Part shown: piece by piece, positions 1 through 64,000 of the stretch
Layout: each line of letters starts with the position of its first letter
How positions within the stretch are numbered: position 1 is the first letter of the stretch
Origin: Escherichia phage mistaenkt
Length of the DNA stretch: 64,000 bases
Direction: 5' to 3' (one strand)
Sequence record: MN850587.1
Position numbers and translations under genes: made by a program
The notes under the pieces: generated by a model
Told to the model about the DNA's origin: nothing
Databases searched by the model: none
What the model saw: only the letters and a program-made list of their open reading frames with translations

Positions 1-7311: not shown

Positions 7312-8094
7312 TTAGTTCTTTGCAGCTAAGAACTTGATATTGGAAATGTCTACAATTGCTTCAGCATCTTTCTCATTTGCTGCAAGAATGTACACATCAG
7401 GTTCACTTCCAAATGTCACTGCACGTTGCATACTGCCTTTCAACGGTGGGGTAACTTGAGTGTTACTTAGAGACATTCTCTCAACCGGAGGGTTACTCCG
7501 ATGTACCTTGTTCTTACGATGCCTGAAGAGGGTAACTCCGTCTTCGTTGACAACGGCTACCCCTGCAAAGTATTGTGGTTCACTGTGATTACCCCATGTT
7601 GACAGAGTATTAAACATTGCCTCTTCAAATACGTAAAGGTAAACATCAACATCTGTCAAGATGTGATTCATGATTACCACAACAGCTTTCGGGTCAAGTC
7701 CACCAATACCTGCACCAATCATTGGGAGACCAACTTTCTTCAGTTGATTCACTTTGCAGTACTGGTTAAGGCTCAACAAAGCACTCTCAAGAGCATCGTA
7801 ACGGGCATCTTTACCAGTCTTCAACTGAGTATATAGGTTAGCAATACGGCCTTGTTTAAGACGTGCTACAGAGAGTTTACCAAGCAGTTTCTGGCAAGGT
7901 TTATGCCCTCTTCCTCCTGCTACACGGTAGACTTCAGCATCGGTTTCATAGGCTTTTGGGTAGCCTTTAGAAATCTTATCAGCAATACCTGCACCCATCA
8001 GGTTCATGCAGTTACAACCGTGACCGATGATATCAAACTTACCTTTTTCAAAGTCTGCGAAGATATCACCTTTGATGACTTTTACAATACCCAT
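7312..8094 (-). CDS. Macro-domain protein with uncharacterised C-terminal extension (260 aa)
   Basis: N-terminal GDIFADFEKGKFDIIGHGCNCMNLMGAGIA and later GLPMIGAGIGGLDP resemble macro-domain GDIT...NAAN...GGGV and FPAISTGIYG motifs; C-terminal about 100 aa unrecognised. Confidence 0.6.
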   Translation of the reverse strand: MGIVKVIKGDIFADFEKGKFDIIGHGCNCMNLMGAGIADKISKGYPKAYETDAEVYRVAGGRGHKPCQKLLGKLSVARLKQGRIANLYTQLKTGKDARYDALESALLSLNQYCKVNQLKKVGLPMIGAGIGGLDPKAVVVIMNHILTDVDVYLYVFEEAMFNTLSTWGNHSEPQYFAGVAVVNEDGVTLFRHRKNKVHRSNPPVERMSLSNTQVTPPLKGSMQRAVTFGSEPDVYILAANEKDAEAIVDISNIKFLAAKN

Positions 8095-8095
8095 C

Positions 8096-8314
8096 TTACC
8101 ATTTCTCCCATGATTCTTTATCTTTAGAAGGCTTCACACGCTGTCCTTCATGGTCTACCCAGATTCCACCACAACCTTCACAGAGTGTTGGCATAGCGTA
8201 ACCAGCTTTGAACTCTTCTTCAGAGATAAGACCTTTTAAGTCTCCTGTGTCACGTCCAAACAGTTTGATGGAACAGTCTTTGCAGAAATCAGCCATTTTC
8301 TTTACCTTTTTCAA
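8096..8314 (-). CDS. Small zinc-ribbon-like protein (72 aa)
   Basis: CKDC ... CEGC cysteine pairs. Confidence 0.55.
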   Translation of the reverse strand: MKKVKKMADFCKDCSIKLFGRDTGDLKGLISEEEFKAGYAMPTLCEGCGGIWVDHEGQRVKPSKDKESWEKW

Positions 8315-8615
8315 AGAGAACTTTCTCTGTCAACTCGTACAAGTCTACATGCTCTATGCCAGCAATGTCAATACCAAGTTTAGTATAACGCTCTTTGATA
8401 TCTTTCTCATTCATCCAGATAAGACACCAATGATTCCTGACAGACTCTTCGAGTTTATCTACACAATCATGAAATGTTGGTGTGTCACCTCTTGTACCAA
8501 CCATTGCCACAACACCATAAAGGAACTCACCGTTACCATGTGTGACTTGTGCTACACCAATATCTTTTTCACTATCTTGAATAACAGCTACAAAGGTTTT
8601 ACCATTCAATTCCAT
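8289..8615 (-). CDS. Hypothetical protein (108 aa)
   Basis: ORF in operon context. Confidence 0.55.
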   Translation of the reverse strand: MELNGKTFVAVIQDSEKDIGVAQVTHGNGEFLYGVVAMVGTRGDTPTFHDCVDKLEESVRNHWCLIWMNEKDIKERYTKLGIDIAGIEHVDLYELTEKVLFEKGKENG

Positions 8616-8772
8616 CAGAGACTACCTCTTCAATTTGTTGTAGAATTGCTTCTGAAGTTTCTTCCCACATCATCATACTGTCAATATCACCACAACAGCT
8701 TTCTCCAGCAACGTTGTAACGTGCTTGACCATATTCTTTGATGAGTTCAATCAACTTCTCTTTGCTTGACAT
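8599..8772 (-). CDS. Small acidic protein (57 aa), not in ORF track
   Basis: ATG at 8772, overlaps the start of the next gene; hand translation MSSKEKLIELIKEYGQARYNVAGESCCGDIDSMMMWEETSEAILQQIEEVVSDGIEW. Confidence 0.3.
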   Translation of the reverse strand: MSSKEKLIELIKEYGQARYNVAGESCCGDIDSMMMWEETSEAILQQIEEVVSDGIEW

Positions 8773-8773
8773 G

Positions 8774-9043
8774 CTACTTCCTCGTTTTGAGAACTGCCAT
8801 AATTTCTTTGGTATCTTCTAAGAACCATGTGTAGTGATTCTCTTTGATTTCTGGATGCGTGTCAATCTTTAATTTGCAATCTCTTCCAGTATCTTTAAGT
8901 TGAGTTGTAATACCCTTCATAAAGATATGACACATCACGTCATCCATAACCATTGGCATGAAGTCAATGCGCATGTAAGTATCTTTTGGTCTTGGAAGAA
9001 GTAAATAACCTTCTGTATAGAACAGTTCTGTCTCTTGACTCAT
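8774..9043 (-). CDS. Hypothetical protein (89 aa)
   Basis: ORF in operon context. Confidence 0.55.
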   Translation of the reverse strand: MSQETELFYTEGYLLLPRPKDTYMRIDFMPMVMDDVMCHIFMKGITTQLKDTGRDCKLKIDTHPEIKENHYTWFLEDTKEIMAVLKTRK

Positions 9044-9309
9044 TGCTGCTTATTCCCTAACAAAATCATATCAATCAAATTATTGGCTTTCATCGTACAC
9101 TGATAGTATCCATCACGATAAAATTCAAGGGCTTGTGACAGGTCTGTGCCTGTATTACCCTTGACAACATAGCGTGATTCTTCTTGAGTGTACTTATCAT
9201 TTTCACTTACTTGGGAGTTTTTGAACGTAGAGTTCACTTTGTTCATTGAACACCCTGACATAAGTATCAGTAGCACAAATGTTATAAAACTCTGGCTTAG
9301 TCTTTTCAT
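9040..9309 (-). CDS. Putative o-spanin (outer-membrane lipoprotein)
   Basis: Signal peptide with lipobox-like LILMSGC; short mature protein with one more Cys; overlaps the 3 prime end of the upstream TM protein gene in another frame. Confidence 0.45.
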   Translation of the reverse strand: MKRLSQSFITFVLLILMSGCSMNKVNSTFKNSQVSENDKYTQEESRYVVKGNTGTDLSQALEFYRDGYYQCTMKANNLIDMILLGNKQQ

Positions 9310-9550
9310 ATGTCAATACCTCTTTTGTGTGTTTGTTTTTAGCAAGCACATCTTTCAAATCATTTTTGTAACTGGAGCTAAGATTTGATAAACCTTCTTG
9401 GTAAGCATCCTTAGCAACACTGACAAGTTTCTGATTAGTTAACTCTGTTTGAGTGACTTGGTAATCCTTGTAAGAATAACCTCCCCAGACACCTACACCA
9501 ATCAGGAAAACAACTATGAAAGCGGCTTGACAGAACTCTTTAAATGTCAT
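9203..9550 (-). CDS. Putative i-spanin (N-terminal TM anchor, periplasmic helical domain)
   Basis: TM segment AAFIVVFLIGVGVWGGY then charged helical region; 107 bp overlap with the lipoprotein gene. Confidence 0.45.
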   Translation of the reverse strand: MTFKEFCQAAFIVVFLIGVGVWGGYSYKDYQVTQTELTNQKLVSVAKDAYQEGLSNLSSSYKNDLKDVLAKNKHTKEVLTYEKTKPEFYNICATDTYVRVFNEQSELYVQKLPSK

Positions 9551-9564
9551 TTGTCAATCTCCTA

Positions 9565-9590
9565 AAACGAAAAAGGCTCCCGAAGGAGCC
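9565..9590 (-). terminator. Rho-independent terminator with UUCG-type tetraloop
   Basis: GGCTCC-CGAA-GGAGCC; minus-strand RNA GGCUCC-UUCG-GGAGCC followed by UUUUUCGUUUU. Confidence 0.7.
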
Positions 9591-9602
9591 TGTATCATAA
9601 CC

Positions 9603-10067
9603 TTAACCGAGGACTTTAGCAAGGACATTCGCAGCCATCGTTGAAGCTTTTGCAGCAGCAGCTACGCCAGCCTTGATAGTGCTATCCTTAATGGCAGATA
9701 CCGTTGCAGCATCAGTAAAGAGATACGTGGTAGTTTGCGAACCACTTGTAAAGGAAAGCATAAGAGCAGTTTCCAGATTGAAAGAACGGTACGGAGCACC
9801 GGACTGTACAATTCCTTTAGCACCTAACTCCGAAGCCATACCCATATCATAGATGGTCATCAGGTTTTCTTTATGTGCTGTAGTAGAACCGACACCTTTA
9901 ACGTGTTTTGAAACGTTCAGCAAAGCACGATATTCACGGATATCACCATCCGCTTTTACGTTGACAGCACGAAAGATTTTGCCATCAAAGTTGCTTTTAA
10001 TGATATCACGAACAACCTGTGATTTGTTTGCTGATGCGTCGATAGCTACTGTAATAATGTTTTGCAT
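9603..10067 (-). CDS. Hypothetical protein (154 aa), Ala/Ser/Thr-rich
   Basis: ORF followed by a strong terminator. Confidence 0.6.
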   Translation of the reverse strand: MQNIITVAIDASANKSQVVRDIIKSNFDGKIFRAVNVKADGDIREYRALLNVSKHVKGVGSTTAHKENLMTIYDMGMASELGAKGIVQSGAPYRSFNLETALMLSFTSGSQTTTYLFTDAATVSAIKDSTIKAGVAAAAKASTMAANVLAKVLG

Positions 10068-10079
10068 GATTTCTCTCTC

Positions 10080-10775
10080 TTAGTGTTTGATAAGCATTGT
10101 TTTAATGTCTGGAAGGATTCGTTTAACCTTCTCAACATTCCTTACTGTATCTTCTATAAAGCATACTACATCATAGTACGGAAGAATGCAAGACTGAATC
10201 ATACGAACTTTCAAACTTTCTGCACTGATTCTGTTTGAACCAAAACCACGCATAAAAAGCATGTAGTCAGTCACAATATGCTTGTCAATAAATAAATGAG
10301 TTGGTACACGTTGAGACTCGCCACGAGCAGTTAAAACACCGATTGCAGCACTCTGATGAATGCCTGAAATGATGTTGAAGATATACGTAGGTTGAGCATC
10401 AACTGAGTCAATCAAGTTTGTATATTGTGACAGAGTACCATCTTCTAGATACGTTGAATTTGTCGGCTTATCAAACTTAGTGAGGACACCATCAATATCT
10501 GTTAAAACCATTGGCTTTTTCATATCAAGGTCTTTTGCAACCAAGATTAAACTATCACGTTTCACTGACACTGTTTTACCTGATTGAAGGTCTGTGCATA
10601 ACACTCTTTCAGCCGTGGAATGGAAGTTCTTAAAATCACACTCAACAGCCCTTGCAGTATCTGCAAAGTCTTCTTTCATAAGGTCTGTCCAACTTGCTGC
10701 ACTTAAATCAATATCCAAAGGATTGATATCGTAAGCGTGACAAAATACCTTGTCCAATTGTTTTAATTCGCTCAT
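10080..10775 (-). CDS. Putative HAD-superfamily phosphatase or nucleotidase (start uncertain)
   Basis: Internal MVLTDIDGVL resembles HAD motif I (DxDG); track start 10817 overlaps the upstream gene; ATG at 10775 has an AAGG SD; later Mets at 10679 and 10520 are possible. Confidence 0.45.
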   Translation of the reverse strand: MSELKQLDKVFCHAYDINPLDIDLSAASWTDLMKEDFADTARAVECDFKNFHSTAERVLCTDLQSGKTVSVKRDSLILVAKDLDMKKPMVLTDIDGVLTKFDKPTNSTYLEDGTLSQYTNLIDSVDAQPTYIFNIISGIHQSAAIGVLTARGESQRVPTHLFIDKHIVTDYMLFMRGFGSNRISAESLKVRMIQSCILPYYDVVCFIEDTVRNVEKVKRILPDIKTMLIKH

Positions 10776-11301
10776 GTTTAACCTTTTTAATGTTTGTTGC
10801 AAACTCACATTGAGCAAGCACCTTCATGTTATTGTACACATCTTGAGAGTATTGTCTAGCTTTTGGGATGCGATATGAGTAACCTGCATTGTATGAAGCT
10901 AAGACACGCTGTAAAGAATATTTCCCATTAGGATTACCATGAACCTTAGTCCAGAACTGAAGCTCTTTGTGTGTTTCCTTTGCAGCATAATCGAAGTCTC
11001 TGATAAGTTTCTTCTTAGCTACGTTTGGGTTAACTTTGTTACGCTTTACAACAGTCTTCAAGTGATTCTGGAACAATCCATAATCGTGAGTCTTTTTATT
11101 TTCAAGACGAAGACCTAACTCTGACTCTTGTAAGGCTATAGCGGCTAAGGTTAAACCCCAACCTTTACCCATCTCTTTCTCACCGTAGTGATAAGCTTTA
11201 AGCATGTTTGTTTTCTGACTGATGGATAATTCTGGACAGTCTGAAGCAACTGCCAAATGTGCTGTTAAGAATAAGCACAAACCTAAAATGAACTTCTTCA
11301 T
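10708..11301 (-). CDS. Lytic transglycosylase (SLT domain) with N-terminal signal peptide; candidate secreted endolysin
   Basis: Signal-like MKKFILGLCLFLTAHLAVAS; catalytic-region motifs ALQESELG and DYGLFQ typical of family 1 lytic transglycosylases. Confidence 0.7.
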   Translation of the reverse strand: MKKFILGLCLFLTAHLAVASDCPELSISQKTNMLKAYHYGEKEMGKGWGLTLAAIALQESELGLRLENKKTHDYGLFQNHLKTVVKRNKVNPNVAKKKLIRDFDYAAKETHKELQFWTKVHGNPNGKYSLQRVLASYNAGYSYRIPKARQYSQDVYNNMKVLAQCEFATNIKKVKHERIKTIGQGILSRLRYQSFGY

Positions 11302-11360
11302 TGGTTCTCCTGTTTAGTTCAACATGCAAGCAATTATACACTACTCTGCACAAAACACAA

Positions 11361-11385
11361 ATAAAAAAGGCTGCCGAAGCAGCCC
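11361..11385 (-). terminator. Rho-independent terminator with UUCG-type tetraloop
   Basis: GGCTGC-CGAA-GCAGCC; on minus strand followed by TTTTTTAT. Confidence 0.7.
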
Positions 11386-11401
11386 TTTAAGAATTTACTT
11401 A

Positions 11402-12529
11402 TCAGATTTCACGTTTACGCTGAGAAATCAGTTCACCAGCAGTACCTACAACAACATGCAGTGCTTCAGATTTGCCATCCCACTCTTTGACAACCTGACG
11501 CTGACCATTTACAATTGCTGCAACCTCATAACGTGAAGCTCGCATTTTCATGTCTTGATAATCAGTTGGTACAGATACAACGTCTCGTGGATGTACACGA
11601 ACTTTCAGGATGGTATCACCAGAGAAGCTACGTACATAATCCCAAGCACCAACATGAAGACCTTGAGAGCAAGTTACTGTACGGTCATTATCAACCATCC
11701 ATCGTGGCATTTCTACAACGTTACCCAAATCATTAGGAACTTTGCATGTACGAGAGTCAAACAGCTTACCGCCACGAGTTGTAACTTTCTTCCAACCAAT
11801 GATATAACCTTCTTCATCAATCTCAACATCAAGGTGAGATACAAAGCCCCAAAGTTGTTCTACAGAATCTTTGGATGGGTTTTCCATAAGTTTTTCGAAG
11901 AATGCTACCAGACGTTTAAATCCGTCATCACCAACTTTCATCATGTCCAGAATACGGTCTACCAGAGTTGAACGCATTTGTACAGCACCGTAGTACAGGT
12001 TATCGCCTTTGATAGTGATTGCACCCTGAGTGAAGTTTTCGATAGATTTGCGGATATTCATCAGTTCGAAAGCTTTCTTATACTCGCCACCTACAACAGC
12101 CATCACAATCTCTTTGTAGTTCGGATGGGTAGACTCAACGATTTCAGAATCTGCACCGAAAGTCATGATAACAGAATCACCAGTAATCATGTACTCAATC
12201 TGGTTACCATTCTGCATTGCTTCATGCAGTTGGTTAACAGGTTCTTTCTTCACTGCCTCTTTAACAGCTTTGGCAACTTTGGCAACTTTGGCAACTGGTT
12301 TAGTAGCCGTCTTCTTAGCAGACTTTGCAATCTGTTTCAGAGTCTGTTTAGCTGGCTTGGAAGTTGCTTTCTTAGCACCTCTCAGTGTTGCTTCGTGACG
12401 TTCTACAGCACGACCAACGGAACGTGTAGAAGTATTATACTTCATTGCAATGGCAGTTTTGGTCAGTTTACCTTCCTGAACCATTGCATAAATTTCTGCG
12501 TCGATTTGTGCTTTAGTTTTAGTAGTCAT
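11402..12529 (-). CDS. Putative rIIB-like protein with N-terminal HTH-like segment and Lys/Ala-rich tract (375 aa)
   Basis: Immediately downstream of rIIA, as in T4-type rII loci; KKATSKPAKQTLKQIAKSAKKTATKPVAKVAKVAKAVKEAVKK tract; rIIB identity is by position and recollection, not verified. Confidence 0.45.
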   Translation of the reverse strand: MTTKTKAQIDAEIYAMVQEGKLTKTAIAMKYNTSTRSVGRAVERHEATLRGAKKATSKPAKQTLKQIAKSAKKTATKPVAKVAKVAKAVKEAVKKEPVNQLHEAMQNGNQIEYMITGDSVIMTFGADSEIVESTHPNYKEIVMAVVGGEYKKAFELMNIRKSIENFTQGAITIKGDNLYYGAVQMRSTLVDRILDMMKVGDDGFKRLVAFFEKLMENPSKDSVEQLWGFVSHLDVEIDEEGYIIGWKKVTTRGGKLFDSRTCKVPNDLGNVVEMPRWMVDNDRTVTCSQGLHVGAWDYVRSFSGDTILKVRVHPRDVVSVPTDYQDMKMRASRYEVAAIVNGQRQVVKEWDGKSEALHVVVGTAGELISQRKREI

Positions 12530-12608
12530 CTTATTACTCTCTCTTGTTAGTTAAAATTACTTAGTGGCTCGTATTCTAAGGGGCTTTTCAGCCCCTGTCA
12601 AACTATTT

Positions 12609-14975
12609 TTAATCAAAAGCCTGAGTTCCTTCAGGGATGCACTTAACATCAAACCCTAAGAACTGACCAACTTCAACAGGACTTACTTTATTCCAGTCTA
12701 AGTTAGAAAGCAAGAAGTTTTCTGCTTTACGTGCTTTGAAGTATACGGTCAATTTCTGCTTAATACGTTCTCTTGCGTTGTATATTGCAGAATGTACCTT
12801 ACTCTTCGCTCTTGTCAAACGCTGTAAGTCATGCAGAACGCTTGTAACGTCTTTATAAGCAATCGGTGAAGCAACATAAGCCAGCTTACCAAACATTGCT
12901 TCTACGGCCTCTTCGTTCCCTTCCAAGAAGATACGTTTGCTGTAATCAGCACTATATACATAGCCTCTTGAGCACTTCTTATCACCAAACTGGAACGTTC
13001 TGGCAATAACACCTTTATCAGTGATATCGCAGTTTGAGCTACACCACTCACGAGTTACAAAGCGGTTAAACTCAATCCAGTGAATGTCAGTGATAGAGTC
13101 TTTGAAGACTTGCTGATTCACTTCTAACCAGTCTTCAGGAATTTTCTTCCAGTTTGCTTTACGGAACACATAAACTGGCTGTCCAGTTAAACGTGCCATA
13201 ACCTTTGCAGCACCTTCTGGTGAGCAATTAAAGATTCCACCCAAAACATCATCACCCTGTGCTTTGATATAATACTGAGGTTCTTCAATATCATCAAAGT
13301 TTTCTTTGACTTCTGTATAAGATACACCGTGTTCATGTACAGAAGCTTTGTAGAGTTTTACAACACCACGAGTTACGGTACGCTTCACATAGTGATGCTC
13401 TTTGTCAGACATTTTAACAATCGTCAACAGACTCTTATCAATCATGTGGAGATTAATAAACTGGTCTAACTCTTGTTCATCATAGAACACATAAACAATA
13501 CCGTTGTAGCGACGGAAGTTCGGTTCTTCATTTTCACGGTCACGACAAGCGCCACGAATAATCTGATTGCGTCCTACAGTCTTTTCAGTACCATTTTTGT
13601 TTCGACGGTCATTGATAAGGAACAAATAGTTAGACATTTTGTTCTTACTCATTGCACCGAAGATACTGAAGTTCGCACCTTCCTGAGTGTACATCGCTGA
13701 AGTTGCACGAATCTTATTTTCCAGTTGACTATACTTGAAGTAAGCAACAGGCTCATACAGATTCCCAATAACAGGAATGTGATTACCACTCTTATCAACA
13801 ACCAAAGCTCCTGAATCATCAGTTGCAAACTTTGGAGTGCCATCTTCATTACTCAACTGTCCTTGACGAATCTTTAAAAGTCTCTGTTCAAGGTCTGCTA
13901 AGTTCTGACCATTCCATTCAAGACGTGTAAACACATGCTGGAAGATTTCACGAGAGTTAGCTCGCAAGTCTGCATAAGCCTGTGCAGCGTCTGCCAAGGT
14001 TGGCTCGTTGTCAATACGTTTTACCACATCTTCTACAATCGTTGCAGTAATCTTTTTAACTGCATCTGTAATTGCTTTCTTAGTGGTCTCATTCATCTGC
14101 AATGCTTCACGAGATGCAGCGATAGCCACTGAACCGATTGGCATGTAGATGTTAACAAGGTCTACAGCATTACGGAAGAAGGTAGGCAGTACGTTGGTGA
14201 ACTCTGCACCAAGTAAATCTCCTAAGTCAACCGGATAAGCAATGTTACCCATGACAACGTTGAAGTTTGTCTGGTTATTACTTGAACGCCAGTTCTCTTT
14301 ATACTTCATTGCATCGTAAACACCATCTTCACGAACAATGGTTGTCATCTCACTGAGAATGTCACGATATTCAACGTTGCATTCTGGCTTCAGTTTGAAG
14401 TAAGAGAATACGTTACTCGCTTCTTCATGGAACTTCTGAATACGGTGGCCAGCCACTGCAACACGAACTGCTAAACCATTTGGTTCGGTAGTTGGGTTAG
14501 TAGTCAGTTTAGTAACTTGAGGAATACCATTCTCAAGATATACAGAGTACTTGTTAACCACTCCATCTACGTAGCTGGACACGGTGAATGACTGTGCAAT
14601 TGCAAAAGGTGACTTCGAACCGATACCCATAGCGCCGATGTAGTCGTTTGAGTCATTCTTAGTAGAAGCTCCATAGTTCAGGTACAGAGACATAACCTTC
14701 TCATGAGTCAGGCCAGTACCGAAGTCACGAACTTCAAAGTACGGGTCAAAACGAGTTGGCAGGTGTACACGAAATGGTACATTCTCTTTTCCAGCTTCTT
14801 TGTGAGTATCTACAGCATTACAAGACAACTCACGAATTACAGCACGTTCTTTAAAAGTGTAGACACCTGAACTTAACAGGCTGAACATTTCAGGAGTCAT
14901 CGTGATAGATGCCTGAGAAGTTTCTAATGAAGATGAACTCTTAATCACCTCTGCGTGGTCATTTACCATGCGCAT
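12609..14975 (-). CDS. rIIA: rIIA-like protein with GHKL-type ATPase domain (788 aa)
   Basis: Bergerat-fold motifs IRELSCNAVDT (N box), EVRDFGTGL (DxGxG), GAMGIGSKS (GxxGxG); size and position fit phage rIIA. Confidence 0.75.
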   Translation of the reverse strand: MRMVNDHAEVIKSSSSLETSQASITMTPEMFSLLSSGVYTFKERAVIRELSCNAVDTHKEAGKENVPFRVHLPTRFDPYFEVRDFGTGLTHEKVMSLYLNYGASTKNDSNDYIGAMGIGSKSPFAIAQSFTVSSYVDGVVNKYSVYLENGIPQVTKLTTNPTTEPNGLAVRVAVAGHRIQKFHEEASNVFSYFKLKPECNVEYRDILSEMTTIVREDGVYDAMKYKENWRSSNNQTNFNVVMGNIAYPVDLGDLLGAEFTNVLPTFFRNAVDLVNIYMPIGSVAIAASREALQMNETTKKAITDAVKKITATIVEDVVKRIDNEPTLADAAQAYADLRANSREIFQHVFTRLEWNGQNLADLEQRLLKIRQGQLSNEDGTPKFATDDSGALVVDKSGNHIPVIGNLYEPVAYFKYSQLENKIRATSAMYTQEGANFSIFGAMSKNKMSNYLFLINDRRNKNGTEKTVGRNQIIRGACRDRENEEPNFRRYNGIVYVFYDEQELDQFINLHMIDKSLLTIVKMSDKEHHYVKRTVTRGVVKLYKASVHEHGVSYTEVKENFDDIEEPQYYIKAQGDDVLGGIFNCSPEGAAKVMARLTGQPVYVFRKANWKKIPEDWLEVNQQVFKDSITDIHWIEFNRFVTREWCSSNCDITDKGVIARTFQFGDKKCSRGYVYSADYSKRIFLEGNEEAVEAMFGKLAYVASPIAYKDVTSVLHDLQRLTRAKSKVHSAIYNARERIKQKLTVYFKARKAENFLLSNLDWNKVSPVEVGQFLGFDVKCIPEGTQAFD

Positions 14976-15033
14976 AATAACTTTCCTCTTGGGTTGTTTG
15001 ATGCAGAGACTTTAAAGAACTCTGCACCGATTG

Positions 15034-15216
15034 TCAACTGTTTCCGTTATGTTTCTTTCCAGTTCCACCACAATAAGGGCAGCAACCATAACTTACCAGA
15101 CCTGTACCATCACAATCTTCACACTCTTCTGCACCGAAATAGTGTTTAGCCAGAAGGTATCCGATTACAATCAGACCACCAAATGACAGGATTAACTCTA
15201 ACCAATAACCTTGCAT
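15034..15216 (-). CDS. Small membrane protein with DnaJ-type zinc finger (60 aa)
   Basis: TM segment LELILSFGGLIVIGYLL followed by two CxxCxGxG repeats (CEDCDGTG, CPYCGGTG). Confidence 0.5.
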   Translation of the reverse strand: MQGYWLELILSFGGLIVIGYLLAKHYFGAEECEDCDGTGLVSYGCCPYCGGTGKKHNGNS

Positions 15217-15533
15217 AACTTCTCTCCAACATGTTTGTACAGAATGAAACTACGGTCATGAACAATACTTGAGGCAACTGCAAAGTTCTCTTCCAGTATT
15301 GCTTTGTTCGGATTATAGAATCCGTCTAAGAATTGGTCAAGTGCTAATTGGTGGTTTTGTGGAAGACCTTTCACATAAATCTTCATAGAAAGTGTGGCAA
15401 CCACTTCACCTTGTAGTTCATCTCGTGCTGCTACCAAGATTTGGTTAATGAACTTGTGACCATCTTCAGGACGTTTAATATCATCCCAATTCTCTTCCAA
15501 GACCATGTTGATATTCATCTGTTTGATTTTCAT
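15198..15533 (-). CDS. Hypothetical protein (111 aa)
   Basis: ORF directly downstream of the Nampt-like gene. Confidence 0.6.
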   Translation of the reverse strand: MKIKQMNINMVLEENWDDIKRPEDGHKFINQILVAARDELQGEVVATLSMKIYVKGLPQNHQLALDQFLDGFYNPNKAILEENFAVASSIVHDRSFILYKHVGEKLCKVIG

Positions 15534-15550
15534 AACATTCTCCAGAAATT

Positions 15551-15571
15551 AAAAAGGCTCCCGTAGGAGCC
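15551..15571 (-). terminator. Rho-independent terminator
   Basis: GGCTCC-CGTA-GGAGCC followed on the minus strand by TTTTTAATTT; downstream of the Nampt-like gene. Confidence 0.7.
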
Positions 15572-15586
15572 TCTTATAATACTTAT

Positions 15587-17413
15587 TTAAAGCTGTCTGT
15601 CAATAACATTTCGTACATCACGAAGGTTAACGTAGCCATATGGCTGAGAGTCGCAGAATACCAGCTTCAGAGCACACTGAGGGTTGTCAAGTACGCCTTC
15701 AAACTCTGCAAAGCCAAAGCCATCTACAGCTTCCAGCTTATCACCATCCCACATAGGGACTACACCACCAAAAGCAGACTTCTTCAGACCACTGTCAGTT
15801 TTAGGGTCTTTTGCCAGCATGATTTCTTCACCATCCATCTGTGCAAGAGTTGCTTTAACAGCGAATGCAAAGGTATCACGAGTCAGGTACTGGTAAGTGT
15901 ATGAACCAACACCAAAGACAACGTTAGAACTTGCAAAGCCCTTTTCAGCAAGACGGCTAAGAATCTCTTCAGCACGTTCCAGAGTGATAGAGTCACCATA
16001 GATTAAGCCAATATGTTCATCAAGGACTTTGTAACCTTTAGAGTTTACAGTGCCTCCAAAGATGTTGTACAGAGTTTTGATAGCCCCATCAATTTCTGCT
16101 GTCAGCATACGTTTAACAACAACTTTACCAGTCTTGTAAGTCTCTTTAAGGTTAACTGTATCGGCAACGTTAAAGTCTTCTGCATCAACAATTAACTCAT
16201 AACCTTCAGAGATTAGCCAAGCAGAGAAGCCATAACCCATATCTGTCATGTTACAATTCAAGATTGCATCAAGTAGATAAGTATTGTCAGGGGAAATAGT
16301 TGACATGTGTTTGTAATACATGCTCTTAGCATTTTCCCATTCAATTGCACGATAACCAGTAACAATGTGTACAGGGTCACCTGAATCTGGACGGATTACC
16401 AGTTTACCATCACGGTTCATGATTTCTTCACGGAGTTCTGGAAGAATCTCTGTAACTGTACGCCAGAAGTTGTAAGTATCGGACACAACACTTGCAATAC
16501 CAGTTGGGTAAACATCTACCAGCAGGTGCTTAAAGGTTTGAACCTCACCACGCCAGCGTTTAGCATCCAGCAAGCTATCAGACTGCATAATGTACTGTGA
16601 GTGAATGTCATCTTCTGTCAAGTCTTTCATATTCCATGAAATGTTTGCACACATCACAGAGTGTTCAGTTGCTGGAACAGAGTTACCAATATCACTTACA
16701 GTCATGAACTGACCATATGCACGTTTAGCAGTATACACAGCAGGGAAGCTGTCAGTGCCTTTAAAGCTGGTCAGGTGACCTACAGCGTTGAAAGCATCAT
16801 CTGTAAAGCCAGACATACCACGCATTGCAAAGTCGTGACACTGCCAAGGAAGATGGAAGTCATTGTCACAGGTCTTGTCAGCCCAAGATTTACAGATACG
16901 TTTGTAATGCAGTGCAATAGTTGCAATGGTACAAGCTTTCCAGATTTCAGCAGAGAAAGCATCTTCCAGATAACCAGCTACCCAATGGAAACCTTCAACG
17001 GTATTTTTGAAGATAATCATTGGAACACGCATAGGAACGATTGTACCTTCTTCAACAGAGTACACTGCAACTGGCAGATAACCTAAGTCGTGAAGTTCTT
17101 CCCAATGATGACGCTTGATAGCATCTGCACCAAGAACACCATTCATGATTTCCAAGATTTCATCAACAGCTTCTTTCTTATCACGTTCGAAGAAAGTTGC
17201 ATTCCAATGGTCTACTAAGTAATCTTTAACGAAACGTTGAATACCGAAAGCAACTACACCGTCAGTCTCCAAAGGAGTATTAAACCACTTATCGCCACGG
17301 GGTGTAAGGTTCAGCATCAGATACTGAGTTGCACTCGGATACTGGTAGGTGTGACCAGCTTTATAAGCATCTGCATTAAGACCTGCTGGAACTGCATAGA
17401 TTGATTTAGACAT
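15587..17413 (-). CDS. nadV: Nicotinamide phosphoribosyltransferase family protein (Nampt/NadV-like, 608 aa)
   Basis: N-terminal DAYKAGHTYQYP and C-terminal GLIYGDSI, VVFGVGSY, TRDTFAFAVK, KDPKTDSGLKKS blocks match the Nampt family as recalled; longer than typical Nampt. Confidence 0.8.
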   Translation of the reverse strand: MSKSIYAVPAGLNADAYKAGHTYQYPSATQYLMLNLTPRGDKWFNTPLETDGVVAFGIQRFVKDYLVDHWNATFFERDKKEAVDEILEIMNGVLGADAIKRHHWEELHDLGYLPVAVYSVEEGTIVPMRVPMIIFKNTVEGFHWVAGYLEDAFSAEIWKACTIATIALHYKRICKSWADKTCDNDFHLPWQCHDFAMRGMSGFTDDAFNAVGHLTSFKGTDSFPAVYTAKRAYGQFMTVSDIGNSVPATEHSVMCANISWNMKDLTEDDIHSQYIMQSDSLLDAKRWRGEVQTFKHLLVDVYPTGIASVVSDTYNFWRTVTEILPELREEIMNRDGKLVIRPDSGDPVHIVTGYRAIEWENAKSMYYKHMSTISPDNTYLLDAILNCNMTDMGYGFSAWLISEGYELIVDAEDFNVADTVNLKETYKTGKVVVKRMLTAEIDGAIKTLYNIFGGTVNSKGYKVLDEHIGLIYGDSITLERAEEILSRLAEKGFASSNVVFGVGSYTYQYLTRDTFAFAVKATLAQMDGEEIMLAKDPKTDSGLKKSAFGGVVPMWDGDKLEAVDGFGFAEFEGVLDNPQCALKLVFCDSQPYGYVNLRDVRNVIDRQL

Positions 17414-17457
17414 GTTTTAATCTCTCTCAAAGTGGGGCTTAAAAGCCCCTGATTAAT

Positions 17458-18339
17458 TTAATAGATGTTTGCTACAGTTACTTGACCGAAATGAGTCAGA
17501 CCACGGTCTTTCGCACTACCTAAAGAGTCTGTAGTGTAGATGTGTGAAATACCATTGTCAAGCAGGTTTTCAACACCTTTTGAGAAAATACCATGTGTTA
17601 CATACAGTTCAACTTTAGATGCTCCAGCTTCACGAAGATACTTGGCTGCTTCAATGAAGGTACGACCACCATCACAGATATCATCAATGATGAGTACAGT
17701 TTTACCAGTAAGGTCTACATCATCAAGCAGACGCATACCTGTAATCTCACCAGTCTTCAGGTCTCGAACCTTAGCCATTGTTACGTAAGGCTTATCAACC
17801 TCTTTAGCCGTCTCTGCAATCTTCTTAGCTGCTCCTGCATCTGGTGCTACCAGAAAATCAATGGTAGGCTCACTGGCATAGTGTGCTGCAACATCTTTTT
17901 GATGGATGTTCTGGAAGCATTTGAACAGGTTGTCTGCAACGTCACTGTGAGCATCCAGAGCACATACTGCATCAAAATCCATTGCATTGACCAGATTAGC
18001 AAACACTTTCAGTGCTGCTGCATCACCTTTAAACATGTGACGGTCATATCGAGCATTTGGCAGGTAAGCAAAGATGACAGTTTTCATAGTTGCTTTCTGA
18101 GGAATCATTTTGTCGATTGCCTCTTTTGCCAGAGCTAAAGCAAACAGAGTGTCTTTGTCGTAACCTTGTACAGTGAAGATGACGTTCTCAATCTGGGAAG
18201 CATTCTCTTCAGCATAGGTTACTAATTCTTCAGAGAAGTTACCACCAATTTCCCCAGACGGGAACTGGATAATGTTGAACTCTTCTTGGTGAGCACCTTT
18301 TTTCTGTGAGTGCAACAGTACGCTAATAATAGTTTTCAT
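17458..18339 (-). CDS. prs: Ribose-phosphate pyrophosphokinase family protein (Prs-like, 293 aa)
   Basis: PRPP-binding loop VLIIDDICDGGRT and THGIFS block, FPSGEI N-terminal block, VAPDAGA. Confidence 0.8.
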   Translation of the reverse strand: MKTIISVLLHSQKKGAHQEEFNIIQFPSGEIGGNFSEELVTYAEENASQIENVIFTVQGYDKDTLFALALAKEAIDKMIPQKATMKTVIFAYLPNARYDRHMFKGDAAALKVFANLVNAMDFDAVCALDAHSDVADNLFKCFQNIHQKDVAAHYASEPTIDFLVAPDAGAAKKIAETAKEVDKPYVTMAKVRDLKTGEITGMRLLDDVDLTGKTVLIIDDICDGGRTFIEAAKYLREAGASKVELYVTHGIFSKGVENLLDNGISHIYTTDSLGSAKDRGLTHFGQVTVANIY

Positions 18340-18351
18340 CTTTAATCTCTC

Positions 18352-18630
18352 TCAATCAAAAGTTACAAAGGTCACAGCCATAGCTGTTTTACATTTTTGT
18401 GGATTCACAATGTGATAGATGACTGAACAGTTTCCTGTTCCATCTGGTACTGGTTTTGTCCAAGTGCGTTCAACATTTGGTTCACCAAGTTCTTTGTAGA
18501 ATCCGTTTGTGTGATGGTCAATCATCTCAAGTGCTAATGAGTCTGGTACATGACCACGAATCATATACATCTCACAGCCATTGCCAGCATCACTTACAAG
18601 GTCTTTTATTTCCCAATCTGCTCTAGCCAC
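18352..18630 (-). CDS. Hypothetical protein (92 aa)
   Basis: ORF directly upstream of the Prs-like gene. Confidence 0.55.
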   Translation of the reverse strand: MARADWEIKDLVSDAGNGCEMYMIRGHVPDSLALEMIDHHTNGFYKELGEPNVERTWTKPVPDGTGNCSVIYHIVNPQKCKTAMAVTFVTFD

Positions 18631-19138
18631 GATAAGTTGCCTTATAAACAGTTTCGAATTTCAACAGGAGAGATATTGCCAGAACTGCATATTCTCTGTC
18701 AAGCATTGGTGGCATATTATTTCTTAGATACTCTTTTTGTTCTTCATAAGTCATCTTTGGAGTGTCTAAAATCTTCTCACCTTGCTTCTGGTTATCAATC
18801 TGAGTCTGGATAAACCAGTTTGCACAGTGGTGCTCACCACCTTTTGTAACTGGCTTGTGGTGGCCTAATGTAAAGGCTTGCTTGCCAGAATAACGACAAA
18901 GCTTGTTAAGAGTTGCAATAGTGTTCTTGACAACACAGTATTCATAGAGGTTATCAATTGTATAGTGAGGGTAGTATGCAAAGAGGGAACTGTCACGAAA
19001 CTTCCCACGATTCCAAAGAACCATGTGATTAGAGTTAGAAGGGTCATACTGATGGGAATCAATGAACTCTTGACGTTCATCAAAGTCAAGTCTTAGAACA
19101 GACATTGCAGCGGCACGTTTCAAGTTAGGTAAGTACAT
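18623..19138 (-). CDS. Hypothetical protein with HNH-like motif (171 aa)
   Basis: GHHKPVTKGGEHHCANW resembles the HH...GG...N core of HNH nucleases; weak. Confidence 0.4.
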   Translation of the reverse strand: MYLPNLKRAAAMSVLRLDFDERQEFIDSHQYDPSNSNHMVLWNRGKFRDSSLFAYYPHYTIDNLYEYCVVKNTIATLNKLCRYSGKQAFTLGHHKPVTKGGEHHCANWFIQTQIDNQKQGEKILDTPKMTYEEQKEYLRNNMPPMLDREYAVLAISLLLKFETVYKATYRG

Positions 19139-19151
19139 TTTCTCTCCAAAA

Positions 19152-19177
19152 TAAAAAGGGAACCTTTTACAGTTCCC
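19152..19177 (-). terminator. Rho-independent terminator
   Basis: GGGAAC-CTTTTACA-GTTCCC followed on the minus strand by TTTTTATTTT. Confidence 0.6.
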
Positions 19178-19190
19178 TAATCATAACTTA

Positions 19191-19502
19191 TTACTGAAGC
19201 TCTTTCAAGACTCTTACAAAATCTTCTTGGCTTACATCCATCTTGAGAGACTCAGATGGCTTGACAAGGTTGTTTGTACATACAATCTTCTTGTGCTTTT
19301 TGTCATAAGTCAGCTTCAGTTGATGCAGTTCTTTATCAGACTCATCCTGAGTGTTGTACATCTCAACAGCTTTTTTAAATGGGGTGTATGCACCACCAAA
19401 AGCTAAAAAGCCTGTACCACAATAATGTGCATTGTGTTTGTCATACATGAACTGGCACAATGCTAAAATCTGAAGTTTACGAGTGTTATAAATCTTGCTC
19501 AT
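19191..19502 (-). CDS. Hypothetical protein (103 aa)
   Basis: ORF preceded by a terminator hairpin. Confidence 0.6.
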   Translation of the reverse strand: MSKIYNTRKLQILALCQFMYDKHNAHYCGTGFLAFGGAYTPFKKAVEMYNTQDESDKELHQLKLTYDKKHKKIVCTNNLVKPSESLKMDVSQEDFVRVLKELQ

Positions 19503-19513
19503 GACAATTTTCC

Positions 19514-19771
19514 TTATTTATTACGTTTACGATTACGCGCTTTCTTAGCTGCACGTTTAATAGCTGCTGCACCAGTCTGACGATGGGCTTGTTTCTTACC
19601 GCCTTTGCCACGACCTACATAGATATATGGTTGTGCAAGAGTCTGTGCATTGATGCTGTCAGTGACAGTTTTGATATCAATTCCTGCATCTTTACCAGTT
19701 GTTGCAATCACTGCTGCAACCTTTGCAAGAGCCGCTAACATACGGCTTTTCATTCCACTAAAAATTCCCAT
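19514..19771 (-). CDS. Hypothetical protein with basic C-terminal tail (85 aa)
   Basis: C-terminus AAIKRAAKKARNRKRNK. Confidence 0.55.
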   Translation of the reverse strand: MGIFSGMKSRMLAALAKVAAVIATTGKDAGIDIKTVTDSINAQTLAQPYIYVGRGKGGKKQAHRQTGAAAIKRAAKKARNRKRNK

Positions 19772-19788
19772 TTTAATATCTCTCTCTT

Positions 19789-20187
19789 TTAAAGTTTGAT
19801 GCAGAACTGTGTAAGTTCTTCTTCTGTAATTCCGACAACAGAACCACCGACAACAAGGTTTGTAATGTAGAAATTGGAGTTGTGACCTTTGAATTTTACT
19901 TTAAAGGTTCCAGCTTTTTCAATCTCCGCCAGAGCACTCAGACCTGTACTACCAAACAGTGATTGAGTGTAATCTTTCCAGTCTTCCAGTTTATCTTGAT
20001 TAACTTTATATTGACCAAGAACAGACATGTTGCAACCAATTACTAAAAACTCACCTCTGCGAAAGCCATTATTCAGCTCTCCACTGACAATCACCTTGCC
20101 ACCCATATTCTTTTCTCCAAAGGTTTTGGTTATCAGAACCACGATACGGTTTGTTCGTTGGTTTAGAAGCATCATACTTACCATCAA
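19789..20187 (-). CDS. Hypothetical protein (start uncertain; track start overlaps nrdG)
   Basis: ORF; a later Met around 20106 would reduce the overlap. Confidence 0.5.
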   Translation of the reverse strand: MMVSMMLLNQRTNRIVVLITKTFGEKNMGGKVIVSGELNNGFRRGEFLVIGCNMSVLGQYKVNQDKLEDWKDYTQSLFGSTGLSALAEIEKAGTFKVKFKGHNSNFYITNLVVGGSVVGITEEELTQFCIKL

Positions 20188-20554
20188 TCACCACGTCAAC
20201 ATATTTCATTACTTCATGGTGAATTTTTTGGTGAAGCTGGAAACCTGTCCAAAGCCAGATAGATTTTTCTGGATAATGCTCTTTAACAGTCTTGCAGATA
20301 TACGCCACAGTGTCAATGTTTCGTTCTTCTAAAGGTTCTCCACCTAACACTGACAATCCTTCTATACCATCATCTTTCAACATAGCTAAGATATCAGCCA
20401 TATCAAAATCAGTAAACTCTTGACCTGCATTGAATTTCCAAGATTCTTTGTTGAAACAACCTTCACAGTGATGTTTGCAACCAGCTACGAAGATACTTAC
20501 ACGAGCACCTTCACCATTAGCGGTATCAAATCCTCGAATTTCCATAAAATTCAT
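20069..20554 (-). CDS. nrdG: Anaerobic ribonucleotide reductase activating protein (radical SAM)
   Basis: CKHHCEGC (CxxxCxxC) radical-SAM cluster motif near the N-terminus; adjacent to nrdD. Confidence 0.85.
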   Translation of the reverse strand: MNFMEIRGFDTANGEGARVSIFVAGCKHHCEGCFNKESWKFNAGQEFTDFDMADILAMLKDDGIEGLSVLGGEPLEERNIDTVAYICKTVKEHYPEKSIWLWTGFQLHQKIHHEVMKYVDVVIDGKYDASKPTNKPYRGSDNQNLWRKEYGWQGDCQWRAE

Positions 20555-20949
20555 TCAACTACCTCCACTTCAATCTTTTCATAAGACATAACATATTCTG
20601 GACAGTGTTTGTAAATGAAGTCTTGCAAAATTTTACTATCTTGTGCAGCAGTCATCAAGGCCACGTACTTAGGATTCATCTTCTGGATGTAGCTGTAGAA
20701 CGAGATATCACCAATCTCAGTTCCCCAATCGTCATCCCAAGTGCCTGTGATGATAATGATTTTATCAAGTAACCAATCAGGGACTACTAAGTTTTCATCC
20801 TCTTTGATTGAGTCAATGAGTTCTTGAGTGATGGTTAACTCACTGGTGATGTAAAAGCTGGAACCACGGCGATGTTCTTTCTCGCACTTTCCATCATCTA
20901 ACGTGCATTCTTTCAGCACTTCCATTAACGCTTTGGAGATTTTAAACAT
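20551..20949 (-). CDS. Hypothetical protein between nrdD and nrdG (132 aa)
   Basis: ORF with 4 nt overlap with nrdG. Confidence 0.6.
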   Translation of the reverse strand: MFKISKALMEVLKECTLDDGKCEKEHRRGSSFYITSELTITQELIDSIKEDENLVVPDWLLDKIIIITGTWDDDWGTEIGDISFYSYIQKMNPKYVALMTAAQDSKILQDFIYKHCPEYVMSYEKIEVEVVE

Positions 20950-21105
20950 TTTAACTTTCCTCTTAATTCACAATAAAGGAGTCCTAAAAAGAACCCTAGT
21001 AAGACAGAACCGATGAATAAACCAATGATGCTCTCTGCCATAACCAACATCCAATAAAAAAAGGTGATGCAAGCCTATCAAGACTTACACCACCTTGTCA
21101 ACTAC

Positions 21106-23247
21106 TTACATAGATTTTCTGTCACGAATCTCAGCAATCTTTGCATCGTTCATTCTTGAAGTTCCTTTGATTTTAGTCCATCCAAGGTAACCACAAACAC
21201 GGTTAATGACTGAGATATCATGTGAATGACACTTAGGACACTCTTCAACGTCTGCATTAGGACGATGACCACAATTCTCACAGATTGCTAAGTCAAAGTT
21301 CACACCTTGATAGAACCCTTTGCCCATACCTCTTGAGACACAAGCTTTGATAGCTTTATGATTCTCTGGGTTAGCCAGACGTACATACTGAATGTGACCG
21401 CCATTACAGCTATGGAACAGAGGTTCTTCCAAGTCTTGCTTCTGATACGGAGTAATCTCTGCTGCAACGTTCATATGGAAGCTATTAGTGAAGTATTCTT
21501 TATCAGAAACATCTTTCACAACACCAAACATATTACGGAACTGCTTCAATTGCGTCCCACAAAGGCTCTCAGCAGGTGTACCGTAAAGGGCATACAAGAA
21601 GCCATCTTGCTCTTTAAAGTACGCCAGACGGTCATTCAGGTAGTCCAGAACTTGCTGTGCAATCACTTTCTGAGACTCATGCAGTCTACCTTCTCCAGCC
21701 AGTACAGAAAGCTCATCAAGTGCAGTTACGCCGAAAGAAGCTGTGAAGGACTTCACAGTACCCCAACCAATCTTATCAGTTGGCTTCTTATCCCCTTTGT
21801 AAAGGCCACCTTGTGTGAATGCCAGAGGGTTTGAACTTGCTGGCATGTTAGCAATCATCTCATAGCGTTTCTTATGGAAGCTACGAATCATCTCAAGGTA
21901 TTTGTCAAGTTCTTTCCAGAAGTCTAAACCGTTCTCTTTAGCATACTGATAAATCATTGGCAAGTTCAAAGAAACTGCACCAATGTTTGCACGACCAACG
22001 TAGAACTCTTCTCCGTTTTCGTCATAGTATGGAGACAGGAAAGCTCGACAACCCATCGGTGAAATTACCTTTCCAGAACGTTCAAACGCTTCTGCAACAG
22101 CACCATGACCAGATACACTCAAGAAGTCTGGGTACATTGCTCTAGAGCAACATTCAATAGCCTTGTTATACAGTCTTGCTTGGCAGATATCAAGAGCATA
22201 TCTTGTCTGGTCATGAATGTAGACCAGTTTAGGGAACACAACAGGCTTCTTATTCTTCCCTTGACCATTCATACGAACATCAAGGATTGTATCAGCAATC
22301 ATAAACTGGAGGCGGTTATCCTCGTTGTGCATATCAGGTTCCAGTAAACCGAATGTCAAAGTTGTGAATGCAAAGTCACCACGGCTACAAGGAACTGTGT
22401 TAAGCTTCATCTCAAGTGATTGAAAGCCTTGTGTAAGTTCAATTTGGAGTTGTTCCATCACGTAGTTGTAATGTTGGTCTTTAGGGATTCCATAAGCCTC
22501 TGCTTTCTCAGAGTGGTAGCGTAAAGACTTCTTAGCATACGGCACAAGAACCTTATCAATCTCTGGGATTGTGAAGCCACCAAATTGCTGTGCAGTTGCT
22601 GATAACACAACATCTCCAATGACCTGTAAAGCTGACAGAACAGACTTAGGTTCACAGTATTCTATACCGGACATTTCAAAGCCACCTTTTAGGACTTTAC
22701 CAATGTCAAACAGGCAACAGTTAATACCACCAAATACCAAATCTCTCAGGTCATGAATGTAGATGAAACCTGCTTCAATAGCTTCAAGTTCTTCTGGTGT
22801 CAAGTGATACTGCTTGAAGATTTCTTTAGTCAGGTAGCCACGAATGATAGAACCTTTTGTAGAGATTAAGCTACTGTCAAAGTTAGCATTCTCACGGTCA
22901 CCTAAGAAGAGGGTATCTTTGGTCTTCTGATAGAGTTCATCCCAATTCTGTGCAACCTCTTTACGATAGTTACGATAGGTTGAATAAGATTCATAAATCT
23001 CGTGATTAACTTCTGCTAAAGCCCCTTCAACAATGCTGTGAATGTCATCTACAGAAATCAGCAAAGTATTCTGGTTAGAAGCCTTTACAAGAATCCGCAT
23101 AAAAGCTGACTCAAGAGCATGGACAACCTCTAACGGGAGTTCTTTATAGCCAACTCGGTTAGCTGACTTTGTAACTGCTGCTAGGACTTTCTTAATATCT
23201 GGTTCTTCAAGTGAGCCATTCTTTTTAATAATTTGTACTTTGACCAT
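21106..23247 (-). CDS. nrdD: Anaerobic ribonucleoside-triphosphate reductase (class III)
   Basis: N-terminal ATP-cone-like VKVQIIKKNGSLE; C-terminal glycyl-radical motif RVCGYLG and Cys-rich zinc site; start moved from track 23349 to ATG 23247, which has an AAGGAG SD. Confidence 0.9.
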   Translation of the reverse strand: MVKVQIIKKNGSLEEPDIKKVLAAVTKSANRVGYKELPLEVVHALESAFMRILVKASNQNTLLISVDDIHSIVEGALAEVNHEIYESYSTYRNYRKEVAQNWDELYQKTKDTLFLGDRENANFDSSLISTKGSIIRGYLTKEIFKQYHLTPEELEAIEAGFIYIHDLRDLVFGGINCCLFDIGKVLKGGFEMSGIEYCEPKSVLSALQVIGDVVLSATAQQFGGFTIPEIDKVLVPYAKKSLRYHSEKAEAYGIPKDQHYNYVMEQLQIELTQGFQSLEMKLNTVPCSRGDFAFTTLTFGLLEPDMHNEDNRLQFMIADTILDVRMNGQGKNKKPVVFPKLVYIHDQTRYALDICQARLYNKAIECCSRAMYPDFLSVSGHGAVAEAFERSGKVISPMGCRAFLSPYYDENGEEFYVGRANIGAVSLNLPMIYQYAKENGLDFWKELDKYLEMIRSFHKKRYEMIANMPASSNPLAFTQGGLYKGDKKPTDKIGWGTVKSFTASFGVTALDELSVLAGEGRLHESQKVIAQQVLDYLNDRLAYFKEQDGFLYALYGTPAESLCGTQLKQFRNMFGVVKDVSDKEYFTNSFHMNVAAEITPYQKQDLEEPLFHSCNGGHIQYVRLANPENHKAIKACVSRGMGKGFYQGVNFDLAICENCGHRPNADVEECPKCHSHDISVINRVCGYLGWTKIKGTSRMNDAKIAEIRDRKSM

Positions 23248-23271
23248 TTGTGCTCCTTTATATACGAAAAA

Positions 23272-23287
23272 GGTCTCCGAAGAGACC
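23272..23287 (-). terminator. Terminator or attenuator hairpin with UUCG-type loop just upstream of nrdD
   Basis: GGTCTC-CGAA-GAGACC followed on the minus strand by TTTTTCGTATATAAAGGAG. Confidence 0.6.
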
Positions 23288-23293
23288 CTTATA

Positions 23294-23500
23294 TTAATTC
23301 TTTTTGAAAATCTTCTCAACAAACTTTTTGAGTTTGCCGCTAATGTCAAGATGGATTTCTAGAATCTCAAAGATTACCCATACTAGCATAGCACCAAACA
23401 AAGCACCTTGTTTGATATCAATAAACAGGTTCACAAAGAAGAAACCGAGTACAATCATCGGTGCATCAACTGTGAAACCTTCCCACAAACGCTTAAGCAT
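23294..23500 (-). CDS. Small membrane protein (68 aa)
   Basis: Two hydrophobic segments (MIVLGFFFVNLFI, ALFGAMLVWVIFEIL). Confidence 0.5.
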   Translation of the reverse strand: MLKRLWEGFTVDAPMIVLGFFFVNLFIDIKQGALFGAMLVWVIFEILEIHLDISGKLKKFVEKIFKKN

Positions 23501-23735
23501 TGTTCACCTCTGCCATAAAGTCTTGTAGTGTACCAACCGGAGTCAGGACAGTATCTTCAGTCTTCATAATGAACGGCATCTGACGAACTGGCATCTTTGC
23601 AATATCCATCAGGTCTGACAGTTCATAGTCCTGTCCTAACATTCTTACAATGTGGTCAATACCACGAGCCTTCGCAAAGTTCTTTGCAGTTTCACACTGA
23701 GGGCAACCAGTTTTGGAGTAAATTACGTAAGTCAT
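23493..23735 (-). CDS. Glutaredoxin or NrdH-like redoxin (80 aa)
   Basis: Active-site CPQC near the N-terminus, thioredoxin-fold size, between nrdB and nrdD. Confidence 0.75.
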   Translation of the reverse strand: MTYVIYSKTGCPQCETAKNFAKARGIDHIVRMLGQDYELSDLMDIAKMPVRQMPFIMKTEDTVLTPVGTLQDFMAEVNNA

Positions 23736-24808
23736 TAAGGAACCTCTAAATATCCTGAGTTTAAATCATCTACAACGGTATTCAACAAGTACGCACCGTT
23801 TTGCTGTTCTTGGTTAGCATTCTGCTCTTTATCAATTTCCATCTTCTTAATCATGTATTTCAAAGGTGGTTCTTTAGGAGCTACGAAGTCTCTTGGAATA
23901 CCAAACATATCATACAATGGTGCAGCATTATAGTAAACCCACTCATGTAGAAGTTTTGTATTCAAACCAACTACGGCACGACCTTCAGAGAAAATATAAT
24001 AAGACCATTTCTCTTCACTTTCAACTACTTCATCAAGAATTACTTTGATTTCTGGAAGAACCTGACGGAAAGCTTCTTGCCATTCTTCATCTTTCAAAGT
24101 CTCTTTCAGTGCTTCAATGTCAATCTTCGTGTGAAGGATTTCATCAAGCATAATTTTCTGTACTGCCTGAGCAATACCTTGGAACTTATCTTGTGCATCA
24201 AGTGCAAAGGTACATGCAAAGGATGCCATAAAGGATACACCTTCCAAGGCAGTTACTGCAAAGAGACCTTTCAAAATTACTTTGTGAAAGTGTAAAGGGT
24301 CTTTCTCAAGCAGTGAATCACGAACATAACTTAGACGATAGTTGATACCTTCGTCAAGTAATTCTTCCAGTGCTCTGTTCACAGTCTTCAGACGGTCTTG
24401 TACAGCAGCATTCTGGTTAATCTCATCAAGGATTGTCTCAGGATTCTTAATACACTGGCGAACAATCTCTGAATAAGTCAAGGCATGAAGGTTCTCAATT
24501 TCAGATTGCTTCATGATTGCCGTTGCGTAGATATCATCAGAGATGAATGGTGCAAAAGCAAATGCCAAACTCTTAGCAACCTGTGTATCAGCTTCCCACT
24601 GCCACTTAATAATCTCAAGCATTACACCAGACATTGATTCTGGAACACTTTCAAAGTCTAATCGTGACTGCTCAAACGGGAACTCATCTTCAGACCAGTC
24701 TTGTGCTTTCTGCTGTTTGTACAGTTCAAAGATTTTTGGATAGTGTTTGTTGAGTGAGTCAAAAGTTTTTCGCTCACCACCTAAAAAGATTGGATGTTGG
24801 TTAATCAT
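23735..24808 (-). CDS. nrdB: Ribonucleotide reductase class I small subunit
   Basis: Di-iron and radical-site-like block EGVSFMASFACTFAL...LDEILHTKID; directly downstream of nrdA. Confidence 0.85.
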   Translation of the reverse strand: MINQHPIFLGGERKTFDSLNKHYPKIFELYKQQKAQDWSEDEFPFEQSRLDFESVPESMSGVMLEIIKWQWEADTQVAKSLAFAFAPFISDDIYATAIMKQSEIENLHALTYSEIVRQCIKNPETILDEINQNAAVQDRLKTVNRALEELLDEGINYRLSYVRDSLLEKDPLHFHKVILKGLFAVTALEGVSFMASFACTFALDAQDKFQGIAQAVQKIMLDEILHTKIDIEALKETLKDEEWQEAFRQVLPEIKVILDEVVESEEKWSYYIFSEGRAVVGLNTKLLHEWVYYNAAPLYDMFGIPRDFVAPKEPPLKYMIKKMEIDKEQNANQEQQNGAYLLNTVVDDLNSGYLEVP

Positions 24809-25080
24809 AATGGTAGGTTTCCTGTTTCATAAAATTCTCTGGCTTCTGACGCTGTTAAAACTTGCCAACGGTCAACTTTAAACATATCAAGAGACCTTGC
24901 ATAAGTGTTGCTTGGGTTAAAGCAATCAATGTAACGAAGATGCTCTTTCCAAGAACCATCTGGCATTTTAACTTTCAGATGATAGTCTGCAATATAATAT
25001 AGAGACTCTCTTGGAATATAATACAGATACAAAGCACAGTTTGGTTCTCTGTTCCTTGCATCTTGAATGAGTTCTAACAT
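24805..25080 (-). CDS. Hypothetical protein between nrdA and nrdB (91 aa)
   Basis: ORF with 4 nt overlap with nrdB. Confidence 0.55.
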   Translation of the reverse strand: MLELIQDARNREPNCALYLYYIPRESLYYIADYHLKVKMPDGSWKEHLRYIDCFNPSNTYARSLDMFKVDRWQVLTASEAREFYETGNLPL

Positions 25081-25093
25081 GGTTTCTCCAAAA

Positions 25094-25109
25094 GGGGCTT
25101 TACAGCCCC
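25094..25109 (-). terminator. Hairpin terminator or attenuator
   Basis: GGGGCT-TTAC-AGCCCC followed on the minus strand by TTTTGG. Confidence 0.55.
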
Positions 25110-25117
25110 CTGTTTAG

Positions 25118-27352
25118 TTAAACTCCGCAACCTTCACAGTAAGCGTCTTGGAGTGCTGACTTACCAACACCAATACGACTGTTAAGGTAGTACATAGTTT
25201 TCATCCCAACTGAGTTAGCATAAATCATGTACTTCAAAGCTTGCTCTAATGATACCTTTTTCGATTTTGAATAGTCAACATAGAAATCTGAAGAGATAGC
25301 TTGACCAGTGAATTTTTGAACAATTGCATAGCAATCAATCATATCAAAGGTGTCAATATCCCAAGCAATTTCATAGACATACTTCAACTCTTCGTAATCT
25401 GGAACGATAAATAAAACGTTACCAGTTGCTGACTTCTTGGTTAAGATGAAGTCACGAATTGGGTACAAACCATTTGTCGTATTAGTTGCCAGTGAAGAAC
25501 TCTCATTAGGCATGTAAGCCTCAAGTACAGAGTTTCTGATACCACCATTTGCTTTAATACGGTCTGCTAAGTCATCCCAATCATAACGAAGTTTTGCATC
25601 GTGTTTTGTATCAATCTTCCTGTTAGCTGTCTTCGGAGGAACCCAACCTTCAGGATACTTGGTGAACTTCATATATTCAGGTACACCACGCTCTTTTGCA
25701 AGTCTTAGTGAAGCCTCATGCAGATAGTAAGAGTGCATCTCTGCAAGTTCATGTAGCTTCGTTTTACCTGCTCTTGAAGAATAGTTCACGTAGTTCTTCG
25801 CAAGGTAGTGAGCCACATTCGTAAGGCCAATCCCAACAGAACGACGTTTCTGAACGTGGTTACGCATTGACGGATACGGATAGTCCATAAGGTCAATAAC
25901 GGAGTCAACCATTGCAAGAGCATAATAAGCAACGTCAGCGTATTCATCTTCTGTGATTCTCCCTGCTACCAGACTAGCTAAGAAGCAAAGAGCAACTTCA
26001 CCATCTTCTTTAGGTGCTGTGTAACTGTAAAGGTCACGTTCATCTTCAAACCCGTAAACTGGCAGTATAATTTCCATGCACAAGTTAGACATTTTCAAAG
26101 CTTCTTTAAACGGTGTGTGTGTGTTCGCATTGTTCGTAAAGAACGGATACACACGACCTGTGGCATAACGTTGCTGGATGAACAGCTTGGCAACTTCACG
26201 AGCCTTAACACGTTTATGCTTAACACCTGAATGCACTGCGTGACCGACTGCCATAGCAAACTCATCAGCAGATGCTGTGTAGAACATGTCATAAAGCTTT
26301 GGAGCGTCCTTGTAAGAGAACAGCAACCAATCTGTGTCATACTGTACACACTGCCAGAAATAGTCATTTGCACCAAATGAATAGTCCATCTCATTAATAC
26401 GCTTCGAAGGAACCGTTGTAGGATGCTTCAAACGCAGTAAATCTTCAATCTGCGGGTCTAGGGCAGTATAGAAGTTGTTAGCTGAACCACCACGACTCTT
26501 CTGCTTATTGGCCTCTACAGCAGCACGTACAAGCTTGTAGTAAGGAAGCTTACCCATGTGTTCAATGGTGTTTTGACGAATACCATCACCAATTGTACGG
26601 GTCTCCATAAGCATACCAATACCAGCTTGCTTGGTGGTCATATCATAAGCTACCTTAGTAGCAATGCCAAGAGACTCAGCAGTGTCATTAGCCTTGATTA
26701 AGCAGCATGACGCATAACCTGACTTAGTAGCACGTAAACCATTCAGATAAGGCGTAGGGGCGTTAATCTTCAGGTCAGACAGGTAAGTGTACAGCTTGAT
26801 AACATCTTCCAGTCTACGGTGCTTAGGTTGTCTCTCAAAGGCTTTCATAGCCATACCCATAAACATAAATTGTGGGGATTCAAACAGACGACCTGACTTG
26901 ATATCTCGGATGCCATACTTGTCACGGAACTGTTTCAGTACTGCATAACCGTAAGAGATATCTTTTGAGTGAACAATGTGACCTTGTAAATAGTCAATCT
27001 CTTGTTCGGTGTAATCCATGTGTTCCCACAAACCCATTTGCTCCATCTTCATAACGAAGTTGAACAGTTGAGGAACTTTTGTGAAACCACCAAAGGCTTC
27101 TTTGTAGATGATACCAAGGAGTAATCGACCAGCCATATCAGAGTACTCTTGAGTCTGCTTATCAATACAAACGTCAATCATAGCTTGGTGCATCTCTTTG
27201 GTAGAGCAACCTTCATAAACACGCTTCATGGCTTCCATAGTTACTTCTGACCAAATGATTCCTCGTTTGTCAGCCCATGAAGCCCATTTGTTTAAACGTT
27301 CTGGTTCGAATGGCACGATTGTACCGTCAGATTTGCGAATGGTCTTAATCAT
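25118..27352 (-). CDS. nrdA: Ribonucleotide reductase class I large subunit
   Basis: 744 aa; N-terminal ATP-cone-like region; C-terminal CEGCGV redox-active Cys pair. Confidence 0.9.
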   Translation of the reverse strand: MIKTIRKSDGTIVPFEPERLNKWASWADKRGIIWSEVTMEAMKRVYEGCSTKEMHQAMIDVCIDKQTQEYSDMAGRLLLGIIYKEAFGGFTKVPQLFNFVMKMEQMGLWEHMDYTEQEIDYLQGHIVHSKDISYGYAVLKQFRDKYGIRDIKSGRLFESPQFMFMGMAMKAFERQPKHRRLEDVIKLYTYLSDLKINAPTPYLNGLRATKSGYASCCLIKANDTAESLGIATKVAYDMTTKQAGIGMLMETRTIGDGIRQNTIEHMGKLPYYKLVRAAVEANKQKSRGGSANNFYTALDPQIEDLLRLKHPTTVPSKRINEMDYSFGANDYFWQCVQYDTDWLLFSYKDAPKLYDMFYTASADEFAMAVGHAVHSGVKHKRVKAREVAKLFIQQRYATGRVYPFFTNNANTHTPFKEALKMSNLCMEIILPVYGFEDERDLYSYTAPKEDGEVALCFLASLVAGRITEDEYADVAYYALAMVDSVIDLMDYPYPSMRNHVQKRRSVGIGLTNVAHYLAKNYVNYSSRAGKTKLHELAEMHSYYLHEASLRLAKERGVPEYMKFTKYPEGWVPPKTANRKIDTKHDAKLRYDWDDLADRIKANGGIRNSVLEAYMPNESSSLATNTTNGLYPIRDFILTKKSATGNVLFIVPDYEELKYVYEIAWDIDTFDMIDCYAIVQKFTGQAISSDFYVDYSKSKKVSLEQALKYMIYANSVGMKTMYYLNSRIGVGKSALQDAYCEGCGV

Positions 27353-27373
27353 TATTTTAGAGTCCTACAGGTG

Positions 27374-27396
27374 AAAAAGGGTCTCCGAAGAGACCC
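27374..27396 (-). terminator. Rho-independent terminator with UUCG-type loop
   Basis: GGGTCTC-CGAA-GAGACCC followed on the minus strand by TTTTTCACC. Confidence 0.6.
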
Positions 27397-27404
27397 ATTA
27401 GAGA

Positions 27405-27740
27405 TTAAATGCTAAAGATTTGTTTACTTTGCCAAAGTTCATAGAACTTGTGAGAAACCTTAGTCAGTGAAGCTTTTGACATTGCGTTGCAGTACCACCA
27501 ACGTTTAGTTTCATCAAACAGTTTTTCAAGGTCTTCGTGCAGGTTATCTTCCATTCGTGAAATAACAAAGTTACCACGCTTCTTACCAGTAACACGACCA
27601 AACTTGATATCACTTCGCCCTTTACAATCCTCTGTGTACATCACTATGTCACCGAACCGTAAAGGTTTGTCAAACTTATCTACTCCAAGTTCAACGCCAG
27701 CTTTTACATCTTCAATTGTAAGCTTATTTGCTTTAGACAT
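27405..27740 (-). CDS. Hypothetical protein (111 aa)
   Basis: ORF in operon. Confidence 0.6.
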   Translation of the reverse strand: MSKANKLTIEDVKAGVELGVDKFDKPLRFGDIVMYTEDCKGRSDIKFGRVTGKKRGNFVISRMEDNLHEDLEKLFDETKRWWYCNAMSKASLTKVSHKFYELWQSKQIFSI

Positions 27741-28065
27741 GATATTTATCCAAGTTTCGTTTCAGGTAAAGCCACCCATCATCAGTGCGCTCAACACCCA
27801 TGAACAGTGGAGCCGTTACAACCTTTCCAAACGTATTGCGATGTTGACAAATCTCATAAGAATACGTTTTCTCAATGTTTAGGCCATATTTGAAAAGCAC
27901 TGCTTTCAAGACCTGTTCATTATCCAGTAAAGTTTCTGGTGTCTCTCCATATTTTACTAACAGTGAATCATTCATAAACACTGTCATAGAGAGATTATAG
28001 TTTGAGAAATGGCTCTTTGGAGCCACCTCTTCAGTATTAATGTTCTGTGAATCCATTATAACCAA
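27733..28065 (-). CDS. Hypothetical protein (110 aa)
   Basis: ORF in operon. Confidence 0.55.
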   Translation of the reverse strand: MVIMDSQNINTEEVAPKSHFSNYNLSMTVFMNDSLLVKYGETPETLLDNEQVLKAVLFKYGLNIEKTYSYEICQHRNTFGKVVTAPLFMGVERTDDGWLYLKRNLDKYHV

Positions 28066-28792
28066 CCCCTTTTAACCAATTCTTCAGGTTATTTGCATCA
28101 TAGTTCAGTTTCGGGTATGAGGTCACATGGAACTTCTCACCGTCATAGTAAACAATATCTGCAAGCCATAATCCGTTTTCTCGGCAGAAGTCTTTGTCTG
28201 CTTTCGAACTGATTGGTCGAACTTCTGTGAAGTCACTCAATCCAAGGTCTTTCAAACTTCCTACAAGACCTTTACAGATAACGCATGTGTCAGATGTTAC
28301 CACGAACAATTCTTTGCTTTCAAGTTCCGCGATGAACTCTGCAAGCTGTACTTTAGGAAGATTAGACTGCTTCATAACCTTCTTATCAGACTCACGGATA
28401 ATGGCGTACCATTCTTTTCCGTCAATCGTTGAAGCACGTACACGACATTCATCACCAGTACGCTTTTCGATATCTGCGAGACGTTTCAAAGCTTCTTCGT
28501 AGTTATCAGTATACTTCAGGTTGTTATTCTCACAGACTGCTTTCATAGCTCCGTCATGGTCATGCTGTGAAAGGTAAATCAGTCCATCAAGAACATACTG
28601 TAAATCTGCCTGAGCATCAAGAGCCTCAATAGGGTCTTTTTCATCAACAGCTTTCAAAAGCTCTTTGGCTTCTTCTAACATGCAAAGTGCTTGACTACGC
28701 ATCGAAGACCAGTACTCAGGTGTATAAGGAGTCAACGGGGTCTTACCACAACGCTGATTCCAAGTTAGAACGGATTCTCTGGAATTAAACAT
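28037..28792 (-). CDS. Two-domain protein: all-alpha MazG-like N-terminal region plus thioredoxin-fold-like CxxC C-terminal region (tentative)
   Basis: N-terminal acidic helical pattern EEAKELLKAV...EALDAQADLQYV; C-terminal VVTSDTCVICKG. Confidence 0.4.
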   Translation of the reverse strand: MFNSRESVLTWNQRCGKTPLTPYTPEYWSSMRSQALCMLEEAKELLKAVDEKDPIEALDAQADLQYVLDGLIYLSQHDHDGAMKAVCENNNLKYTDNYEEALKRLADIEKRTGDECRVRASTIDGKEWYAIIRESDKKVMKQSNLPKVQLAEFIAELESKELFVVTSDTCVICKGLVGSLKDLGLSDFTEVRPISSKADKDFCRENGLWLADIVYYDGEKFHVTSYPKLNYDANNLKNWLKGVGYNGFTEH

Positions 28793-29001
28793 TAAACCTC
28801 CTGAAACAGTTTCTGCTGAGACTCAATATAATCCAGTCTGCCTTTCAGTTCAACACGTTTGTTAATCAGGTGCTGAATCTGGGACTCAAGAGCCTCCATT
28901 TCGGACTCCGTAGCTGCTTTAGCTTTGACAATTGCATCTTTCAGTGCTGCAATGTGGCTGTCAATTTTAGCTACGTGGTCATTCTTAATTTTGTTAAACA
29001 T
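28792..29001 (-). CDS. Small coiled-coil protein (69 aa)
   Basis: Heptad-like charged helix. Confidence 0.5.
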   Translation of the reverse strand: MFNKIKNDHVAKIDSHIAALKDAIVKAKAATESEMEALESQIQHLINKRVELKGRLDYIESQQKLFQEV

Positions 29002-29005
29002 AATC

Positions 29006-29506
29006 TTATTCTCTCTCGTTAAGTTTCATGATTTTATGGATTCTCTTCTCAGCATCTTCATAAGTCTCTTTGGTAAGAAACTTGATTGCTGCAATGTTTG
29101 CATTGTAGAAGAGTCGAAGCTTGGAGTCAATCCTTTTTGTCATGACGTCAAACTTATGTTGGAGGTTAGCTTCTCCGTAGACCAACCCACCTCGCGTATA
29201 ATAAGTTTGCACAATATAGAAGTCAAACTCTTTTTCACCGAAAGTTTCAATATCTTTCTTAATGTACTCAGAAGAGGTCTGGTAAACCATCCAGTCACTC
29301 TCTTTTGTCACAATCTTACGTCTGGCCTTTCCAGCTACTTTCTTCTTGGTGACATTGTTAAACTGCTTCTTACCAATGTAATACTGTCCAGTCTTTTTGC
29401 AGTACACTAAGTAAACGAAACCAAAATACTTAGCGGGGTCAATCTCCCCGCACAGTGAAATCCAATGCCCATATTCAGGGCAATTGCCAAAACCTTTAAT
29501 CTTCAT
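29006..29506 (-). CDS. GIY-YIG family endonuclease (putative homing endonuclease)
   Basis: FGFVYLVYCKKTGQYYIGKK matches the GIY...YIG motif; 166 aa; inserted between the exonuclease gene and downstream genes. Confidence 0.6.
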   Translation of the reverse strand: MKIKGFGNCPEYGHWISLCGEIDPAKYFGFVYLVYCKKTGQYYIGKKQFNNVTKKKVAGKARRKIVTKESDWMVYQTSSEYIKKDIETFGEKEFDFYIVQTYYTRGGLVYGEANLQHKFDVMTKRIDSKLRLFYNANIAAIKFLTKETYEDAEKRIHKIMKLNERE

Positions 29507-30536
29507 TCATAACAGGCTCCCAACCATATTTAGCAAATGTGAAGTCATCTTTCGGATTACGCTCTTGATAGGCAATCCAGAAGTGCTGGTGCATAAGTTC
29601 AAGAGGTGTTCTTGTGACCACTTGACCATCCCATGATTCATAAGTATATGACTCTTTCTTAGCGTAAAGTTCATAGATAGCATCAAGACACTCTTTGTAA
29701 GTCTCTTTACCTTCCAGAGCGTTCATTACAGCAACTTTCCCTGCACCCTTAAGGCCAAAGTAGTTATCTGCGTTGTCTCCTGCTACAGCTTGATAGCAGA
29801 GGAATTTGAAGCCTACACCAACAGTCTTTTTAGCTTTCGGCTTAGACTTGATAGGGCAATCCCAAATATTACCTACGTTACCGTCTGCAATGAAAATCAG
29901 AGGGGCTTTCTCGTAAGTCATATCAATACAGTAAGTTCCTTCCGCTTGGCGAAGGTCTTTATCAATACTCATAAGAGCAGCCTTCTTACCCATCTTCTCA
30001 GCTTTTGCAATAACAATGGAGTCAGCTTCAAAGCCACCTTTGAGAAGCTTAAACTCAGGTCGTGACAGAAGATACTCACGACAAGCAACTAAATGCGTAG
30101 GGGTTACTGATTCTTTACGGTTACCTTGATACTGGTGTTCAAGACCTTTAATGTCTTTGTGTTTATGTACACCTTTCTCAGTGAGGTATCCCATCCAAGT
30201 TCGCTCTTTACCAACAACTTTCAACCATTCCTGAAGAACTTGTTGAGTTGCCATAATAGCTTCTTTTTCACTCTTAGCTTCTTTCCAAGATTGTCTTTCC
30301 CATTCATCTTCATCGAATGCAAGACCAAGTTCCTCTGTTAGAACTCTCTGGTCAGATAGCCATTGATTAGCATCTTTAGCACTTTCAAAGGCATCAGACT
30401 CTTCAGCAGTGAGTTTATTCACATACTTGTACTTTGCTTTCTCAACGACACAGGCTCCCTTGTAAGCAATACTGTCAGAGTCAATAAAGACATGTGTCAC
30501 AGTATCTGGGAGTTTTGTTAACGTGTACTTTTCCAT
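29496..30536 (-). CDS. 5-prime to 3-prime exonuclease / flap endonuclease (FEN family)
   Basis: N-terminal VFIDSDSIAYKG and later SIDKDL, GVGFK blocks; track start 30548 is TTG; ATG at 30536 has a GGAG SD 7 nt upstream. Confidence 0.8.
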   Translation of the reverse strand: MEKYTLTKLPDTVTHVFIDSDSIAYKGACVVEKAKYKYVNKLTAEESDAFESAKDANQWLSDQRVLTEELGLAFDEDEWERQSWKEAKSEKEAIMATQQVLQEWLKVVGKERTWMGYLTEKGVHKHKDIKGLEHQYQGNRKESVTPTHLVACREYLLSRPEFKLLKGGFEADSIVIAKAEKMGKKAALMSIDKDLRQAEGTYCIDMTYEKAPLIFIADGNVGNIWDCPIKSKPKAKKTVGVGFKFLCYQAVAGDNADNYFGLKGAGKVAVMNALEGKETYKECLDAIYELYAKKESYTYESWDGQVVTRTPLELMHQHFWIAYQERNPKDDFTFAKYGWEPVMNED

Positions 30537-30551
30537 TTGTATCTCCAATAC

Positions 30552-30580
30552 GAAAAAGCCCCATACTAAGTACAGGGCTT
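30552..30580 (-). terminator. Hairpin terminator
   Basis: AGCCCC-loop-GGGGCT; minus strand followed by TTTTTCGTATTGGAGAT. Confidence 0.5.
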
Positions 30581-30598
30581 TGTAGTAACTACTGAGAA

Positions 30599-31450
30599 TT
30601 AATCTTCAGTATCGAAATCTTCTTCGTCGTCGTCATCTGGGTCTGGCATATCATCGTCGTCATCGTCAGAGTTAGTATCTTCAGAATCCTTCGCATCTTC
30701 TTCGGTGATTTCACCGTTATCTTCAACGCCATCCAGACCAAGCAGAGCCAGTTCATCTTCATCCAGTTCAGGCTCACCGTTACCACCTGTACCACCAGTG
30801 TACGGAACCAGAGTATCAATGATAAACTGTTCCTGAATCGGCTTCGTCAGAACGTTGCTTTCAAAAGTGTAGAAGTGAGTTGCAAGAATCACACTACCAA
30901 ATGAACCGTTGCCGACTGCGATATCTGGGTGAATAACATCATAAGTTTTGTCGTCATCGTGTTTGTCAGAATGTTGAGCCTTGATTTTCTTCATCGGCTG
31001 TTTAACTGCAACACGCTTACCGTTAACTTCTTCAATCAGCATAACAGGGAATGACTGTTTCGCTGTCCAGACTGCACCATCTTTATAAGCAGCAGCACGA
31101 CTTACTTTCAGAATGTGATAAGTGTCTGCTTCAAATGGTGGTTTGCAACCGAACTTCTCTTCAAAGTCATCTGCATCAACAGCTTCAGTTGTAACCTTAT
31201 CCCAACCATCAGGATTCTTTTTAGACTTGGTGAACTCTTTGAAGAGTTTGTTACCATCTTTTGCCAGAATTGAAACACTGTAGTTACAATCTTTGCCTGG
31301 GAATTTCTTATCAACTGATTTACCTTTTCCCGGACGTGGAATAGTATTCAGGTAGTAGAACCAAACATCTTTTAGCAAGTAACGCAGAGTCTGACGTTCA
31401 GTACCGTTGTATTTTTCTACCGGAGATTTCATTTTAACAACTTTAGACAT
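30599..31450 (-). CDS. Putative single-stranded DNA-binding protein with acidic C-terminal tail
   Basis: C-terminus DSEDTNSDDDDDDMPDPDDDDEEDFDTED; adjacent to primase-helicase; start moved to the ATG at 31450 (MSKVVKM), which has an RBS. Confidence 0.55.
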   Translation of the reverse strand: MSKVVKMKSPVEKYNGTERQTLRYLLKDVWFYYLNTIPRPGKGKSVDKKFPGKDCNYSVSILAKDGNKLFKEFTKSKKNPDGWDKVTTEAVDADDFEEKFGCKPPFEADTYHILKVSRAAAYKDGAVWTAKQSFPVMLIEEVNGKRVAVKQPMKKIKAQHSDKHDDDKTYDVIHPDIAVGNGSFGSVILATHFYTFESNVLTKPIQEQFIIDTLVPYTGGTGGNGEPELDEDELALLGLDGVEDNGEITEEDAKDSEDTNSDDDDDDMPDPDDDDEEDFDTED

Positions 31451-31535
31451 TCTTAAATCCTCTTTCTCAAAATTATTTCTTTCAAACTTGAAGGAGTACA
31501 ATCTTACAGACTTCATACTCCCTTGTCAAACACTT

Positions 31536-31673
31536 TTAAGCAGATTTTTTAGCTGCTTTACGTGCTGTCTTACCAGTGCGAACACGTTTTGCTTCGTAGT
31601 GTGCAGCAGATTTACCAGCAGTTGCTTTCAGTGAATCGCCAAATACTTTTTCAAACGCTTTAGAATGTTTCAT
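31536..31673 (-). CDS. Small basic Ala/Lys-rich protein (45 aa), not in ORF track
   Basis: ATG at 31673 with GGAGAG SD; hand translation MKHSKAFEKVFGDSLKATAGKSAAHYEAKRVRTGKTARKAAKKSA. Confidence 0.4.
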   Translation of the reverse strand: MKHSKAFEKVFGDSLKATAGKSAAHYEAKRVRTGKTARKAAKKSA

Positions 31674-31951
31674 ACAACTCTCCGATAAATTTCGTATTCA
31701 AATGTTTTGTCAGTCAACTTAAACATATATCCAGTATCATTGTCAACAGAAACTAAGATTCCATCAAGGCCAATCTCAATCTCTCTGTGCTCTAACTCAA
31801 CCGTATGCCCTTCGTTGATGAGTACTTTACAGAAATTGTCTATACGAGTCAAGCACTCTTTTTTAAATTTTACTGAATTTGTTTCTTCATAGAAGGGCGT
31901 AAAGCCCTCCTTAAGATACGCATCAGTCAGTTTCAAACGGGCAGTCATCAT
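31670..31951 (-). CDS. Hypothetical protein (93 aa)
   Basis: ORF overlapping the primase-helicase 3 prime end. Confidence 0.55.
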   Translation of the reverse strand: MMTARLKLTDAYLKEGFTPFYEETNSVKFKKECLTRIDNFCKVLINEGHTVELEHREIEIGLDGILVSVDNDTGYMFKLTDKTFEYEIYRRVV

Positions 31952-33920
31952 CTTCTCCGTCTTCGTTTAATACTGGTGGAATAGTATAACTTTGACGTTG
32001 CTCTTGAGTGTAAATCTCTCCAGTCTCACGGTCAAAGACTTCATCATCATAATGCGGCATAGAGTCATCGTAGTGGTCATCGGCTTCACCAATACCAAAC
32101 TGCTGACGAATATTCTCTGCTGCACCATCAATATCAACACCACTACCAGCAGCCTTGATAAGACGGCCTGTATCTGGATTATACCAAGTGTGACCAGCAA
32201 TACCAGTTGACTTACCATGACGACGACATTTCGTTAACTTGATTTTGGTCAAGTTTTTCTTAACAGGGTCTGGGTCAACCTTGTTACGCATTAACAGAAT
32301 GTTGTTCATGGAAATCTGGAAGTATGCACCAGAACCCTTGATATCCTCTTCAGAAATATCACCACCTTCAGAGTTAGCCTTCTGACCACCTGCACTCTTA
32401 CGAACGTGACAGACGTTTACCTGTGCATATTGGTAACGCTTGCAACGACGCAACAGTTCAGACAAAACTTCTTCTTCATCCGTATCAGAACGTGACAGAG
32501 CCAACGTGATAGGGTCAAGAATAATAATCTTACAGTCTAAGCTGTTAACCAGATAGTCAACAAACTCTAACAGGTTATCTTGGTCGATTGCCCCTTGGTG
32601 GTCAACGATATGGATACGACGACCAGCAGACAACTCAGCATGTGCAACCTTGATTTCATCCCAATTACGTTCATCGTAAGGAATCTCTGAAATCTGTTTG
32701 CTAAGGTGAATTGCACAGAGCATCTCCATTAACTCTTCGTAAGTATCTTCTACAGGAATCACACCGATATTGTAATCAGTTTCCTTCCAAGCAGTATAAA
32801 TCATTTCACGAGTGTAAGCTGATTTACCTACTGAAGATGGTGCTGCCAGAGTTGTAATCTCACCTAAACCGTAACCGCCATAAGTCAGTCTGTTCAAATC
32901 TCCGAAAGATTCTGGGAATGGAATCAGTGGAATCTGACCACGATTCTTCATTGCCTCAAAACCATCTGCGAAGTTCTTGATACCAGCAGGGCAGTATCGA
33001 GGTGCATTATAGATACGCTGTTTAAATCCTTCCAGTACTGTATCTTTCTCTTTATAAAACTTAGTCCACCATTCATTCAGGTCTTTGACACCTTCTGGAT
33101 ACTGGAATAAGCGAACCTTCTCAATCGGAAGAATACCAGCAGCCTCTTTAGTGGCTTTTGCACCTGCTTCGTCGTTATCAAAGCACAGGTAAATCTCATC
33201 AAATGATGTGATGTACTGATAGTTGTCTTTGATAGACTTAATGTTTGCACCTGATGGAACAGATACGTGACAGTAATTCTTACGACGAGACTTATCTTTA
33301 ATTGCCAGAGAAGTCATGTAGATTGCTGTAGCACATTCCATCTCACCTTCCCAGATGAAGAGACGGTTACCACCTTCTGGAGCAATCCATGAACCGAACA
33401 TTGCCAGTTCACCTTTAATGTCACCTACACCACCTGAGAAGTCTTTCAGCTTACCACGAAGATGCTCTTTCGGATGGTCTTCTGGGTAACGGTGACGAAC
33501 ACGGTAACCTACATGCTCAAGCTTTCCATTTTCATCTTTCTTGTAAGTTGGGTAAAAGTGTGCATCAATTTCACCTTCACCATCTACATCAACCTTGATA
33601 CCAAGACGGTCAAGCACCTTTGCAGGAATCTTACGGTCTTTCAAATCCATTGCTTCAAGGTTATCTTTTACATCGTCTAAATCCATACCACGGAAAGTAC
33701 GATTTTTATTGTCTGAACCAGTAGAATAAGTACTCACAATTTGCCCTTTATCAAAATCCCACTCTGGAAAACCCTTGTTGCAACTAAAGCAAGTCATCGA
33801 ATAAGAATCATCGTCATGATGATAGATTGAACCAGCATCTGATGAACCACACTTAGGGCAAGCACAATGACCAACAAACTGACCAGCTTCCTTCAATTTA
33901 CGACCTTTAGACATTAGCAC
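31923..33920 (-). CDS. Bifunctional DNA primase-helicase (T7 gp4-like)
   Basis: N-terminal zinc ribbon CPKCGSS...CFSCNKGF; helicase Walker A APSSVGKS; 665 aa. Confidence 0.85.
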   Translation of the reverse strand: MLMSKGRKLKEAGQFVGHCACPKCGSSDAGSIYHHDDDSYSMTCFSCNKGFPEWDFDKGQIVSTYSTGSDNKNRTFRGMDLDDVKDNLEAMDLKDRKIPAKVLDRLGIKVDVDGEGEIDAHFYPTYKKDENGKLEHVGYRVRHRYPEDHPKEHLRGKLKDFSGGVGDIKGELAMFGSWIAPEGGNRLFIWEGEMECATAIYMTSLAIKDKSRRKNYCHVSVPSGANIKSIKDNYQYITSFDEIYLCFDNDEAGAKATKEAAGILPIEKVRLFQYPEGVKDLNEWWTKFYKEKDTVLEGFKQRIYNAPRYCPAGIKNFADGFEAMKNRGQIPLIPFPESFGDLNRLTYGGYGLGEITTLAAPSSVGKSAYTREMIYTAWKETDYNIGVIPVEDTYEELMEMLCAIHLSKQISEIPYDERNWDEIKVAHAELSAGRRIHIVDHQGAIDQDNLLEFVDYLVNSLDCKIIILDPITLALSRSDTDEEEVLSELLRRCKRYQYAQVNVCHVRKSAGGQKANSEGGDISEEDIKGSGAYFQISMNNILLMRNKVDPDPVKKNLTKIKLTKCRRHGKSTGIAGHTWYNPDTGRLIKAAGSGVDIDGAAENIRQQFGIGEADDHYDDSMPHYDDEVFDRETGEIYTQEQRQSYTIPPVLNEDGEDDDCPFETD

Positions 33921-34098
33921 CTCTGCGTTGTAGTTCTGCTTTTAAGCCATTTTCAATCTTGTCTAGCTCGTGAATCTCTTCTGCAATCTCTTTCCGTCTT
34001 GAAGCGACCCTTTCAAGTCGCTCCATCATAACTTCTTTGGAAAGAGATGAGAGTTCCACCGAACGATGGTCAACAACTTCTAAATTATTTACTCTCAT
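33907..34098 (-). CDS. Small coiled-coil protein (63 aa)
   Basis: ORF upstream of primase-helicase. Confidence 0.5.
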   Translation of the reverse strand: MRVNNLEVVDHRSVELSSLSKEVMMERLERVASRRKEIAEEIHELDKIENGLKAELQRRGANV

Positions 34099-34109
34099 CT
34101 TTATCTCTC

Positions 34110-34853
34110 TTATTTAATGATAATAGCTTTCAGCTTATTTTCGAGGTCTTCAAGGCTACCATTGTTTTGAATAATGTCACGTTCAAATTTGGTAGAAATC
34201 CCATTTTCTGATTTATGTGATGAAACCTTAACCAGATTGTCTCTTTTTACCTCAATGATTTGGCTGTCAAAAGACTTTAAGAACTCTGCTTCATGGTCAA
34301 AACGTAAGTCACTAATCAGTGCAATACCATACTGGTTAGCTTTTGAGCATGATTCAAAGAACCTTTCCATTCTTTCTGCAAGGTCACGAATCCAGAACTT
34401 CTCTCCAAGAACTTTCCTGACAACTTCAGTTCCCCAGATTTGTTGAATCTGACGTGAAGAGAATTTGTAAGTTTTACTAAGTCCCATTCTGGTTAACAGA
34501 GTTGGTTTAGCAACCTTCTTCAGTTCCATGATTAATCGTCCAGTTAGCTCACCACATAACTTGACGTCAAGATGCAAGTTTTTGTGTGGGAATACCTGTT
34601 CAAGTGACCATTGAACTGCAAAGTACAGGTCAGAGAATCTTAAGTTGAACTTTTGAGGTGTCTCTTTAGTTTCACCATACAAATCGTTCCAGTCAAGGCC
34701 AAAGATGTATGCAGCAGATTCTTTTAAACTGTCTGCAAAAGCAAAGATGTGAACATTGCAACCTTCCTCATCTTGAAGGAAGTTCTTTACCAACATGCAG
34801 GAAGTGTCCTTACCAGAACGAGCCTTTCCAGTAAATGCAATAATACTTTTCAT
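34110..34853 (-). CDS. Deoxynucleoside monophosphate kinase (T4 gp1-like)
   Basis: P-loop GKARSGKDT at the N-terminus and C-terminal GSLEDLENKLK block resemble T4 dNMP kinase as recalled. Confidence 0.75.
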   Translation of the reverse strand: MKSIIAFTGKARSGKDTSCMLVKNFLQDEEGCNVHIFAFADSLKESAAYIFGLDWNDLYGETKETPQKFNLRFSDLYFAVQWSLEQVFPHKNLHLDVKLCGELTGRLIMELKKVAKPTLLTRMGLSKTYKFSSRQIQQIWGTEVVRKVLGEKFWIRDLAERMERFFESCSKANQYGIALISDLRFDHEAEFLKSFDSQIIEVKRDNLVKVSSHKSENGISTKFERDIIQNNGSLEDLENKLKAIIIK

Positions 34854-34862
34854 ATACCATTA

Positions 34863-34890
34863 TCTCCATACGAAAAAGCCCCCAATTAAG
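34863..34890 (-). terminator. Imperfect hairpin terminator
   Basis: AGCCCCC-AATTAA-GGAGGCT; minus strand followed by TTTTTCGTATGGAGAT. Confidence 0.45.
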
Positions 34891-34913
34891 GAGGCTTTGG
34901 GAAAACAATTCTA

Positions 34914-35717
34914 TTAGTGAATCTGCGTAGAATCAAGCTTTTCTTTATCAGACAGAGCCTGAATAGTTGCTACAAATTCATCACCAAAGTGGATGGCAAT
35001 CTTGTCTTGAAGAACTGCTGCACCAGTTTGCATAATCACTTCTCGCAGGGCTTCACCACTTACGTTACCAGCAATCTGCTCTACAAACTCAATAGGTGCA
35101 TCAATCAAACCTGCAACTTCAAACAGAGCGTGAATGCTCATCACGGTGATGATTGAAGGAACCAGAGCAGTCAGTTTGACTTGAATCTCATCAAGGCCAC
35201 GTTCAGCTTCATTGTCAACAACCTCTTGAAGTTGCTCTTTGGTCAGTTTCACCATTTCCTGTGAACGCTCAAAGATATCTGCAAAACCCCAATCAAGTTT
35301 TTCATAGCGTGGAAGTTTCTCTTGAACACGCTTCTCAAGTACAGCCATCACACTTGCAATTGAGTTGATAATCAGGTTGAAGGTCTCGTCTTCAGTGAAC
35401 TCAAGCAGTGCTTCTTTCTCTTCTTCAGAGAGAACTTTGTAGTCACCAGTTTGCATCTTGTCAAAGACATAACCAGCAAAGGCATCTACACCAACAGCTA
35501 CTGAAGCCAGAGCCAGTTGACGGTTATTCAGAAGCAGTTCAACCTGCGAGCGAAATGCTGACTCATCAGAGATTTCTGCATTAACCTGATAAGATTCAGG
35601 AGTTGCTTGTGAACTGAAGGTATTGCTACGCATAACGATAGCAAGGCTTTCAACAGTGTTCAGCATAAAGTTACTATCAATACCTTTGGAGGCCAGCATT
35701 TCATTTACAGTAGTCAT
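34914..35717 (-). CDS. Hypothetical protein (267 aa)
   Basis: Long ORF in the leftward operon. Confidence 0.65.
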   Translation of the reverse strand: MTTVNEMLASKGIDSNFMLNTVESLAIVMRSNTFSSQATPESYQVNAEISDESAFRSQVELLLNNRQLALASVAVGVDAFAGYVFDKMQTGDYKVLSEEEKEALLEFTEDETFNLIINSIASVMAVLEKRVQEKLPRYEKLDWGFADIFERSQEMVKLTKEQLQEVVDNEAERGLDEIQVKLTALVPSIITVMSIHALFEVAGLIDAPIEFVEQIAGNVSGEALREVIMQTGAAVLQDKIAIHFGDEFVATIQALSDKEKLDSTQIH

Positions 35718-35718
35718 A

Positions 35719-36141
35719 TTAATTCTCTCTCATTTTGTTAAGTGTTTGTCGTGATAACTTTAAGCTTTCTGTAGAGGAAAAGTCAAGAACTTTTTCAGAC
35801 CTTGGGAAGTAATGTCTATCCCATGAACTTTCTACATCGCTAATCAGTGTTGCTAGGTTATCTAAGTCTGTTCCGTTTTGCAACTTCTTTTTTAAAGAAT
35901 CTATCAAGAAGAGTGTATCTTTTGCTTTACGCCTCTCAGCAGATATCTCCTTCATATGCTCAAAGACTGAACATTTCATTCTTTCATCGTAACCTTCGGA
36001 GAGTTCAATCTCATGTTGAACATCAACCATTCGACGGTGATGGTAAGCGTATTCCTTTTGAGCAGCAATGTCAAGTTCTTCCAACTTTTTTAAAGCTCTC
36101 ATGAAGTCAGCTATGTCTGGGTGAACAAACATTCTCTGCAT
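35719..36141 (-). CDS. Hypothetical protein (140 aa), first gene of the leftward operon
   Basis: ORF starting at the divergent control region. Confidence 0.6.
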   Translation of the reverse strand: MQRMFVHPDIADFMRALKKLEELDIAAQKEYAYHHRRMVDVQHEIELSEGYDERMKCSVFEHMKEISAERRKAKDTLFLIDSLKKKLQNGTDLDNLATLISDVESSWDRHYFPRSEKVLDFSSTESLKLSRQTLNKMREN

Positions 36142-36398
36142 AATGCCCTCTTTTAAGTACCTATTAAACTTAATCTGTTTTCTTTACGTATTCTATACGT
36201 ATAACTTTAAAGCTTCTTAAAAGCTATTAAAAATCTTTTAAGGGTTTTAAAGAAACTGTATAGTTAATCTGTAAAGGGAGTCTTTTAAGTTAAAACCCAC
36301 TTCGCAAAGATTAACACCTTGTCAAGTGAATTGTCAACTTGCTTTTTGAAACTTTTTGCAGTAATGTATTGAGTCAATGATTTTGAGAGGGAGTAAAA
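36142..36398. promoter_or_regulatory. Divergent control region between leftward and rightward operons
   Basis: 257 bp AT-rich, several CTTTTAAG/CTTAAAAG motifs, TTGTCAAGTGAATTGTCAA direct repeat, candidate TTGCTT-17-TAATGT promoter ahead of the polymerase gene. Confidence 0.5.
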
Positions 36399-39098
36399 AT
36401 GGAAAACGTAGATTTTGAAAACTTGCACTTGGTAGGTGATACCGAAACTGATGGGTTACTCCTTGAGTTCACAAAAGCACACGTAATGGCATTTGCAGAT
36501 TACAAAGATGACAGTGACGAACCTGCTGTGTGGGTCTTCACTGATGAACCTATTCTTGGTCACAAATGCACTAAGTACATTAAAGGTGGTCTTCGTGAAG
36601 GTGTAGAGTTTGCTCTTAAGGCAAAACGTCTCTGCATTCATAACGGCCTTGGCTATGACTGGTGGGTGTTCAATCACATTGCACCGGACTTATGGAACTT
36701 TGATAATCCGAAGTGTAAACCTTGGGGAGACTTCTTTCAGGATTCTCTTATCCAGTCTCGTGTTCAGTGGATGGATAGACCTACACCGAAAGGTTACAAA
36801 GGTGCTCATGGTTTGGCTGCATGGGGTGCTCGTGTTGGTGTTCGTAAACCAGAGATTGAAGAGTGGGGTGTTTGGAATGCTGATATTCTGAACCGTGTTG
36901 TTGAGGATATTCGAATCAACGCCAAAACTAAACGTGCTCTTGATAACGAATACCTGAAGCTGAAGAAGTGTGGTGTAGACACTTATGAAACCTACATGCG
37001 AGCTAAAGAAACATCTTTCTGGATGAGTCAGCAAGCTATCAACGGTTGGAAAGCTGATATTGAACTTATGCAGTTCCATGTCAAAGAACTTGACAGAATG
37101 ACTGATGAATTAGCTGCTGAAGTTGAGCCTCATCTGCCACCGACTATCAAGACGAAAGGTAAAGTTACTGGTGAAGAGTTTGCAAGGGCTTGGAACGAGT
37201 ATGTTGAGACATTTGGTGAAGCAGATGGTTTGAAGCGTATCACTAAGTATCCAAAAACTAAGTTCCGTCAGCAGGTTCGCAATGGTGAGATGCAGACTTA
37301 CGCTATCAAACCTTTTGGTAAGCCAACTACCAAGATTTTCAACATTGAGAAGCGTAACTGCTACACTCCAACTAATACGGTTACTGGAGAAGAGTACAAA
37401 GAAGGTTTCGTGGCAATGAAAGATGCTCGTGCAGTTTGTAACGAGTTGAATGCTGCGATTGATAAGAAGTGCAAAGACTGGAAGCCAGTTAAAACTGTGA
37501 AGACTGTGAAGTACTACAACAATCACGTAGTAAATCACTTTGAACTTGAGTCAAGTCGTTACACAGGTTTGATTGATGCACCTTATACACCGATTGAGTT
37601 TGAAGTTTCACGTATGACTCAGGTTGCTGTTGTGAAGGATTATCTGAAAACTCTTGGCTGGATTCCTGATGACTGGAACTACAAGAAAGATTCTGATGGT
37701 CGTCCGGTGAAGGTTTGTCGCTTCAAAGACAACAAGAAGATGATTCGTAAACATCCTAAATGGCAAGAGATGGTGGAACGTTGCGGATTGAACTATGTTG
37801 AACATGAAGGTGTACAGTACATCGAACACAACTGGTCTGTGAAGAAGTACACAGATTTGCTTGAACCTTGCTTGATTCGTACTTCACCGAAACTAACTGA
37901 ATCATCTTACGATACGATTGAAGGTGAACTTGGACAGAAGATTGCGAAGTACTATACTTTAATGCACCGACGCAGAACTATCGAGAACTCAAAGGATGAC
38001 GAAAAAGGTTGGTTAAACCAGATTCGTCCAGATGGTCGTTTGAGTGCTGGTGCAATGGTGTTTGGTACTTCAACTGGACGTATGACACAATATGGAATTG
38101 TGAACGTACCTTCTGGGGCTGCTGTTTATGGTGAACCAATGAGGGCAGTCTGGATTTGTGAAGAGGGAACCAACGTAGTATCCGTTGATATGAACTCTGC
38201 ACAGCTTGTTTTACTGTGTAACTTTATGGGCGATAAAGAGTTCACCAAAGCGGTAACTCAAGGTAAAGAAGAGATTGAGTTTATCCGTCAGGAAGATGGC
38301 AGATATTACTGCAAACACTTTGACGAATACCTGAATCCAGAAGTTGATAAGTATCTACGTTATGACTCTGAAAACGACTTGTACGTAGTTTATTCAGGTA
38401 CTGATGCTCATACACTGAACAGCATCTACTTCAGCTTGAACGAAGAACAAGATATATTGACTTGTCGTATGACTCAGGATGAAAATCTTCTTCACGAAAT
38501 TAGTAAAGGTCGTAAGAAAGCTAAGAATGGTATCTATGCGTTACTGTTCGGTGCTGGTGATGAGAAGTTTGCTAAGACGATTAAAGCTGCGACTACTCAA
38601 GAAGGTGCATTAACTAAACAGACTTACTTTGTTCGTTTACCGAAGATTAAGAAACTGTTAGATGACTTGGAAGCTGACTTTAAAGCAACTAAGAAAGCAC
38701 TCGAAGAGGTATTTGGTAAGACTGCTGCAATTGCTAAAGGTGGTTTTGTCAAGGTTGCTGGAGCATGGTTGTGGTGTAAGTCTCCACACAAACTGTTGAA
38801 CTACTTGCTGATGGGTTCAGAAGCACAAGTTCAGAATGAAGCAATCAACCTTGCATGTCGTCGTATGATTGATGAAGGTTTGATGAAGTTGAATGGTCGT
38901 AAGCCAGCTATCGGTGCTCGTTTACTCTGTGCATATCACGATGAAACAAGTTGGGAATGTCCAGAGAGCATGACAGCAGAAGTTAAGGCTGTAACTGACT
39001 GGTACTACGGACAAGCTTCTAAGAACTTAGGGCTTCGTAAAGAAACTCTGGTAACAGGGACTGGTAAAGTTGGTAAGTCTTGGTATGAGGTGCATTGA
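36399..39098 (+). CDS. DNA polymerase, family A (T7-like), with 3-5 exonuclease domain
   Basis: Exo I motif DTETDG near the N-terminus; KKAKNGIYALLFG and HDE motifs in the polymerase domain; 899 aa. Confidence 0.9.
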   Translation: MENVDFENLHLVGDTETDGLLLEFTKAHVMAFADYKDDSDEPAVWVFTDEPILGHKCTKYIKGGLREGVEFALKAKRLCIHNGLGYDWWVFNHIAPDLWNFDNPKCKPWGDFFQDSLIQSRVQWMDRPTPKGYKGAHGLAAWGARVGVRKPEIEEWGVWNADILNRVVEDIRINAKTKRALDNEYLKLKKCGVDTYETYMRAKETSFWMSQQAINGWKADIELMQFHVKELDRMTDELAAEVEPHLPPTIKTKGKVTGEEFARAWNEYVETFGEADGLKRITKYPKTKFRQQVRNGEMQTYAIKPFGKPTTKIFNIEKRNCYTPTNTVTGEEYKEGFVAMKDARAVCNELNAAIDKKCKDWKPVKTVKTVKYYNNHVVNHFELESSRYTGLIDAPYTPIEFEVSRMTQVAVVKDYLKTLGWIPDDWNYKKDSDGRPVKVCRFKDNKKMIRKHPKWQEMVERCGLNYVEHEGVQYIEHNWSVKKYTDLLEPCLIRTSPKLTESSYDTIEGELGQKIAKYYTLMHRRRTIENSKDDEKGWLNQIRPDGRLSAGAMVFGTSTGRMTQYGIVNVPSGAAVYGEPMRAVWICEEGTNVVSVDMNSAQLVLLCNFMGDKEFTKAVTQGKEEIEFIRQEDGRYYCKHFDEYLNPEVDKYLRYDSENDLYVVYSGTDAHTLNSIYFSLNEEQDILTCRMTQDENLLHEISKGRKKAKNGIYALLFGAGDEKFAKTIKAATTQEGALTKQTYFVRLPKIKKLLDDLEADFKATKKALEEVFGKTAAIAKGGFVKVAGAWLWCKSPHKLLNYLLMGSEAQVQNEAINLACRRMIDEGLMKLNGRKPAIGARLLCAYHDETSWECPESMTAEVKAVTDWYYGQASKNLGLRKETLVTGTGKVGKSWYEVH

Positions 39099-39610
39099 TG
39101 CAAGATTGTGGTTTTACTCATGAGCAATTAAAATCATGGATTCACTACGACCCCTTAACAGGTGTCTTAACTTGGATTGGTAGACCTCCTAACAGTGGTA
39201 GGGTGGTTATAGGCAGTCAAGCTGGGTCAATCAAAAGGACAAAATCTGGTGTGTATCTTCATACACAGATACTAGGTTACAGGACAGGGAATCACCGTAT
39301 TGCTTGGTTCTGGATGACTGGAAAATGGCCTGATAAACATATTGACCATAAGGATGGAGATGGTCTAAACAATGCTTGGGAGAATCTTAGAGAAGCCACG
39401 AAAGAGCAGAACATGGCTAACAGGAGACAACCTAGAACATCAAAGAGTTTAAAAGGCACAAGTAGAAGCAAATCTGGAAAGTGGATTGCACAGATTAACC
39501 ATAATGGAAAGACTAACCATATTGGCACATACATGACCGAGCAAGAAGCCCACGAAGCTTACTGTGAAGCTGCTATAAAACTCCACGGAGATTTTGCAAA
39601 ACTTAGTTGA
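39098..39610 (+). mobile_element. HNH homing endonuclease with AP2-type DNA-binding domain
   Basis: HIDHKDGDGLNNAWENLREATKEQN (HNH core), then GKWIAQINHNGKTNHIGTYMTEQEAHEAYCEAA (AP2-like); ATG overlaps the polymerase stop (TGATG). Confidence 0.75.
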
Positions 39611-39662
39611 CAAGGTGCTCATGGAAGAGTACCTTATACTATATATTGTATAGGAGACTTGT

Positions 39663-39863
39663 ATGACTATTTCAGAAATTGAAGTTCAACTGCAATGTGC
39701 TGGATATTCTCAAAGTGAGATTGAGGCTATGTGCATCATCATTTGCAGTAGCCATAAGCACCTCAAGCTTTCTAATGAAAATCTTTTCAAGGTTGATATT
39801 TTTATCGCTGGGGGCAAGATTATCAAGGATAAGACAGGCTACCTTAAAGGTGAACGTCTATGA
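39663..39863 (+). CDS. Hypothetical protein (66 aa)
   Basis: ORF. Confidence 0.5.
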   Translation: MTISEIEVQLQCAGYSQSEIEAMCIIICSSHKHLKLSNENLFKVDIFIAGGKIIKDKTGYLKGERL

Positions 39864-40069
39864 GCCATCGTGGAAGAACTCATCTTGCCATGATGCAAGG
39901 GGCTTCAAAAGAGACTATCAAGAATCGGAAGAAAACTCTTTTTGACAGAATGAATAGACTCATTGATAATGCAAGTCTACCTAACTCTGAAAAGGTTTTC
40001 TTGAAAGGGAATCTGAAGAGTATTGCACAGGAACTTATTGATATTGAATTTTGGAGACACCAAAAATGA
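39860..40069 (+). CDS. Hypothetical basic protein (69 aa)
   Basis: ORF with overlapping stop-start. Confidence 0.5.
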   Translation: MSHRGRTHLAMMQGASKETIKNRKKTLFDRMNRLIDNASLPNSEKVFLKGNLKSIAQELIDIEFWRHQK

Positions 40070-40317
40070 GCAATAAAGAGCAAGAAGCTTTAGCAATCTT
40101 CAAGAGTGAAGACAAATCAATAGCTTTTGTCTCAGAGGCTTGGTGCAGAGATTTGGGGTATGATTGGTATCTCTTCTTATGCGCTAAGAAAGATGTTAAG
40201 CCAGTTGATGAAACCCGATTCAAAGAACTGTATAATGTCTGCCAAGATGGTTATGAAGAACATTACAAAGGTTCTTTGAATCCTGTAAATTCAAAAGCTT
40301 CAGATTTATTTTATTGA
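40066..40317 (+). CDS. Hypothetical protein (about 83 aa)
   Basis: ATG at 40066 after a GGAG SD; track start 40051 is TTG. Confidence 0.5.
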   Translation: MSNKEQEALAIFKSEDKSIAFVSEAWCRDLGYDWYLFLCAKKDVKPVDETRFKELYNVCQDGYEEHYKGSLNPVNSKASDLFY

Positions 40318-40327
40318 GAGGTTTAAA

Positions 40328-40573
40328 ATGTTAAAATTATTGATACCAGCTTTAGCAGTCCTACTGGTTGGGTGTAACCCTTCTTATGAGAATAAGGATG
40401 CTTCTTACAGACTTCCTCCAGAAATGCAAGACTGCAAGATTTATAAGCCTAATGGTGATGCCATTAGCAGGGATGTTATTGTAGTTCGCTGCCCAAATTC
40501 TCAGACGACAACTTCTTACAAGTATGGGAAGAATAGTCAGTCACACGCCACAGTTTTTGATGAGGGATATTGA
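40328..40573 (+). CDS. Small lipoprotein (81 aa)
   Basis: Signal peptide MLKLLIPALAVLLVGC with canonical lipobox LVGC; mature part about 65 aa with 2 Cys. Confidence 0.6.
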   Translation: MLKLLIPALAVLLVGCNPSYENKDASYRLPPEMQDCKIYKPNGDAISRDVIVVRCPNSQTTTSYKYGKNSQSHATVFDEGY

Positions 40574-40574
40574 T

Positions 40575-40781
40575 ATGCAGGTTCTGGTAAACTTTATCTA
40601 TAAGTATGAAAACATCTTCAGCACTATGACTGTAGCTCAACGCAATCCAGTTATTCCCCGAGAAGGGGAGACTGTTGAGATTAATGATTGGAACTACAGA
40701 GTTGAAGAGGTCAAGCATAAACTTAAAGATGGTTATGACCACCAAGTTGTAAATGTGTATTTAAAAGGTAAGTGGCAATGA
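40575..40781 (+). CDS. Hypothetical protein (about 68 aa)
   Basis: ATG at 40575 after a GAGGGA SD. Confidence 0.5.
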   Translation: MQVLVNFIYKYENIFSTMTVAQRNPVIPREGETVEINDWNYRVEEVKHKLKDGYDHQVVNVYLKGKWQ

Positions 40782-41020
40782 GTAGAGAAGACCAGTTAAT
40801 TGATATGCAAAATGACAAAAATGAGGCAATATCCATAATCCCAATATTGTGGGGGCATGACTGCACATATGGTAACTATCTGTGTGTTTGTGAAGACCGA
40901 AACATTGAACCCGTAAGCCGTAATGAGTATCAAAAACACTTAAAGGCTCTTGACAATTACTTCACAGATAATAAATGCTCTCAGATTTCAAGTGAGGTCT
41001 TGCATGAAGATTTTTATTAA
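40772..41020 (+). CDS. Hypothetical Cys-containing protein (82 aa)
   Basis: ORF. Confidence 0.5.
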   Translation: MAMSREDQLIDMQNDKNEAISIIPILWGHDCTYGNYLCVCEDRNIEPVSRNEYQKHLKALDNYFTDNKCSQISSEVLHEDFY

Positions 41021-41101
41021 AGTTATTGATGAAGATTTTGGAGGGTGCTCTTGGCACTCATTTTTCACAAAAGGTTGTCTAGCTTGTGAGGCACGTAATA
41101 A

Positions 41102-42202
41102 ATGACAATTCTGTACAAACAAAATAAAGATGGTTCTTTCAACGTCTGGTCATGCGTTGCTGTAGGTGACAAAGTGGTTACCACGTATGGCAAAGAAAAC
41201 GGTAAAATGATGTTTGAAGAGTACACAGCAGAACCGAAGAACATCGGTAAAAAGAATGAGCGTAATGCTGAACAGCAAGCTCTCTTTGAAGTTACTGCTA
41301 AGTATAAGAAGCAAGTTGACCGTAAAGGTTATGCTTATTCAAAATCTGCTGCACAGGAAGTTGAGAAGGTTGGTGTACAGCTTGCTCATGATGCTTCCAA
41401 GGTTAGCCACAAAAAATATCTGAAATTTCCTGCTGATGCTCAACCGAAACTTGATGGTGTTCGTTGCAGAATTTCAAGGGATGTTGATTCAGTAAGCTTC
41501 ACAGCTTATTCTCGTGAAAATACTGTTTACAATGTGCCTGAAGAGTTAATTCCTGATTTGCTTCTCATGCTTAAGTGTCACCCACAAGTTGAAGACTTTG
41601 ACGGTGAGATTTATGCTCATGGCTGGGACTTAGAAGATATTGTATCCATGATTAAGAATGCTGACAATCCAGACCGTCACCTTCTTAAATTCTACTGGTA
41701 TGATATCTGTGACAATACTAAATCATGGCCTGAGCGACGAGAGGTTATTGATAACTCACCTATCGTTGAACTTGGTGATGCTTGCAGGGTTGTTCCTGTA
41801 CAGACTATCCGTGTAAACTCTTGGGAAGAGTTCGACAAAGCCCATGATAATTGGGTTAAGCTGAAGTTTGAAGGGGCTATGTACCGTTCAATCTCTGAAG
41901 AATCTTTCTACGAGTGTAGTCACCGTTCATACTTCTTAATCAAGCATAAGAAGATGCACACTGAAGAGTTTAAAGTAACTGGTGTGAAGACTGATAAGCG
42001 TGGACATGGTAAGTTTGTTGTAGAGACTCTTCCTAACGTCTTTGTGGATGTTTCATGGAAGACTACCCATGAGAAGAAACAGTATCTTGCTGAACACCCT
42101 GAAGAGTTTATCGGGAAGCCTTTGACGGTTCAGTTCCAGAAGATGACTCGCAAGGGGTCTTTGCAGTTCCCTGTTGGGTTAGTTATTAGAGATTATGAAT
42201 AA
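41102..42202 (+). CDS. ATP-dependent DNA ligase
   Basis: Nucleotidyltransferase motif I KLDGVRC (adenylation lysine); 366 aa. Confidence 0.85.
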   Translation: MTILYKQNKDGSFNVWSCVAVGDKVVTTYGKENGKMMFEEYTAEPKNIGKKNERNAEQQALFEVTAKYKKQVDRKGYAYSKSAAQEVEKVGVQLAHDASKVSHKKYLKFPADAQPKLDGVRCRISRDVDSVSFTAYSRENTVYNVPEELIPDLLLMLKCHPQVEDFDGEIYAHGWDLEDIVSMIKNADNPDRHLLKFYWYDICDNTKSWPERREVIDNSPIVELGDACRVVPVQTIRVNSWEEFDKAHDNWVKLKFEGAMYRSISEESFYECSHRSYFLIKHKKMHTEEFKVTGVKTDKRGHGKFVVETLPNVFVDVSWKTTHEKKQYLAEHPEEFIGKPLTVQFQKMTRKGSLQFPVGLVIRDYE

Positions 42203-42208
42203 AAGTTG

Positions 42209-42236
42209 TTGACATACTCTCTCCGGTAGTTATACT
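42209..42236 (+). promoter_or_regulatory. Strong sigma70-like promoter (TTGACA-16-TATACT) within an inverted repeat
   Basis: -35 at 42209-42214, -10 at 42231-42236; 9 bp inverted repeat CCGGTAGTT (42223-42231) / AACTACCGG (42260-42268). Confidence 0.55.
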
Positions 42237-42286
42237 AGCAATATAAAATTTGATATAGGAACTACCGGATGAGTTAGGAGAAGAAA

Positions 42287-42667
42287 ATGAAAAAGATTAT
42301 GGTAGGTGTCATTCTGGCAACTCTGAGTTTTGGTGCATCAGCTATGAAGATGCCTGAAGCAGACTTTAGCAAGGTCTCTACAGAGGCTTGTCAGATTGTT
42401 CGTAAAGTCGTAACAGATGCTGGAGAGTTGGCTAAACCGTTATCTTCTCCAACTGTCATGGAAATGTCTGACCGCATCACTGATTACAATTATCGTGTGA
42501 TGGCAGATTACTACGAAGCTGTCTCTGATGCTATGGTCACTCAGGATATTGATTTGCTTGATGACAAAGACATTGAGAAGGTTGAAGACACCAAGCGTGA
42601 CATGATGGATGAAACTTTCAAAGGTGTTCATTATTTTGTTGAAAAGCGTACTTGTGTAGGTCTATGA
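42287..42667 (+). CDS. Putative secreted or periplasmic protein (126 aa)
   Basis: Signal peptide MKKIMVGVILATLSFGASA; acidic mature region. Confidence 0.6.
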   Translation: MKKIMVGVILATLSFGASAMKMPEADFSKVSTEACQIVRKVVTDAGELAKPLSSPTVMEMSDRITDYNYRVMADYYEAVSDAMVTQDIDLLDDKDIEKVEDTKRDMMDETFKGVHYFVEKRTCVGL

Positions 42668-42668
42668 T

Positions 42669-42872
42669 ATGAAGAAGAATCGTTGCAAGAAGAACTATGG
42701 AGAAGTGCTTGACGATGAAGGTCATGTCATCTTCCGAGTTTACTGTGCAGATGACTCTGAAGTAGATAAAGCACTTGATGACTATATCAACGGTACTCGT
42801 GAAAACGTCAGAGCAACAAACATAGATTCATTGATTGACACTTCCAGAAAACGGAGGAAGAAAGATGAATGA
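42669..42872 (+). CDS. Hypothetical protein (67 aa)
   Basis: ORF. Confidence 0.5.
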   Translation: MKKNRCKKNYGEVLDDEGHVIFRVYCADDSEVDKALDDYINGTRENVRATNIDSLIDTSRKRRKKDE

Positions 42873-43164
42873 AGTCTTTGACCCTTACGCCCCACAAGAT
42901 AAGTGGGAAGCTGATAGAGAGTATGAGATGGAAAGTTATATCTGCCCAATGGATGTAGACGAAATGAGAGAGTTCGTTGCATTCCGTTTTGAAAAAGAAA
43001 TTGAGAAAAGAAAACTTTCTCAGGCACAAGTTGCAAAGATTTGTGATATCTCTCAAAGTCGTGTTTCCAACATAGTCAATGGTACTGGAAAGATTACCCT
43101 TGAATACATGTTGAAAGCTTGTGAAAAACTTGGTGTTAACTTCAACTTAAGGCTGTCAGATTAA
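42865..43164 (+). CDS. XRE-family helix-turn-helix DNA-binding protein
   Basis: LSQAQVAKICDISQSRVSNIVNG helix-turn-helix; ATG at 42865 with SD. Confidence 0.6.
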   Translation: MNEVFDPYAPQDKWEADREYEMESYICPMDVDEMREFVAFRFEKEIEKRKLSQAQVAKICDISQSRVSNIVNGTGKITLEYMLKACEKLGVNFNLRLSD

Positions 43165-43165
43165 T

Positions 43166-43525
43166 ATGAAACGTGAAAATGCAATCTTCAAAGGTAACTT
43201 TGCAATTGGCTTCTATGGGAAACCTACCGAAGCTGAGAAGGTGTGGGGGCATGAGATTCTTGAAGAGATGATTCCAAAACTCCAAAAAGGAGAAATAAAA
43301 CATTCTGAAAAGAATCGTGTGAAAGGTTATATGGCAATTGGTTCAGCTATATCCAACATCAAACTTGAGACGACATGTGCAAAAGATGTTCGTAACTCAT
43401 TTATAAAGGAACTCTTCAACAACCTTGATGGTGTAGATGCTACCGCTATCTGGCTTGATGTTGATGGTGCTAAGTATACAACTTTCGTATTTAAAAATGA
43501 GGATATCAAATGTCTCTTCCCGTAA
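43166..43525 (+). CDS. Hypothetical protein (119 aa)
   Basis: ORF. Confidence 0.6.
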   Translation: MKRENAIFKGNFAIGFYGKPTEAEKVWGHEILEEMIPKLQKGEIKHSEKNRVKGYMAIGSAISNIKLETTCAKDVRNSFIKELFNNLDGVDATAIWLDVDGAKYTTFVFKNEDIKCLFP

Positions 43526-44010
43526 AAATTGACTTGTTCTTCGGATACAATCTGATGACAGGATGTATGCTTAGTCTTCCAAAGTCTCCTTATCGTACTG
43601 AGAAAGGTGCTGTGAAACGTGCTGCACACTACAATAATGACTTAGGTCGTTTGCAGACGATTTACAAGTGGCTTGAAGAAGATGGTCGAGTAAATGAGTA
43701 CTTCCATAAACTTCGTATGGCTAACGAAGAAAATAAGATGGGCTATGAACTGTTCCCACGTCTTTACAAAGTGACTTCACCAACTTCTCAAACTTGGAAT
43801 GAGAAGTCTATTGAGGGTTACAAAAAGGTCACAATGTCTCCGTTTAGTAGTGGTGCAGAGTTTGAGAAGCTACGTGAGATAATTTATCAGACTGTTGCAA
43901 AGCGTGTTGCAAAGGGTCTTTCTTATAATGAAAAGATTGACTGGAACACTCAAAAGGTTATACAATTCTTTGCATACGATAATGACAAACAAACTTTTGT
44001 AGAGGTTTAA
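43510..44010 (+). CDS. Hypothetical protein (166 aa)
   Basis: ORF. Confidence 0.6.
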   Translation: MSLPVKIDLFFGYNLMTGCMLSLPKSPYRTEKGAVKRAAHYNNDLGRLQTIYKWLEEDGRVNEYFHKLRMANEENKMGYELFPRLYKVTSPTSQTWNEKSIEGYKKVTMSPFSSGAEFEKLREIIYQTVAKRVAKGLSYNEKIDWNTQKVIQFFAYDNDKQTFVEV

Positions 44011-44011
44011 C

Positions 44012-44530
44012 ATGAAGATTGGAAATAGCTTAACAGAGCCAGAAGCAATTCTACTTAAGGGTGTTATCAAAGAACATCTGAAAAATCGTAGACTTCAAGA
44101 GGGCACAATCCTTATTGAGACAAACTATGAAGCTGGAACGATTGAGTTTCTTGATGAAGATACTGGTGATGCACTTTGCCTTTTACCAACTCACCTCTTC
44201 ACTACTGAATTTCGAGATTCTAAATCAATCTCTGTGAAGCTGGTTCCAAGCATTGAGTTGTATGAAGGTATGCAATACCCACGTAGCTTCAAAGCTTTAC
44301 TTAACATCTTCATAGACGACATTGTAGATTTAGTAAGGCCAGAAGCTGGTGAGTATGTAATTACTGCTGAGTGTCAGAATAGCAGCTACATCACTCTCGC
44401 TGGTAATCTCTCAACGATGAACTTCTTAGATTTCATCCCGAAACACTTTGAAGACTTCCTTTCATCGTGTGGTGATGACCTTGATTTCATTGTAAAACTG
44501 GAACAAGAATATAAGGTGAATAAGAAATGA
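44012..44530 (+). CDS. Hypothetical protein (172 aa)
   Basis: ORF. Confidence 0.6.
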   Translation: MKIGNSLTEPEAILLKGVIKEHLKNRRLQEGTILIETNYEAGTIEFLDEDTGDALCLLPTHLFTTEFRDSKSISVKLVPSIELYEGMQYPRSFKALLNIFIDDIVDLVRPEAGEYVITAECQNSSYITLAGNLSTMNFLDFIPKHFEDFLSSCGDDLDFIVKLEQEYKVNKK

Positions 44531-44823
44531 AAATCTTTAAAGTTGAACACTGTTACATGCAGAGTGGTGAGCCAATTCGTTGTCCACATTGTGGTGGCAC
44601 AGACTTCCAAGGTGAGGTTACAGATATCATCTCTGGTCATGTAGCAGAAGAGTATACTCGTTGCCGTGGTTGTATGAAGATTGTTTCATTTTGGGCTTAT
44701 GGAAGTTATGAGCCACACCCACACATTATTTACCATCCAGTTAAAGTGGTTAAGAACGTCATCAACTGGTTTATCATTAAGGGTTTTTCAAATGATTCGT
44801 TTAGTATTTGCAAGTGGTCGTAA
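44527..44823 (+). CDS. Small zinc-ribbon protein (98 aa)
   Basis: CPHCGG ... CRGC cysteine pairs; 3 prime end overlaps the DHFR start. Confidence 0.5.
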   Translation: MKIFKVEHCYMQSGEPIRCPHCGGTDFQGEVTDIISGHVAEEYTRCRGCMKIVSFWAYGSYEPHPHIIYHPVKVVKNVINWFIIKGFSNDSFSICKWS

Positions 44824-45337
44824 AGGTGAGTTTGGTACTCCTGATGGGATGCCTTGGGAACGTAATCGTGAAGATATGAAAGAGTTTAAAAAGCTGACTC
44901 AAAACCAGCTTGTAATCATGGGTAACGAAACTTTCAAGACTCTTGGACGAAAACCTTTACCAAATCGTGAGAACATGATTCTGACAAACAACCTCCCATA
45001 TTACGGGATAGACTTTGATAATGATGGCTTTGTATTTGCGAAGGTTGACCCAGATTCTTTTGGTGCATTCTTGAAGAAGATTGACAGCCAGATTGATGAA
45101 AACGTATGTGTGATTGGTGGTGCAAACATCTTAAAAGCAGCTTTACCGTTTGCTGATGAAGTTTACCACACAGTTATCTATGAAATTACTAAAGAGCCAA
45201 CTGTGTATCTTCCTGAAGAGGGATTCTTTGAGTATTTACACGAGCCTGAACTCTTTGCTAGAATACAGGCTAAACCTCTGGCTGATAAATCTGGGGTTGT
45301 AAATTTCTATGTTCCACAAGTAAGAGGACGTTTCTGA
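44792..45337 (+). CDS. frd: Dihydrofolate reductase
   Basis: N-terminal MIRLVFASGRKGEFGTPDGMPWE pattern typical of DHFR; immediately upstream of thymidylate synthase; start moved to ATG 44792. Confidence 0.8.
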   Translation: MIRLVFASGRKGEFGTPDGMPWERNREDMKEFKKLTQNQLVIMGNETFKTLGRKPLPNRENMILTNNLPYYGIDFDNDGFVFAKVDPDSFGAFLKKIDSQIDENVCVIGGANILKAALPFADEVYHTVIYEITKEPTVYLPEEGFFEYLHEPELFARIQAKPLADKSGVVNFYVPQVRGRF

Positions 45338-45338
45338 T

Positions 45339-46235
45339 ATGTCACAAGCAGATGTAAGCTACAAAAATATTCTGAACCATGTTTTAACAGTTGGTGAGCA
45401 GCGTAAAACCCGAACTGGTTCTGTAATTTCAACGTTCTCACCTCCAGAGTTTCGTTTTGATATGCGTACTGGTTTCCCTTTACTGACCTCTAAACAGGTT
45501 CTGACCAGACAAGTTATCGGGGAAGCTTTATGGTTCTTGAACGGTGAGAATAAACTTGGTCATCTTCGCTATCGTACTTGGGGAGAAAACGATGGAGAGC
45601 GTTGGACAATCTGGACAAATGACTTTGAACGCTGGCTTAAAACAACCTATGCAAGTGAGCAAGATTGGTTAGATGATGCAGGTGGACGAATCTACGGTGT
45701 TCAGTGGAGAGCCTCAGAAGGTCATGGTGGCGTTACAGTTGACCAGCTAGACAATCTGATTACCAAGATGAAAAAGTCTCCTACAGACCGTTACATGCTG
45801 GTTAACGCTTGGAATGCTGCTGATATCTCAGCTAACACAATGGCATTACCACCTTGTCATGTACTTTTCCAGATTTACATCTCGAATACTGGTGAAGTGG
45901 ATTTAAAATGGTATCAACGTTCTGTAGACAGCTTTTTAGGTTTACCATTTAACATTGCATCTTATGGTTTTATCTTGGAAGTGCTTTGTAAGATGACTGG
46001 ATATACACCTCGTTACTTGATTGGTACTTTTGGTGATACTCAGATTTATCAGAACCATATGAATCAGGTATTCCAGCTTTTAGGTAATGAAGAGTTTCCT
46101 GCACCGAAGTTTGAGATTGTTCAAGATTTGAAATGTCTGGATGACCTCAAGCATATGACTGCAAGTGACTTTATCGGTGGTTTCAAAGATTATCGACATG
46201 CAGGGAAGATTGAAGCTCCCTTGTCAGTAGGTTGA
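45339..46235 (+). CDS. thyA: Thymidylate synthase
   Basis: Active-site block ALPPCHVLFQ (catalytic Cys). Confidence 0.9.
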   Translation: MSQADVSYKNILNHVLTVGEQRKTRTGSVISTFSPPEFRFDMRTGFPLLTSKQVLTRQVIGEALWFLNGENKLGHLRYRTWGENDGERWTIWTNDFERWLKTTYASEQDWLDDAGGRIYGVQWRASEGHGGVTVDQLDNLITKMKKSPTDRYMLVNAWNAADISANTMALPPCHVLFQIYISNTGEVDLKWYQRSVDSFLGLPFNIASYGFILEVLCKMTGYTPRYLIGTFGDTQIYQNHMNQVFQLLGNEEFPAPKFEIVQDLKCLDDLKHMTASDFIGGFKDYRHAGKIEAPLSVG

Positions 46236-46248
46236 TAGATACAAAAAA

Positions 46249-46268
46249 GGCTCCTTTTTACGGGAGCC
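46249..46268. terminator. Bidirectional rho-independent terminator between convergent operons
   Basis: GGCTCC-TTTTTACG-GGAGCC with T-runs on both strands. Confidence 0.75.
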
Positions 46269-46274
46269 TTAAAC

Positions 46275-46649
46275 TTATTTTTTCTTAGCATTTTGAGTGT
46301 TCTGTTCAGTGATTGCTTGCAAAGCCGATACAGACTGTGCTAGGTTATTAACACTGTCAGAGAATTTATCAAGGGTTTTGGTCAACTTGGCGTTTTCACC
46401 CTTTACGTTCTCTAGCTGAACCTTCTGGTTCTCCATGCCTAATTGCAGGAGTTTCATGTCAGACTGTAAATCACGAATAGCTGAATAGTTGCTTTTGTTG
46501 TAACTATCAAGCTGTTGTAACTTTGTCGAAACGGAAACTTCCTGCTTCCCACTAGACACCTGCATTGTAGTGTACATACCAATTACACTGAAGATACCCA
46601 CAACAATTGCACCAATATTATTTTTGAAAGCATCCTCTAACCATCTCAT
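46275..46649 (-). CDS. Membrane-anchored coiled-coil protein (124 aa); possible lysis or fibre-associated function
   Basis: TM segment IGAIVVGIFSVIGMY then a long heptad-like helix; last gene of the late operon. Confidence 0.5.
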   Translation of the reverse strand: MRWLEDAFKNNIGAIVVGIFSVIGMYTTMQVSSGKQEVSVSTKLQQLDSYNKSNYSAIRDLQSDMKLLQLGMENQKVQLENVKGENAKLTKTLDKFSDSVNNLAQSVSALQAITEQNTQNAKKK

Positions 46650-46843
46650 TCTTTCTCCCCTTTAAAGGCTTTTTCCAAGTTATTAACAAATTCATCATCA
46701 ATAGGCGTATCTGTCTTACTCGCAAGGTATCTTGCAAGTCTGAAGAAGGCTTTCTCAATCATGTATTCACTCAGAAGGGAAAGAACGAGTTTCCAGAGGA
46801 AGCTACCCAAGTTTTTTAAGAGGATTGCTAGGATAGTCGGCAT
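46646..46843 (-). CDS. Small hydrophobic protein (65 aa)
   Basis: Hydrophobic N-terminus ILAILLKNLGSFLWKLVLSLL; ATGA overlap with the downstream gene. Confidence 0.5.
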   Translation of the reverse strand: MPTILAILLKNLGSFLWKLVLSLLSEYMIEKAFFRLARYLASKTDTPIDDEFVNNLEKAFKGEKE

Positions 46844-46922
46844 TATGTCACCTCATCAGCCAAGATGGTGAGAATACCTATGAAAATATTAACACCATCT
46901 TAACATTTAGTCAACAAATTGA

Positions 46923-49124
46923 TTACGCCGTTCTAACCCATGCCATCAATCTGATAAACAAGTTCACAACACTGAATGCTGAACCAGAACCTGTACCACC
47001 AGTGTTACCACTAACTGTGTGGGTGTGAGCACCAATACCAACTGTGTGAGCATGGTTACCAGCAGAAGCAGCAGAACCACTTACAGAGTGAGTATGAGCA
47101 CCAGTAGTGTTAGAGGTCTTCGTACCATAGTCAAAGCTACTCGTTGTAGCGGAGAAGCTGTGAGTGTGTGAAGGAATATGCCCTACAGATAATGTCACAG
47201 TGTCTGCACCACCAACTGACTTCACATCTGAACCATTCGCTGCACCGATTCTAACTGTTCTACCTACACCCTCATTCAGATACGTCCAAGTCATACCTGC
47301 AAGAGTTGTGTTAGGGTTCTGGTTAGTAGCAAACCATGTTACAATCCCAACTGGATAGACTTTCTTAAGGTCTGTTGAAGATGTAACAGCCGTAGCAATC
47401 TTCTGGTCAGTTTCTGCTTTGGTGTATGCACCAATTTCAGAAGGTGTTGGTTTCTGTGCTTCTGTATAAATCTTAGACCAATCTGCTTCAAAACCATAGC
47501 TATCCCTAGCCGACCTGTACCACATCCCACCATTTTTATAGTTGAATTTCAACTGAGCAGACGGTGTTGATGATGCACCCTGATACATATGGTAGACCAG
47601 TTGTGTTGAGCCACCAGTTGAAAATGTAACATTGTACAAACCTGTCTTGGCATTCCATGCTACGCCATCTCCACCATTCTGTTCAGTGGCATTGCCTGAT
47701 GAGCCAGCAAGCATAAATCTAGAGTTAGCTGCTGTCTGTGTGAAGTATCTCGCATCCAAGTTACCCCAATCAGAAGGTTTCACCTGTCCAGTAATCTGTA
47801 AAGATTTAGACAGAAGAATCTCATCAGACAAGTCAATTCTCGCACCAGTTAAGTAGTTATGGAAAGATGCAACCACAGAGCCATTTGTACCACAACCAAC
47901 ATACCACTTATTAGTGTTATCAGTGTTCTTTCCAACAATGTAAGAAGCATTGTTCTGGACTTTGCTGTAAATCCTTAAAGCTTCACCGTCAGACTGAATA
48001 TTTTGTTGAAGGGTGAATGTGTTAGCTTCATTCTTCTTAGCAAGGTTAGCATATGTACCAACCAACACATAACGAGAGTCAATGTTAGCCCAATCTGTAG
48101 GCTGAACCTGTCCAGTAATTGCAAGGCTCTTGTTCACTCTGACCATGTTATCAAGCAATACATAGGTATCATTTGAGATGTTTGTCAATACAACTGAGTT
48201 GCTACCATCTGCATAGTTACCTACAGCCCACTTCATAGAAGCATCTGTGTTCTGACCTTCAATGTAAAGTGCTTTACCAGTTGTCAAGTTCTTCAGGGTT
48301 AATCTTGCACCGTCACCAAGTAACGTTGTAGTCCCTCTGAAGGTGTTGTTTCCAGTAATCGTGTTAGCTGCTGCCAACTGAACAAATCTTTGGTCTGCTG
48401 CATCACGAGTATAGAATCTTGCATCGAAGTTTGCAAAGTCTGAAGGAACAACCTGTCCAGCAACTTGAAGCTGCTTGTTAATACCTACAGAACCAGTACC
48501 AAGAACAATATTAGTATTCTGTTTGGTGTTTGCAATAGTAACGTCAGAACCAGAACTCAAGTTACCAATTGTGAACCTTACAGCGTTTGCTGTATCACGA
48601 CCTTCATAATACAATGCAGCCGCAGCAGTGTTCTTCAAAGTCAAACCAGCATTATCTGTCTGGAAAATCTGACTTGCTGTAAAGGTATTTTGAGTTCCCT
48701 TGATAGCAAATCTTGCATCGTTCTCATCATTAGTTCTCATCCCAAGTTCATTGGGAGATGGCTTATTCAGAGTGTGATAAACAGTTGCACTTCTTGAAGC
48801 ATCTGCAATAGTCAGTTTAAGACCATTTGCATTAAGCTTGAAAGTTTTTGCAGTGTCACCGAAGACAATTTCGGAGTTACCTGTTGGGTCAAGTAAATCT
48901 TTTCCCCCATAGGTAAGCTTCACAATTCCTAAATTACCTGTCATGGTTCCACCAACTAATTGCAGAAATCTTTCCAGTCTAAATGATGCAAGGAAATCTG
49001 CATAAGTCATTCTACGGTCTTCATCACCTAGCATCTCAGTTCTTTTCTTAACTCTGACATGCAATAGGTCATCAGAACGAATCTCACTAATCGAGTTTAA
49101 TTCACTCAATTTAAATTCTGCCAT
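46923..49124 (-). CDS. Long tail fibre protein with His-x-His repeat tip
   Basis: 733 aa; C-terminal HTHSFS, HTHSVS, NHAHTV, GAHTHTVS repeats and conserved terminal motif shared with ORF 49167-50315. Confidence 0.8.
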   Translation of the reverse strand: MAEFKLSELNSISEIRSDDLLHVRVKKRTEMLGDEDRRMTYADFLASFRLERFLQLVGGTMTGNLGIVKLTYGGKDLLDPTGNSEIVFGDTAKTFKLNANGLKLTIADASRSATVYHTLNKPSPNELGMRTNDENDARFAIKGTQNTFTASQIFQTDNAGLTLKNTAAAALYYEGRDTANAVRFTIGNLSSGSDVTIANTKQNTNIVLGTGSVGINKQLQVAGQVVPSDFANFDARFYTRDAADQRFVQLAAANTITGNNTFRGTTTLLGDGARLTLKNLTTGKALYIEGQNTDASMKWAVGNYADGSNSVVLTNISNDTYVLLDNMVRVNKSLAITGQVQPTDWANIDSRYVLVGTYANLAKKNEANTFTLQQNIQSDGEALRIYSKVQNNASYIVGKNTDNTNKWYVGCGTNGSVVASFHNYLTGARIDLSDEILLSKSLQITGQVKPSDWGNLDARYFTQTAANSRFMLAGSSGNATEQNGGDGVAWNAKTGLYNVTFSTGGSTQLVYHMYQGASSTPSAQLKFNYKNGGMWYRSARDSYGFEADWSKIYTEAQKPTPSEIGAYTKAETDQKIATAVTSSTDLKKVYPVGIVTWFATNQNPNTTLAGMTWTYLNEGVGRTVRIGAANGSDVKSVGGADTVTLSVGHIPSHTHSFSATTSSFDYGTKTSNTTGAHTHSVSGSAASAGNHAHTVGIGAHTHTVSGNTGGTGSGSAFSVVNLFIRLMAWVRTA

Positions 49125-49142
49125 TATACAATCCTCTTAAAA

Positions 49143-49158
49143 GGGGCTAAAAAGCCCC
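49143..49158 (-). terminator. Hairpin between the two tail fibre genes
   Basis: GGGGCT-AAAA-AGCCCC; minus strand followed by TTTTAAGAGG. Confidence 0.5.
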
Positions 49159-49166
49159 TGTAATAA

Positions 49167-50315
49167 TCAAGCAGTTCTCTGCCATACATATAGAACAAAT
49201 GATGGCTGTTCAATGTTAAATGCCTGACCAGAACCAGTTGAGCCAGTTGTACCAGAGTGAGAGTGTTCACCTGCACCTGTAACAGTTACAGTAGCAGTAT
49301 GCGAGTGGCTACCAATTGATACAGAGTGGCTATGAGCACCAATCGCTACAGTATGAGTGTGCGCACCAATCGCTACAGTGTGCGTATGGTTGTTAGCGGT
49401 TGTCAGAGTGGCTCTTGGGTCATAGTCTGCACCAACTACTGAAAGTCCCGGATGACTCCCTGGGTCATAACCACGGTTAATCCACGTTGTCTGAGTGAAT
49501 CCAGCAGAACTCGTAGTTTTATTACCATAGTTAAATGATGATGTGGTCTTAGTACCATAATCAAATGTTGTAGTGCTTCTATTCCCATAGTCAAATGAAC
49601 TGATTGAAGCAGTTGCACCATGTGAGTGACCACCACCTGTAACGTACACTGAGTGAGTGTGAGCAGGGATGTTATTAGCTGTCAATGCAGCAGTCTGAGA
49701 ACCAAACGTAGAACCTGCTGGTCTCGAAGCACTATCATAGCCTACAAGTGCTCTACCTCTTGAAACTAGCTCCCAAGTACCTCCACAAATCAGGTAAGTA
49801 GATGGGTTAGCAGCATTCATAGACAAGTGGATAGTACCCACTGGATACGAAGCCTGAACAGCCCTGTATAGACTATTAACTGCTCTTGCTGTAGCATACT
49901 TATCAGCATCTTCATTATATGCGTTAGAGGCTAACCAGTTCTGAACATTACCCAAGCCAACTTGTGATTTAGTTGTATTGTGAGGGTTGTTCTTGTCATT
50001 AATGTGAGCCTGAATAAGTTGATTAACTTCATCAGAAGACATAATCTGTAAGTTCGCTCTTGCTTCAGCTACGTCAACGATATCTGATAAGTTATTTGCA
50101 GCGACAAGCTGTAAAGCGTTTAATACGTTACCTAACTCAACCTGAACCTTTGTAACACCGTGAGGGTTATTTCTCAAGGATGCGTGAGGGTCAAGTAATT
50201 GTTCAAGTGTACATCTTTTGTCTTCAATACCTTGTTTAAGGTGGAAGATATCACTTAGCTCAATTGGTAACGACGCTTGAGGCAAGGCACTAATTTGAAT
50301 TTCACCTACTGCCAT
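49167..50315 (-). CDS. Tail fibre protein paralogue with His-x-His repeat tip
   Basis: 382 aa; HTHSVYV, HSHGAT, HTHTVAIGAHTHTVAIGAHSHSVSIGSHSHTATV repeats; same terminal motif (GSGQAF ... WQRTA) as 46923-49124. Confidence 0.8.
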   Translation of the reverse strand: MAVGEIQISALPQASLPIELSDIFHLKQGIEDKRCTLEQLLDPHASLRNNPHGVTKVQVELGNVLNALQLVAANNLSDIVDVAEARANLQIMSSDEVNQLIQAHINDKNNPHNTTKSQVGLGNVQNWLASNAYNEDADKYATARAVNSLYRAVQASYPVGTIHLSMNAANPSTYLICGGTWELVSRGRALVGYDSASRPAGSTFGSQTAALTANNIPAHTHSVYVTGGGHSHGATASISSFDYGNRSTTTFDYGTKTTSSFNYGNKTTSSAGFTQTTWINRGYDPGSHPGLSVVGADYDPRATLTTANNHTHTVAIGAHTHTVAIGAHSHSVSIGSHSHTATVTVTGAGEHSHSGTTGSTGSGQAFNIEQPSFVLYVWQRTA

Positions 50316-50317
50316 TA

Positions 50318-50632
50318 TTAGCCTCCGATAAATTCATAAGTGTACTGATTAGTTGTGCTTGTTGGAGCAGTACCTGTCACGGTATTAATAAGGTTCCATC
50401 CAGCCGATACTAAATCAGGTTGCTCGGTAGCAAAGCTTCTTACTTCGCCTACAATAGCTGTTGTCCCATTTGCTCTTTCCAACAAATAGTTTAAAATATA
50501 GTTATACCATTGACGACCCATTGGTTCGCCACGAAGTAAACCTGTTGCCTGAATCTCAGGAGGTGGTAACACTTTTAACTGGTTACCATCAGCGTCTACA
50601 TCATCTGTAGCCCATCTTACTGCATCTGCCAT
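50318..50632 (-). CDS. Baseplate or tail fibre-associated protein (104 aa)
   Basis: Position between baseplate and fibre genes. Confidence 0.45.
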
Positions 50633-51489
50633 TATGAACTTCCTTCCTGTTGAGATTTATCTTTTCTGCCTTTGATGATTTGTGCAACTTCAGCCATTAC
50701 ACCATATTCACCACCTGCAACCGTTTCTTTACCGACAATAAAGTTGTCGTTACTGTTATTCGTTCTGCTCACATTCATATAATCTTTTGAAGTGCTTCCA
50801 GCAGTTCTATCAATTCTGAAATAACCGTCTCTTACACCTGCATCTGCTAAACTACCTAACAAGTTAGCCTCAAGAGAACCACCTGTGTTATTCGTTACAA
50901 GACCTCTGTTGTTATCTGTTACGAACCAGTTATCTTTGTCATCAACGATGGCTAAGGCTGAGTCAGCAACCTCTACAGGTGTCCAAGCAGTACCATTCAA
51001 AGTTACATCTCTTAAGATGACTGCTGAACCAATTGTTGTTGCAGCAATCCTTGAAAGTGTGTATGCTGTATCTAGAACGTTATTTCTCGTGTTAACACGA
51101 ATAACAATACCACCAGTCATCGGTGTGATATGTTCAAATACCTGTGAAAAGGTAGCATTGTAAAGTGTCATTACGGCATTTTGAAGAAACGCTGGAGTTG
51201 TGTCAGAACGTCTTAGGAAAATTTGGATATACAGCATTGCACGATATGAATCGTCATCAGCACCAAGAGGTCTAGGGACTTTAATCAAAGCCCCGATATT
51301 ATCTAATTGCTGACCAATAGCTGTACGGATATTACGTTCTGTGTGCATCTGCCAAGTAATATCCTCTAACAATTGTAACTCATCTGTAATAGATTTCAAT
51401 AGACTAGTGTAAATAAACTTTTCTTTGAATTGAGTTACAGTTCTTTCATCCAATGTTTTGTAATAGACGTCTTCAATCTTTTCAAACAT
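50632..51489 (-). CDS. Baseplate wedge protein (285 aa)
   Basis: Position downstream of the J-like gene; translationally coupled. Confidence 0.5.
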
Positions 51490-51491
51490 TG

Positions 51492-52960
51492 TTACTCCTT
51501 AGTGATAGTGTACTGGCTGCTTTCCCATACCGTATACTGGTCACCATCAACTGTGATTCTTGAAGTAGTATACTGGTCATCTGTTGGTGGAACTGCTTGG
51601 TTATTTGAAAGGGCAACTTTAATCTCATTGATTTCAATTCCCTGAATAACATCATAGATGTATCCATAGATTCTGTTAGGAATCACGTCATTACCAACTT
51701 TCAGAGTTCTACCATAATCGTTAATACCCTGTACAATACTGTCATGGATATCTTCTTCAGGGATTGTCAAGCTTTCTTCATCATACAACTCGTAAGTTAC
51801 CTTAACAAAGACATACTTAGGTGTTGGTCTGCTGAAGTAAACGTTATGAGCCAAACCTCCAAGGTCGTATGCAGTACCAAAGATGGAACCATAAGCCCTG
51901 ATACCAGCAGGTTTAGTATCCCAGATAGCTTGAGCAACGTTATCATTCTGACCACCTACAACGACAATCTTGAAAGATTTCGGAGGAATACCATCAGAAG
52001 TTGTTGTCTCAGTGTCGTTCTCAACACCTGAAGCATCTGAAACACCCTGAACTCTCTTGACAGCAGCAACGATAGCGTCTAAAGTACCTACACCAGTAAC
52101 GGTTAAAGACTCTAGGTAACGTTGACGAAGTTCTGTATCAGTTTCTTCATCACGTCCTGTTGTCAGGTCGTATCTGTTAAATACACTATCAAGACCGTCT
52201 ACAGTTGTTTCAATTTCAATCAGTGTTCCTGCCAAAGCTGGAATAGCACCAACCTGTTCAGCAACTACATCGTGGATTGTAGTAATCTTTGTAAAACTTA
52301 AGAAGGTCGTTGCAGTAACAACCATAGGGTTTGTTCTGGCAATAATATCTCCTTCATCTTTATAGATTCTTAGGGATGAGCCATCATTAATAACCTCAGC
52401 TTTAGCAACAATACCACCATTAATAGCATCTGCAAGTTCGTTTAGCAGAGTTGTGATAGTATCCGAAGAAGTAGGCTGATAAGAGAAAACAACGTTATCA
52501 ATAATAATAACATAGTTTGCATCAGTACGTAAAGAGTTAACTTCTAAAACTGCTTCAACACAATAAGATGGTGTCAAGGTGAATGTAGAAACTGGATAGA
52601 AAATATTACCAGCAGTACTTCTCAGTCTTGTTGTTGCAGGAATTGAAGCACCAGTTGTACCAGTAAATTCAGCCTGTCCTCTTGTAGCCTGAGCGACATA
52701 TCTGTAGATTGCGTTTAAGGCTGTGATATCATCTAGGTTGAATCCTTCAGCTTTGTCAATAGTGTTACCATCATAAATCTCAGACAGAACTTCATGGGTA
52801 TCTGCCAAGGCTCTTGCTACTGATGCTAAGAACAGACCTAACTGGCTGTCTTCAGATACATCAAGGTTTGGGGAGATATCTCTTAAAAGTCTTGCTTTGA
52901 TATTATCAAAGATTTCTTGATATCTCAATGTTTGTAATCCTGTTGCGGTTAATCCAGCCA

Positions 52961-52961
<1 letters not shown>
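51492..52961 (-). CDS. Baseplate J-like protein (489 aa)
   Basis: Size, position and N-terminal region typical of baseplate J / gp47-type proteins (inference). Confidence 0.55.
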
Positions 52962-56117
<3,156 letters not shown>

Positions 56118-56118
<1 letters not shown>

Positions 56119-58358
56119 TATTCTTCCTCTGGGTAACTTGAGTTAAGAAGGATATCTTCTTGGTTCTTGTCCATGATATCAACCGTCTTAGTAGCAATCT
56201 GCTTACCATCCAGATTGAATGAAACATTCAGAGTCTGTCTAGTCTGCATAGGGAAACCAGAAGGTGTCATCATCATTGGGGTTTGGTTGAACTTCGTTGC
56301 AAAGTTATTTAAAGACTCTGACAAGTTGTTCATGATAATATCCCAATTGGACATTCCATTATCAACAAAGCTGCGATTGCCTTGAGCATCTACAGAATAT
56401 TGTGCAAACTGTAGCTGTCCATTCTGGTCAAAGAACATTGGACGTTTCGGGTTGGTAATGCTTGCTACGGCATCTTCAAAAGGTTTTGGAAGGTTTACTT
56501 CACTGAATCTACCATTATTCTTTCTGTCTGTAGAGCCAGATAGCATTAATGATGAACCAACTGTACCAAGAGCCATTCTTGTTGCTGATACTCCTGCAAC
56601 ACCTGCTGCTTCAGATGCGGCTGCTGCACCACCTAAACCAAACTTCTTCATGATTTTTGCAAAGATACCTTCTTCAAAGATACTCTTGACAAATGCTACA
56701 GTACCGCCAAAGATTTTTGCAACCTTCGTGATAGCGGCAATTGCAACACCAATCATAGCAAAGGTTGAAACTAGTTCAGCAGAATCCTTGATAAGTTTCT
56801 GTTGACTTGCATCCAAATCCTTGTACCATGCCATTGCAGAGTAATATAGTGAAGATGTTCTATACATGATATCTGTTACGAAGTCAAGTAAGTTACCAGC
56901 ACCTTTTAACAGGTAACCAATCACTGTACCGAGTGCTTCAGCAGTACCCATAGAACCTTGTAAGAACATTGCAATGGATTGTGAAAGCTGTGAAATACCG
57001 TCGCTAGAGTTGTTAAACAATGCAACTAACATGTTATCCCACATAGACTTTGCTTGACCCATTGAGGTAGCTGTCTGCTTAGATACGGCATTCATACCAC
57101 CTGCTGCCTGTACCAACTCAGCCATCTTTTCAGATACCTTTGGAAGTACATCTTCAGCAAGGAGTTTACCGTCCTTCATCATCTTATCAAGTTCTTGTGG
57201 TGTCTTACCGATAGCGTCAGCAAATAGCTGTACAGCACCTGCCAAACGGTCACCTAACTGACCACGGAGTTCTTCAGCCTGAATCTTACCCTTAGAAGCC
57301 ATCTGCTGGAAAGCAACCATGATACCTTTCAGGTCTTCGTCTGTTGCACCCCTGATACGGGAGAACATCGCAGCGTTCTTATAGAACTCCTGAGTTCCTT
57401 GGAATCCAAGAGCAGGTTGAGCACCAGCAGCAAAGTTTGCGTATTGCTTCATGGTCGCTGTGTAGTTCTGTCCAATCTGATGAGCGAACGATGCAGCGAA
57501 CATTCTAGCTTGCTGTGTATCTGCTCCGAAGATAGCTGTTGAGGCTAACTGTGCAGACTGTCTTTTAACACCTGCATCAATTGTCTTCTGAGCCAATTCT
57601 AAGGCTGCATAAGCTGAAACAAAACCACCAATCATCTGACGTAGAGATGAGTTAGCTCTTTCCTGAAGCCAAGCTGATTCTCTGACTGACTTGAGTCTAG
57701 CATTTTCTGCAATAACCCAACGCTTGGTAACGTCAATGAGCTTCTTGACTTCCATCTCATATTCACCGACTTTACCAGTTCCCTTATATTTGTTATAAAG
57801 ACCTTGCAGGTTTCCTCTGAAGGAAGCTGCCATTTGGTTACCTTGTCCACCAATAGTTTCAAGGCGACGTGTCAGACCAGAATAGAAGTTGTTGTTAAAC
57901 ATTCTTTCCATCTGTCTCTGAGCAATATCAGGTCTTGGAGGTCTTGGGTTACCACTTCCACCAGTAGGAGGGAAACCAGTACCACCCTTTCTACCACCAC
58001 GAACAGTGACTTTTCCATCAACTTTCATAGCGTCTCTTAAAGCTTTATTAATCTCCTTGGCAGTTTTTCTACCTTGAGTTTCCAGTCTTTTAAGAGATTT
58101 TACACCTTGTGAATCAAGGTTAAGGGAGTTGTTGAGTGCTTTATTGATTCTGCCCGAAGCAGTCTGAGCGTTTTTTACAATTCTGTTTAATGCTTCTTGT
58201 GAAGACTTATTAGGTTTCACGTCAAAGGCTTTGTTAATATTACGTTCGATTCGTTGAGCAGACTGCATAGCCATCTTTTCAACTCTCTGCAAACCTTTAA
58301 CAACCTTTTCACTGAAACCCAACTCCACAATAAAGCTATCAACTGTATATTGTGCCAT
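56118..58358 (-). CDS. Tail tape measure protein
   Basis: 746 aa, Ala/Gly/Gln-rich helical composition, hydrophobic central segments, between chaperone pair and baseplate genes. Confidence 0.75.
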
Positions 58359-58597
58359 TAAATTTTACCTGCCCTTCTAAGTTCGTTATAAGCAATTTCT
58401 TCTTTGTATGACCTCTGGATTTCTAAATACTGTCGCAGAGATAATAAATCAGAGAAAGTCATTGAGAAGAGTTGGTCGAGTGTTTCTTTACACCCTTCCA
58501 TACCGTAAATAGCAAGCACAAATTTCATCTCATCTGCTTCTTCATAAGTTGCTGCTACAGCCCCATCAGTCAATGGGGTCTGCATAGCACTACTCAT
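58358..58597 (-). CDS. Tail assembly chaperone (second ORF of the pair)
   Basis: Small acidic protein directly upstream of tape measure. Confidence 0.45.
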   Translation of the reverse strand: MSSAMQTPLTDGAVAATYEEADEMKFVLAIYGMEGCKETLDQLFSMTFSDLLSLRQYLEIQRSYKEEIAYNELRRAGKI

Positions 58598-58599
58598 GC

Positions 58600-59010
58600 T
58601 TACTGAGAAGTTAGGCTTTTGAAAATGCTTGCTTCGAAAAAACTTCCGAAATTAGTCTCCAGAGCAAATGCTAAGAAGTCAATAAATTCACCGTAGTTTG
58701 CTTGGAAGTATTTATCTACGTTTAGAGGGAAGTCATCTACAGTTGCACCTTGGAATAACAGAGCAGCCATTGAATCAATATCGAGTTCATCAATACGGTC
58801 AAAGCAAGCCTCTACTAATTCTTTAAAAGGCACTGCTGTTACACTTTCTTCACCATCTTTCTGCTCTTTCCCAGATAAACTTGAAAACATCTGAGCAATT
58901 GTCGGTACAACAACTTTACCAAGTTTCATCGACATTTTAATACCATCTCTTGCACCTAGCAGGACAATATTCACTTTCTTACCATTAATAATTTTTGATT
59001 CTGTCTTCAT
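58600..59010 (-). CDS. Tail assembly chaperone (first ORF of the pair)
   Basis: 136 aa between tube and tape measure genes. Confidence 0.5.
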   Translation of the reverse strand: MKTESKIINGKKVNIVLLGARDGIKMSMKLGKVVVPTIAQMFSSLSGKEQKDGEESVTAVPFKELVEACFDRIDELDIDSMAALLFQGATVDDFPLNVDKYFQANYGEFIDFLAFALETNFGSFFEASIFKSLTSQ

Positions 59011-59043
59011 TGTGATTCCTTAAATTTCTTAGGTTCTATAAAC

Positions 59044-59075
59044 GAAAAAAGGGAAGACCTTTTACAGTCTCCCCC
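59044..59075 (-). terminator. Imperfect hairpin terminator or attenuator after the tail tube gene
   Basis: GGGAAGAC-CTTTTACA-GTCTCCC; minus strand followed by TTTTTTCGTTTAT. Confidence 0.5.
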
Positions 59076-59089
59076 TTATTAGGATGTTC

Positions 59090-64000: not shown

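What the first reader, a model, noticed from the sequence alone, without database searches (positions are those of the whole stretch)
7312..8094. Macro-domain protein fused to an unknown C-terminal domain
The N-terminal 150 aa carries macro-domain hallmarks (GDIF...IIGHGCN...LMGAGIA and GLPMIGAGIGG), implying ADP-ribose binding or hydrolysis. The C-terminal 100 aa matches nothing I recognise. It is the last gene before the early promoter region and the same genome carries an NAD-related pair, so this could reverse ADP-ribosylation-based immunity or process ADPR-derived signals.
Basis: partly seen in the sequence, partly recalled or inferred. Interest (0 to 1): 0.7.

Follow-up and report, generated by a model that had tools for sequence, protein, structure and literature searches.

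The report
Phage macrodomain hydrolase with extra domain
This gene of a Felix-O1-like E. coli phage encodes an ADP-ribose-cleaving macrodomain enzyme from a phage family recently shown to disarm bacterial ADP-ribose/NAD-based immunity, and it carries an extra C-terminal domain, found only in this phage lineage, whose role is unknown.

Summary
Window 7312-8094 (minus strand) is a 260-aa ORF. Residues 1-156 are a confident macrodomain (Pfam Macro E=6e-8; Foldseek TARG1 E=2e-10, TM 0.82-0.87). Residues ~170-260 form a confidently predicted beta-rich domain with no match in Pfam, NCBIfam, PDB or BFVD.

The gene is a conserved core gene of Ounavirinae (Suspvirus here). It is annotated in more than 240 genomes as "phosphatase" or "macro domain protein" (PHROG 335).

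The macrodomain belongs to one phage family that holds two recently characterised anti-defence proteins:
- T4 Tk.4/AdfM (41% identity, E=2e-24), which is needed against DarTG2.
- Adpp of Vibrio phage Gary (30% identity), which dephosphorylates ADPR-1''-phosphate so that the NAD-rebuilding pathway NARP1 can overcome aRES defence.

The family has an invariant Gln where TARG1 and DarG have their catalytic Lys, as in SCO6735, a thymidine-ADPr-DNA hydrolase. Phylogeny does not place our protein with either relative. A short loop after the Gln is shared with T4 Tk.4 and differs from all 11 NARP1-adjacent macros compared. The phage also carries NARP1, 7.5 kb upstream.

Best reading: a counter-defence ADPR-1''-linkage hydrolase. 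DarT2 reversal is slightly favoured (~0.4) over Adpp-like ADPR-1''-P phosphatase acting in trans (~0.33).

The C-terminal domain is the only new element. It occurs only fused to this macro clade, has no invariant polar residue and evolves about twice as fast as the macrodomain. Verdict: a new variant of a known kind, of moderate interest.

The parts
7312..8094 (-). Complete CDS of 260 aa plus TAA stop: macrodomain followed by a lineage-specific C-terminal domain
   Evidence: ORF list. PHROG_335 'phosphatase' matches the full length, E=1e-98. The gene is 95-98% identical at nucleotide level to genes of Suspvirus phages EP1, PC79-13, CHB7, EcSzw-1/2 and SUSP2.
7627..8094 (-). Macrodomain, residues 1-156. 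ADP-ribose-binding and catalytic motifs: D10, H25, N28, G34-A35-G36, Q90 and G127-A128-G129-I130-G131-G132-L133-D134
   Evidence: Pfam Macro. Foldseek to TARG1, Poa1p and DarG. Profile search of PDB: TARG1 6e-18, BT1257 2e-17, Mtb DarG 2.5e-16, SCO6735 6e-15, Poa1p 1.5e-14. 41% identity to T4 Tk.4/AdfM and 30% to Gary Adpp. Invariant columns.
7588..7626 (-). Linker, residues 157-169, including helix 158-165. It is well predicted only when the macrodomain is present
   Evidence: Full-length model: helix 158-165 with block pLDDT 77-90. In the C-terminal-only model the same residues fall below pLDDT 50.
7315..7587 (-). C-terminal domain, residues ~170-260: six beta strands plus one C-terminal helix, no known family or fold, probably non-catalytic
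7241..7282 (-). Terminator-like hairpin followed by a T-run, 30 nt after the stop codon
   Evidence: Pattern scan: 17-pair stem, then TTTCATTTTA.
15587..18339 (-). Possible functional partner on the same strand, 7.5 kb upstream in the direction of transcription: Namat-like (15587-17413) and Adps-like (17458-18339) genes, the NARP1 NAD+ reconstitution pair
   Evidence: Pfam NAPRTase/NAMPT_N and Pribosyltran/Pribosyl_synth. PHROG 448 and 619. NARP1 of the Felixounavirus Bas63 is cited. The order Adps/Namat, rIIA, rIIB, PNK, macro is kept in Erwinia phage Prophecy, and a Namat-like gene, rIIA, rIIB, PNK, macro in a metagenomic relative.

Best explanation
The gene encodes a phage counter-defence enzyme. 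Its N-terminal macrodomain belongs to the phage Tk.4/Adpp family, which is Poa1p/TARG1-like and has Gln instead of the catalytic Lys. The domain binds ADP-ribose and hydrolyses the substituent on the ribose C1'' position, releasing free ADP-ribose. I favour thymidine-linked ADP-ribose placed on single-stranded phage DNA by DarT2-type toxins as the physiological substrate in this phage. On that reading the protein acts as an orphan DarG-like 'antitoxin', as proposed for its closest characterised relative, T4 Tk.4/AdfM. The same chemistry could also dephosphorylate ADPR-1''-phosphate (see first rival). The C-terminal ~90-residue beta-rich domain is a non-catalytic accessory module restricted to the Felix-O1-like lineage. 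It most likely mediates binding or targeting, to a protein or nucleic-acid partner that is not identified. Shown here: the fold, the motifs, family membership, the distribution and the absence of any match for the C-terminal domain. Inferred: enzymatic activity, substrate, anti-defence role and the role of the C-terminal domain.
For: Macro fold and motifs. The best pairwise match to a characterised protein is T4 Tk.4, at 41% identity over 135 aa, E=2e-24. A tk.4 knockout sensitises T4 to DarTG2 and the gene was named adfM. NCBIfam and PADLOC DarG models are the only defence-related hits (43.8 bits, E=1.9e-11; E=1.7e-12). The residue aligned with TARG1 K84 and DarG K80 is an invariant Gln (Q90). 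SCO6735 has Gln85 at that position, loses activity when it is mutated (Q85A), cleaves thymidine-ADPr on ssDNA and protects against DarT. The loop after the Gln is 8 residues long in all 11 fusion-clade proteins, in T4 Tk.4 and in TARG1. It is 12-15 residues long, with a QxxY/W motif, in all 11 NARP1-adjacent macros compared, including Adpp. The two-domain layout (macro plus second domain) parallels that of DarG2, whose second domain binds DarT2. The gene is a conserved core gene at a fixed position in 242 Ounavirinae-type genomes and under purifying selection.
Against: No biochemistry exists for this protein or for T4 Tk.4; the T4 evidence is genetic and comes from a preprint. Placement of the fusion clade next to T4 Tk.4 has only 12% bootstrap support, and NARP1-adjacent Pseudomonas-phage macros are equally distant (distances 1.23-1.26). 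The protein scores far below the DarG equivalog cutoff (43.8 against 250 bits) and lacks the catalytic Lys, whereas the biochemically proven phiKZ AdfM is a true DarG-like macro (FPTK motif, 137.8 bits). The C-terminal domain shows no similarity to the C-terminal half of the DarG model. Its charge varies widely among homologues (pI 4.6-9.5), which gives no support for generic DNA binding. The phage carries NARP1, which makes the Adpp role attractive.
Confidence: 0.4

Rival explanations
1. Adpp-like ADPR-1''-phosphate phosphatase acting in trans with the phage's own NARP1, a 'split' NARP1-AP. aRES-type RES enzymes phosphorolyse NAD+ to nicotinamide plus ADPR-1''-P, which NARP1 cannot use. The macrodomain removes the phosphate and yields ADPR, from which Adps and Namat (window 15587-18339) rebuild NAD+.
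For: The macrodomain is in the same family as Adpp of Vibrio phage Gary (30% identity, E=6e-17). Adpp converts ADPR-1P to ADPR in vitro and is required for the NARP1-AP operon to overcome aRES. His24 of Adpp, whose H24A mutant was one of the inactivating constructs, aligns with H25 here, which is near-invariant in the family. In the source study, 15% of 859 NARP1 operons had such a macro within two genes; that study did not look further away. This phage lineage always carries NARP1 together with the macro, on the same strand and in conserved order. aRES occurs in E. coli, Klebsiella and Enterobacter. Poa1p, an ADPR-1''-P phosphatase, is among the best structural matches (6lfr E=2.4e-9, highest query TM 0.51).
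Against: The gene is about 12 genes and 7.5 kb from NARP1, not inside the operon. It lacks the long QxxY/W loop and the GLxGGDW motif shared by all 11 NARP1-adjacent macros compared. Identity to Adpp (30%) is lower than to T4 Tk.4 (41%), and T4 has no NARP1. A small-molecule phosphatase has no obvious need for an extra domain, and all listed Adpp-type proteins are single-domain proteins of 150-170 aa.
Confidence: 0.33
2. Housekeeping Appr-1''-p phosphatase of an RNA-repair pathway. This is the historical 'phosphatase' annotation. The enzyme would clear the ADP-ribose-1''-phosphate by-product of 2'-phosphotransferase-dependent tRNA repair, working with the nearby polynucleotide kinase.
For: Similarity to Poa1p. 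A PNK-like gene lies 2 kb upstream (window 10080-10817; PHROG 3970 E=8e-118), and this PNK-then-macro order is conserved in relatives.
Against: No Tpt1/KptA 2'-phosphotransferase or RNA ligase is annotated in the related genomes examined. The PNK match to Pfam is below cutoff (18 against 27.6 bits). The conserved order can be explained by vertical inheritance alone. The T4 homologue has a defence-specific phenotype.
Confidence: 0.06
3. Hydrolase or binder for another ADP-ribose conjugate: ADP-ribosylated protein or RNA (for example from CmdTAC-type or other ART defences), O-acetyl-ADPR as for YmdB, or a non-catalytic sponge for ADPR-derived signals.
For: TARG1-class macrodomains act on several substrates, and SCO6735 also de-modifies proteins. 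Some GenBank records call the gene 'O-acetyl-ADP-ribose deacetylase'. A 2022 survey of viral NAD+/ADPr systems argued that phage macros mainly target soluble ADPR derivatives.
Against: No MacroD/YmdB structure appears among the sequence hits. Every residue expected for catalysis in this class is invariant (N28, Q90, the G-rich loops), which argues against a mere binder. [quoted passage not shown]
Confidence: 0.12

Closest known systems
T4 Tk.4 = AdfM (anti-DarT factor, macrodomain), HIDEN-SEQ preprint 10.1101/2025.11.20.689424
   Same: Same macro family: 41% identity, E=2e-24. Shared motifs IVKxIKGDI, HGCNC, NLYTQ and IGAGIG. Gln at the catalytic-Lys position. The same 8-residue loop after the Gln. 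Both are early-region genes of virulent E. coli myophages annotated 'phosphatase'.
   Different: T4 Tk.4 is a single 155-aa domain, whereas this protein has an extra ~100-aa C-terminal extension. In loop 2 this protein has GGLD where T4 has GKGNW. T4 has no NARP1. The anti-DarTG2 phenotype is known only for T4.
Adpp (ADPR-1''-phosphate phosphatase of NARP1-AP), Vibrio phage Gary KNV71_gp137, preprint 10.64898/2026.01.28.702374
   Same: Same family: 30% identity, E=6e-17. Conserved His (H24 in Adpp, H25 here), Asn, Gln and Gly-rich loops. Both occur in phages that carry NARP1.
   Different: Adpp lies inside the NARP1 operon, is single-domain, and has a 12-15-residue QY(H/N)(W/Y) loop and a GLAGGDW motif. 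This gene is 7.5 kb from NARP1, has the short loop and carries the C-terminal domain.
SCO6735 / BT1257 (Gln-type ALC1/TARG1-like macrodomains; PDB 5e3b, 2fg1)
   Same: Gln replaces the catalytic Lys of TARG1 and DarG. Strong profile matches (2e-17 and 6e-15). SCO6735 hydrolyses thymidine-ADPr-DNA and neutralises DarT without being encoded next to it.
   Different: These are bacterial single-domain proteins. SCO6735 has a longer, Lys-rich mobile loop.
DarG2 antitoxin and phiKZ gp104 AdfM (DarG-like macrodomains)
   Same: Macro fold; the DarG models are the only defence-library hits. The architecture of a macrodomain plus a second domain resembles that of DarG2. A GGLD motif in loop 2 is shared with DarG and phiKZ gp104.
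   Different: The catalytic Lys is absent (Q90). The score is 43.8 bits, against 137.8 for phiKZ gp104 and the 250-bit cutoff. There is no adjacent darT gene. The C-terminal domain has no detectable similarity to the C-terminal (DarT-binding) half of DarG.
TARG1/OARD1 and yeast Poa1p
   Same: Best structural matches: TARG1 E=2e-10, TM 0.82-0.87; Poa1p E=2.4e-9. The His, the adenine-binding Asp and the loop length match those of TARG1.
   Different: The Lys84/Asp125 dyad of TARG1 is not conserved (Gln90). Both are eukaryotic proteins with different biology.

Membership tests
Macro domain superfamily (Pfam PF01661) | HMM score above the gathering threshold | tested here: met
   33.1 bits against a cutoff of 22, residues 25-142 matching 2-118 of the 118-position model.
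Macro domain superfamily (Pfam PF01661) | Three-layer alpha/beta/alpha macro fold | tested here: met
   AF2 pLDDT 89. 243 Foldseek PDB matches at E<=0.001; the 50 best listed are macrodomain structures or designed hydrolases (OSH55 series). Target TM up to 0.87.
Macro domain superfamily (Pfam PF01661) | ADP-ribose-binding motifs: the adenine-contacting Asp, the Asn at the distal ribose and the two Gly-rich phosphate loops | tested here: met
   D10, N28, G34-A-G36 and G127-A-G-I-G-G132 are invariant or near-invariant in 21 full-length and 20 macro-only homologues.
ALC1/TARG1-like class (TARG1, DarG, SCO6735) | Closest solved relatives belong to this class | tested here: met
   Profile against PDB: TARG1 6e-18, BT1257 2e-17, Mtb DarG 2.5e-16, SCO6735 6e-15.
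ALC1/TARG1-like class (TARG1, DarG, SCO6735) | Catalytic Lys (TARG1 K84, DarG K80) | tested here: not met
   The aligned residue is the invariant Gln90 in three independent alignments. This is the SCO6735 (Gln85) variant of the class.
DarG antitoxin (NCBIfam NF048014) | Equivalog score over the full length, including the DarT-binding C-terminal domain | tested here: not met
   43.8 bits against a cutoff of 250. Only model positions 3-149 of 338 match. The C-terminal domain alone gives no DarG hit.
DarG antitoxin (NCBIfam NF048014) | Encoded next to a darT toxin gene | tested here: not met
   The neighbours are small phage ORFs of unknown function and a PNK-like gene. No DarT is annotated in the related genomes examined.
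AdfM, T4 Tk.4 type | Sequence homology to T4 Tk.4 with shared family invariants | tested here: met
   41% identity, E=2e-24. Shared HGCNC, NLYTQ and IGAGIG motifs and the 8-residue post-Gln loop.
AdfM, T4 Tk.4 type | Protects the phage from DarTG2 and removes ADP-ribose from DarT2-modified DNA | not testable with these tools
   This needs plaque assays and an in-vitro de-ADP-ribosylation assay. It is known only for T4 (genetics) and for the unrelated-clade phiKZ AdfM (biochemistry).
AdfM, T4 Tk.4 type | Single-domain protein of ~155 aa | tested here: not met
   The protein is 260 aa with an additional folded domain.
Adpp / NARP1-AP | Macro gene within the NARP1 operon (within two genes of Adps or Namat) | tested here: not met
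   The macro is at 7312-8094 and NARP1 at 15587-18339, about 12 genes apart on the same strand.
Adpp / NARP1-AP | Homology to Adpp with the essential His conserved | tested here: met
   30% identity, E=6e-17. H25 aligns with Adpp H24.
Adpp / NARP1-AP | Sequence signature common to NARP1-adjacent macros: 12-15-residue QxxY/W loop and GL(A/G)GGDW | tested here: not met
   The loop here is QLKTGKDARY (8 residues) and loop 2 is GIGGLD. All 11 NARP1-adjacent macros compared have the long loop.
Adpp / NARP1-AP | ADPR-1''-P phosphatase activity and rescue of NARP1 on aRES hosts | not testable with these tools
   This needs an LC-MS enzyme assay and plaque assays.
MacroD/YmdB O-acetyl-ADPR deacetylases | Closest relatives are of the MacroD/YmdB type | tested here: not met
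   No MacroD or YmdB chain appears among PDB sequence hits up to E=10 or among profile hits.

The most novel reading that the evidence does not exclude
The C-terminal domain is a new, fast-evolving toxin- or effector-binding module. On this reading the protein is a convergent two-pronged 'orphan DarG': it would reverse the modification enzymatically and also block a host defence enzyme (DarT2 or an aRES-type NADase) stoichiometrically, or tether the hydrolase to the phage replisome or ssDNA. The module's fold has no counterpart in PDB or BFVD. A related possibility is that the enzyme is truly bifunctional, cleaving thymidine-ADPr-DNA and dephosphorylating ADPR-1''-P. One protein would then link DarTG counter-defence to NAD+ reconstitution.
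Probability: 0.2. Interest if true: 0.7.

Novelty: new variant of a known kind. Interest (0 to 1): 0.45.

Why it matters
Felix-O1-like phages are widely used for Salmonella and E. coli typing, biocontrol and therapy. The finding would matter in three ways.

- If the protein neutralises DarTG2 and/or aRES, it explains part of their host range and identifies a determinant to keep or engineer.
- It shows that the search used to define NARP1-AP (macro within two genes of NARP1) would have missed a whole phage subfamily in which NARP1 and a family macro are both present but far apart.
- The C-terminal domain is a folded module of unknown function attached to a known anti-defence enzyme, and it can be tested directly by truncation.

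Tried and rejected
- **Exhaustive profile search of 1.84 billion proteins.** It returned 9 hits. Two large proteins (2851 and 1239 aa) proved to be repeat or compositional artefacts that also hit many unrelated Pfam families. A 114-aa and a 54-aa hit are fragments of full-length fusions, not standalone domains.
- **C-terminal domain as a fused neighbour gene.** Comparison with T4 Tk.3 found no similarity.
- **C-terminal domain as an aRES inhibitor.** Comparison with the aRad1 family found no similarity, and there is no aRad1 homologue in the window.
- **P0027 (339 aa) as a possible DarG for comparison.** Only its macro part matches DarG, and it shows no similarity to the C-terminal domain.
- **Domain charge as a clue to DNA binding.** This is uninformative. 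The proven or proposed DNA-acting AdfMs are acidic, and C-terminal-domain pI ranges from 4.6 to 9.5.
- **Nearest PDB neighbour as a way to separate Adpp-like from AdfM-like.** This is uninformative. Gary Adpp hits TARG1 and SCO6735 best, while T4 Tk.4 hits BT1257 and Poa1p best.
- **Phylogeny.** It does not resolve the affiliation of the fusion clade; support is 12% or less.
- **ICP1 AdfB.** It is not a macrodomain protein and is therefore irrelevant.
- **Rfam.** Nothing was found in 6700-8400.
- **Literature.** I found no DarTG or aRES data for any Ounavirinae phage.

Full report
**1. The observation**

The window carries an ATG-to-TAA ORF of 260 aa at 7312..8094 on the minus strand. Its ATG lies one base after the stop codon of the upstream 72-aa ORF and is preceded by GGGAG, so the gene is probably translationally coupled within a leftward operon.

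Pfam Macro matches residues 25-142 above the gathering score (33.1 bits against 22, E=5.9e-8). An AlphaFold2 model built on 21 homologues is confident (pLDDT 89, pTM 0.87). Its N-terminal half superposes on TARG1, Poa1p and DarG macrodomains (Foldseek E=2e-10 to 1e-8, target TM 0.77-0.87).

**2. Where the window comes from**

The gene is 95-98% identical at nucleotide level to genes of Suspvirus phages EP1, PC79-13, CHB7, EcSzw-1/2 and SUSP2. These are ~87-kb members of the Ounavirinae, the Felix-O1-like phages. The gene is annotated there as 'phosphatase', 'putative phosphatase', 'macro domain protein', 'O-acetyl-ADP-ribose deacetylase' or 'hypothetical protein'. PHROG_335 ('phosphatase') covers its whole length (E=1e-98). 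The gene itself is therefore not new.

**3. Context**

A terminator-like hairpin (7282..7241) follows the stop codon. It is followed by a ~500-bp non-coding gap and then a run of small ORFs. Region 1-7320 holds 42 sigma70-like sites against 25.7 +/- 4.6 in shuffles, 32 of them on the gene strand and many in the gaps before the small ORFs.

Upstream on the same strand lie:
- a PNK-like gene (10080-10817);
- rIIB and rIIA;
- a NAMPT-like gene (15587-17413) next to a Prs-like gene (17458-18339).

That pair is the NARP1 type (Namat plus Adps). NARP1 of Bas63 was one of the systems studied experimentally, and Bas63 is the Felixounavirus 'JohannRWettstein'. The order Adps/Namat, rIIA, rIIB, PNK, macro is kept in Erwinia phage Prophecy. 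In metagenomic relatives whose macro protein is only 34-43% identical, the parts of this order that their contigs cover are also kept.

**4. Which macrodomain**

Sequence and profile searches of PDB place the domain in the ALC1/TARG1-like class: TARG1 6e-18, BT1257 2e-17, Mtb DarG 2.5e-16, SCO6735 6e-15, Poa1p 1.5e-14. The DarG models of NCBIfam and PADLOC are the only hits in those libraries, but they fall far below the equivalog cutoff and cover the macro half only (43.8 against 250 bits).

In every alignment the catalytic Lys of TARG1 (K84) and DarG (K80) is replaced by Gln90. This Gln is invariant in all 40 homologues aligned. That is the situation described for SCO6735. Its Gln85 sits at the Lys position and Q85A is inactive. 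The enzyme still cleaves thymidine-linked ADP-ribose from ssDNA and protects against DarT. The Lys-to-Gln change therefore rules out membership of DarG proper but not the activity.

**5. Two characterised phage relatives in the same family**

(a) T4 Tk.4 (155 aa, 'phosphatase, A1pp motif') is 41% identical over 135 aa (E=2e-24). A 2025 preprint found tk.4 to be the single T4 gene conditionally required on DarTG2. A clean knockout became DarTG2-sensitive, and the gene was named adfM.

(b) Adpp of Vibrio phage Gary (158 aa) is 30% identical to our protein (E=6e-17) and 35% identical to T4 Tk.4. A 2026 preprint showed the following:
- aRES defence phosphorolyses NAD+ to nicotinamide plus ADPR-1''-phosphate, which NARP1 cannot use.
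- Purified Adpp converts ADPR-1P to ADPR.
- Adps-Adpp-Namat operons overcome aRES.
- Inactivating any of the three genes (the Adpp construct was H24A), or deleting Adpp, abolishes the effect.
- 15% of 859 NARP1 operons carry such a macro within two genes.

The other protein named AdfM, phiKZ gp104, is biochemically proven to strip DarT2 marks. It is a true DarG-like macro (FPTK motif; 137.8 bits to the DarG model, against 43.8 for ours and 30.3 for T4 Tk.4) and lies outside this family.

**6. Can the two functions be told apart for this protein?**

- **Phylogeny.** A neighbour-joining tree of 35 macrodomains makes the fusion proteins a clade (80% bootstrap), but its position relative to T4 Tk.4 and to the NARP1-adjacent macros is unresolved (12% or less). 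Corrected distances to T4 Tk.4 (1.26) and to the Pseudomonas-phage NARP1 macros (1.23-1.24) are equal; Gary Adpp is further (1.58).
- **Nearest PDB hits.** These do not discriminate.
- **One discrete character does discriminate.** The loop after the Gln has 8 residues in all 11 fusion-clade proteins sampled, in T4 Tk.4 and in TARG1. It has 12-15 residues, with a Q-x-x-(Y/W) motif, in all 11 NARP1-adjacent macros, which also share GL(A/G)GGDW in loop 2 where ours has GIGGLD.

On this basis, together with the higher identity to T4 Tk.4, I rank DarT2 reversal first (about 0.4). An Adpp-like role in trans with the phage's own NARP1 is a close second (about 0.33).

Both reactions cleave the C1'' substituent of ADP-ribose, so one enzyme could do both. 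Nothing here excludes that.

**7. The C-terminal domain**

- **Structure.** Residues ~170-260 fold, in the full-length model and in an independent model of residues 157-260, into the same pattern of six strands and a C-terminal helix (pLDDT mostly 86-93).
- **Distribution.** A profile search of 1.84 billion representative proteins found it only in 246-269-aa macro fusions, in fragments of them, and in two repeat artefacts. By tblastn it occurs in 242 phage records, essentially all Felix-O1-like genomes, always under the macro gene. The macrodomain family itself occurs in 2791 phage records.
- **Conservation.** Its only invariant or near-invariant residues are P173, G178 and Y235, with no conserved polar residue, which argues against a second active site.
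- **Evolutionary rate.** It diverges about twice as fast as the macrodomain (mean pairwise identity 28% against 55%; lower in 208 of 210 pairs). In Erwinia phage Prophecy the corresponding 100 residues are no longer detectable with the profile. Within Suspvirus it is nevertheless under purifying selection (pN/pS 0.05-0.28).
- **Comparisons that found nothing.** It shows no similarity to the C-terminal half of the DarG model, to T4 Tk.3 or to the aRES inhibitor aRad1.

I infer a non-catalytic binding or targeting module. Its partner is unknown.

**8. Comparison with what is known, and novelty**

The macrodomain is a member of a known, very widespread phage family whose two functions were published in 2025-2026. 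The gene has been annotated for years. Three things are not described in anything I could find:
- the two-domain architecture restricted to the Felix-O1-like lineage;
- the apparently novel fold of the C-terminal domain;
- the coexistence of NARP1 with a distal, short-loop family macro, which the published search within two genes of NARP1 could not have seen.

I rate it a new variant of a known kind, of moderate interest (0.45). The most novel reading still open is that the C-terminal domain binds a host defence protein or the replisome, or that the enzyme is bifunctional. I give this about 0.2.

**9. Limits**

- No enzymology or phage genetics exists for any Ounavirinae homologue.
- The T4 and Adpp data come from preprints.
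- Model coordinates and PAE could not be inspected, so the geometry between the C-terminal domain and the active site is unknown.

Noticed in passing
window 6950-7265 (intergenic, downstream of the macro gene): Four to five direct copies of a ~20-27-nt motif, CCTGCACAAWTTNWAAATGA on the + strand, occur at 6952, 7062, 7107, 7146 and 7219. Four match within 3 mismatches against 0.17 expected in the whole window. A second repeat, TTCTCTACAGATTT, occurs at 6981 and 7190. The core TGCACAAWTTNWAAATGA recurs exactly, twice, just downstream of the macro gene in SUSP2, in EcSzw_1 and even in Erwinia phage Prophecy, whose macro protein is only ~43% identical. This suggests a conserved regulatory element, such as a promoter, operator or iteron. 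There is no Rfam match.
   Followed up: partly
window 7020-7060 (minus strand): An unusual C-rich tract, gccctgcccatctccccctcttactccccctctcccc, lies between the repeats and the next gene's promoter-like site (TTGACC-17-TAGTAT at 6888-6860).
   Followed up: no
window 6916-7233 (+ strand): A 105-aa ORF on the opposite strand spans the repeat region. The equivalent ORF is annotated as a CDS in EcSzw_1 (EcSzw1_16, 6900-7208 +), and tiny ORFs are called over the repeats in Prophecy. These are probably annotation artefacts over a regulatory region.
   Followed up: no
window 15587-18339 (minus strand): A NAMPT-like gene (608 aa) lies next to a Prs-like gene (293 aa). This is the NARP1 (Namat plus Adps) NAD+ reconstitution pair, annotated in relatives as nicotinate/nicotinamide phosphoribosyltransferase and ribose-phosphate pyrophosphokinase. 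No macro gene lies inside the operon.
   Followed up: partly
window 29006-29506 (minus strand): A 166-aa ORF is labelled 'NAD synthetase' by PHROG 447 and in GenBank relatives. It matches Pfam SegE_GIY-YIG (E=5e-27) and a homing-endonuclease PHROG, so the 'NAD synthetase' name looks like a propagated misannotation.
   Followed up: partly
window 8096-8314 (minus strand): A 72-aa ORF lies immediately upstream of the macro gene and appears translationally coupled to it. It carries two CxxC pairs (FCKDCS ... LCEGCG), which suggests a zinc ribbon. It belongs to PHROG 2210, of unknown function.
   Followed up: no
window 10080-10817 (minus strand): A PNK-like gene (PHROG 3970, E=8e-118) has only a sub-threshold Pfam HAD_PNKP match (18 against 27.6 bits) and a TTG start. 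It overlaps the upstream SLT-like ORF (10708-11301) by ~110 nt, so the true start may be further downstream.
   Followed up: no
window 1-7000 (minus strand): Recurrent sigma70-like promoters of the form TTTACA-17/18-TA(A/C)(G/C)AT, often with an upstream TG, sit in the ~85-bp gaps before successive small ORFs, for example at 6425, 6080, 5478, 4411, 3589 and 2647. This looks like an array of individually promoted early genes.
   Followed up: partly

Follow-up and report, generated by a model that had tools for sequence, protein, structure and literature searches.

The window analyzed here, a stretch of 64,000 nucleotides from Escherichia phage mistaenkt (MN850587.1), is by sequence similarity part of a Felix O1-like myophage genome. 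The genes of interest belong to what is recognizable as an early/middle block, consisting of rIIA, rIIB, a vs.1-like gene, a polynucleotide kinase (PNK)-like gene, an uncharacterized gene and the genes for a pair of spanins, with a tk.4-like macro-domain gene further on. The following features were located, all of them on the minus strand:

11365-11388, minus strand: intrinsic terminator between rIIB and the Vs.1-like gene that follows it (terminator scan; the same element is annotated in Mijalis)
11333-11360, minus strand: candidate sigma-70-type promoter of the Vs.1-like gene, TTGTGT-16-TATAAT (read from the sequence)
10708-11301, minus strand: Vs.1-family GH23 lytic transglycosylase, predicted to be exported (197 aa, against 183 aa in relatives)
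10080-10775, minus strand: 'polynucleotide kinase' by annotation, resembling HAD/PNKP phosphatases (231 aa, counted from an ATG at position 10775; phrog_3970, 7.6e-118)
9603-10067, minus strand: conserved 154-aa protein (phrog_2267, 1.9e-50)
9574-9591, minus strand: intrinsic terminator directly ahead of the i-spanin gene (terminator scan; annotated at the same place in Mijalis)
9203-9550, minus strand: i-spanin, 115 aa (phrog_1152 'Rz-like spanin', 1.4e-37; hydropathy; annotations)
9040-9309, minus strand: o-spanin, 89 aa (phrog_4180, 3e-47; weak match to phrog_456 'Rz-like spanin')

The Vs.1-like gene lies directly after rIIB, behind the terminator and the TATAAT element, and an AGGAG sequence (11311-11307) is located between the candidate promoter and the ATG, five nucleotides ahead of the latter. 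The promoter was missed by the consensus scan because its -35 hexamer matches the consensus at only 3 of 6 positions. The match of the PNK-like protein to Pfam HAD_PNKP was below the cutoff (0.0034), and its comparison with T4 PseT gave only a weak C-terminal match and none to the kinase domain. The 154-aa protein matched nothing in Pfam or NCBIfam, and the NCBIfam search with eight proteins yielded nothing meaningful for any of them.

A preliminary description of this DNA had called the lysis genes dispersed. This is correct and, like the spanins themselves, has already been published for Felix O1-like phages (SpaninDB, PMC6139136; Moogle announcement, PMC4319497); the genes of the region are 95-99% identical to deposited sequences. 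In T4, too, the lysis components are dispersed and form no cassette. For the window itself the analysis means very little, and its value is mainly corrective.

The spanin pair

Hydropathy analysis of the i-spanin with the KD scale revealed a single hydrophobic segment at residues ~9-24 (KD19 maximum of 2.0 at residue 6; KD11 of 3.1 at residue 11). The 90 aa beyond it form a polar domain. The protein is thus predicted to be of type II, with an N-terminal transmembrane (TM) helix and its bulk in the periplasm. The periplasmic domain is predicted to be partly helical. A single-sequence AF2 model, with helices at residues 35-52 and 59-71 and short strands after them, was set aside as evidence since its confidence was too low (mean pLDDT 42.5). 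In the SpaninDB supplement, the ortholog of Felix O1 is listed with a helix content of 66%, and a coiled coil is predicted for the Moogle protein, but not for that of Felix O1 (PMC6139136).

The o-spanin starts with a predicted signal for signal peptidase II, MKRLSQSFITFVLLILMSG, ending immediately before C20-S21. The lipobox pattern was matched (LMSG followed by C20), the residue at position +2 being Ser and not Asp, and both C20 and the lipobox are kept in the four phages aligned. The mature lipoprotein would comprise 70 aa, with no proline and one further cysteine, C71. Each spanin has a single periplasmic cysteine (C92 in the i-spanin, C71 in the o-spanin) that could serve in a homotypic intermolecular disulfide, and both are invariant in the aligned orthologs. 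The two genes overlap by 107 nucleotides in different frames (9203-9309), and the overlap shows dual-coding constraint. AAGAGG lies upstream of the o-spanin ATG, and the stop codon of the gene overlaps the start of the next (ATGA).

The inner- and outer-membrane spanin pair proposed in the preliminary description is supported by the TM segment, the lipobox, the phrog_1152 match and the orthologs in SpaninDB (PMC6139136). The i-spanin is annotated as such in Mijalis, Moogle, Meda and others, and the o-spanin in Mijalis (CPT annotation). Two annotations of the o-spanin call for correction: its CDS is missing from the RefSeq record of SUSP2, and in CHB7 it starts downstream of the lipobox. The SUSP1 orthologs of the spanins were scored 'Not Fit' in CRISPRi-ART, a screen that also misses the essential gene e of T4.

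The closest known system is the ORF6/ORF7 pair of Felix O1 (SpaninDB entries 'Felix01', 'wV8' and 'Moogle'; Kongari et al. 2018, PMC6139136), which SpaninDB classes as 'ovl' with a 107-bp overlap. The spanins in the window are 84-85% identical to those of Felix O1 at the amino-acid level and 79-81% identical to those of Mijalis. They share their lengths (115 and 89 aa), the 107-nt overlap, the lipobox position and the periplasmic cysteines with the pairs of Felix O1, wV8 and Moogle, and there is no difference of substance, only a few substitutions such as LMSGC here versus LISGC in Mijalis.

In common with lambda Rz/Rz1, P2 LysB/LysC and T4 PseT.3/PseT.2, the pair combines a type II inner-membrane protein with an outer-membrane lipoprotein, encoded by adjacent or overlapping genes and carrying periplasmic cysteines. 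The genes are overlapped here, whereas they are embedded in lambda and separated in T4, and the o-spanin is devoid of proline, unlike the proline-rich Rz1. As in T4, where the spanins are expressed early or in the middle period, the genes adjoin a PNK gene in the early region, apart from those for holin and endolysin, although the order of the spanin and PNK genes is reversed. Since no sequence similarity to PseT.3/PseT.2 or to the lambda spanins was detectable, the parallel to T4 is one of organization and not of demonstrated homology.

By analogy with lambda Rz/Rz1 and T4 PseT.3/PseT.2, the N-terminal TM helix would anchor the i-spanin in the inner membrane, and the o-spanin, with its lipid on Cys20, would be sorted to the outer one. 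Joined across the periplasm, the two proteins would then, after destruction of the peptidoglycan, bring about the fusion of both membranes and with it the final step of lysis.

The Vs.1-family transglycosylase

The N-terminal signal-like segment noted previously for the SLT-like protein was verified as a predicted Sec-type signal peptide. It covers residues 1-19 (nt 11245-11301), with rule-based cleavage between AVA and SD. The h-region consists of 13 residues rich in Leu, Phe and Ile (KD11 of 2.6) and is followed by A-V-A before the Ser, which satisfies the -3/-1 rule of signal peptidase I. The N-terminal sequence varies across the Vs.1 family, but its character as a signal peptide is conserved. 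Identity as a SAR endolysin was rejected, since a SAR domain is an uncleaved, weakly hydrophobic TM segment rich in Gly, Ala and Ser, whereas the h-region here is short, rich in Leu and Phe and leads into an AxA site.

The catalytic E59-S60 and the YGLFQ and SYNAG motifs are all present. Among 166 diverse members, E59 was found in all 166, as were Y137, G140 and Y151, while S60 was found in 163 and N138 in 159. E59 aligns with the catalytic Glu region of EtgA, a specialized lytic transglycosylase of the EPEC T3SS (PDB 4XP8/8URN). In searches of PDB sequences, the single sequence gave chance matches only, and it took a profile built from an alignment to arrive at EtgA. The fold is alpha-helical and goose-type-lysozyme-like, with weak Foldseek E-values. 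The match to Pfam PF01464 (SLT) scored 20.0 bits, below the gathering cutoff of 21.3, but the domain is present in the distant family members P0016 and P0017, and equally marginal SLT matches were reported earlier for T4 vs.1 orthologs. The fold and the motifs compensate for the sub-threshold score. On these grounds, the protein is classified as a GH23 family-1 lytic transglycosylase with an intact active site, predicted to be active with transglycosylase chemistry, of which a 1,6-anhydroMurNAc product would be the mark. Residues C22 and C165 are likely to form a disulfide. The GH23 family also holds hydrolytic g-type lysozymes and a chitinase.

Residues 1-170 matched positions 1-176 of the 178 in the phrog_600 profile (8.8e-57), to which T4 Vs.1 (NP_049725) also belongs (2.1e-68). 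In a direct BLASTP comparison, the window protein and T4 Vs.1 were 31% identical (E 5e-15) in an alignment that spans their entire length, signal peptide included, and the T4 protein is named in a note of the Felix O1 ORF3 record. Both proteins display QES, YG(L/M)FQN and SYN(A/S)G motifs, have about 180 aa and are encoded in the early region of a genome that also carries a T4-e-type lysozyme. However, T4 Vs.1 lacks the C22/C165 pair and an Asp equivalent to D60 of EtgA, and the neighboring genes are regB and vs in T4 but rIIB and the PNK-like gene here. The T4 gene has an early RNA and a middle protein. Unlike EtgA, the Vs.1 family is phage-encoded and has no known partner machine, and D73 is replaced by Ser in most members.

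A word-indexed homolog search, which found only 17 relatives, had given the impression of an Ounavirinae-only family. This was discarded after a tblastn search against phages and an exhaustive profile search, which revealed a large family: 2129 phage records contain matches, among them T4-like, Felix O1-like and Vi01-like phages. Our literature search found nothing on a Felixounavirus lytic transglycosylase, nor on a periplasmic vs.1.

Endolysin and holin

The preliminary description took the SLT-like protein for the endolysin of the phage. This claim was not upheld, since all closest relatives encode a separate, soluble T4-e-like lysozyme of 154 aa (Felix O1 gp35, SUSP2 gp120; 96-100% identity), and the SLT-like protein is homologous to T4 Vs.1. 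The lysozyme had no tblastn match within the 64-kb window. The Felix O1 and Moogle papers name it as the lysin/endolysin (Moogle: PMC4319497), and it has been characterized as an enzybiotic candidate. Several GenBank records label the Vs.1-like gene 'putative lysin' and so probably name the wrong enzyme, which is relevant to enzybiotic mining of Felix O1-like phages.

Of the holin candidates proposed previously, the segment 46275-46843 coincides with a protein annotated as 'putative holin' and a neighboring membrane protein:

46275-46649, minus strand: 'putative holin' of relatives, a 124-aa TM and coiled-coil protein encoded after the tail-fibre gene (annotation; function putative)
46646-46843, minus strand: small membrane protein of 65 aa, phrog_402, an alternative holin candidate overlapping the start of the 'putative holin' by 4 nt

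The 124-aa protein is 99% identical to SUSP2 gp028. Its SUSP1 ortholog, agp028, was 'Not Fit' in CRISPRi-ART, whereas the ortholog of the 65-aa protein, agp027, was 'Fit' (2.27, p 0.0007), and its small-plaque phenotype was validated. No holin family in Pfam, PHROGs or NCBIfam was matched by any of the four candidates, and holin assignments in the phage group are putative. The candidate at 15034-15216 contains a DnaJ-type CxxCxGxG zinc-finger motif, and that at 23294-23500 is located within the nrd cluster.

Role of the transglycosylase

The reading that we favor, with a probability of roughly 0.7, combines spanins of the overlapped class with an accessory transglycosylase of the Vs.1 family, lysis itself being carried out by the separate T4-e-like lysozyme together with a holin. 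The Vs.1-like gene would be transcribed from its own host-type promoter, and the protein, once exported by Sec, would be set free in the periplasm through cleavage by signal peptidase I. As a small single-domain GH23 enzyme, it would there cut the glycan strands of peptidoglycan, independently of a holin. Its timing is deduced from T4 and from the position of the gene. Most likely, it serves as an accessory peptidoglycan-remodeling factor that conditions the sacculus during infection and not as the executor of lysis. That task would fall to the cytoplasmic lysozyme, predicted to be encoded ~6.5 kb beyond position 1 of the window and to be released by a putative holin encoded beside the tail-fibre gene (46275-46843). 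Because a constitutively exported, active transglycosylase could cause premature lysis, some control of the enzyme must be assumed, such as a low level, a low activity or a requirement for a partner as for EtgA.

That the SLT-like protein is nevertheless the endolysin, exported by Sec in secretory or SAR form so that lysis needs no canonical large-hole holin, is unlikely. In its favor are the muralytic fold with its intact active site, the signal sequence, the label 'putative lysin' in some GenBank records, the lack of a canonical endolysin in the 64-kb window and the unproven status of the holin in the phage group. Known exported endolysins are the SAR endolysins P1 Lyz and phage 21 R and the signal-peptide endolysin Lys44 of oenophage fOg44, muralytic enzymes that get to the periplasm or cell wall via Sec without a holin pore, as is predicted for the present protein. 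However, each of these is the sole endolysin of its phage and the product of a late gene, and the SAR domains are uncleaved and Gly/Ala-rich, whereas here a separate soluble lysozyme is published as the endolysin, the T4 homolog is transcribed early and the signal appears cleavable by signal peptidase I. In T4, e mutants show no lysis although vs.1 is present. The coexisting gene e is listed as essential for lysis in the CRISPRi-ART supplement. In that screen, the SUSP1 ortholog of the Vs.1-like gene scored 1.02 (p 0.28; positive, non-significant) and the lysozyme gene 0.82 (p 0.14). Since the two scores are similar, the transglycosylase may have a real share in lysis through redundancy. The fitness scores from SUSP1 and T4 were nevertheless rejected as evidence on lysis genes in either direction, because the essential endolysin gene e of T4 was itself scored 'Not Fit'.

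It is very improbable that the protein is a virion-associated transglycosylase piercing the peptidoglycan at entry. A cleavable Sec signal would direct it to the periplasm, away from virion assembly in the cytoplasm, and the gene is located in the early region and not in the structural module. Virion association, on which the preliminary description had made its endolysin claim depend, is not what undermines that claim, as the protein is not reported in the published virion proteomes of Felix O1 and VpaE1. We consider it quite unlikely that the enzyme opens local peptidoglycan gaps for an envelope-spanning assembly such as the spanins encoded 1.1 kb downstream, in the manner of EtgA and of IpgF, VirB1 and P19, which are also specialized lytic transglycosylases of secretion systems. 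In T4, vs.1 and pseT.3/pseT.2 lie ~73 kb apart, so that the linkage is not a conserved one, and terminators separate the Vs.1-like and spanin units here. A plasmid search for T4SS-type relatives returned no plasmid or secretion-system homologs. Moreover, lambda and other phages assemble their spanins without such an enzyme. It is also improbable that the protein has no part in lysis and acts from the periplasm in conflicts between phages or between phage and host, for example in superinfection exclusion or cell-wall counter-defence. T4 has other early periplasmic exclusion proteins, Sp and Imm, and the gene is found among early genes of accessory or anti-defence type, its neighbors being rIIA/rIIB here, and Gad2 and Mom on a distant 67-kb metagenomic phage contig, where a canonical endolysin is also present. 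Furthermore, knockdown of T4 vs.1 was 'Semi-Fit' in CRISPRi-ART, and the authors suggest that such uncharacterized genes may be related to defence inhibition. However, the strict invariance of catalytic residues across the 166 members argues for cleavage of peptidoglycan, and no defence-related family was matched in the libraries searched (PADLOC was outside the search).

The one real question raised by the region is the role of the Vs.1 family, which is conserved from T4 to Felix O1, predicted to be exported, intact in its active site and without an assigned function after 20 years; the 'Semi-Fit' knockdown in T4 hints that it matters. We tentatively suggest, as a generalization that is somewhat less probable than its opposite, that the family represents a widespread, uncharacterized class of Sec-exported, holin-independent periplasmic lytic transglycosylases, made in early or mid-infection by large virulent phages of Gram-negative bacteria. 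Their distinct, non-redundant role could be preconditioning of the sacculus for lysis, assembly of envelope-spanning complexes, or superinfection and defence conflict. If so, Vs.1 would join holin, endolysin, spanins and antiholin as the fifth factor that acts on the envelope in T4-type infections.

Phage identity and gene layout

Megablast with window positions 8500-12600 matched 258 phage records. The top match was Salmonella phage PC79-13 (96.6%), followed by Enterobacteria phage CHB7 and Escherichia phages EcSzw-1/2, EP1 and SUSP2 (~95.6-95.8%), and the best matches all belong to the Ounavirinae, genus Suspvirus. The whole window aligns collinearly, in reverse orientation, with SUSP2 (NC_028935.2) positions ~71.2 kb to ~5.7 kb. 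All ORFs named in the preliminary description were found, on the minus strand. The lysis-related genes are located in a leftward block that starts with rIIA:

12609-14975, leftward, rIIA
11402-12529, leftward, rIIB
10708-11301, minus, SLT-like (Vs.1-like) protein, 197 aa
10080-10775, minus, HAD/PNKP-phosphatase-like protein, phrog_3970 "polynucleotide kinase"
9603-10067, minus, phrog_2267 protein
9203-9550, minus, i-spanin, 115 aa
9040-9309, minus, o-spanin, 89 aa

Two genes lie between the SLT-like gene and the spanin pair. The description of the lysis genes as dispersed is correct, and this layout is already published. It also has counterparts in T4, where the spanin genes pseT.3 and pseT.2 are early or middle genes that directly adjoin the polynucleotide kinase gene pseT. 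The macro-domain gene at 7312-8094 corresponds to T4 tk.4, and the annotated "putative holin" of this phage group comes after the tail-fibre gene, as does T4 t. Given these counterparts, it is not anomalous for the spanin genes to lie in an early block, well away from the endolysin.

The protein encoded at 10080-10775 is called "polynucleotide kinase" in relatives, and it matches the HAD phosphatase part of PNKP only. It carries a DxDGV motif (LTDIDGVLT), its match to Pfam HAD_PNKP is under the cutoff, and it aligns weakly with T4 PseT at the C-terminal phosphatase region alone. No kinase-domain match to PseT and, by eye, no P-loop were found, and the kinase label is probably overstated.

The spanin pair

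The TM/lipoprotein pair is predicted, from family matches, sequence features and gene geometry, to be an i-spanin and an o-spanin. The 115-aa protein has a single hydrophobic segment (residues ~9-24), and its profile hit is phrog_1152 "Rz-like spanin" (1.4e-37). A lipobox (LMSG↓C20) followed by Ser at +2 is present in the 89-aa protein, which hits phrog_4180 and, at a weak level, phrog_456 "Rz-like spanin". The genes overlap by 107 nt. Exactly this geometry is listed in SpaninDB for Felix01, wV8 and Moogle, which are classed as "ovl" (overlapped) with an i-spanin of 115 aa, an o-spanin of 89 aa and an overlap of 107 bp (Kongari et al. 2018, PMC6139136). The orthologs are labelled i-spanin/o-spanin in the Center for Phage Technology annotation of Citrobacter phages Mijalis and Moogle, and in many further records. 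The spanin reading is correct and already published.

Among the window, Mijalis, Felix O1 and SUSP2, identity is 79-98% for the two proteins. The lipobox Cys20 and one other periplasmic Cys per protein (C92 in the i-spanin, C71 in the o-spanin) do not vary. In a five-genome nucleotide alignment, variable sites make up 16% of the dual-coding 107 nt, as compared to 30% and 35% of the single-coding flanks, and the excess of changes usually seen at third positions is lost within the overlap, indicating selection on both frames. No sequence similarity was found between the window spanins and T4 PseT.3/PseT.2, and the o-spanin, unlike lambda Rz1, has no proline, so the pair forms a spanin family of its own. 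For the i-spanin, AF2 modelling from the single sequence gave a pLDDT of 42.5, too low for the model to be of use.

The i-spanin start is preceded, at a distance of 24 nt, by an intrinsic terminator (9591-9574); a terminator is annotated at the same place in Mijalis. The spanin genes could be transcribed either by read-through of this terminator or from a weak promoter-like site at 9622-9594. In SUSP2, an extra ~170-bp segment (61545-61718) with the small ORF gp084 (159 nt) separates the phrog_2267-type gene from the i-spanin gene; it is absent from the window (site 9552-9555) and from CHB7. The RefSeq SUSP2 record (NC_028935.2, 2041-2310) lacks the o-spanin CDS, yet its sequence contains an intact ORF with 98% identity to that of the window. 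In CHB7 (2041-2247) it is annotated from an internal Met past the lipobox Cys, and the signal sequence is thereby lost.

A predicted transglycosylase of the Vs.1 family

On alignment and profile evidence, the SLT-like protein belongs to the T4 Vs.1 family. It aligns with T4 Vs.1 over the full length (31% identity, E 5e-15), and both match phrog_600 (8.8e-57 and 2.1e-68, respectively). The Felix O1 record gives its counterpart, ORF3, the name under which T4 Vs.1 used to go, "hypothetical 20.7 KD protein in vs-regB intergenic region". By tblastn, matches were found in 2129 phage records, among them T4-like phages (gene vs.1), Vi01-like phages and Aeromonas phages; no homologs were found in the plasmid collection searched. 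A literature search retrieved no experimental work on Vs.1 function.

The signal-like N-terminal segment noted earlier is present (MKK-FILGLCLFLTAHL-AVA↓SD): its n-region is positively charged, its h-region spans 13 residues and is rich in Leu and Phe, and positions -3 and -1 carry small residues. A short N-terminal hydrophobic segment of signal-peptide type, not conserved in sequence, occurs in 151 of 164 family members. The Pfam SLT score is just short of the threshold (20.0 vs 21.3 bits). A profile of the family had one significant PDB sequence match, EtgA, the T3SS-specialised transglycosylase of EPEC (4e-5). An exhaustive profile search returned 863 cluster representatives at E <= 0.001. 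With an alignment of 13 sequences as input, AlphaFold gave a model of high confidence at residues ~22-165, and GH23 proteins rank top in Foldseek, with weak E-values. All of 166 aligned members keep the catalytic Glu (E59) as well as Y137, G140 and Y151, and 163 have S60. C22 and C165 tend to co-occur (odds ratio 11.8, a figure inflated by relatedness among the sequences), which fits a putative periplasmic disulfide. From these features, the protein is predicted to be a genuine GH23 enzyme that is exported.

D73 of the Felix O1 clade (THDYG) lines up with D60 of EtgA, which serves as a second acidic residue in the active site and gives EtgA its lysozyme-like character; this position is Ser in most of the wider Vs.1 family and Ala in T4. 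In relatives such as CHB7 and SUSP2 the ORF ends 14 codons earlier, at a TAA stop that reads CAA in the window. Through this single T>C substitution the ORF runs on (10708-10752) into the PNK-like gene (start 10775), in whose frame the substitution is synonymous (GAT>GAC).

Endolysin and holin candidates

The preliminary description took the signal-peptide transglycosylase to be the endolysin, a claim that is not supported. Close relatives have a separate soluble lysozyme, and e and vs.1 coexist in T4. T4 e mutants do not lyse, although vs.1 is intact. In the Felix O1 genome paper the lysin is gp35, a Phage_lysozyme/cd00737 protein, and the same type was characterised as an enzybiotic candidate in a 2022 study. 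SUSP2 gp120 is this lysozyme and occurs at 96-100% identity in PC79-13, CHB7, EP1, EcSzw-1/2 and SUSP1/2. It has no match within the 64-kb window since its gene maps ~6.5 kb beyond window position 1; the soluble lysozyme of the phage is located outside the window. A 67-kb metagenomic phage contig likewise carries a distant Vs.1-like homolog together with a Phage_lysozyme gene. In the window, the Vs.1-like gene comes straight after rIIB and is preceded by a TATAAT element and an intrinsic terminator (11388-11365); T4 vs.1 has early RNA and middle protein. A virion role is argued against by the Sec signal and by the Felix O1 and VpaE1 virion proteomes, in which no ORF3-type protein is reported. 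The Vs.1-like protein is therefore probably not the endolysin, and is best explained as an exported Vs.1-family GH23 transglycosylase with a predicted accessory role in the periplasm.

CRISPRi-ART screens cover T4 and SUSP1, the latter ~81% identical to the window here (Adler et al. 2025, PMC11879866). T4 vs.1 was graded "Semi-Fit" (0.81, p 0.10), a grade that it shares with four other genes whose function is purely unknown. "Not Fit" scores were obtained for the SUSP1 ortholog agp083 (1.02, p 0.28), the lysozyme agp124 (0.82, p 0.14), the spanins agp086 and agp087 (-0.54 and -1.38), and also the essential T4 gene e (-0.83). As the assay is thus blind to lysis functions, these scores were not weighed for or against any reading.

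The holin candidate proposed at 46275-46843 consists of two ORFs:

46275-46649, minus, 124-aa protein widely annotated "putative holin", apparent TM segment and coiled coil
46646-46843, minus, 65-aa membrane protein, just upstream with a 4-nt overlap (ATGA)

No holin-family support was found for the 124-aa protein, which weakly matches phrog_739, to which the T4 i-spanin PseT.3 belongs. The SUSP1 ortholog of the 124-aa protein, agp028, was "Not Fit". The ortholog of the 65-aa protein, agp027, was strongly "Fit" (2.27, p 0.0007), and a small-plaque phenotype was validated for it (PMC11879866). The 65-aa protein may be the real holin, or the agp027 knockdown may have a polar effect on the gene for the 124-aa protein. 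The overall observation is confirmed.

Positions 3510-6898 contain at least 8 dispersed direct repeats of ~91-98 nt, each upstream of one in a series of small early ORFs. Read on the minus strand, which is the coding one, every repeat terminates in ...CCTAAACTGGAGATTCAAAAATG and so provides a common 5' leader, ribosome-binding site and start codon, with a G+C-rich hairpin ahead of the leader. They resemble the mobile promoter/stem-loop regulatory cassettes of T4-type phages. A few genes downstream of the spanins, a 57-aa ORF (8599-8772, minus) is by position and size the apparent counterpart of SUSP1 agp089, which was "Fit" (1.89, p 0.016) and for which complementation confirmed a critical role in infection (Adler et al. 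2025, PMC11879866).

Follow-up and report, generated by a model that had tools for sequence, protein, structure and literature searches.

In intrinsic termination, the transcript is released once a run of U behind a hairpin has weakened the RNA:DNA hybrid. C(UUCG)G hairpins in T4 intercistronic regions were reportedly described by Tuerk et al. 1988 (PNAS 85:1364), and E. coli terminators are said to be the subject of d'Aubenton Carafa et al. 1990 (JMB 216:835). Both studies are cited in PMC3972237. Table 2 of Whichard et al. 2010 (Viruses 2:710; PMC3185647) lists Rho-independent terminators for phage Felix O1; loops, promoter overlap and hairpins lacking a U-tract are not treated in that paper, which leaves open how transcription passes the many terminators. 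A second kind of element, the PeSL (promoter-early stem-loop), has been described for the T4-like phages RB49, phi1, PST and nt-1 (Arbiol et al. 2010, PMC2839356; Comeau et al. 2014, PMC4122927): a sigma-70-type promoter combined with a stem-loop, often polyG/polyC, that lies between the -35 and -10 boxes or over the -10 box. A role as junctions for the swapping or insertion of small genes has been proposed for PeSLs. They are further defined by proven activity as promoters and terminators, by inter-cassette recombination and by mini-circles (PMC2839356, PMC4122927). The DNA analysed here (the window) is a stretch of 64,000 nt from Escherichia phage mistaenkt (MN850587.1), a Suspvirus (Ounavirinae, Felix O1-like) with ~95-96% identity to phages SUSP2 and PC79-13.

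Terminator-like hairpins of the minus strand

Every hairpin cited in an earlier, sequence-only reading of the window was present and has its sense orientation on the minus strand, the coding strand at these positions. The UUCG loops named in that reading were likewise found, as C(UUCG)G at 9574-9591, 11365-11388, 23269-23290 and 27379-27396 (all minus strand), and its "CGAA" loops are the plus-strand reading of the same UUCG loops; a fifth UNCG member absent from its list, C(UACG)G, lies at 15552-15575. Counting tetraloop hairpins on both strands (Watson-Crick stems of at least 5 bp with at least 4 GC) gave 24, where dinucleotide shuffles gave 5.8 +/- 3.5. Five UNCG loops were observed, every one sense-oriented; the shuffles averaged 0.07 and never exceeded 1. 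All sites fold as drawn, with z-scores of -2.1 to -7.4 and dG of -12 to -26 kcal/mol. The terminators consist of a GC-rich stem of ~5-17 bp, a loop of 3-8 nt and then 4-7 U, and are found on the transcribed strand directly 3' of stop codons (Table 1).

At 13 terminator sites, at least four of the first six nt behind the stem are U on the sense strand, and the d-scores in sense orientation run from +20 to +51 at 13 of 13. Fewer U were found at 17434, 12579, 757, 1078, 1673 and 39612, while 25092 and 49142, with four U, are borderline. The claim that these are intrinsic terminators is borne out, as a prediction, by the GC stems, the U-runs, the positive d-scores and the published or annotated orthologues. 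Such terminators, UUCG loops included, belong to textbook knowledge and had been tabulated for Felix O1 in 2010; the finding is already known and, as stated, adds little. An Rfam scan of the whole window at gathering score matched no covariance model, and a literature search for transcriptome or 3'-end data on Felix O1-like phages found nothing usable. Hairpins at 28005, 29433, 31891, 34000, 54906 and 55871 fall within coding sequence and were not considered further.

Table 1. Predicted terminators, promoters and hairpins of the window, with orthologous sites in related phages (dG in kcal/mol; promoters as -35 box, spacer length, -10 box).
Feature	Coordinates	Strand	Description	Orthologue
Six repeated early cassettes	2579-2652, 3511-3594, 4334-4418, 5399-5487, 6001-6087, 6346-6430	-		
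T7241	7230-7282	-	3' of phosphatase gene; 17-bp stem, then UUUUUCAUUUU; dG -25.8, z -7.4	Felix O1 t13
T9574	9565-9591	-	AGGCUCC-UUCG-GGAGCCU, then UUUUUCGUUUU; dG -15.3, z -3.4, d-score +41; flanked by hypothetical gene (9603-10067) and Rz-like spanin gene (9203-9550)	Felix O1 t5; annotated KhF2 and Mordin terminators
Promoter at T9574	9594-9622	-	TTGCTA-17-TATGAT; -10 end to stem 2 nt	
T11365	11355-11388	-	3' of rIIB; AAAGGGCUGC-UUCG-GCAGCCUUUU, then UUAUUUG; dG -15.1, d-score +48	Felix O1 t2
Promoter with hairpin spacer	12573-12601	-	Between rIIA and rIIB; TTGACA-17-TAGAAT, 11/12 match	
T15552	15542-15575	-	3' of NAMPT gene; AAGAGGCUCC-UACG-GGAGCCUUUU; dG -17.0, z -4.2, d-score +45	
Promoter at T15552	15576-15603	-	TTGACA-16-TATTAT, 11/12 match; -10 end 3 nt before GC core of stem	
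Hairpin	17434-17449	-	Between prs and NAMPT genes; GGGGCU-UUUA-AGCCCC, zero U-tract; d-score -16	
T19157 and promoter	19147-19208	-	TTGAAA-17-TATGAT (19180-19208) abuts AGGGAACU-GUAAAA-GGUUCCCU, then UUUUUAUUUU	
T21061	21050-21096	-	3' of nrdD; 16-bp stem, then U7; dG -23.6, z -5.5	
T23269 and promoter	23262-23319	-	TTGAGA-17-TAATAT (23291-23319) abuts AAGGGUCUC-UUCG-GAGACCUUU, then UUCGUAU; nrdD SD and ATG next downstream	Felix O1 t116; annotated KhF2, XTG1 and Mordin terminators
Hairpin	25092-25111	-	3' of nrdA; AGGGGGCU-GUAA-AGCCCCUU, then UUGGAG; d-score +21	
T27379	27369-27396	-	Upstream of nrdA; GGGUCUC-UUCG-GAGACCC, then UUUUUCACC	
T30555	30548-30581	-	Upstream of exonuclease gene; 12-bp stem, UUUUUCGUAU, then SD	Felix O1 t104
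T34875	34868-34898	-	Upstream of dNMP kinase gene; AAAGCCUCC-UUAAUU-GGGGGCUUU, then UUCGUAU	
Terminator	46247-46270		Between convergent thymidylate synthase (+) and holin (-) genes	
Hairpin	49142-49159	-	Between two tail/fibre genes; AGGGGCU-UUUU-AGCCCCU, then UUUAAGAGG; d-score +22	Felix O1 t76
T59048	59040-59077	-	3' of tail sheath and tube genes, 5' of tail chaperone genes; 12-bp stem, then UUUUUUCGUUU	Felix O1 t64; annotated Mordin terminator

The terminator at 46247 is strong on the minus strand (d-score +30) and weak on the plus strand (-4), and in Mordin, S.Kent, LF110 and KhF2 the loop has the opposite orientation. Some hairpins had been described earlier as lacking a U-tract and as possible sites of processing or attenuation. 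The lack of a U-tract is correct for 17434, whose stem is invariant and whose loop varies among relatives, but not strictly for 25092-25111, because UUUU stands directly behind its stem; with these four U the hairpin scores as a putative weak terminator or attenuator. The 49142 hairpin, also with four U, scores as a putative weak terminator. At the post-nrdA site S.Kent/Mordin and Rouille carry unrelated hairpins, giving three sequences in three lineages. Between rIIA and rIIB, the 17-nt promoter spacer is almost wholly occupied by the hairpin AGGGGCU-GAAA-AGCCCCU (12579-12596; z -4.7, d-score only +6), and in relatives the promoter and stem are conserved while the loop is variable.

The stems are near-invariant in the close relatives (SUSP2, M719, KhF2, LF110, S.Kent and Mordin), where covariation is uninformative, and the covariation evidence therefore rests largely on the distant Erwinia phage Rouille and on paralogues. 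In this set, whose paralogues were partly picked for being hairpins and which holds a single distant genome, 12 distinct UNCG hairpins from eight genomes had 98.8% of stem cells paired; both partners vary in five of seven pairs, under a loop and a closing C-G pair that stay invariant, and 0/500 shuffles equalled this. Rouille keeps the loop and closing pair over stems that are different but compensating, which supports a function at the RNA level. At T27379 the compensating orthologous stems are GAGCCUC/GAGGCUC in KhF2 and LF110 and GGGACUC/GAGUCC in Rouille, and the T21061 stem has compensatory changes in M719 and KhF2. Stems are also reused within genomes: the window has three copies of GGCTCC and two of GGTCTC, and 40 kb of Rouille contain nine of GGACTC-UUCG-GAGTCC. 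Small ORFs that some of the relatives have lie directly 3' of terminator-plus-SD cassettes. Separately, the Mordin record labels the orthologue of 10708-11301 "similar to T4 RegB" (RegB cuts GGAG); this lead was dropped because Pfam shows only a sub-threshold match to an SLT transglycosylase.

The CTTTTTCGTWT tail

CTTTTTCGTWT, with CGTAT or CGTTT behind the T-run, had been taken for a conserved tail that precedes the next SD. SD and ATG do follow, ~5-35 nt downstream. Five exact copies exist: four on the minus strand, each behind a terminator stem (9565, 23262, 30548 and 34868), and a fifth within a gene on the plus strand (62940). A copy at 59040 has one mismatch. When up to one mismatch is allowed there are 12 matches against 3.8 +/- 2.0 expected, and 0/100 shuffles reach 12. 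The tail is conserved across sites within this genome and SUSP2, but not across orthologues, which at four of the five sites have CA, TG, AT or GC in place of CG; behind T34875, for instance, AUUAU is found in M719, S.Kent and Mordin, and CGUAU in SUSP2. CG stands behind the T-run at 5/14 terminators in the window, 3/17 in M719, 1/16 in Mordin, 1/14 in S.Kent, 0/17 in KhF2 and 0/16 in LF110. The orthologue alignments and these per-genome counts rule the tail out as a conserved motif, and it should not be handled as one.

The tail could nevertheless be a signal in itself, either a pyrimidine-then-G pause that raises termination or a site bound or cleaved by a phage factor. It recurs behind five terminators here and in SUSP2 and behind three in M719, and upstream of the exonuclease gene (T30555, the sole site at which the CGU tail persists to Rouille) it is kept in five genomes and in Rouille, despite the swapped stem arms of the latter. 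G at -10 relative to the C fits the pause consensus (G-10/Y-1/G+1), but since it is present in only three of the five sites the consensus-pause reading has a low probability. The substitution of CG in most orthologues, its absence from KhF2 and LF110, its single occurrences in S.Kent and Mordin, and the nine other window terminators without CG make a signal of any of these kinds quite improbable. On the alignments, CGTWT appears to be one lineage's version of an interrupted U-tract (U5-6, then one or two non-U, then U-W-U), frequent in the SUSP2 lineage and with no demonstrable function of its own.

Predicted promoters in contact with hairpins

Sigma-70-type -35/-10 pairs at 16-18 nt spacing are present between the genes. 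A stem-loop with z <= -1.9 accompanies 21 of 23 intergenic promoter-like sites, and at 12 sites the stem arms straddle the -10 box. At four terminators a sigma-70-like -10 box lies 1-3 nt 5' of the stem (promoters at 9594, 15576, 19180 and 23291); 0.13-0.15 such cases are expected (Poisson 1e-5), and 0/2000 local shuffles reach four. The promoters by terminators keep their -35 and -10 boxes in relatives and their spacers drift: both boxes at 19180 are conserved around a variable spacer, the KhF2 counterpart of the 15576 promoter reads TTGACA-16-TATGAT, and the -10 box at T9574 appears as TATGAT, TAAGAT, TAATAT or TATTAT with TAnnAT constant. In Rouille the abutting layout is not general. TTGACA overlapping the 21061 and 39612 stems was rejected as a promoter, no usable -10 box being found at 16-18 nt. 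An abutting promoter accompanies only 4 of the 13 terminator sites; the rest must use read-through or promoters elsewhere.

The six early cassettes are built from TTTACA, a 17-18 nt spacer, TAnnnT, GGGG...CCCC arms that straddle the -10 box, the leader CCTAAACTGGAGA and ATG; SD and start codon stand at the 3' end, and the cassettes are repeated among small genes of unknown function. TTTACA and positions T1, A2 and T6 of the -10 box are invariant in 18-20 copies, the middle -10 positions vary, and in the cassettes (A3) pairing extends to 100% of stem cells, one pair being compensatory. The 13-nt leader has 14 exact copies within 700-6830. The "coordinated terminator/leader design" suggested by the sequence-only reading survives in so far as stop codon, hairpin, U-run, SD and ATG form compact cassettes. 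The coordination predicted here is not with the CGTAT tail but with sigma-70-type promoters lying against or across the hairpins.

Proposed mechanism and relation to known systems

With a probability of roughly 0.8, the elements are intrinsic terminators for the host RNA polymerase, many of them in composite promoter cassettes, and the tail has no demonstrable function of its own. The nascent RNA would fold a GC-rich stem of 6-17 bp, capped in five cases by C(UNCG)G, and the 4-7 U behind it would weaken the RNA:DNA hybrid and lead to transcript release. Terminators would in this way cut the long blocks of minus-strand genes into units; their stems probably protect mRNA 3' ends too. Polymerases arriving from upstream would be stopped at the hairpin. 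Transcripts from the abutting promoters, on the other hand, would begin inside the 5' arm and thus lack the full terminator hairpin; a UUCG-capped mini-hairpin of 4-5 bp might nevertheless form in RNA from such starts, which may therefore fail to escape termination. Elsewhere the stem-loop fills the promoter spacer or straddles the -10 box. A tentative extension is that early and middle transcription in the Ounavirinae runs via self-insulating promoter/terminator cassettes, whose stems are homogenised by recombination and which act as insertion points for small genes. A capped terminator would then block incoming polymerase, a promoter touching the stem would make terminator-less RNA, and the capped stems would be dispersed modules that evolve in concert within each genome.

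Chance palindromes in AT-rich intergenic DNA are hardly credible as an explanation: all that speaks for them is that weak terminator-like matches are generally abundant in shuffled sequence, and the shuffle controls and the conservation in seven related genomes refute them. The hairpins might instead be mainly 3' exonuclease barriers or processing signposts, setting mRNA half-lives and gene-dose ratios rather than stopping polymerase, an idea aimed above all at 17434, 12579 and 757/1078/1673. That several of the conserved hairpins lack a U-tract and score below zero for d, that a hairpin without a good U-tract follows nrdA in three lineages with unrelated sequences, and that hairpins lie 5-10 nt upstream of the next SD makes this possible; it is doubtful for the 13 main terminators, with 4-7 U behind the stem and positive sense d-scores, and the barrier and termination roles are mutually compatible. 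We consider it unlikely that the hairpins are primarily DNA modules, that is, recombination-homogenised repeats and swap junctions for small genes with termination secondary. Identical stems reused within the window and Rouille genomes, small ORFs of some relatives right behind terminator-plus-SD cassettes, the flipped 46247 loop and the fourteen identical early-region leaders are all in keeping with such modules, but the UNCG loops are all sense-oriented, and an invariant loop and closing pair over compensating stems fit RNA-level selection, not a recombination site.

For the preferred reading, intrinsic terminators often combined with promoters, the useful yield is the lineage-specific compensating stems under an invariant C(UUCG)G cap and the terminators that touch sigma-70-type promoters. 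If the starts are confirmed, this arrangement would explain gene expression directly behind strong terminators in phages without their own RNA polymerase, and would supply compact, portable terminator/promoter parts. Self-insulating cassettes, if true, would take the PeSL principle outside the T4-like phages, and a PeSL-like layout would answer the Felix O1 puzzle of transcription past many terminators.

With the C(UUCG)G hairpins reported from T4 and E. coli, those in the window share the UNCG loop, C-G closing pair, short GC stem, intergenic position, sense orientation and, often, a U-run. There is no difference in kind, except that here the capped stem is a dispersed repeat with a lineage-specific stem sequence. 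The closest match is Felix O1, where Table 2 of PMC3185647 lists orthologues as t2, t5, t13, t64, t76, t79/80, t104, t111 and t116. Their sequences are near-identical at the same syntenic sites (t5 ggctccttcgggagcc, t2 ggctgcttcggcggcc, t116 ggtctcttcggagacc, t104 gccctgtacttagtatggggc), and GenBank records KT184314 (KhF2) and NC_041977 (Mordin) carry terminator features at orthologous sites. The phage of the window differs from Felix O1 in belonging to another genus (Suspvirus), in the stem upstream of nrdA and in its tails, which have CG where Felix O1-type phages have CA, AG or TG. Like PeSLs, the cassettes here combine a promoter with a polyG/polyC stem-loop, have SD and ATG on their 3' side and are repeated between small genes of unknown function, and gene content beside them varies, as it does in T4-like phages. 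Unlike PeSLs, they belong to another subfamily (Ounavirinae) and their promoter and terminator functions are predicted ones, and four of them have a canonical U-run terminator just behind the -10 box, not over it.

Terminator hairpins and their loops

A sequence search with positions 9000-13000 matched 258 phage records, headed by Salmonella phage PC79-13 at 96.4% and, at 95.4%, Escherichia phage SUSP2, a Suspvirus of the Ounavirinae. The SUSP2 annotation puts the genes of 1-36200 and 46275-64000 on the minus strand and those of 36400-46235 on the plus strand, and the GC skew of the window is in accord with this layout. Given the minus-strand genes around them, the hairpins cited in the sequence-only reading therefore belong to the coding strand. 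Every element cited there was found in the window. It had described UUCG or CGAA loops: the UUCG loops stand, while the CGAA loops are not separate but the same loops read on the plus strand, and a fifth UNCG member was missing from its list. Counting Watson-Crick tetraloop hairpins (at least 5 bp, at least 4 GC pairs) on both strands gave 24, against 5.8 +/- 3.5 in dinucleotide shuffles. All five UNCG loops are sense-oriented (shuffle mean 0.07, maximum 1), and on folding all sites take the drawn structure, with z-scores of -2.1 to -7.4.

Coordinates of terminator hairpins, predicted promoters and early cassettes
Feature	Position	Strand	Remark
C(UUCG)G hairpins, C-G closed (n = 4)	9574-9591, 11365-11388, 23269-23290, 27379-27396	minus	
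Fifth UNCG member, C(UACG)G	15552-15575	minus	
Terminator sites (13)	410, 7241, 9574, 11365, 15552, 19157, 21061, 23269, 27379, 30555, 34875, 46247, 59048		46247 in minus direction
TTGCTA-17-TATGAT	9622-9594	minus	predicted promoter, abuts 9574 stem
TTGACA-16-TATTAT	15603-15576	minus	predicted promoter, abuts 15552 stem
TTGAAA-17-TATGAT	19208-19180	minus	predicted promoter, abuts 19157 stem
TTGAGA-17-TAATAT	23319-23291	minus	predicted promoter, abuts 23269 stem
Six early cassettes	within 2579-6430		TTTACA, 17-18 nt spacer, TAnnnT, GGGG...CCCC arms

With a d-score of d'Aubenton-Carafa type, 13/13 terminator sites scored +20 to +51 in the sense orientation. Two four-U hairpins gave +21 (25092) and +22 (49142), those at 2906 and 12579 about 0 to +6, and those at 17434, 757, 1078, 1673 and 39612 negative values. 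The hairpins set apart earlier as lacking a U-tract are a mixed group of promoter spacer, weak terminators and plain intercistronic hairpin. Terminator sites lie 3' of rIIB, nrdD, and the NAMPT, phosphatase and tail sheath/tube genes, and 5' of the spanin, nrdA, nrdD, exonuclease and dNMP kinase genes. One sits between thymidylate synthase and holin, whose genes converge. In the Felix O1 genome paper (Whichard et al. 2010, PMC3185647), Table 2 holds near-identical orthologues (t2, t5, t13, t64, t76, t79/80, t104, t111, t116), and terminators are also annotated at these syntenic positions in the GenBank entries for KhF2 and Mordin. As T4/terminator elements, UUCG-capped hairpins date from Tuerk 1988 and d'Aubenton Carafa 1990, both cited through PMC3972237. 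The observation is real and its reading as terminators well supported; the terminator elements of the window are already known.

Stems and tails in relatives

Six relatives at 78-95% identity show hardly any stem variation, less than in the flanking coding sequence, and only a small number of compensatory changes (21061). Erwinia phage Rouille is distant (rIIB protein 57% identical); it carries C(UUCG)G terminators at syntenic sites 5' of nrdA, 5' of the spanin gene and 3' of the NAMPT gene, and its stem differs (GGACTC/GAGTCC). The nrdA-upstream stem of KhF2 and LF110 is GAGCCTC/GAGGCTC. Among 12 distinct hairpins, a set made up partly of paralogues picked by hairpin pattern, 98.8% of stem cells are paired, both sides have changed in 5/7 pairs, and loop and closing pair show no change; the observed values were met in 0/500 shuffles. 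The site 3' of nrdA bears three unrelated hairpins in three lineages, none with a good U-tract. An identical (A)GGGACTC-TTCG-GAGTCC(T)TTTT occurs in Rouille at nine intergenic sites in 40 kb, a dispersed repeat which suggests that terminators evolve in concert inside one genome. Taken together, the pairing and compensation data, the Rouille repeats and the nrdA-site hairpins point to selection on RNA structure, along with stem homogenisation within genomes.

The CTTTTTCGTWT tail, put forward as conserved, is not: orthologues differ. It has five exact copies, four 3' of terminator stems and one intragenic, on the plus strand; a further copy, at 59040, departs at one position, and allowing at most one mismatch gives 12 matches against 3.8 +/- 2.0 expected. 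CG follows the T-run at 5/14 terminators of the window (all five also in SUSP2), 3/17 in M719, 1/16 in Mordin, 1/14 in S.Kent, 0/17 in KhF2 and 0/16 in LF110. Orthologues replace it by CA (9574), TG or AG then C (23269), AT (34875), and TG or GT (59048). CGT(A/T)T is widely kept only at the exonuclease-upstream terminator, Rouille included (stem arms swapped there), and the general pattern is U5-6, then 1-2 non-U, then U-W-U. From the per-genome counts and the differing orthologous positions we infer that the tail is a lineage-specific variant, not a conserved signal.

In several relatives, one or two additional small ORFs, absent from the window phage, lie directly 3' of a terminator-plus-SD cassette: SUSP2 (L001) and M719 (L011) at the orthologue of 9551-9602, and genomes L005, L009 and L007 at that of 15534-15586. 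The inserted ORFs use the cassette's own Shine-Dalgarno sequence; from their siting, such cassettes look like preferred insertion points. The 46247-46270 loop is reverse-complemented relative to Mordin, S.Kent, LF110 and KhF2 (TTTTTAC versus CGTAAAAA) with its palindromic stem unchanged, and looks as if flipped via recombination between its own arms. The 13-mer AGTTGACAAGGTG begins both the 21061 terminator stem (21096-21108) and the 39612 hairpin (39600-39612); it contains TTGACA, with no -10 box at 16-18 nt at either site. The Mordin orthologue of the minus-strand gene 10708-11301 is annotated "similar to T4 RegB", a label that seems doubtful, since the only Pfam match, to SLT transglycosylase, falls below threshold (E = 5e-4; 20 bits, cut-off 21.3).

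Early leaders and a repeat-bearing non-coding stretch

The 13-nt leader CCTAAACTGGAGA, whose GGAG is a Shine-Dalgarno sequence, has fourteen exact copies on the minus strand of 700-6830 (0.11 expected by chance), each a few nt 5' of the start codon (ATG) of one of the small early genes; the Mordin record marks it as a 14-nt repeat_region. It could serve uniform translation, or be a common target for early-mRNA shut-off. A minus-strand hairpin without U-tract, GGGGAGG-GAGA/AAUGA-CUUCCCC, occurs three times (757-774, 1078-1098, 1673-1690), with TATCAAC 5' and the common leader 3' of each, and has a compensating variant in KhF2 and LF110 (GGGAGG...CCTCCC). These hairpins form a second class of intergenic cassette in the early region, with no obvious promoter.

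A non-coding stretch of ~480 nt 3' of the 7241 terminator holds four spaced minus-strand copies of TCATTTT-N5-T(G/T)TGCAG(G) (7061-7243), most copies with a T or A run 5'; weaker copies lie at 11346-11364 and 11273-11291, and two one-mismatch tail matches (7121, 7233) are part of this repeat. Four similar copies occupy the corresponding gap of Rouille (26757-27215). The repeats could be iterons or regulator-binding sites. The C-rich tract CCCATCTCCCCCTCTTACTCCCCCTCTCCCC (7010-7050, minus strand) lies in the same region, immediately 5' of TTGACC-17-TAGTAT (6888-6860), the first predicted early promoter.

Predicted promoters coupled to stem-loops

At four terminators a sigma-70-like -10 box ends 1-3 nt 5' of the stem, against 0.13-0.15 expected (Poisson probability 1e-5; four reached in 0/2000 local shuffles). 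In relatives the spacers of these promoters drift, with hexamers still promoter-like. Starting ~7 nt past the -10 box, transcription would begin inside the 5' arm, giving RNA in which the terminator hairpin would be incomplete. Whether passage beyond terminators is by read-through or secondary promoters is stated as not known in the Felix O1 paper (PMC3185647). Between rIIA and rIIB, hairpin 12579-12596 makes up the 17-nt spacer of the predicted promoter TTGACA/TAGAAT. A stem-loop with z <= -1.9 is present at 21/23 intergenic promoter-like sites, its arms straddling the -10 box at 12. The early cassettes, compared in 18-20 copies drawn from seven genomes, never vary at -10 positions 1, 2 and 6; pairing of their stem is complete (100%), with one compensatory pair in Rouille.

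PeSL-like promoter coupling is a candidate feature of Ounavirinae and would be a modest extension beyond the sequence-only reading. The promoter/stem-loop coupling of the window matches the published description of the promoter-early stem-loop (PeSL) cassettes of T4-like phages (PMC2839356, PMC4122927).

Follow-up and report, generated by a model that had tools for sequence, protein, structure and literature searches.

What does a protein of 60 residues do in the short interval between the rIIA gene of an ounavirus and its NAD+ salvage genes? The window (the whole 64 kb stretch of DNA that we analyzed) comes from a Suspvirus-like phage of the Ounavirinae, and its list of open reading frames places the coding sequence at 15034..15216 on the minus strand, stop codon included, with the ATG start at 15216-15214 and the TGA stop at 15036-15034. 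The translation is MQGYWLELILSFGGLIVIGYLLAKHYFGAEECEDCDGTGLVSYGCCPYCGGTGKKHNGNS. This is exactly the 60-aa frame proposed in the initial annotation, which had also set it between rIIA and an NAD module, and the neighborhood agrees. Downstream lie rIIA (788 aa, 12609..14975; PHROG 612, E = 3e-181), which also matches the Pfam HATPase_c_3 family just under its gathering score (E = 6e-5), and rIIB (375 aa, 11402..12529; PHROG 609, E = 1.9e-85). The upstream boundary of the locus is an NAD+ salvage pair (15587..18339) made up of NadV/NAMPT (15587..17413) and a ribose-phosphate pyrophosphokinase (17458..18339), and all of these genes are on the minus strand. Between NadV and the miniprotein is one further minus-strand ORF of 111 aa (15198..15533), a member of PHROG 4262, which is annotated as of unknown function.

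The miniprotein gene is a genuine, conserved gene that evolves under purifying selection, and its product is predicted. It matches PHROG 3931 (annotated as function unknown) with an E-value of 4.1e-27, residues 1-57 aligning to profile positions 1-58/59, and a knock-down study of phage SUSP1 placed the SUSP1 orthologue in the same PHROG (PMC11879866). Members of this family include Felix01p243, SUSP1 agp080, Silverhawkium gp2, Michonne gp2, and phiEa21-4 protein 117, with RB49 and Phi1 ORF046 as remoter relatives. A word-indexed search with this one protein sequence as query returned only four matches, and a profile and an exhaustive search were required; we found the gene in 257 phage records, 256 of which align over at least 80% of a Felixounavirus query. 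Conservation of the frame, the check that the initial annotation had named beforehand, held: the frame is kept in 13 orthologues, and pairwise dN/dS among the comparisons shown ranges from 0.07 to 0.42, with the single exception of the window against locus L006 (0.73). A Shine-Dalgarno sequence, GGAG (15224..15227, minus strand), lies 7 nt upstream of the ATG, and every orthologue carries a similar purine-rich element, mostly GGAG or GAGG, ~6-12 nt 5' of its start. The window copy resembles other PHROG 3931 members in size, motif, and (in ounaviruses) position ahead of rIIA, with no difference in kind; it is a Suspvirus-like variant with the tail KKHNGNS. Frameshifted alleles in a few isolates (P0011 and P0015-P0018, plus two-piece matches in GE_vB_B3 and NJ12) and the absence of an annotation in some records would be expected of a chance ORF or a decaying remnant. 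The frameshifts are rare, however, and could reflect sequencing errors in an A run, and the purifying selection, invariant motif, conserved Shine-Dalgarno-like elements, and alignment of 256 of the 257 records over at least 80% of the query leave such a reading with next to no probability; it is already effectively refuted.

The protein contains two CxxCxGxG motifs of the DnaJ type, which we located by pattern scan: CEDCDGTG at residues 32-39 (15100..15123, minus strand) and CPYCGGTG at residues 46-53 (15058..15081, minus strand). The nine invariant columns among 13 orthologues are the cysteines and glycines of these motifs (C32, C35, G37, G39, C46, C49, G51, and G53) together with M1, and the motif stays invariant across lineages whose proteins share 35-55% identity. 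A six-frame translation of the 64 kb window contains two CxxCxGxG matches, both in the miniprotein; 200 shuffles of the window gave a mean of 0.19 matches per window and a maximum of 2. Searched against the PDB, the family profile matched the DnaJ cysteine-rich domain 1EXK with an E-value of 1.3e-9, followed by DNAJA3 (2CTT, E = 3e-7), 6JZB (E = 7.6e-6), and Anti-TRAP (E = 0.011-0.029), and a profile search of 1.84 billion protein representatives recovered true DnaJ proteins (P0084, P0095). Structure comparison pointed the same way without reaching significance: the top Foldseek matches of the AF2 model (pLDDT 68.5, moderate confidence, zinc absent from the model) to the PDB were Anti-TRAP 3LD0 and 2BX9 (rmsd 1.0-1.1 Å over 23-24 residues) and 1EXK, with E-values of 0.5-4.7 overall and 0.5-1.2 for the Anti-TRAP superpositions, none significant because the domain is tiny. 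Weak matches of all members to Pfam DUF5351 (best E = 0.0025, below cut-off) were set aside as motif similarity only. As only two repeats are present, the four invariant cysteines are likely to form one Zn(Cys)4 site, predicted by homology to the DnaJ cysteine-rich domain, and not the two centers of that domain.

Ahead of the motifs, residues ~5-23 (WLELILSFGGLIVIGYLLA; 15148..15204, minus strand) are predicted to form a transmembrane helix. The 19-residue Kyte-Doolittle mean of this stretch is 1.97, where ~1.6 is the usual threshold for a membrane helix, and the AF2 model shows a helix at residues 4-27. The single transmembrane helix and the two repeats of the DnaJ cysteine-rich type that the initial annotation had proposed are thus both upheld, the first as a prediction from hydropathy and the second by the profile match to 1EXK, and we consider an architecture of one membrane helix plus one DnaJ-type knuckle highly probable. 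Fourteen diverse members carry no lysine or arginine ahead of the hydrophobic core and 2-6 in the C-terminal part, and an acidic residue is common ahead of the core in the members examined. The linker from the helix to the first cysteine measures 2-10 residues across these 14 members. After the second motif comes a short, usually basic tail seen in the alignment, KKHNGNS here (15037..15057, minus strand) and KKFKK, KMFNK, or KVSIIK in relatives, with an acidic EDD in an Erwinia phage member. By the positive-inside rule, this charge distribution predicts that the protein probably adopts an N-out/C-in topology, which would put the zinc knuckle on the cytoplasmic face of the membrane.

The reverse arrangement, N-in/C-out, would make the protein a signal-anchored cysteine-rich domain with disulfides or metal in the periplasm, acting on envelope targets such as superinfection exclusion or an antiholin-like partner (as for T4 Imm, Sp, and RI). 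Several small membrane proteins of this type are produced by T4, and N termini that resemble signal peptides, with A-x-A sites, occur in many of the CxxCxGxG-repeat proteins that the profile found (P0064, P0142, P0128), so that an extracytoplasmic site is possible for this motif type in bacteria. We nonetheless judge a periplasmic orientation quite improbable: the charge pattern, with positive residues only after the helix and in the tail, is the opposite of what a Sec signal or type II anchor would show, and the hydrophobic stretch could span the membrane as a complete helix.

How the gene is expressed can be read in part from its flanks. The last 19 nt of the 111-aa ORF overlap the start of the miniprotein gene, which suggests that the two are translationally coupled; the overlap recurs in Mooglevirus and Felixounavirus loci and is absent from Kolesnikvirus, Arno162, and locus L015. 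The 111-aa ORF itself gave no functional clue, its model (pLDDT 58.5) finding nothing in the PDB at E = 0.001 by Foldseek and its best folds, an IF3 C-terminal domain and a SepF-like fold, having E-values of at least 0.01. SunLIRen gp140, considered as a relative of this ORF, showed no homology to it. Just after NadV, a terminator-like hairpin with a 10-bp stem and a T run (15552..15575, minus strand) closes the NadV unit, and phage Michonne has a terminator annotated at the equivalent place. Beside it is a sigma-70-like promoter match, TTGACA-16-TATTAT (15576..15603, minus strand), which is a consensus match only, in a window whose count of promoter-like sites is not above that of shuffles. 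This site may start a unit comprising the 111-aa ORF, the miniprotein gene, and rIIA. The same match recurs at -386/-387 from the miniprotein ATG in seven of the 14 loci scanned, the seven being drawn from Felixounavirus, Mooglevirus, and pEC-M719-6WT.1.

The miniprotein and rIIA genes are separated by a 58-nt spacer (14976..15033, minus strand) that holds a hairpin, a -35-like hexamer, and the rIIA Shine-Dalgarno sequence. The hexamer, TTGACA, overlaps the miniprotein stop codon; rIIA appears to have a promoter-like site of its own right behind the miniprotein gene. The 9-bp hairpin (GGUGCAGAG...CUCUGCAUC) is not followed by a T run and has a fold z-score of -3.4 in single-sequence folds, and we detected no terminator-like site between the two genes. 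RNAalifold returned no consensus structure for the miniprotein-rIIA spacers because their hairpins fail to align column for column, and no Rfam family reached its gathering score in the window. A literature search for ounavirus transcriptomes found none.

Across phages, the place of the gene is more constant than its surroundings. In Suspvirus-like phages, Mooglevirus, Felixounavirus, Kolesnikvirus, and Arno162, 21-74 nt separate it from the rIIA gene downstream, and in the metagenomic locus L014 the distance is 23 nt; at locus L015, an inserted HNH gene alone separates the two. The upstream neighbor varies: some loci have the PHROG 4262 protein there, others an unrelated ORF, and in others NadV comes immediately before the gene. 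Placement beside rIIA is thus constant in every ounavirus-type lineage examined, and this constant placement inside a counter-defense island, absent from the initial annotation, is the most informative feature of the gene. In a single collinear phage subfamily, neighboring genes stay together in part because gene order is inherited, and being adjacent does not by itself prove a shared function. In Krischvirus, the homologues (Phi1 ORF046 and its relatives) lie behind nrdH, far from rIIA. Among structural matches in BFVD, the second best was Pseudomonas phage ZC03 gp48, which is encoded 2.8 kb upstream of rIIA/B and has two motifs; we rejected it since it lacks a hydrophobic helix and its architecture therefore differs from that of the miniprotein.

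Published work gives both flanking modules counter-defense roles, which makes the miniprotein a reasonable anti-defense candidate. Knock-down of rIIA/B sensitizes SUSP1 to RexAB (PMC11879866), and in Bas63 the rII pair g84/g85 counters QatABCD while the NAD+ biosynthesis genes g79 and g80 counter Sir2-HerA (PMC11482910). By annotation and position, we infer that Bas63 g79/g80 are orthologues of the NAD+ pair in the window. In the main text of the PhageMaP study, the rII pair g84/g85 alone is named as countering QatABCD (PMC11482910). The SUSP1 orthologue of the miniprotein, agp080, scored a fitness of 1.05 (p = 0.11) and was classed 'Not Fit' in the knock-down screen (PMC11879866), and this result for one orthologue suggests that the miniprotein, in common with these counter-defense genes, is dispensable on a laboratory host.

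How rIIA and rIIB act has yet to be explained, some seven decades on from their discovery (PMC11879866). The two proteins have been described as protectors of membrane integrity against membrane depolarization. We predicted no transmembrane helix in either rIIA (maximum 19-residue Kyte-Doolittle mean 1.43) or rIIB (maximum 0.80); that all of their hydrophobic stretches fall below the usual helix threshold speaks for a membrane-anchored partner. T4 rII, for its part, functions without this protein. The Krischvirus homologues far from rIIA, the seemingly separate rIIA promoter-like site, and the naming of the rII pair alone in the PhageMaP main text likewise count against a partnership.

Taking these observations together, we propose the following model. 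The miniprotein would cross the inner membrane once, with its first ~4 residues in the periplasm and residues ~5-23 spanning the bilayer. A linker of only ~8 residues would then lead to a 22-residue hairpin bearing the two CxxCxGxG motifs, whose four cysteines are predicted to hold one zinc ion, with the short basic tail after it, so that the knuckle would be held against the cytoplasmic membrane face. Such a protein would be too small to act as an enzyme or a chaperone, and would most likely serve as a membrane-tethered protein-binding module, or adaptor. Its preferred partner would be the rIIA/rIIB pair encoded immediately downstream, and the miniprotein would hold these proteins, or their target, at the membrane; we favor this role for the tether because the rII proteins lack a predicted membrane helix yet act on membrane-depolarizing defenses. 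The reading as a whole, an accessory, non-essential, membrane-tethered adaptor with rIIA/rIIB as a possible partner, is a tentative one that we hold at somewhat less than an even chance. A functional link to rII, taken separately, is possible but rather doubtful. The most specific version, in which ounavirus rII has the miniprotein as its missing membrane component, a zinc-knuckle anchor that docks rIIA/rIIB onto the inner membrane or directly engages the membrane effector of Rex- or Qat-type abortive infection, is speculative and on balance unlikely.

Some of the same evidence would also suit a protein that inhibits or modulates a host inner-membrane protein on its own, independently of rII, with the tethered knuckle binding and then blocking or redirecting a membrane-bound factor such as FtsH or an abortive-infection membrane effector. 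Anti-TRAP, which gives the best structural matches, is a very small zinc protein that inhibits stoichiometrically, a logic that this reading borrows, and the plant protein FIP, likewise an anchor followed by two CxxCxGxG repeats, binds the FtsH protease FtsH5 (PMC5915565). The gene's place in a counter-defense island, the 'Not Fit' score of its SUSP1 orthologue, and the Krischvirus copies that work away from rIIA are also as expected of such an inhibitor. On the other hand, the resemblance to FIP is one of architecture only; neither the miniprotein nor the 111-aa ORF matched PADLOC, and the miniprotein matched no anti-defense family. An rII-independent role also leaves unexplained why the gene stays next to rIIA while its other neighbor changes. 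We regard an rII-independent inhibitor as possible but rather unlikely.

Two other functions have been attached to this gene in the literature or in sequence records, and both fare worse. The Felix O1 genome paper lists gp131 among possible holins (PMC3185647), and gp131 is probably the miniprotein gene, if it is the last gene before rIIA. In its small size, single membrane helix, and charged C terminus the protein does satisfy loose expectations for a holin or lysis-timing protein, and the SUSP1 study remarks that Felix O1 is still without an identified holin (PMC11879866). But the gene belongs to the NadV-rIIA interval, where sigma-70-like promoter matches precede it, and not to the lysis genes, and we know of no precedent for a cytoplasmic zinc knuckle among holins. 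The genome announcements of Mushroom and Michonne, moreover, describe a class-III holin (with N-in, C-out topology in Mushroom), and the miniprotein gene carries a different annotation in each: heat shock protein in Mushroom, hypothetical in Michonne. Knock-down of the SUSP1 orthologue was 'Not Fit', as against Semi-Fit for the T4 holin and Fit for the T5 holin by the same method. A holin function is thus highly improbable. The initial annotation had alternatively suggested a chaperone mimic. On such a reading, the knuckle would imitate the DnaJ zinc center so as to draw DnaK, or unfolded clients, to the membrane or divert them there. The repeats are indeed homologous to those of DnaJ at the profile level; the names 'heat shock protein' and 'chaperone protein', already in use in some GenBank records, appear to stem from motif similarity alone. 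With half of the cysteine-rich domain and scores far below DnaJ cut-offs (13.3 against a gathering score of 32.7 bits for PF00684, where the best family member reaches E = 5.8e-5, and 18.9 against 377 bits for TIGR02349), this was the weaker half of that annotation, and we find a chaperone mimic very unlikely. The other half, a putative membrane-tethered zinc-binding regulator, fits the evidence.

If the docking model is correct, ounavirus rII counter-defense would be a three-protein machine, and a tiny, genetically tractable membrane protein beside rIIA across a phage subfamily offers a cheap handle on the rII mechanism. Should the miniprotein prove to have no membership in rII, it would still be a minimal natural example of a single zinc knuckle tethered to a membrane. 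With ounaviruses in wide use for phage therapy and biocontrol, the accessory genes they carry are relevant to host range.

Known systems resemble the miniprotein in one respect or another. T4 also has a small same-strand ORF, rIIA.1, immediately ahead of rIIA, but its product is unrelated in sequence and has neither a hydrophobic helix nor cysteines; we tried it as a positional homologue and rejected it as an unrelated soluble protein in a coincident position. With the DnaJ/Hsp40 cysteine-rich domain (PF00684, 1EXK), the miniprotein shares the CxxCxGxG repeat unit, and the 10-residue gap from the second cysteine of its first motif to the first cysteine of its second equals that of the last two 1EXK repeats as aligned. 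DnaJ has four repeats and two zinc centers, whereas the miniprotein has two repeats, one predicted center, and an N-terminal membrane helix, and it lacks the J domain, G/F region, and C-terminal client-binding domains. No Pfam or NCBIfam model for a J domain with its HPD motif matched the 60-aa protein, and the miniprotein is not a DnaJ.

A closer parallel in scale is Anti-TRAP (RtpA) of Bacillus (2BX9, 3LD0; PF15777), which is of similar size and forms one Cys4 site from two neighboring motifs. Described in its PDB entries as an antagonist of TRAP-RNA interactions, it shows that a DnaJ-like zinc protein of very small size can act purely by binding to another protein. The scores fall short of membership: the miniprotein reaches 13.8 bits against a cut-off of 65 for NF058604, and PF15777 matches three of 13 members, the best at E = 0.03, without reaching its cut-off. 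Anti-TRAP is soluble and oligomerizes as a trimer through a C-terminal helix; the miniprotein instead has only a 7-residue tail after its second motif, the N-terminal membrane helix being the sole helix in the AF2 model. To our knowledge, TRAP is absent from enterobacteria.

A match in overall design is FIP (At5g02160) of Arabidopsis, a thylakoid protein without a J domain that carries a DnaJ-like zinc finger and was shown to bind the membrane protease FtsH5 by two-hybrid and pull-down assays (PMC5915565). Mature FIP has one anchor followed by a C4 finger with two CxxCxGxG motifs facing the stroma, the equivalent of the cytoplasm, and the miniprotein has the same layout in its predicted topology. 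FIP differs in being eukaryotic, larger, and targeted by a transit peptide, and has been reported only from mosses and higher plants. The likeness is an analogy of design, drawn from architecture.

On the minus strand of the window, a 60-codon ORF running from ATG to TGA (15034-15216; MQGYWLELILSFGGLIVIGYLLAKHYFGAEECEDCDGTGLVSYGCCPYCGGTGKKHNGNS) has GGAG 7 nt ahead of its start codon, and its start shares 19 nt with the end of an upstream 111-codon ORF (15198-15533). The initial annotation described the product, here the miniprotein, as a 60-aa protein with one hydrophobic helix and two CxxCxGxG repeats, and every detail of this description proved correct. Residues 5-23 are strongly hydrophobic (mean 1.97, Kyte-Doolittle, 19-residue), and the repeats CEDCDGTG and CPYCGGTG, separated by 6 residues, are the sole CxxCxGxG matches in a six-frame translation of the 64 kb; shuffled windows contain a mean of 0.19 matches per window. 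Over the 2.5 kb surrounding the ORF, identity is 96% with Escherichia phages EcSzw-2 and EcSzw_1, 94% with SUSP2 and 78-81% with Mooglevirus phages, and these values place the window in an ounavirus (Ounavirinae, Felix O1 relatives) of Suspvirus type. No Rfam family reached its gathering score in window 1-64000.

The frame is conserved, as the initial annotation needed it to be. A tblastn search with a Felixounavirus query found the gene in 257 phage records, 256 of which align over at least 80% of the query. We compared 13 orthologues from Suspvirus-like phages, Mooglevirus, Felixounavirus, Kolesnikvirus (Erwinia), Pectobacterium phage Arno162 and Krischvirus (Phi1). Although these share only 35-55% identity with the window protein, nine residues are invariant (M1, C32, C35, G37, G39, C46, C49, G51 and G53), and every orthologue has a purine-rich Shine-Dalgarno-like element ~6-12 nt ahead of its ATG. 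Nei-Gojobori dN/dS is 0.07-0.42 among the pairs shown with unsaturated dS, with one exception (0.73, window versus the relative's locus L006). The miniprotein also matches PHROG 3931 (function unknown) over its full length (E = 4.1e-27). These sequence comparisons show that the ORF is a real gene belonging to PHROG 3931, and that it is not a gene is a less likely reading. Frameshifted alleles are rare and were seen in a few Felixounavirus isolates (proteins P0011 and P0015-P0018); their shifts fall at differing positions and enter one common alternative frame, giving 63-aa products that end ...VKCLISNLTVN. Two-piece tblastn matches occur in MG969406.1 (GE_vB_B3) and OQ845959.1 (NJ12). The frameshifted alleles may be homopolymer sequencing errors or true decay of a dispensable gene. 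Separately, the Felixounavirus miniprotein has a counterpart with 98% identity in the 147 kb record of "Staphylococcus phage SA1" (GU169904.1, 120084-120257), and matches were also obtained in two "Campylobacter" records. These entries are apparently mislabelled or chimeric and not true cross-phylum occurrences.

As a single sequence, the miniprotein matches DnaJ models weakly, scoring 13.3 bits with Pfam DnaJ_CXXCXGXG (cut-off 32.7) and E = 8e-4 with TIGR02349. A family profile is much clearer, matching the E. coli DnaJ cysteine-rich domain (1EXK, NMR) at E = 1.3e-9, human DNAJA3 at 3e-7, another DnaJ at 7.6e-6 and, weakly, Anti-TRAP at 0.011-0.029. A search of 1.84 billion representative proteins with this profile returned 1,968 at E ≤ 0.001. 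Genuine DnaJ proteins and numerous proteins with multiple CxxCxGxG repeats are among them, from which we conclude that the miniprotein repeats share homology with those of DnaJ type. In DnaJ, four repeats form two zinc centres; with two repeats, the miniprotein can hold one Cys4 site at most. An AlphaFold 2 model (pLDDT 68.5) shows a helix at residues 4-27 followed by short strands. Its best PDB matches are Anti-TRAP (3LD0 and 2BX9, rmsd 1.0-1.1 Å over 23-24 residues), then 1EXK, none with a significant E-value, given how small the domain is. In a viral structure library a single match, a family member, reached the E = 0.001 level; the highest-ranking named entries are uncharacterised proteins from phages. 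We rejected assignment as a DnaJ (J domain absent, two repeats rather than four, below family cut-offs) and as an Anti-TRAP family member (below cut-offs, a membrane anchor in place of the C-terminal helix). From its sequence, the miniprotein is best described as a phage version of the DnaJ-type zinc finger, with a membrane anchor and a single predicted zinc centre. GenBank labels on family members ("heat shock protein", "chaperone protein", "membrane protein") appear to derive from motif or hydrophobicity similarity alone.

Among 14 diverse members, K or R never occurs ahead of the hydrophobic core, where D and E are frequent; 2-6 K/R lie in the C-terminal part, and 2-10 residues link the helix to the first cysteine. 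The positive-inside rule is an established basis for orienting membrane helices, and by it this charge distribution predicts an N-out/C-in topology, with the cysteines in the cytoplasm right against the membrane surface. Zn(Cys)4 sites are stable in the reducing cytoplasm. Signal-peptide-like N termini occur in some bacterial proteins with CxxCxGxG repeats, for which reason we retain the periplasmic orientation as a rival reading, though a less likely one.

The initial annotation's placement of the gene between rIIA and the NAD module is borne out by the gene order on one strand: ribose-phosphate pyrophosphokinase (17458-18339), NadV (15587-17413), variable small ORFs, miniprotein, rIIA (12609-14975), rIIB (11402-12529). 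The miniprotein stop lies 21-74 nt ahead of the rIIA start in the window (58 nt), Silverhawkium, Michonne, KhF3, pEC-M719-6WT.1, KMM4, SME50, BPS17W1, ESCO56 and SUSP1. The spacing also falls in this range when read across the conventional genome opening of Erwinia phage SunLIRen and of Pectobacterium phage Arno162, and two distant metagenomic relatives (P0086 and P0100) keep the arrangement, one with an HNH homing-endonuclease gene inserted ahead of rIIA. The other neighbour varies: Susp, Moogle and Felix types have PHROG 4262, SunLIRen has an unrelated ORF, and in Arno162 and the metagenomic locus L015 NadV itself comes next. In vB_EcoM_ESCO56 (L011 963-1677), NadV is reduced to a 55-aa remnant beside an HNH endonuclease gene, and the 111-aa ORF, an intact but unannotated miniprotein and rIIA are kept. 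The 111-aa ORF (15198-15533, minus; PHROG 4262, function unknown) conserves its 19-nt overlap in Susp, Moogle and Felix types; its AlphaFold 2 model is weak (pLDDT 58.5, alpha/beta), with non-significant resemblance to the IF3 C-terminal domain and SepF-like folds. Krischvirus homologues are located elsewhere (L005 2977-3135, Phi1 ORF046; L016 280-447). There they overlap the 3′ end of glutaredoxin-like nrdH by 11 nt and precede 55.2; having a thiol-redox gene beside one for a Cys4 protein may be significant or may be chance.

Within 15552-15603 (minus), pattern matching placed a terminator-like hairpin at the end of the NadV unit, directly preceded and overlapped by a sigma-70-like site (11 of 12 consensus positions). 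Seven of the 14 loci scanned have this site, at 386-387 nt ahead of the miniprotein ATG. A transcript from it would begin within the hairpin stem, so that the NAD module and the rII-side unit would meet at a compact terminator-promoter junction. No terminator-like site was found between the miniprotein and rIIA. Seven Susp- and Moogle-type loci share an unchanged TTGACA hexamer at the stop codon of the miniprotein; rIIA therefore probably has its own promoter as well. The spacer (14976-15033, minus; relatives' loci L001 2374-2436, L002 2374-2435 and L007 1421-1484) folds into a hairpin beginning 5-7 nt past the stop codon (z-scores -1.6 to -3.4) with lineage-specific stems (GGUGCAGAG/CUCUGCAUC, GAGGUA/UACCUC, GUGGCA/UGCCAC, GGGCUAU/AUAGCCU). 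None of the spacers folded has a U run after the hairpin, and the Felixounavirus spacer (28 nt) lacks the hairpin. The hairpin might serve in processing or stabilisation, or might simply overlap the rIIA promoter-like site.

Published data bear on both flanks. When rIIA or rIIB of SUSP1 was knocked down by CRISPRi-ART, plating fell on cells expressing lambda RexAB and was unaffected on a Rex-free host (PMC11879866). In Felixounavirus Bas63, PhageMaP showed that g84/g85 (the rII pair) counter QatABCD and that the NAD+ biosynthesis genes g79 and g80, which we infer from annotation and position to be orthologues of the window's NAD pair, counter Sir2-HerA and other defence systems (PMC11482910). 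The miniprotein is therefore flanked by two published counter-defence modules. In a transcriptome-wide screen of SUSP1 that classed rIIA "Semi-Fit", the miniprotein orthologue (AVU07_agp080, PHROG 3931, equated with Felix01p243) was "Not Fit" (fitness 1.05, p = 0.11); its knock-down made no significant difference on a laboratory host (PMC11879866). We also observed that rIIA matches, over its first ~135 residues, both the PADLOC defence protein model TmtA (E = 2.4e-8) and Pfam HATPase_c_3. The common region is probably a GHKL-type ATPase domain, which would then be shared by a counter-defence and a candidate defence protein.

In the simplest reading, the miniprotein would be a membrane-tethered binding module, too small for catalysis and with only half a DnaJ zinc domain. 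We would favor rIIA/rIIB as its partner, because the rIIA adjacency outlasts rearrangements on the other side and because the window's rII proteins, without a hydrophobic stretch that reaches the threshold in common use (maximum KD19 1.43 and 0.80), nevertheless counter membrane-depolarising systems. We hold this functional link only tentatively; the constant pairing with rIIA offers an inexpensive, direct handle on the long-open question of rII mechanism. In the main rival reading, the miniprotein would act alone, bound to an inner-membrane protein of the host; its precedent is the plant protein FIP, which shares the design and binds FtsH5 (PMC5915565). We consider this reading slightly less likely than the rII link. 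A holin is less likely still to be the right description. The initial annotation proposed a membrane-tethered zinc-binding regulator or chaperone mimic, an interpretation that is partly supported: its DnaJ-type repeats stand on the profile evidence, and chaperone mimicry is less likely for half a zinc domain without a J domain. As a membrane-tethered binding module, the miniprotein would be nearest by design to Anti-TRAP, which has the one-Cys4-site arrangement predicted here, and to FIP: in each, a tiny zinc hairpin binds another protein.

Follow-up and report, generated by a model that had tools for sequence, protein, structure and literature searches.

The two adjacent minus-strand genes at positions 15587–18339 of the Escherichia phage mistaenkt DNA (MN850587.1; the window is the whole analysed stretch of 64,000 nucleotides) very probably form a two-gene NAD+ reconstitution pathway 1 (NARP1) operon of an Ounavirinae coliphage. 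Judged by sequence, the pair is orthologous to genes 79–80 of phage Bas63 (JohannRWettstein), the founding NARP1 operon. A NARP1-type reading had been offered in a preliminary description, and it is borne out by the Bas63 orthology, by the Namat signature described below, and by the presence of the relatives SUSP2 and EcSzw-2 in published tables. The reading is correct but already known, and adds no new biology, since the pair closely copies an already characterised operon of Adps and Namat. The genes and the elements around them are as follows.

17458..18339, minus strand: adps, putative ADP-ribose pyrophosphate synthetase, 293 aa (ORF, Pfam, Bas63 gp79 orthology)
15587..17413, minus strand: namat, putative nicotinamide ADP-ribose transferase, long form of the Nampt family, 608 aa (ORF, Bas63 gp80 orthology)
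18340..18356, minus strand: translation-initiation region of adps, UUGAGAGAGAUUAAAG-AUG, which holds the TGA stop of the upstream 92-aa ORF
17434..17449, minus strand: intergenic stem-loop between adps and namat, GGGGCU-UUUA-AGCCCC in the mRNA
17414..17431, minus strand: translation-initiation region of namat, UUGAGAGAGAUUAAAAC-AUG; the identical 15-nt sequence also precedes adps
15552..15575, minus strand: intrinsic terminator closing the unit, AAGAGGCUCC-UACG-GGAGCCUUUUU

The source phage is a Felix O1-like coliphage (Ounavirinae, Suspvirus-type), whose nearest relatives, SUSP2 and EcSzw-2, share 94–96% DNA identity with the window. The NARP1 discovery tables (bioRxiv 10.1101/2024.02.11.579819) include both phages, under Adps and under "Adps-associated" Namat. 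Two co-oriented ORFs of 608 and 293 aa had been described at the locus, and both are present; in transcription order the Prs-family gene comes first and the Nampt-family gene second, on the same strand with a spacer of 44 nt. Loci are counted as NARP1 when adps and namat lie within ten genes, and a Namat relative directly adjoins the Adps relative in 78 of the 79 IMG/VR loci that encode the latter. The adps and namat genes are probably co-transcribed, as suggested by their tight packing behind two small upstream ORFs, the shared ribosome-binding region, and the single closing terminator. The 10-mer TGAGAGAGAT occurs exactly twice in the window, once ahead of each of the two start codons. The promoter scan gave 10 matches against 10.2 in shuffled sequence, and because matches are no commoner than in the shuffled sequence, no promoter is claimed.

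The hairpin GGGGCT-TAAA-AGCCCC noted earlier between the genes was found, and the 66-nt spacer fragment folds with −13.4 kcal/mol (z −2.2). On the coding strand only CUUU follows the stem, which falls short of a proper U-tract, so the hairpin does not qualify as a canonical terminator. The stem is kept with variable loops in Bas63 and in 22 of 28 close relatives. In the other 6, an HNH_3 endonuclease gene stands in place of the hairpin while both enzymes are retained; the hairpin is therefore dispensable, and its candidacy as an essential regulatory element is rejected. The terminator expected after the pair is also present, at 15575–15552 on the minus strand. Its arms can alternatively be given as AAGAGGCUCC-UACG-GGAGCCUUUU followed by a U-rich tail, the 71-nt fragment folds with −20.4 kcal/mol (z −3.0), and each of the 29 relatives examined has the element, a few of them with minor substitutions.

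Profile searches agree with the family calls made earlier for both proteins (TIGR01251, 7e-40, and phrog_619, 1.5e-98, for the Prs-family protein; PRK09198, 3.9e-140, and phrog_448, 2.6e-197, for the Nampt-family protein). Such generic models, together with the public annotations of the pair as "ribose-phosphate pyrophosphokinase" and "nicotinamide phosphoribosyltransferase", would also suit ordinary salvage, in which a true Prs supplies PRPP, a true Nampt makes NMN, and host NadD or NadR completes NAD+ independently of immunity. The scores of the first protein argue against that route. It clears the subfamily cut-off of TIGR01251 alone (136.8 bits versus 113) and falls below every Prs equivalog cut-off (104–115 bits, best 114.9, versus 296–297). 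Pfam detects PF00156 and PF14572 but not Pribosyltran_N (PF13793). A canonical ribose-phosphate diphosphokinase is thus rejected on the equivalog scores and the undetected PF13793. The protein is closer to SPbetaL1 Adps (98.6 bits, 35% identity) than to E. coli Prs (63.5 bits, 26%), and it shares 78% amino-acid identity with Bas63 gp79, both being 293 aa long. Lys190 (MAKVRD) aligns with the catalytic Lys162 of SPbetaL1 Adps (GHKQRN), the B. subtilis Prs equivalent being Lys197. Adps and E. coli Prs have in common a fold of the PRTase type, the ribose-phosphate loop (DD..G..T), and the Lys region for pyrophosphoryl transfer, whereas the flexible loop reads KVRDLKTGEITGM in mistaenkt Adps and KRRPRANVSQVM in Prs. 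Sequence identity, the profile scores, and the entry of SUSP2 and EcSzw-2 in the published Adps table place the first enzyme in the phage Adps clade of the Prs superfamily, not among canonical Prs enzymes.

The second protein shares 76% amino-acid identity with Bas63 gp80. Its best PDB match by both sequence and structure is SPbetaL1 Namat (9w5w/9w5x; E 2e-124, target-normalised TM-score 0.95), the AlphaFold2 model having a pLDDT of 91.3. At all 20 positions that contact NAD+ in the crystal structure of SPbetaL1 Namat, the residue is identical or conservatively replaced, and at all 20 it is the same as in Bas63. The Nampt-like core is kept, namely the residues that bind nicotinamide, ribose, and phosphate, among them the counterpart of Arg306. 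The conserved core residues are Asp15, Tyr17, Phe195, Arg198, Asp221, Ala248, His251, Arg341, Asp343, Gly473, Asp474, Gly503, Ser504, Thr511, Arg512, and Asp513. The type II phosphoribosyltransferase fold and the nicotinamide- and ribose-phosphate-binding residues are shared with Nampt/NadV enzymes (H. ducreyi NadV, 9KE8; Xanthomonas Nampt, 7YQO; human NAMPT). The canonical Nampts, however, use PRPP as the substrate and have no Adps partner, and those of NARP2 are paired with Nmnat. Two segments should be noted in relation to substrate selectivity.

15875..15907, minus strand: clamp-helix motif GSYTYQYLTRD, aa 503–513 (motif definition from PMC12774641, alignment)
17273..17305, minus strand: clamp loop TPRGDKWFNTP, aa 37–47, of the Bas63 type, in which Lys occupies position 3 and Trp position 4

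The aromatic residues of the clamp helix (Tyr505 and Tyr509 in mistaenkt Namat) occupy adenine-stacking positions, and in the Bas63-type clamp loop the Lys at position 3 is followed by Trp as the stacking residue (PMC12774641). The aligned helix is GSFTYQYNTRD in SPbetaL1 Namat, GAQTYQRNTRD in HdNadV, and GGALLQKVDRD in the Xanthomonas (Xcc) enzyme. The aromatics are therefore present in Namat and absent from both Nampts, where the two positions are Gln/Arg (HdNadV) and Ala/Lys (Xcc) instead of Tyr/Tyr. In human Nampt the positions are presumably Gly/Lys, again without aromatics. In the clamp loop, the stacking residue of SPbetaL1 Namat is Arg40, whereas mistaenkt has Lys42–Trp43, and Trp43 is predicted, from the model in PMC12774641, to stack on adenine. 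The putative Namat of mistaenkt thus bears the published Namat-specific sequence signature, and this aromatic clamp is a further point against ordinary salvage.

The activities of the characterised homologs bear on both readings. SPbetaL1 Adps gave no product in a PRPP-synthetase assay but converted ADPR, and its authors concluded that it is not a Prs (bioRxiv 10.1101/2024.02.11.579819). The SPbetaL1 proteins form ADPR-PP from ADPR and ATP in vitro, and then NAD+ upon addition of nicotinamide; SPbetaL1 Namat also keeps the conversion of PRPP to NMN (bioRxiv 10.1101/2024.02.11.579819), so that some ordinary salvage activity is possible. In the orthologous Bas63 operon, the effect of deletion is restricted to NAD+-depleting defence: Bas63 lacking genes 79–80 becomes sensitive to SIR2-HerA, ADPR-PP is formed only with the intact operon, and other NARP1 operons overcome type I Thoeris, DSR, and others (bioRxiv 10.1101/2024.02.11.579819). 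The chemistry in Bas63 was inferred in vivo (bioRxiv 10.1101/2024.02.11.579819), and the biochemistry rests on the approximately 35%-identical SPbetaL1 homologs because Bas63 Adps could not be purified. Taken with the scores and the clamp, these results leave ordinary salvage a very improbable account of the pair.

For the NARP1 operon, the following course is proposed by analogy. SIR2-HerA, type I Thoeris, DSR, or SEFIR would split NAD+ into ADP-ribose and nicotinamide. Adps would then pyrophosphorylate ADP-ribose at C1″ with ATP to give ADPR-PP, and Namat would exchange the pyrophosphate for nicotinamide to restore NAD+, the adenine of ADPR-PP being held by the clamp of Lys42/Trp43, Tyr505, and Tyr509. 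Phage replication could then proceed. We infer that mistaenkt Adps and Namat act as their Bas63 and SPbetaL1 counterparts do. The gene order, flanking genes, intergenic hairpin, and terminator of mistaenkt are the same as those of Bas63, though bas63_0081, a small gene downstream of namat in Bas63, is not in the window. SPbetaL1 (9W5W/9W5X; PMC12774641) likewise agrees with mistaenkt in the order of the two genes, the catalytic Lys, the catalytic core, and the clamp-helix motif; there, adps and namat abut without the spacer hairpin found in mistaenkt.

The flanking genes could in principle extend the operon. The order is rIIA, 60 aa, 111 aa, Namat, Adps, 92 aa, and 171 aa, with NrdG further upstream, and Bas63 has the same arrangement. 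The 171-aa and 92-aa ORFs lie directly before adps and overlap each other, the latter ends 12 nt before adps with no terminator between, and some other phages do have extended NARP1 operons. A flanking ORF might therefore supply a third enzyme, as in NARP2, NARP1-AP (with Adpp, a Macro-domain ADPR-1″-phosphatase), or NARP1 coupled to RyDEP, a glycosidase with a RyR domain. The small ORFs at 15198–15533 and 18352–18630, for which an accessory role had been proposed, are genuine, conserved ORFs (phrog_4262, phrog_4726), but we found no evidence of accessory function. Even at E ≤ 10, Pfam matches no Macro, RyR, or cytidylyltransferase family in the flanking ORFs, and Pfam at this threshold, PHROGs, and NCBIfam give no Macro, RyR, or Nmnat signal. 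The 92-aa and 111-aa ORFs are confined to Ounavirinae (230 and 257 phage records, respectively), whereas Adps relatives occur in 1561 records; none of 51 distant NARP1 loci has either ORF, and one close relative retains NARP1 but not the 92-aa ORF. On the negative profile searches and this lineage-limited distribution, the ORFs are rejected as accessory enzymes.

NARP1-AP and RyDEP-extended NARP1 are rejected since Pfam (E ≤ 10) matches no Macro (Adpp) or RyR (RyDEP) domain in the flanking ORFs. NARP2 is defined by an Nmnat in the same genome, a Nampt outside the Adps-associated clade, and the absence of Adps; here, Adps is present, and no Nmnat is found among the annotations of the whole SUSP2 genome. 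The "NAD synthetase" of SUSP2 (gp057), located 12 kb away, was considered as a third NAD enzyme and turned out to be a SegE-type GIY-YIG protein (PF19835, 5e-27). An extended or alternative pathway is, like ordinary salvage, very improbable. With no partner of the Macro, RyR, or Nmnat type found, the locus is a plain two-gene NARP1.

The length of Namat should also be noted. It exceeds 491–496-aa Namat and Nampt proteins by approximately 112–117 residues, of which approximately 73 lie at aa 355–442 and approximately 28 at aa 258–289, the remainder being small C-terminal differences. The extra length pointed out in the preliminary description is therefore real, but it is not a single block between IRPDSGDP and LIYGDSI, being made up mainly of two insertions.

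16547..16642, minus strand: insertion 1, aa 258–289, directly after the strand of the catalytic His (ATEH251S)
16088..16351, minus strand: insertion 2, aa 355–442, between RPDSGDP and the GAIKTLYNIFGG helix

Neither insertion is found in SPbetaL1 Namat (491 aa), and insertion 1 is also absent from 496-aa bacterial homologs. Insertion 1 is the most variable segment of Namat (15% identity to Bas63, versus 81–88% in the core) and is modelled with lower confidence (pLDDT 70–83). Insertion 2 is confidently predicted as a compact small α/β subdomain, for which no known fold was matched and no published description was found; it is the sole undescribed feature of the pair. Bas63 Namat has both insertions, so the extra length is not peculiar to mistaenkt; insertion 1 is shorter there, which accounts for the 15-aa difference between the two proteins (608 versus 593 aa). 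An 843-aa Namat homolog (P0096), considered as a natural Adps–Namat fusion, has no similarity to Adps. Its extra ~350 aa begin with Cys exactly at the junction of RPD and SGDP and have an intein-like appearance, with no Pfam Hint match.

Each insertion follows a strand with catalytic residues (His251; Arg341/Asp343), and from the barrel topology both should project from the catalytic face. The insertions, which are specific to the Ounavirinae-type lineage, could modify the behaviour of the long-form Namat. That they form an additional lid or docking subdomain altering Namat function seems unlikely. Such a subdomain might, for example, receive the labile ADPR-PP straight from Adps, control access to the active site, or allow the enzyme to escape an inhibitor made by the host; the short-form SPbetaL1 Namat does not bind stably to Adps.

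The approximately 100 additional residues of Felix O1-like Namat enzymes include the confidently folded subdomain beside the catalytic motifs. As a probable NARP1 operon, the pair indicates that mistaenkt carries an NAD+ reconstitution counter-defence of the working type. This is of use for predicting which hosts protected by SIR2, TIR (type I Thoeris), DSR, or SEFIR systems a phage can infect, and for choosing phages for therapy.

Transcription of the pair runs leftward and starts with the Prs-like gene; the elements are the following.

Elements of the gene pair
17458-18339, minus strand: adps, ORF call of 293 aa, first gene of the pair
17434-17449, minus strand: hairpin GGGGCU-UUUA-AGCCCC in the 44-nt adps-namat spacer; the fragment folds at -13.4 kcal/mol
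15587-17413, minus strand: namat, ORF call of 608 aa, second gene
15575-15552, minus strand: strong intrinsic terminator AAGAGGCUCC-UACG-GGAGCCUUUUU, downstream of namat

In profile searches, the 293-aa protein matches Pfam Pribosyltran and Pribosyl_synth, TIGR01251 (7e-40) and phrog_619 (1.5e-98), and the hits of the 608-aa protein are NAPRTase and NAMPT_N, PRK09198 (3.9e-140) and phrog_448 (2.6e-197). The preliminary description of a Nampt-like/Prs-like pair with a spacer hairpin and a terminator is accurate, judging from the ORFs, the profile matches and folding. Both proteins hit one further profile, phrog_12872 (547 positions): Adps at profile positions 36-224, and Namat, by its C-terminal part, at 373-533. 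This suggests that some phages have fused Adps-Namat proteins, or that their gene calls were merged.

Escherichia phages EcSzw-2, EcSzw_1 and SUSP2 (Ounavirinae, Suspvirus) match the 4.2-kb region at 94-96% identity, and many Felixounavirus and Mooglevirus genomes show approximately 80% identity to it. Genes 79-80 of the Felixounavirus Bas63 (JohannRWettstein, MZ501086) are the operon in which NAD+ reconstitution pathway 1 (NARP1, Adps plus Namat) was discovered (bioRxiv 10.1101/2024.02.11.579819). According to the same study, Bas63 without these genes is sensitive to SIR2-HerA, ADPR-pyrophosphate (ADPR-PP) occurs in Bas63-infected cells only with the intact operon, and the SPbetaL1 homologues form ADPR-PP from ADPR and ATP, and NAD+ from ADPR-PP and nicotinamide. 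In direct comparison, Adps of the window shares 78% identity with Bas63 gp79 at the same length and gap-free, and Namat shares 76% with gp80. The neighbourhoods also agree (rIIA, a 60-aa membrane protein, a 111-aa ORF, Namat, Adps, and 92-aa and 171-aa ORFs), with NrdG further upstream of the pair in both. The module is orthologous to the operon on which NARP1 was founded. It is also already known, since proteins of its near-identical relatives SUSP2 and EcSzw-2 are tabulated as Adps and 'Adps-associated' Namat (supplementary tables, bioRxiv 10.1101/2024.02.11.579819). The NARP1-type reading proposed beforehand is thus right.

Two features separate Namat from Nampt in the 2026 structural study of SPbetaL1 Namat (PMC12774641). 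One is the aromatic motif of the clamp helix, whose regions align as follows.

Clamp-helix region in the alignment
Window Namat: GSYTYQYLTRD
SPbetaL1 Namat: GSFTYQYNTRD
H. ducreyi NadV (Nampt): GAQTYQRNTRD
Xanthomonas Nampt: GGALLQKVDRD

The second feature is a variable clamp loop that provides an adenine-stacking residue, which is Arg, or Lys/Tyr followed by a stacking residue as in Bas63 (PMC12774641). The loop of the window protein, TPRGDKW (K42-W43), matches that of Bas63. Sixteen of the 20 NAD+-contact residues in the crystal structure are identical and the rest are conservative (R40K, S190A, A362S and F392Y); Bas63 and the window agree at 20/20. The top PDB sequence matches are the Namat structures 9W5W/9W5X (2e-124, compared with 2e-101 for NadV and 1e-38 for human Nampt). 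The same Namat entries are the top structural matches, with a target-normalised TM-score of 0.95. The choice between Nampt and Namat, which the preliminary description had proposed to make by profile, falls on Namat by clamp motif and nearest structures. That between Prs and Adps falls on Adps: the protein scores 98.6 bits against SPbetaL1 Adps and 63.5 bits against E. coli Prs, and lies far below all curated Prs equivalog thresholds. Its K190 aligns with the catalytic K162 of SPbetaL1 Adps. A Namat relative accompanies the Adps relative in 78 of the 79 IMG/VR loci encoding the latter.

The Nampt plus Nmnat pathway, NARP2, is not supported, since an annotation search found no Nmnat anywhere in the SUSP2 genome and the protein labelled 'NAD synthetase' there in RefSeq (gp057; 29006-29506 in the window, minus strand, 166 aa) has a SegE-type GIY-YIG endonuclease domain (PF19835, 5e-27). 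Gp057 is rejected as an NAD enzyme, and its misannotation could mislead NAD-pathway surveys.

NARP1 operons are also known in extended forms: NARP1-AP adds the Macro-domain phosphatase Adpp and counters aRES, and another form adds the RyR-domain glycosidase RyDEP. This module has neither extension; Pfam detects no Macro or RyR domain in the flanking ORFs, even with the threshold relaxed to E ≤ 10. Nothing connects the small ORFs at 18352-18630 (92 aa) and 15198-15533 (111 aa), suggested earlier as accessory, to the pathway. They are confined to Ounavirinae (230 and 257 records, respectively, versus 1561 for Adps relatives) and occur in 0/51 distant NARP1 loci, and one close relative keeps NARP1 without the 92-aa ORF. 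They may nevertheless be co-transcribed with NARP1, because no terminator lies from 19157 to 15575 and the 92-aa stop codon falls inside the adps ribosome-binding region. The 171-aa ORF (18623-19138, minus strand; phrog_3500) heads the putative transcription unit. It is weakly HNH-like (phrog_2214, 1.3e-4; IscB HNH region, 0.009) and, unlike sporadic homing endonucleases, is kept in all close relatives.

An identical 15-nt translation-initiation sequence, UUGAGAGAGAUUAAA, precedes adps (18340-18356, minus strand) and namat (17414-17431, minus strand), and its exact 10-mer core, TGAGAGAGAT, occurs only at these two sites in the 64-kb window. The adps copy contains the TGA stop of the upstream 92-aa ORF. 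The common sequence suggests that initiation at both genes is matched. The spacer hairpin most probably serves mRNA stability or weak attenuation. Of 28 close relatives, 22 keep its stem, as does Bas63, while the loops vary freely, and its outer G-C pair is replaced by U-A in two loci (L029 and L030), a compensatory variant. In the other six Ounavirinae relatives (loci L012, L013, L018, L020, L023 and L026; spacer region about 4377-4900), a 163-aa HNH_3 homing-endonuclease gene (PF13392, 9e-19) takes the place of the 45-nt spacer and its hairpin. The pair can thus be kept without the hairpin, and the spacer is an insertion hot spot. Promoter-like matches are no commoner than in shuffled sequence, so no promoter is claimed. 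Sigma-70-like hexamer pairs lie at both unit ends, each immediately upstream of a terminator hairpin (15576-15603, TTGACA-16-TATTAT; 19180-19208, TTGAAA-17-TATGAT; minus strand); given the same count, this arrangement may be chance.

The length of Namat should be noted. Compared with Namat and Nampt proteins of 491-496 aa, it carries two main insertions.

Insertions in Namat of the window
Insertion 1, aa 258-289: approximately 28 additional residues, immediately following the ATEH251S strand
Insertion 2, aa 355-442: approximately 73 additional residues, immediately following RPDSGDP

The extra length and the block after RPDSGDP had been recognized correctly, but not as one of two locations. 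Both insertions are present in Bas63 Namat (593 aa) and in other Enterobacterales myoviruses of approximately 85-92 kb (Yersinia, Pectobacterium and Salmonella SB18-like phages); other homologues have intermediate lengths, and neither insertion occurs in the 496-aa homologues from Klebsiella, Cronobacter and Phytobacter chromosomes.

Enterobacterial chromosomes, including Kosakonia, encode this short form and also 286-aa Adps homologues (P0066, P0072, P0081, P0092 and P0199-P0236). The aromatic clamp motif is found in all five aligned chromosomal Namat homologues, and these proteins fit the bacterial NARP1-like systems of PMC12774641. An 843-aa Namat homologue, P0096 (4982-bp Logan contig), has an insertion of approximately 350 aa that starts with Cys inside RPD|SGDP (…VVRPDCYDDKTEILTEKGW…) and resembles an intein placed within the active-site motif; P0096 shows no Adps similarity and no Pfam Hint domain at E ≤ 0.001.

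Insertions 1 and 2 are the fastest-evolving parts of Namat (15% and 48% identity to Bas63, respectively; core, 81-88%). Since each follows a strand with catalytic residues, both should lie on the catalytic face, judging from the alpha/beta-barrel topology. The structural study of SPbetaL1 Namat, in which the short form does not bind stably to Adps, makes no mention of the insertions (PMC12774641). The insertion subdomain of long-form Namat is the only undescribed feature of the module.
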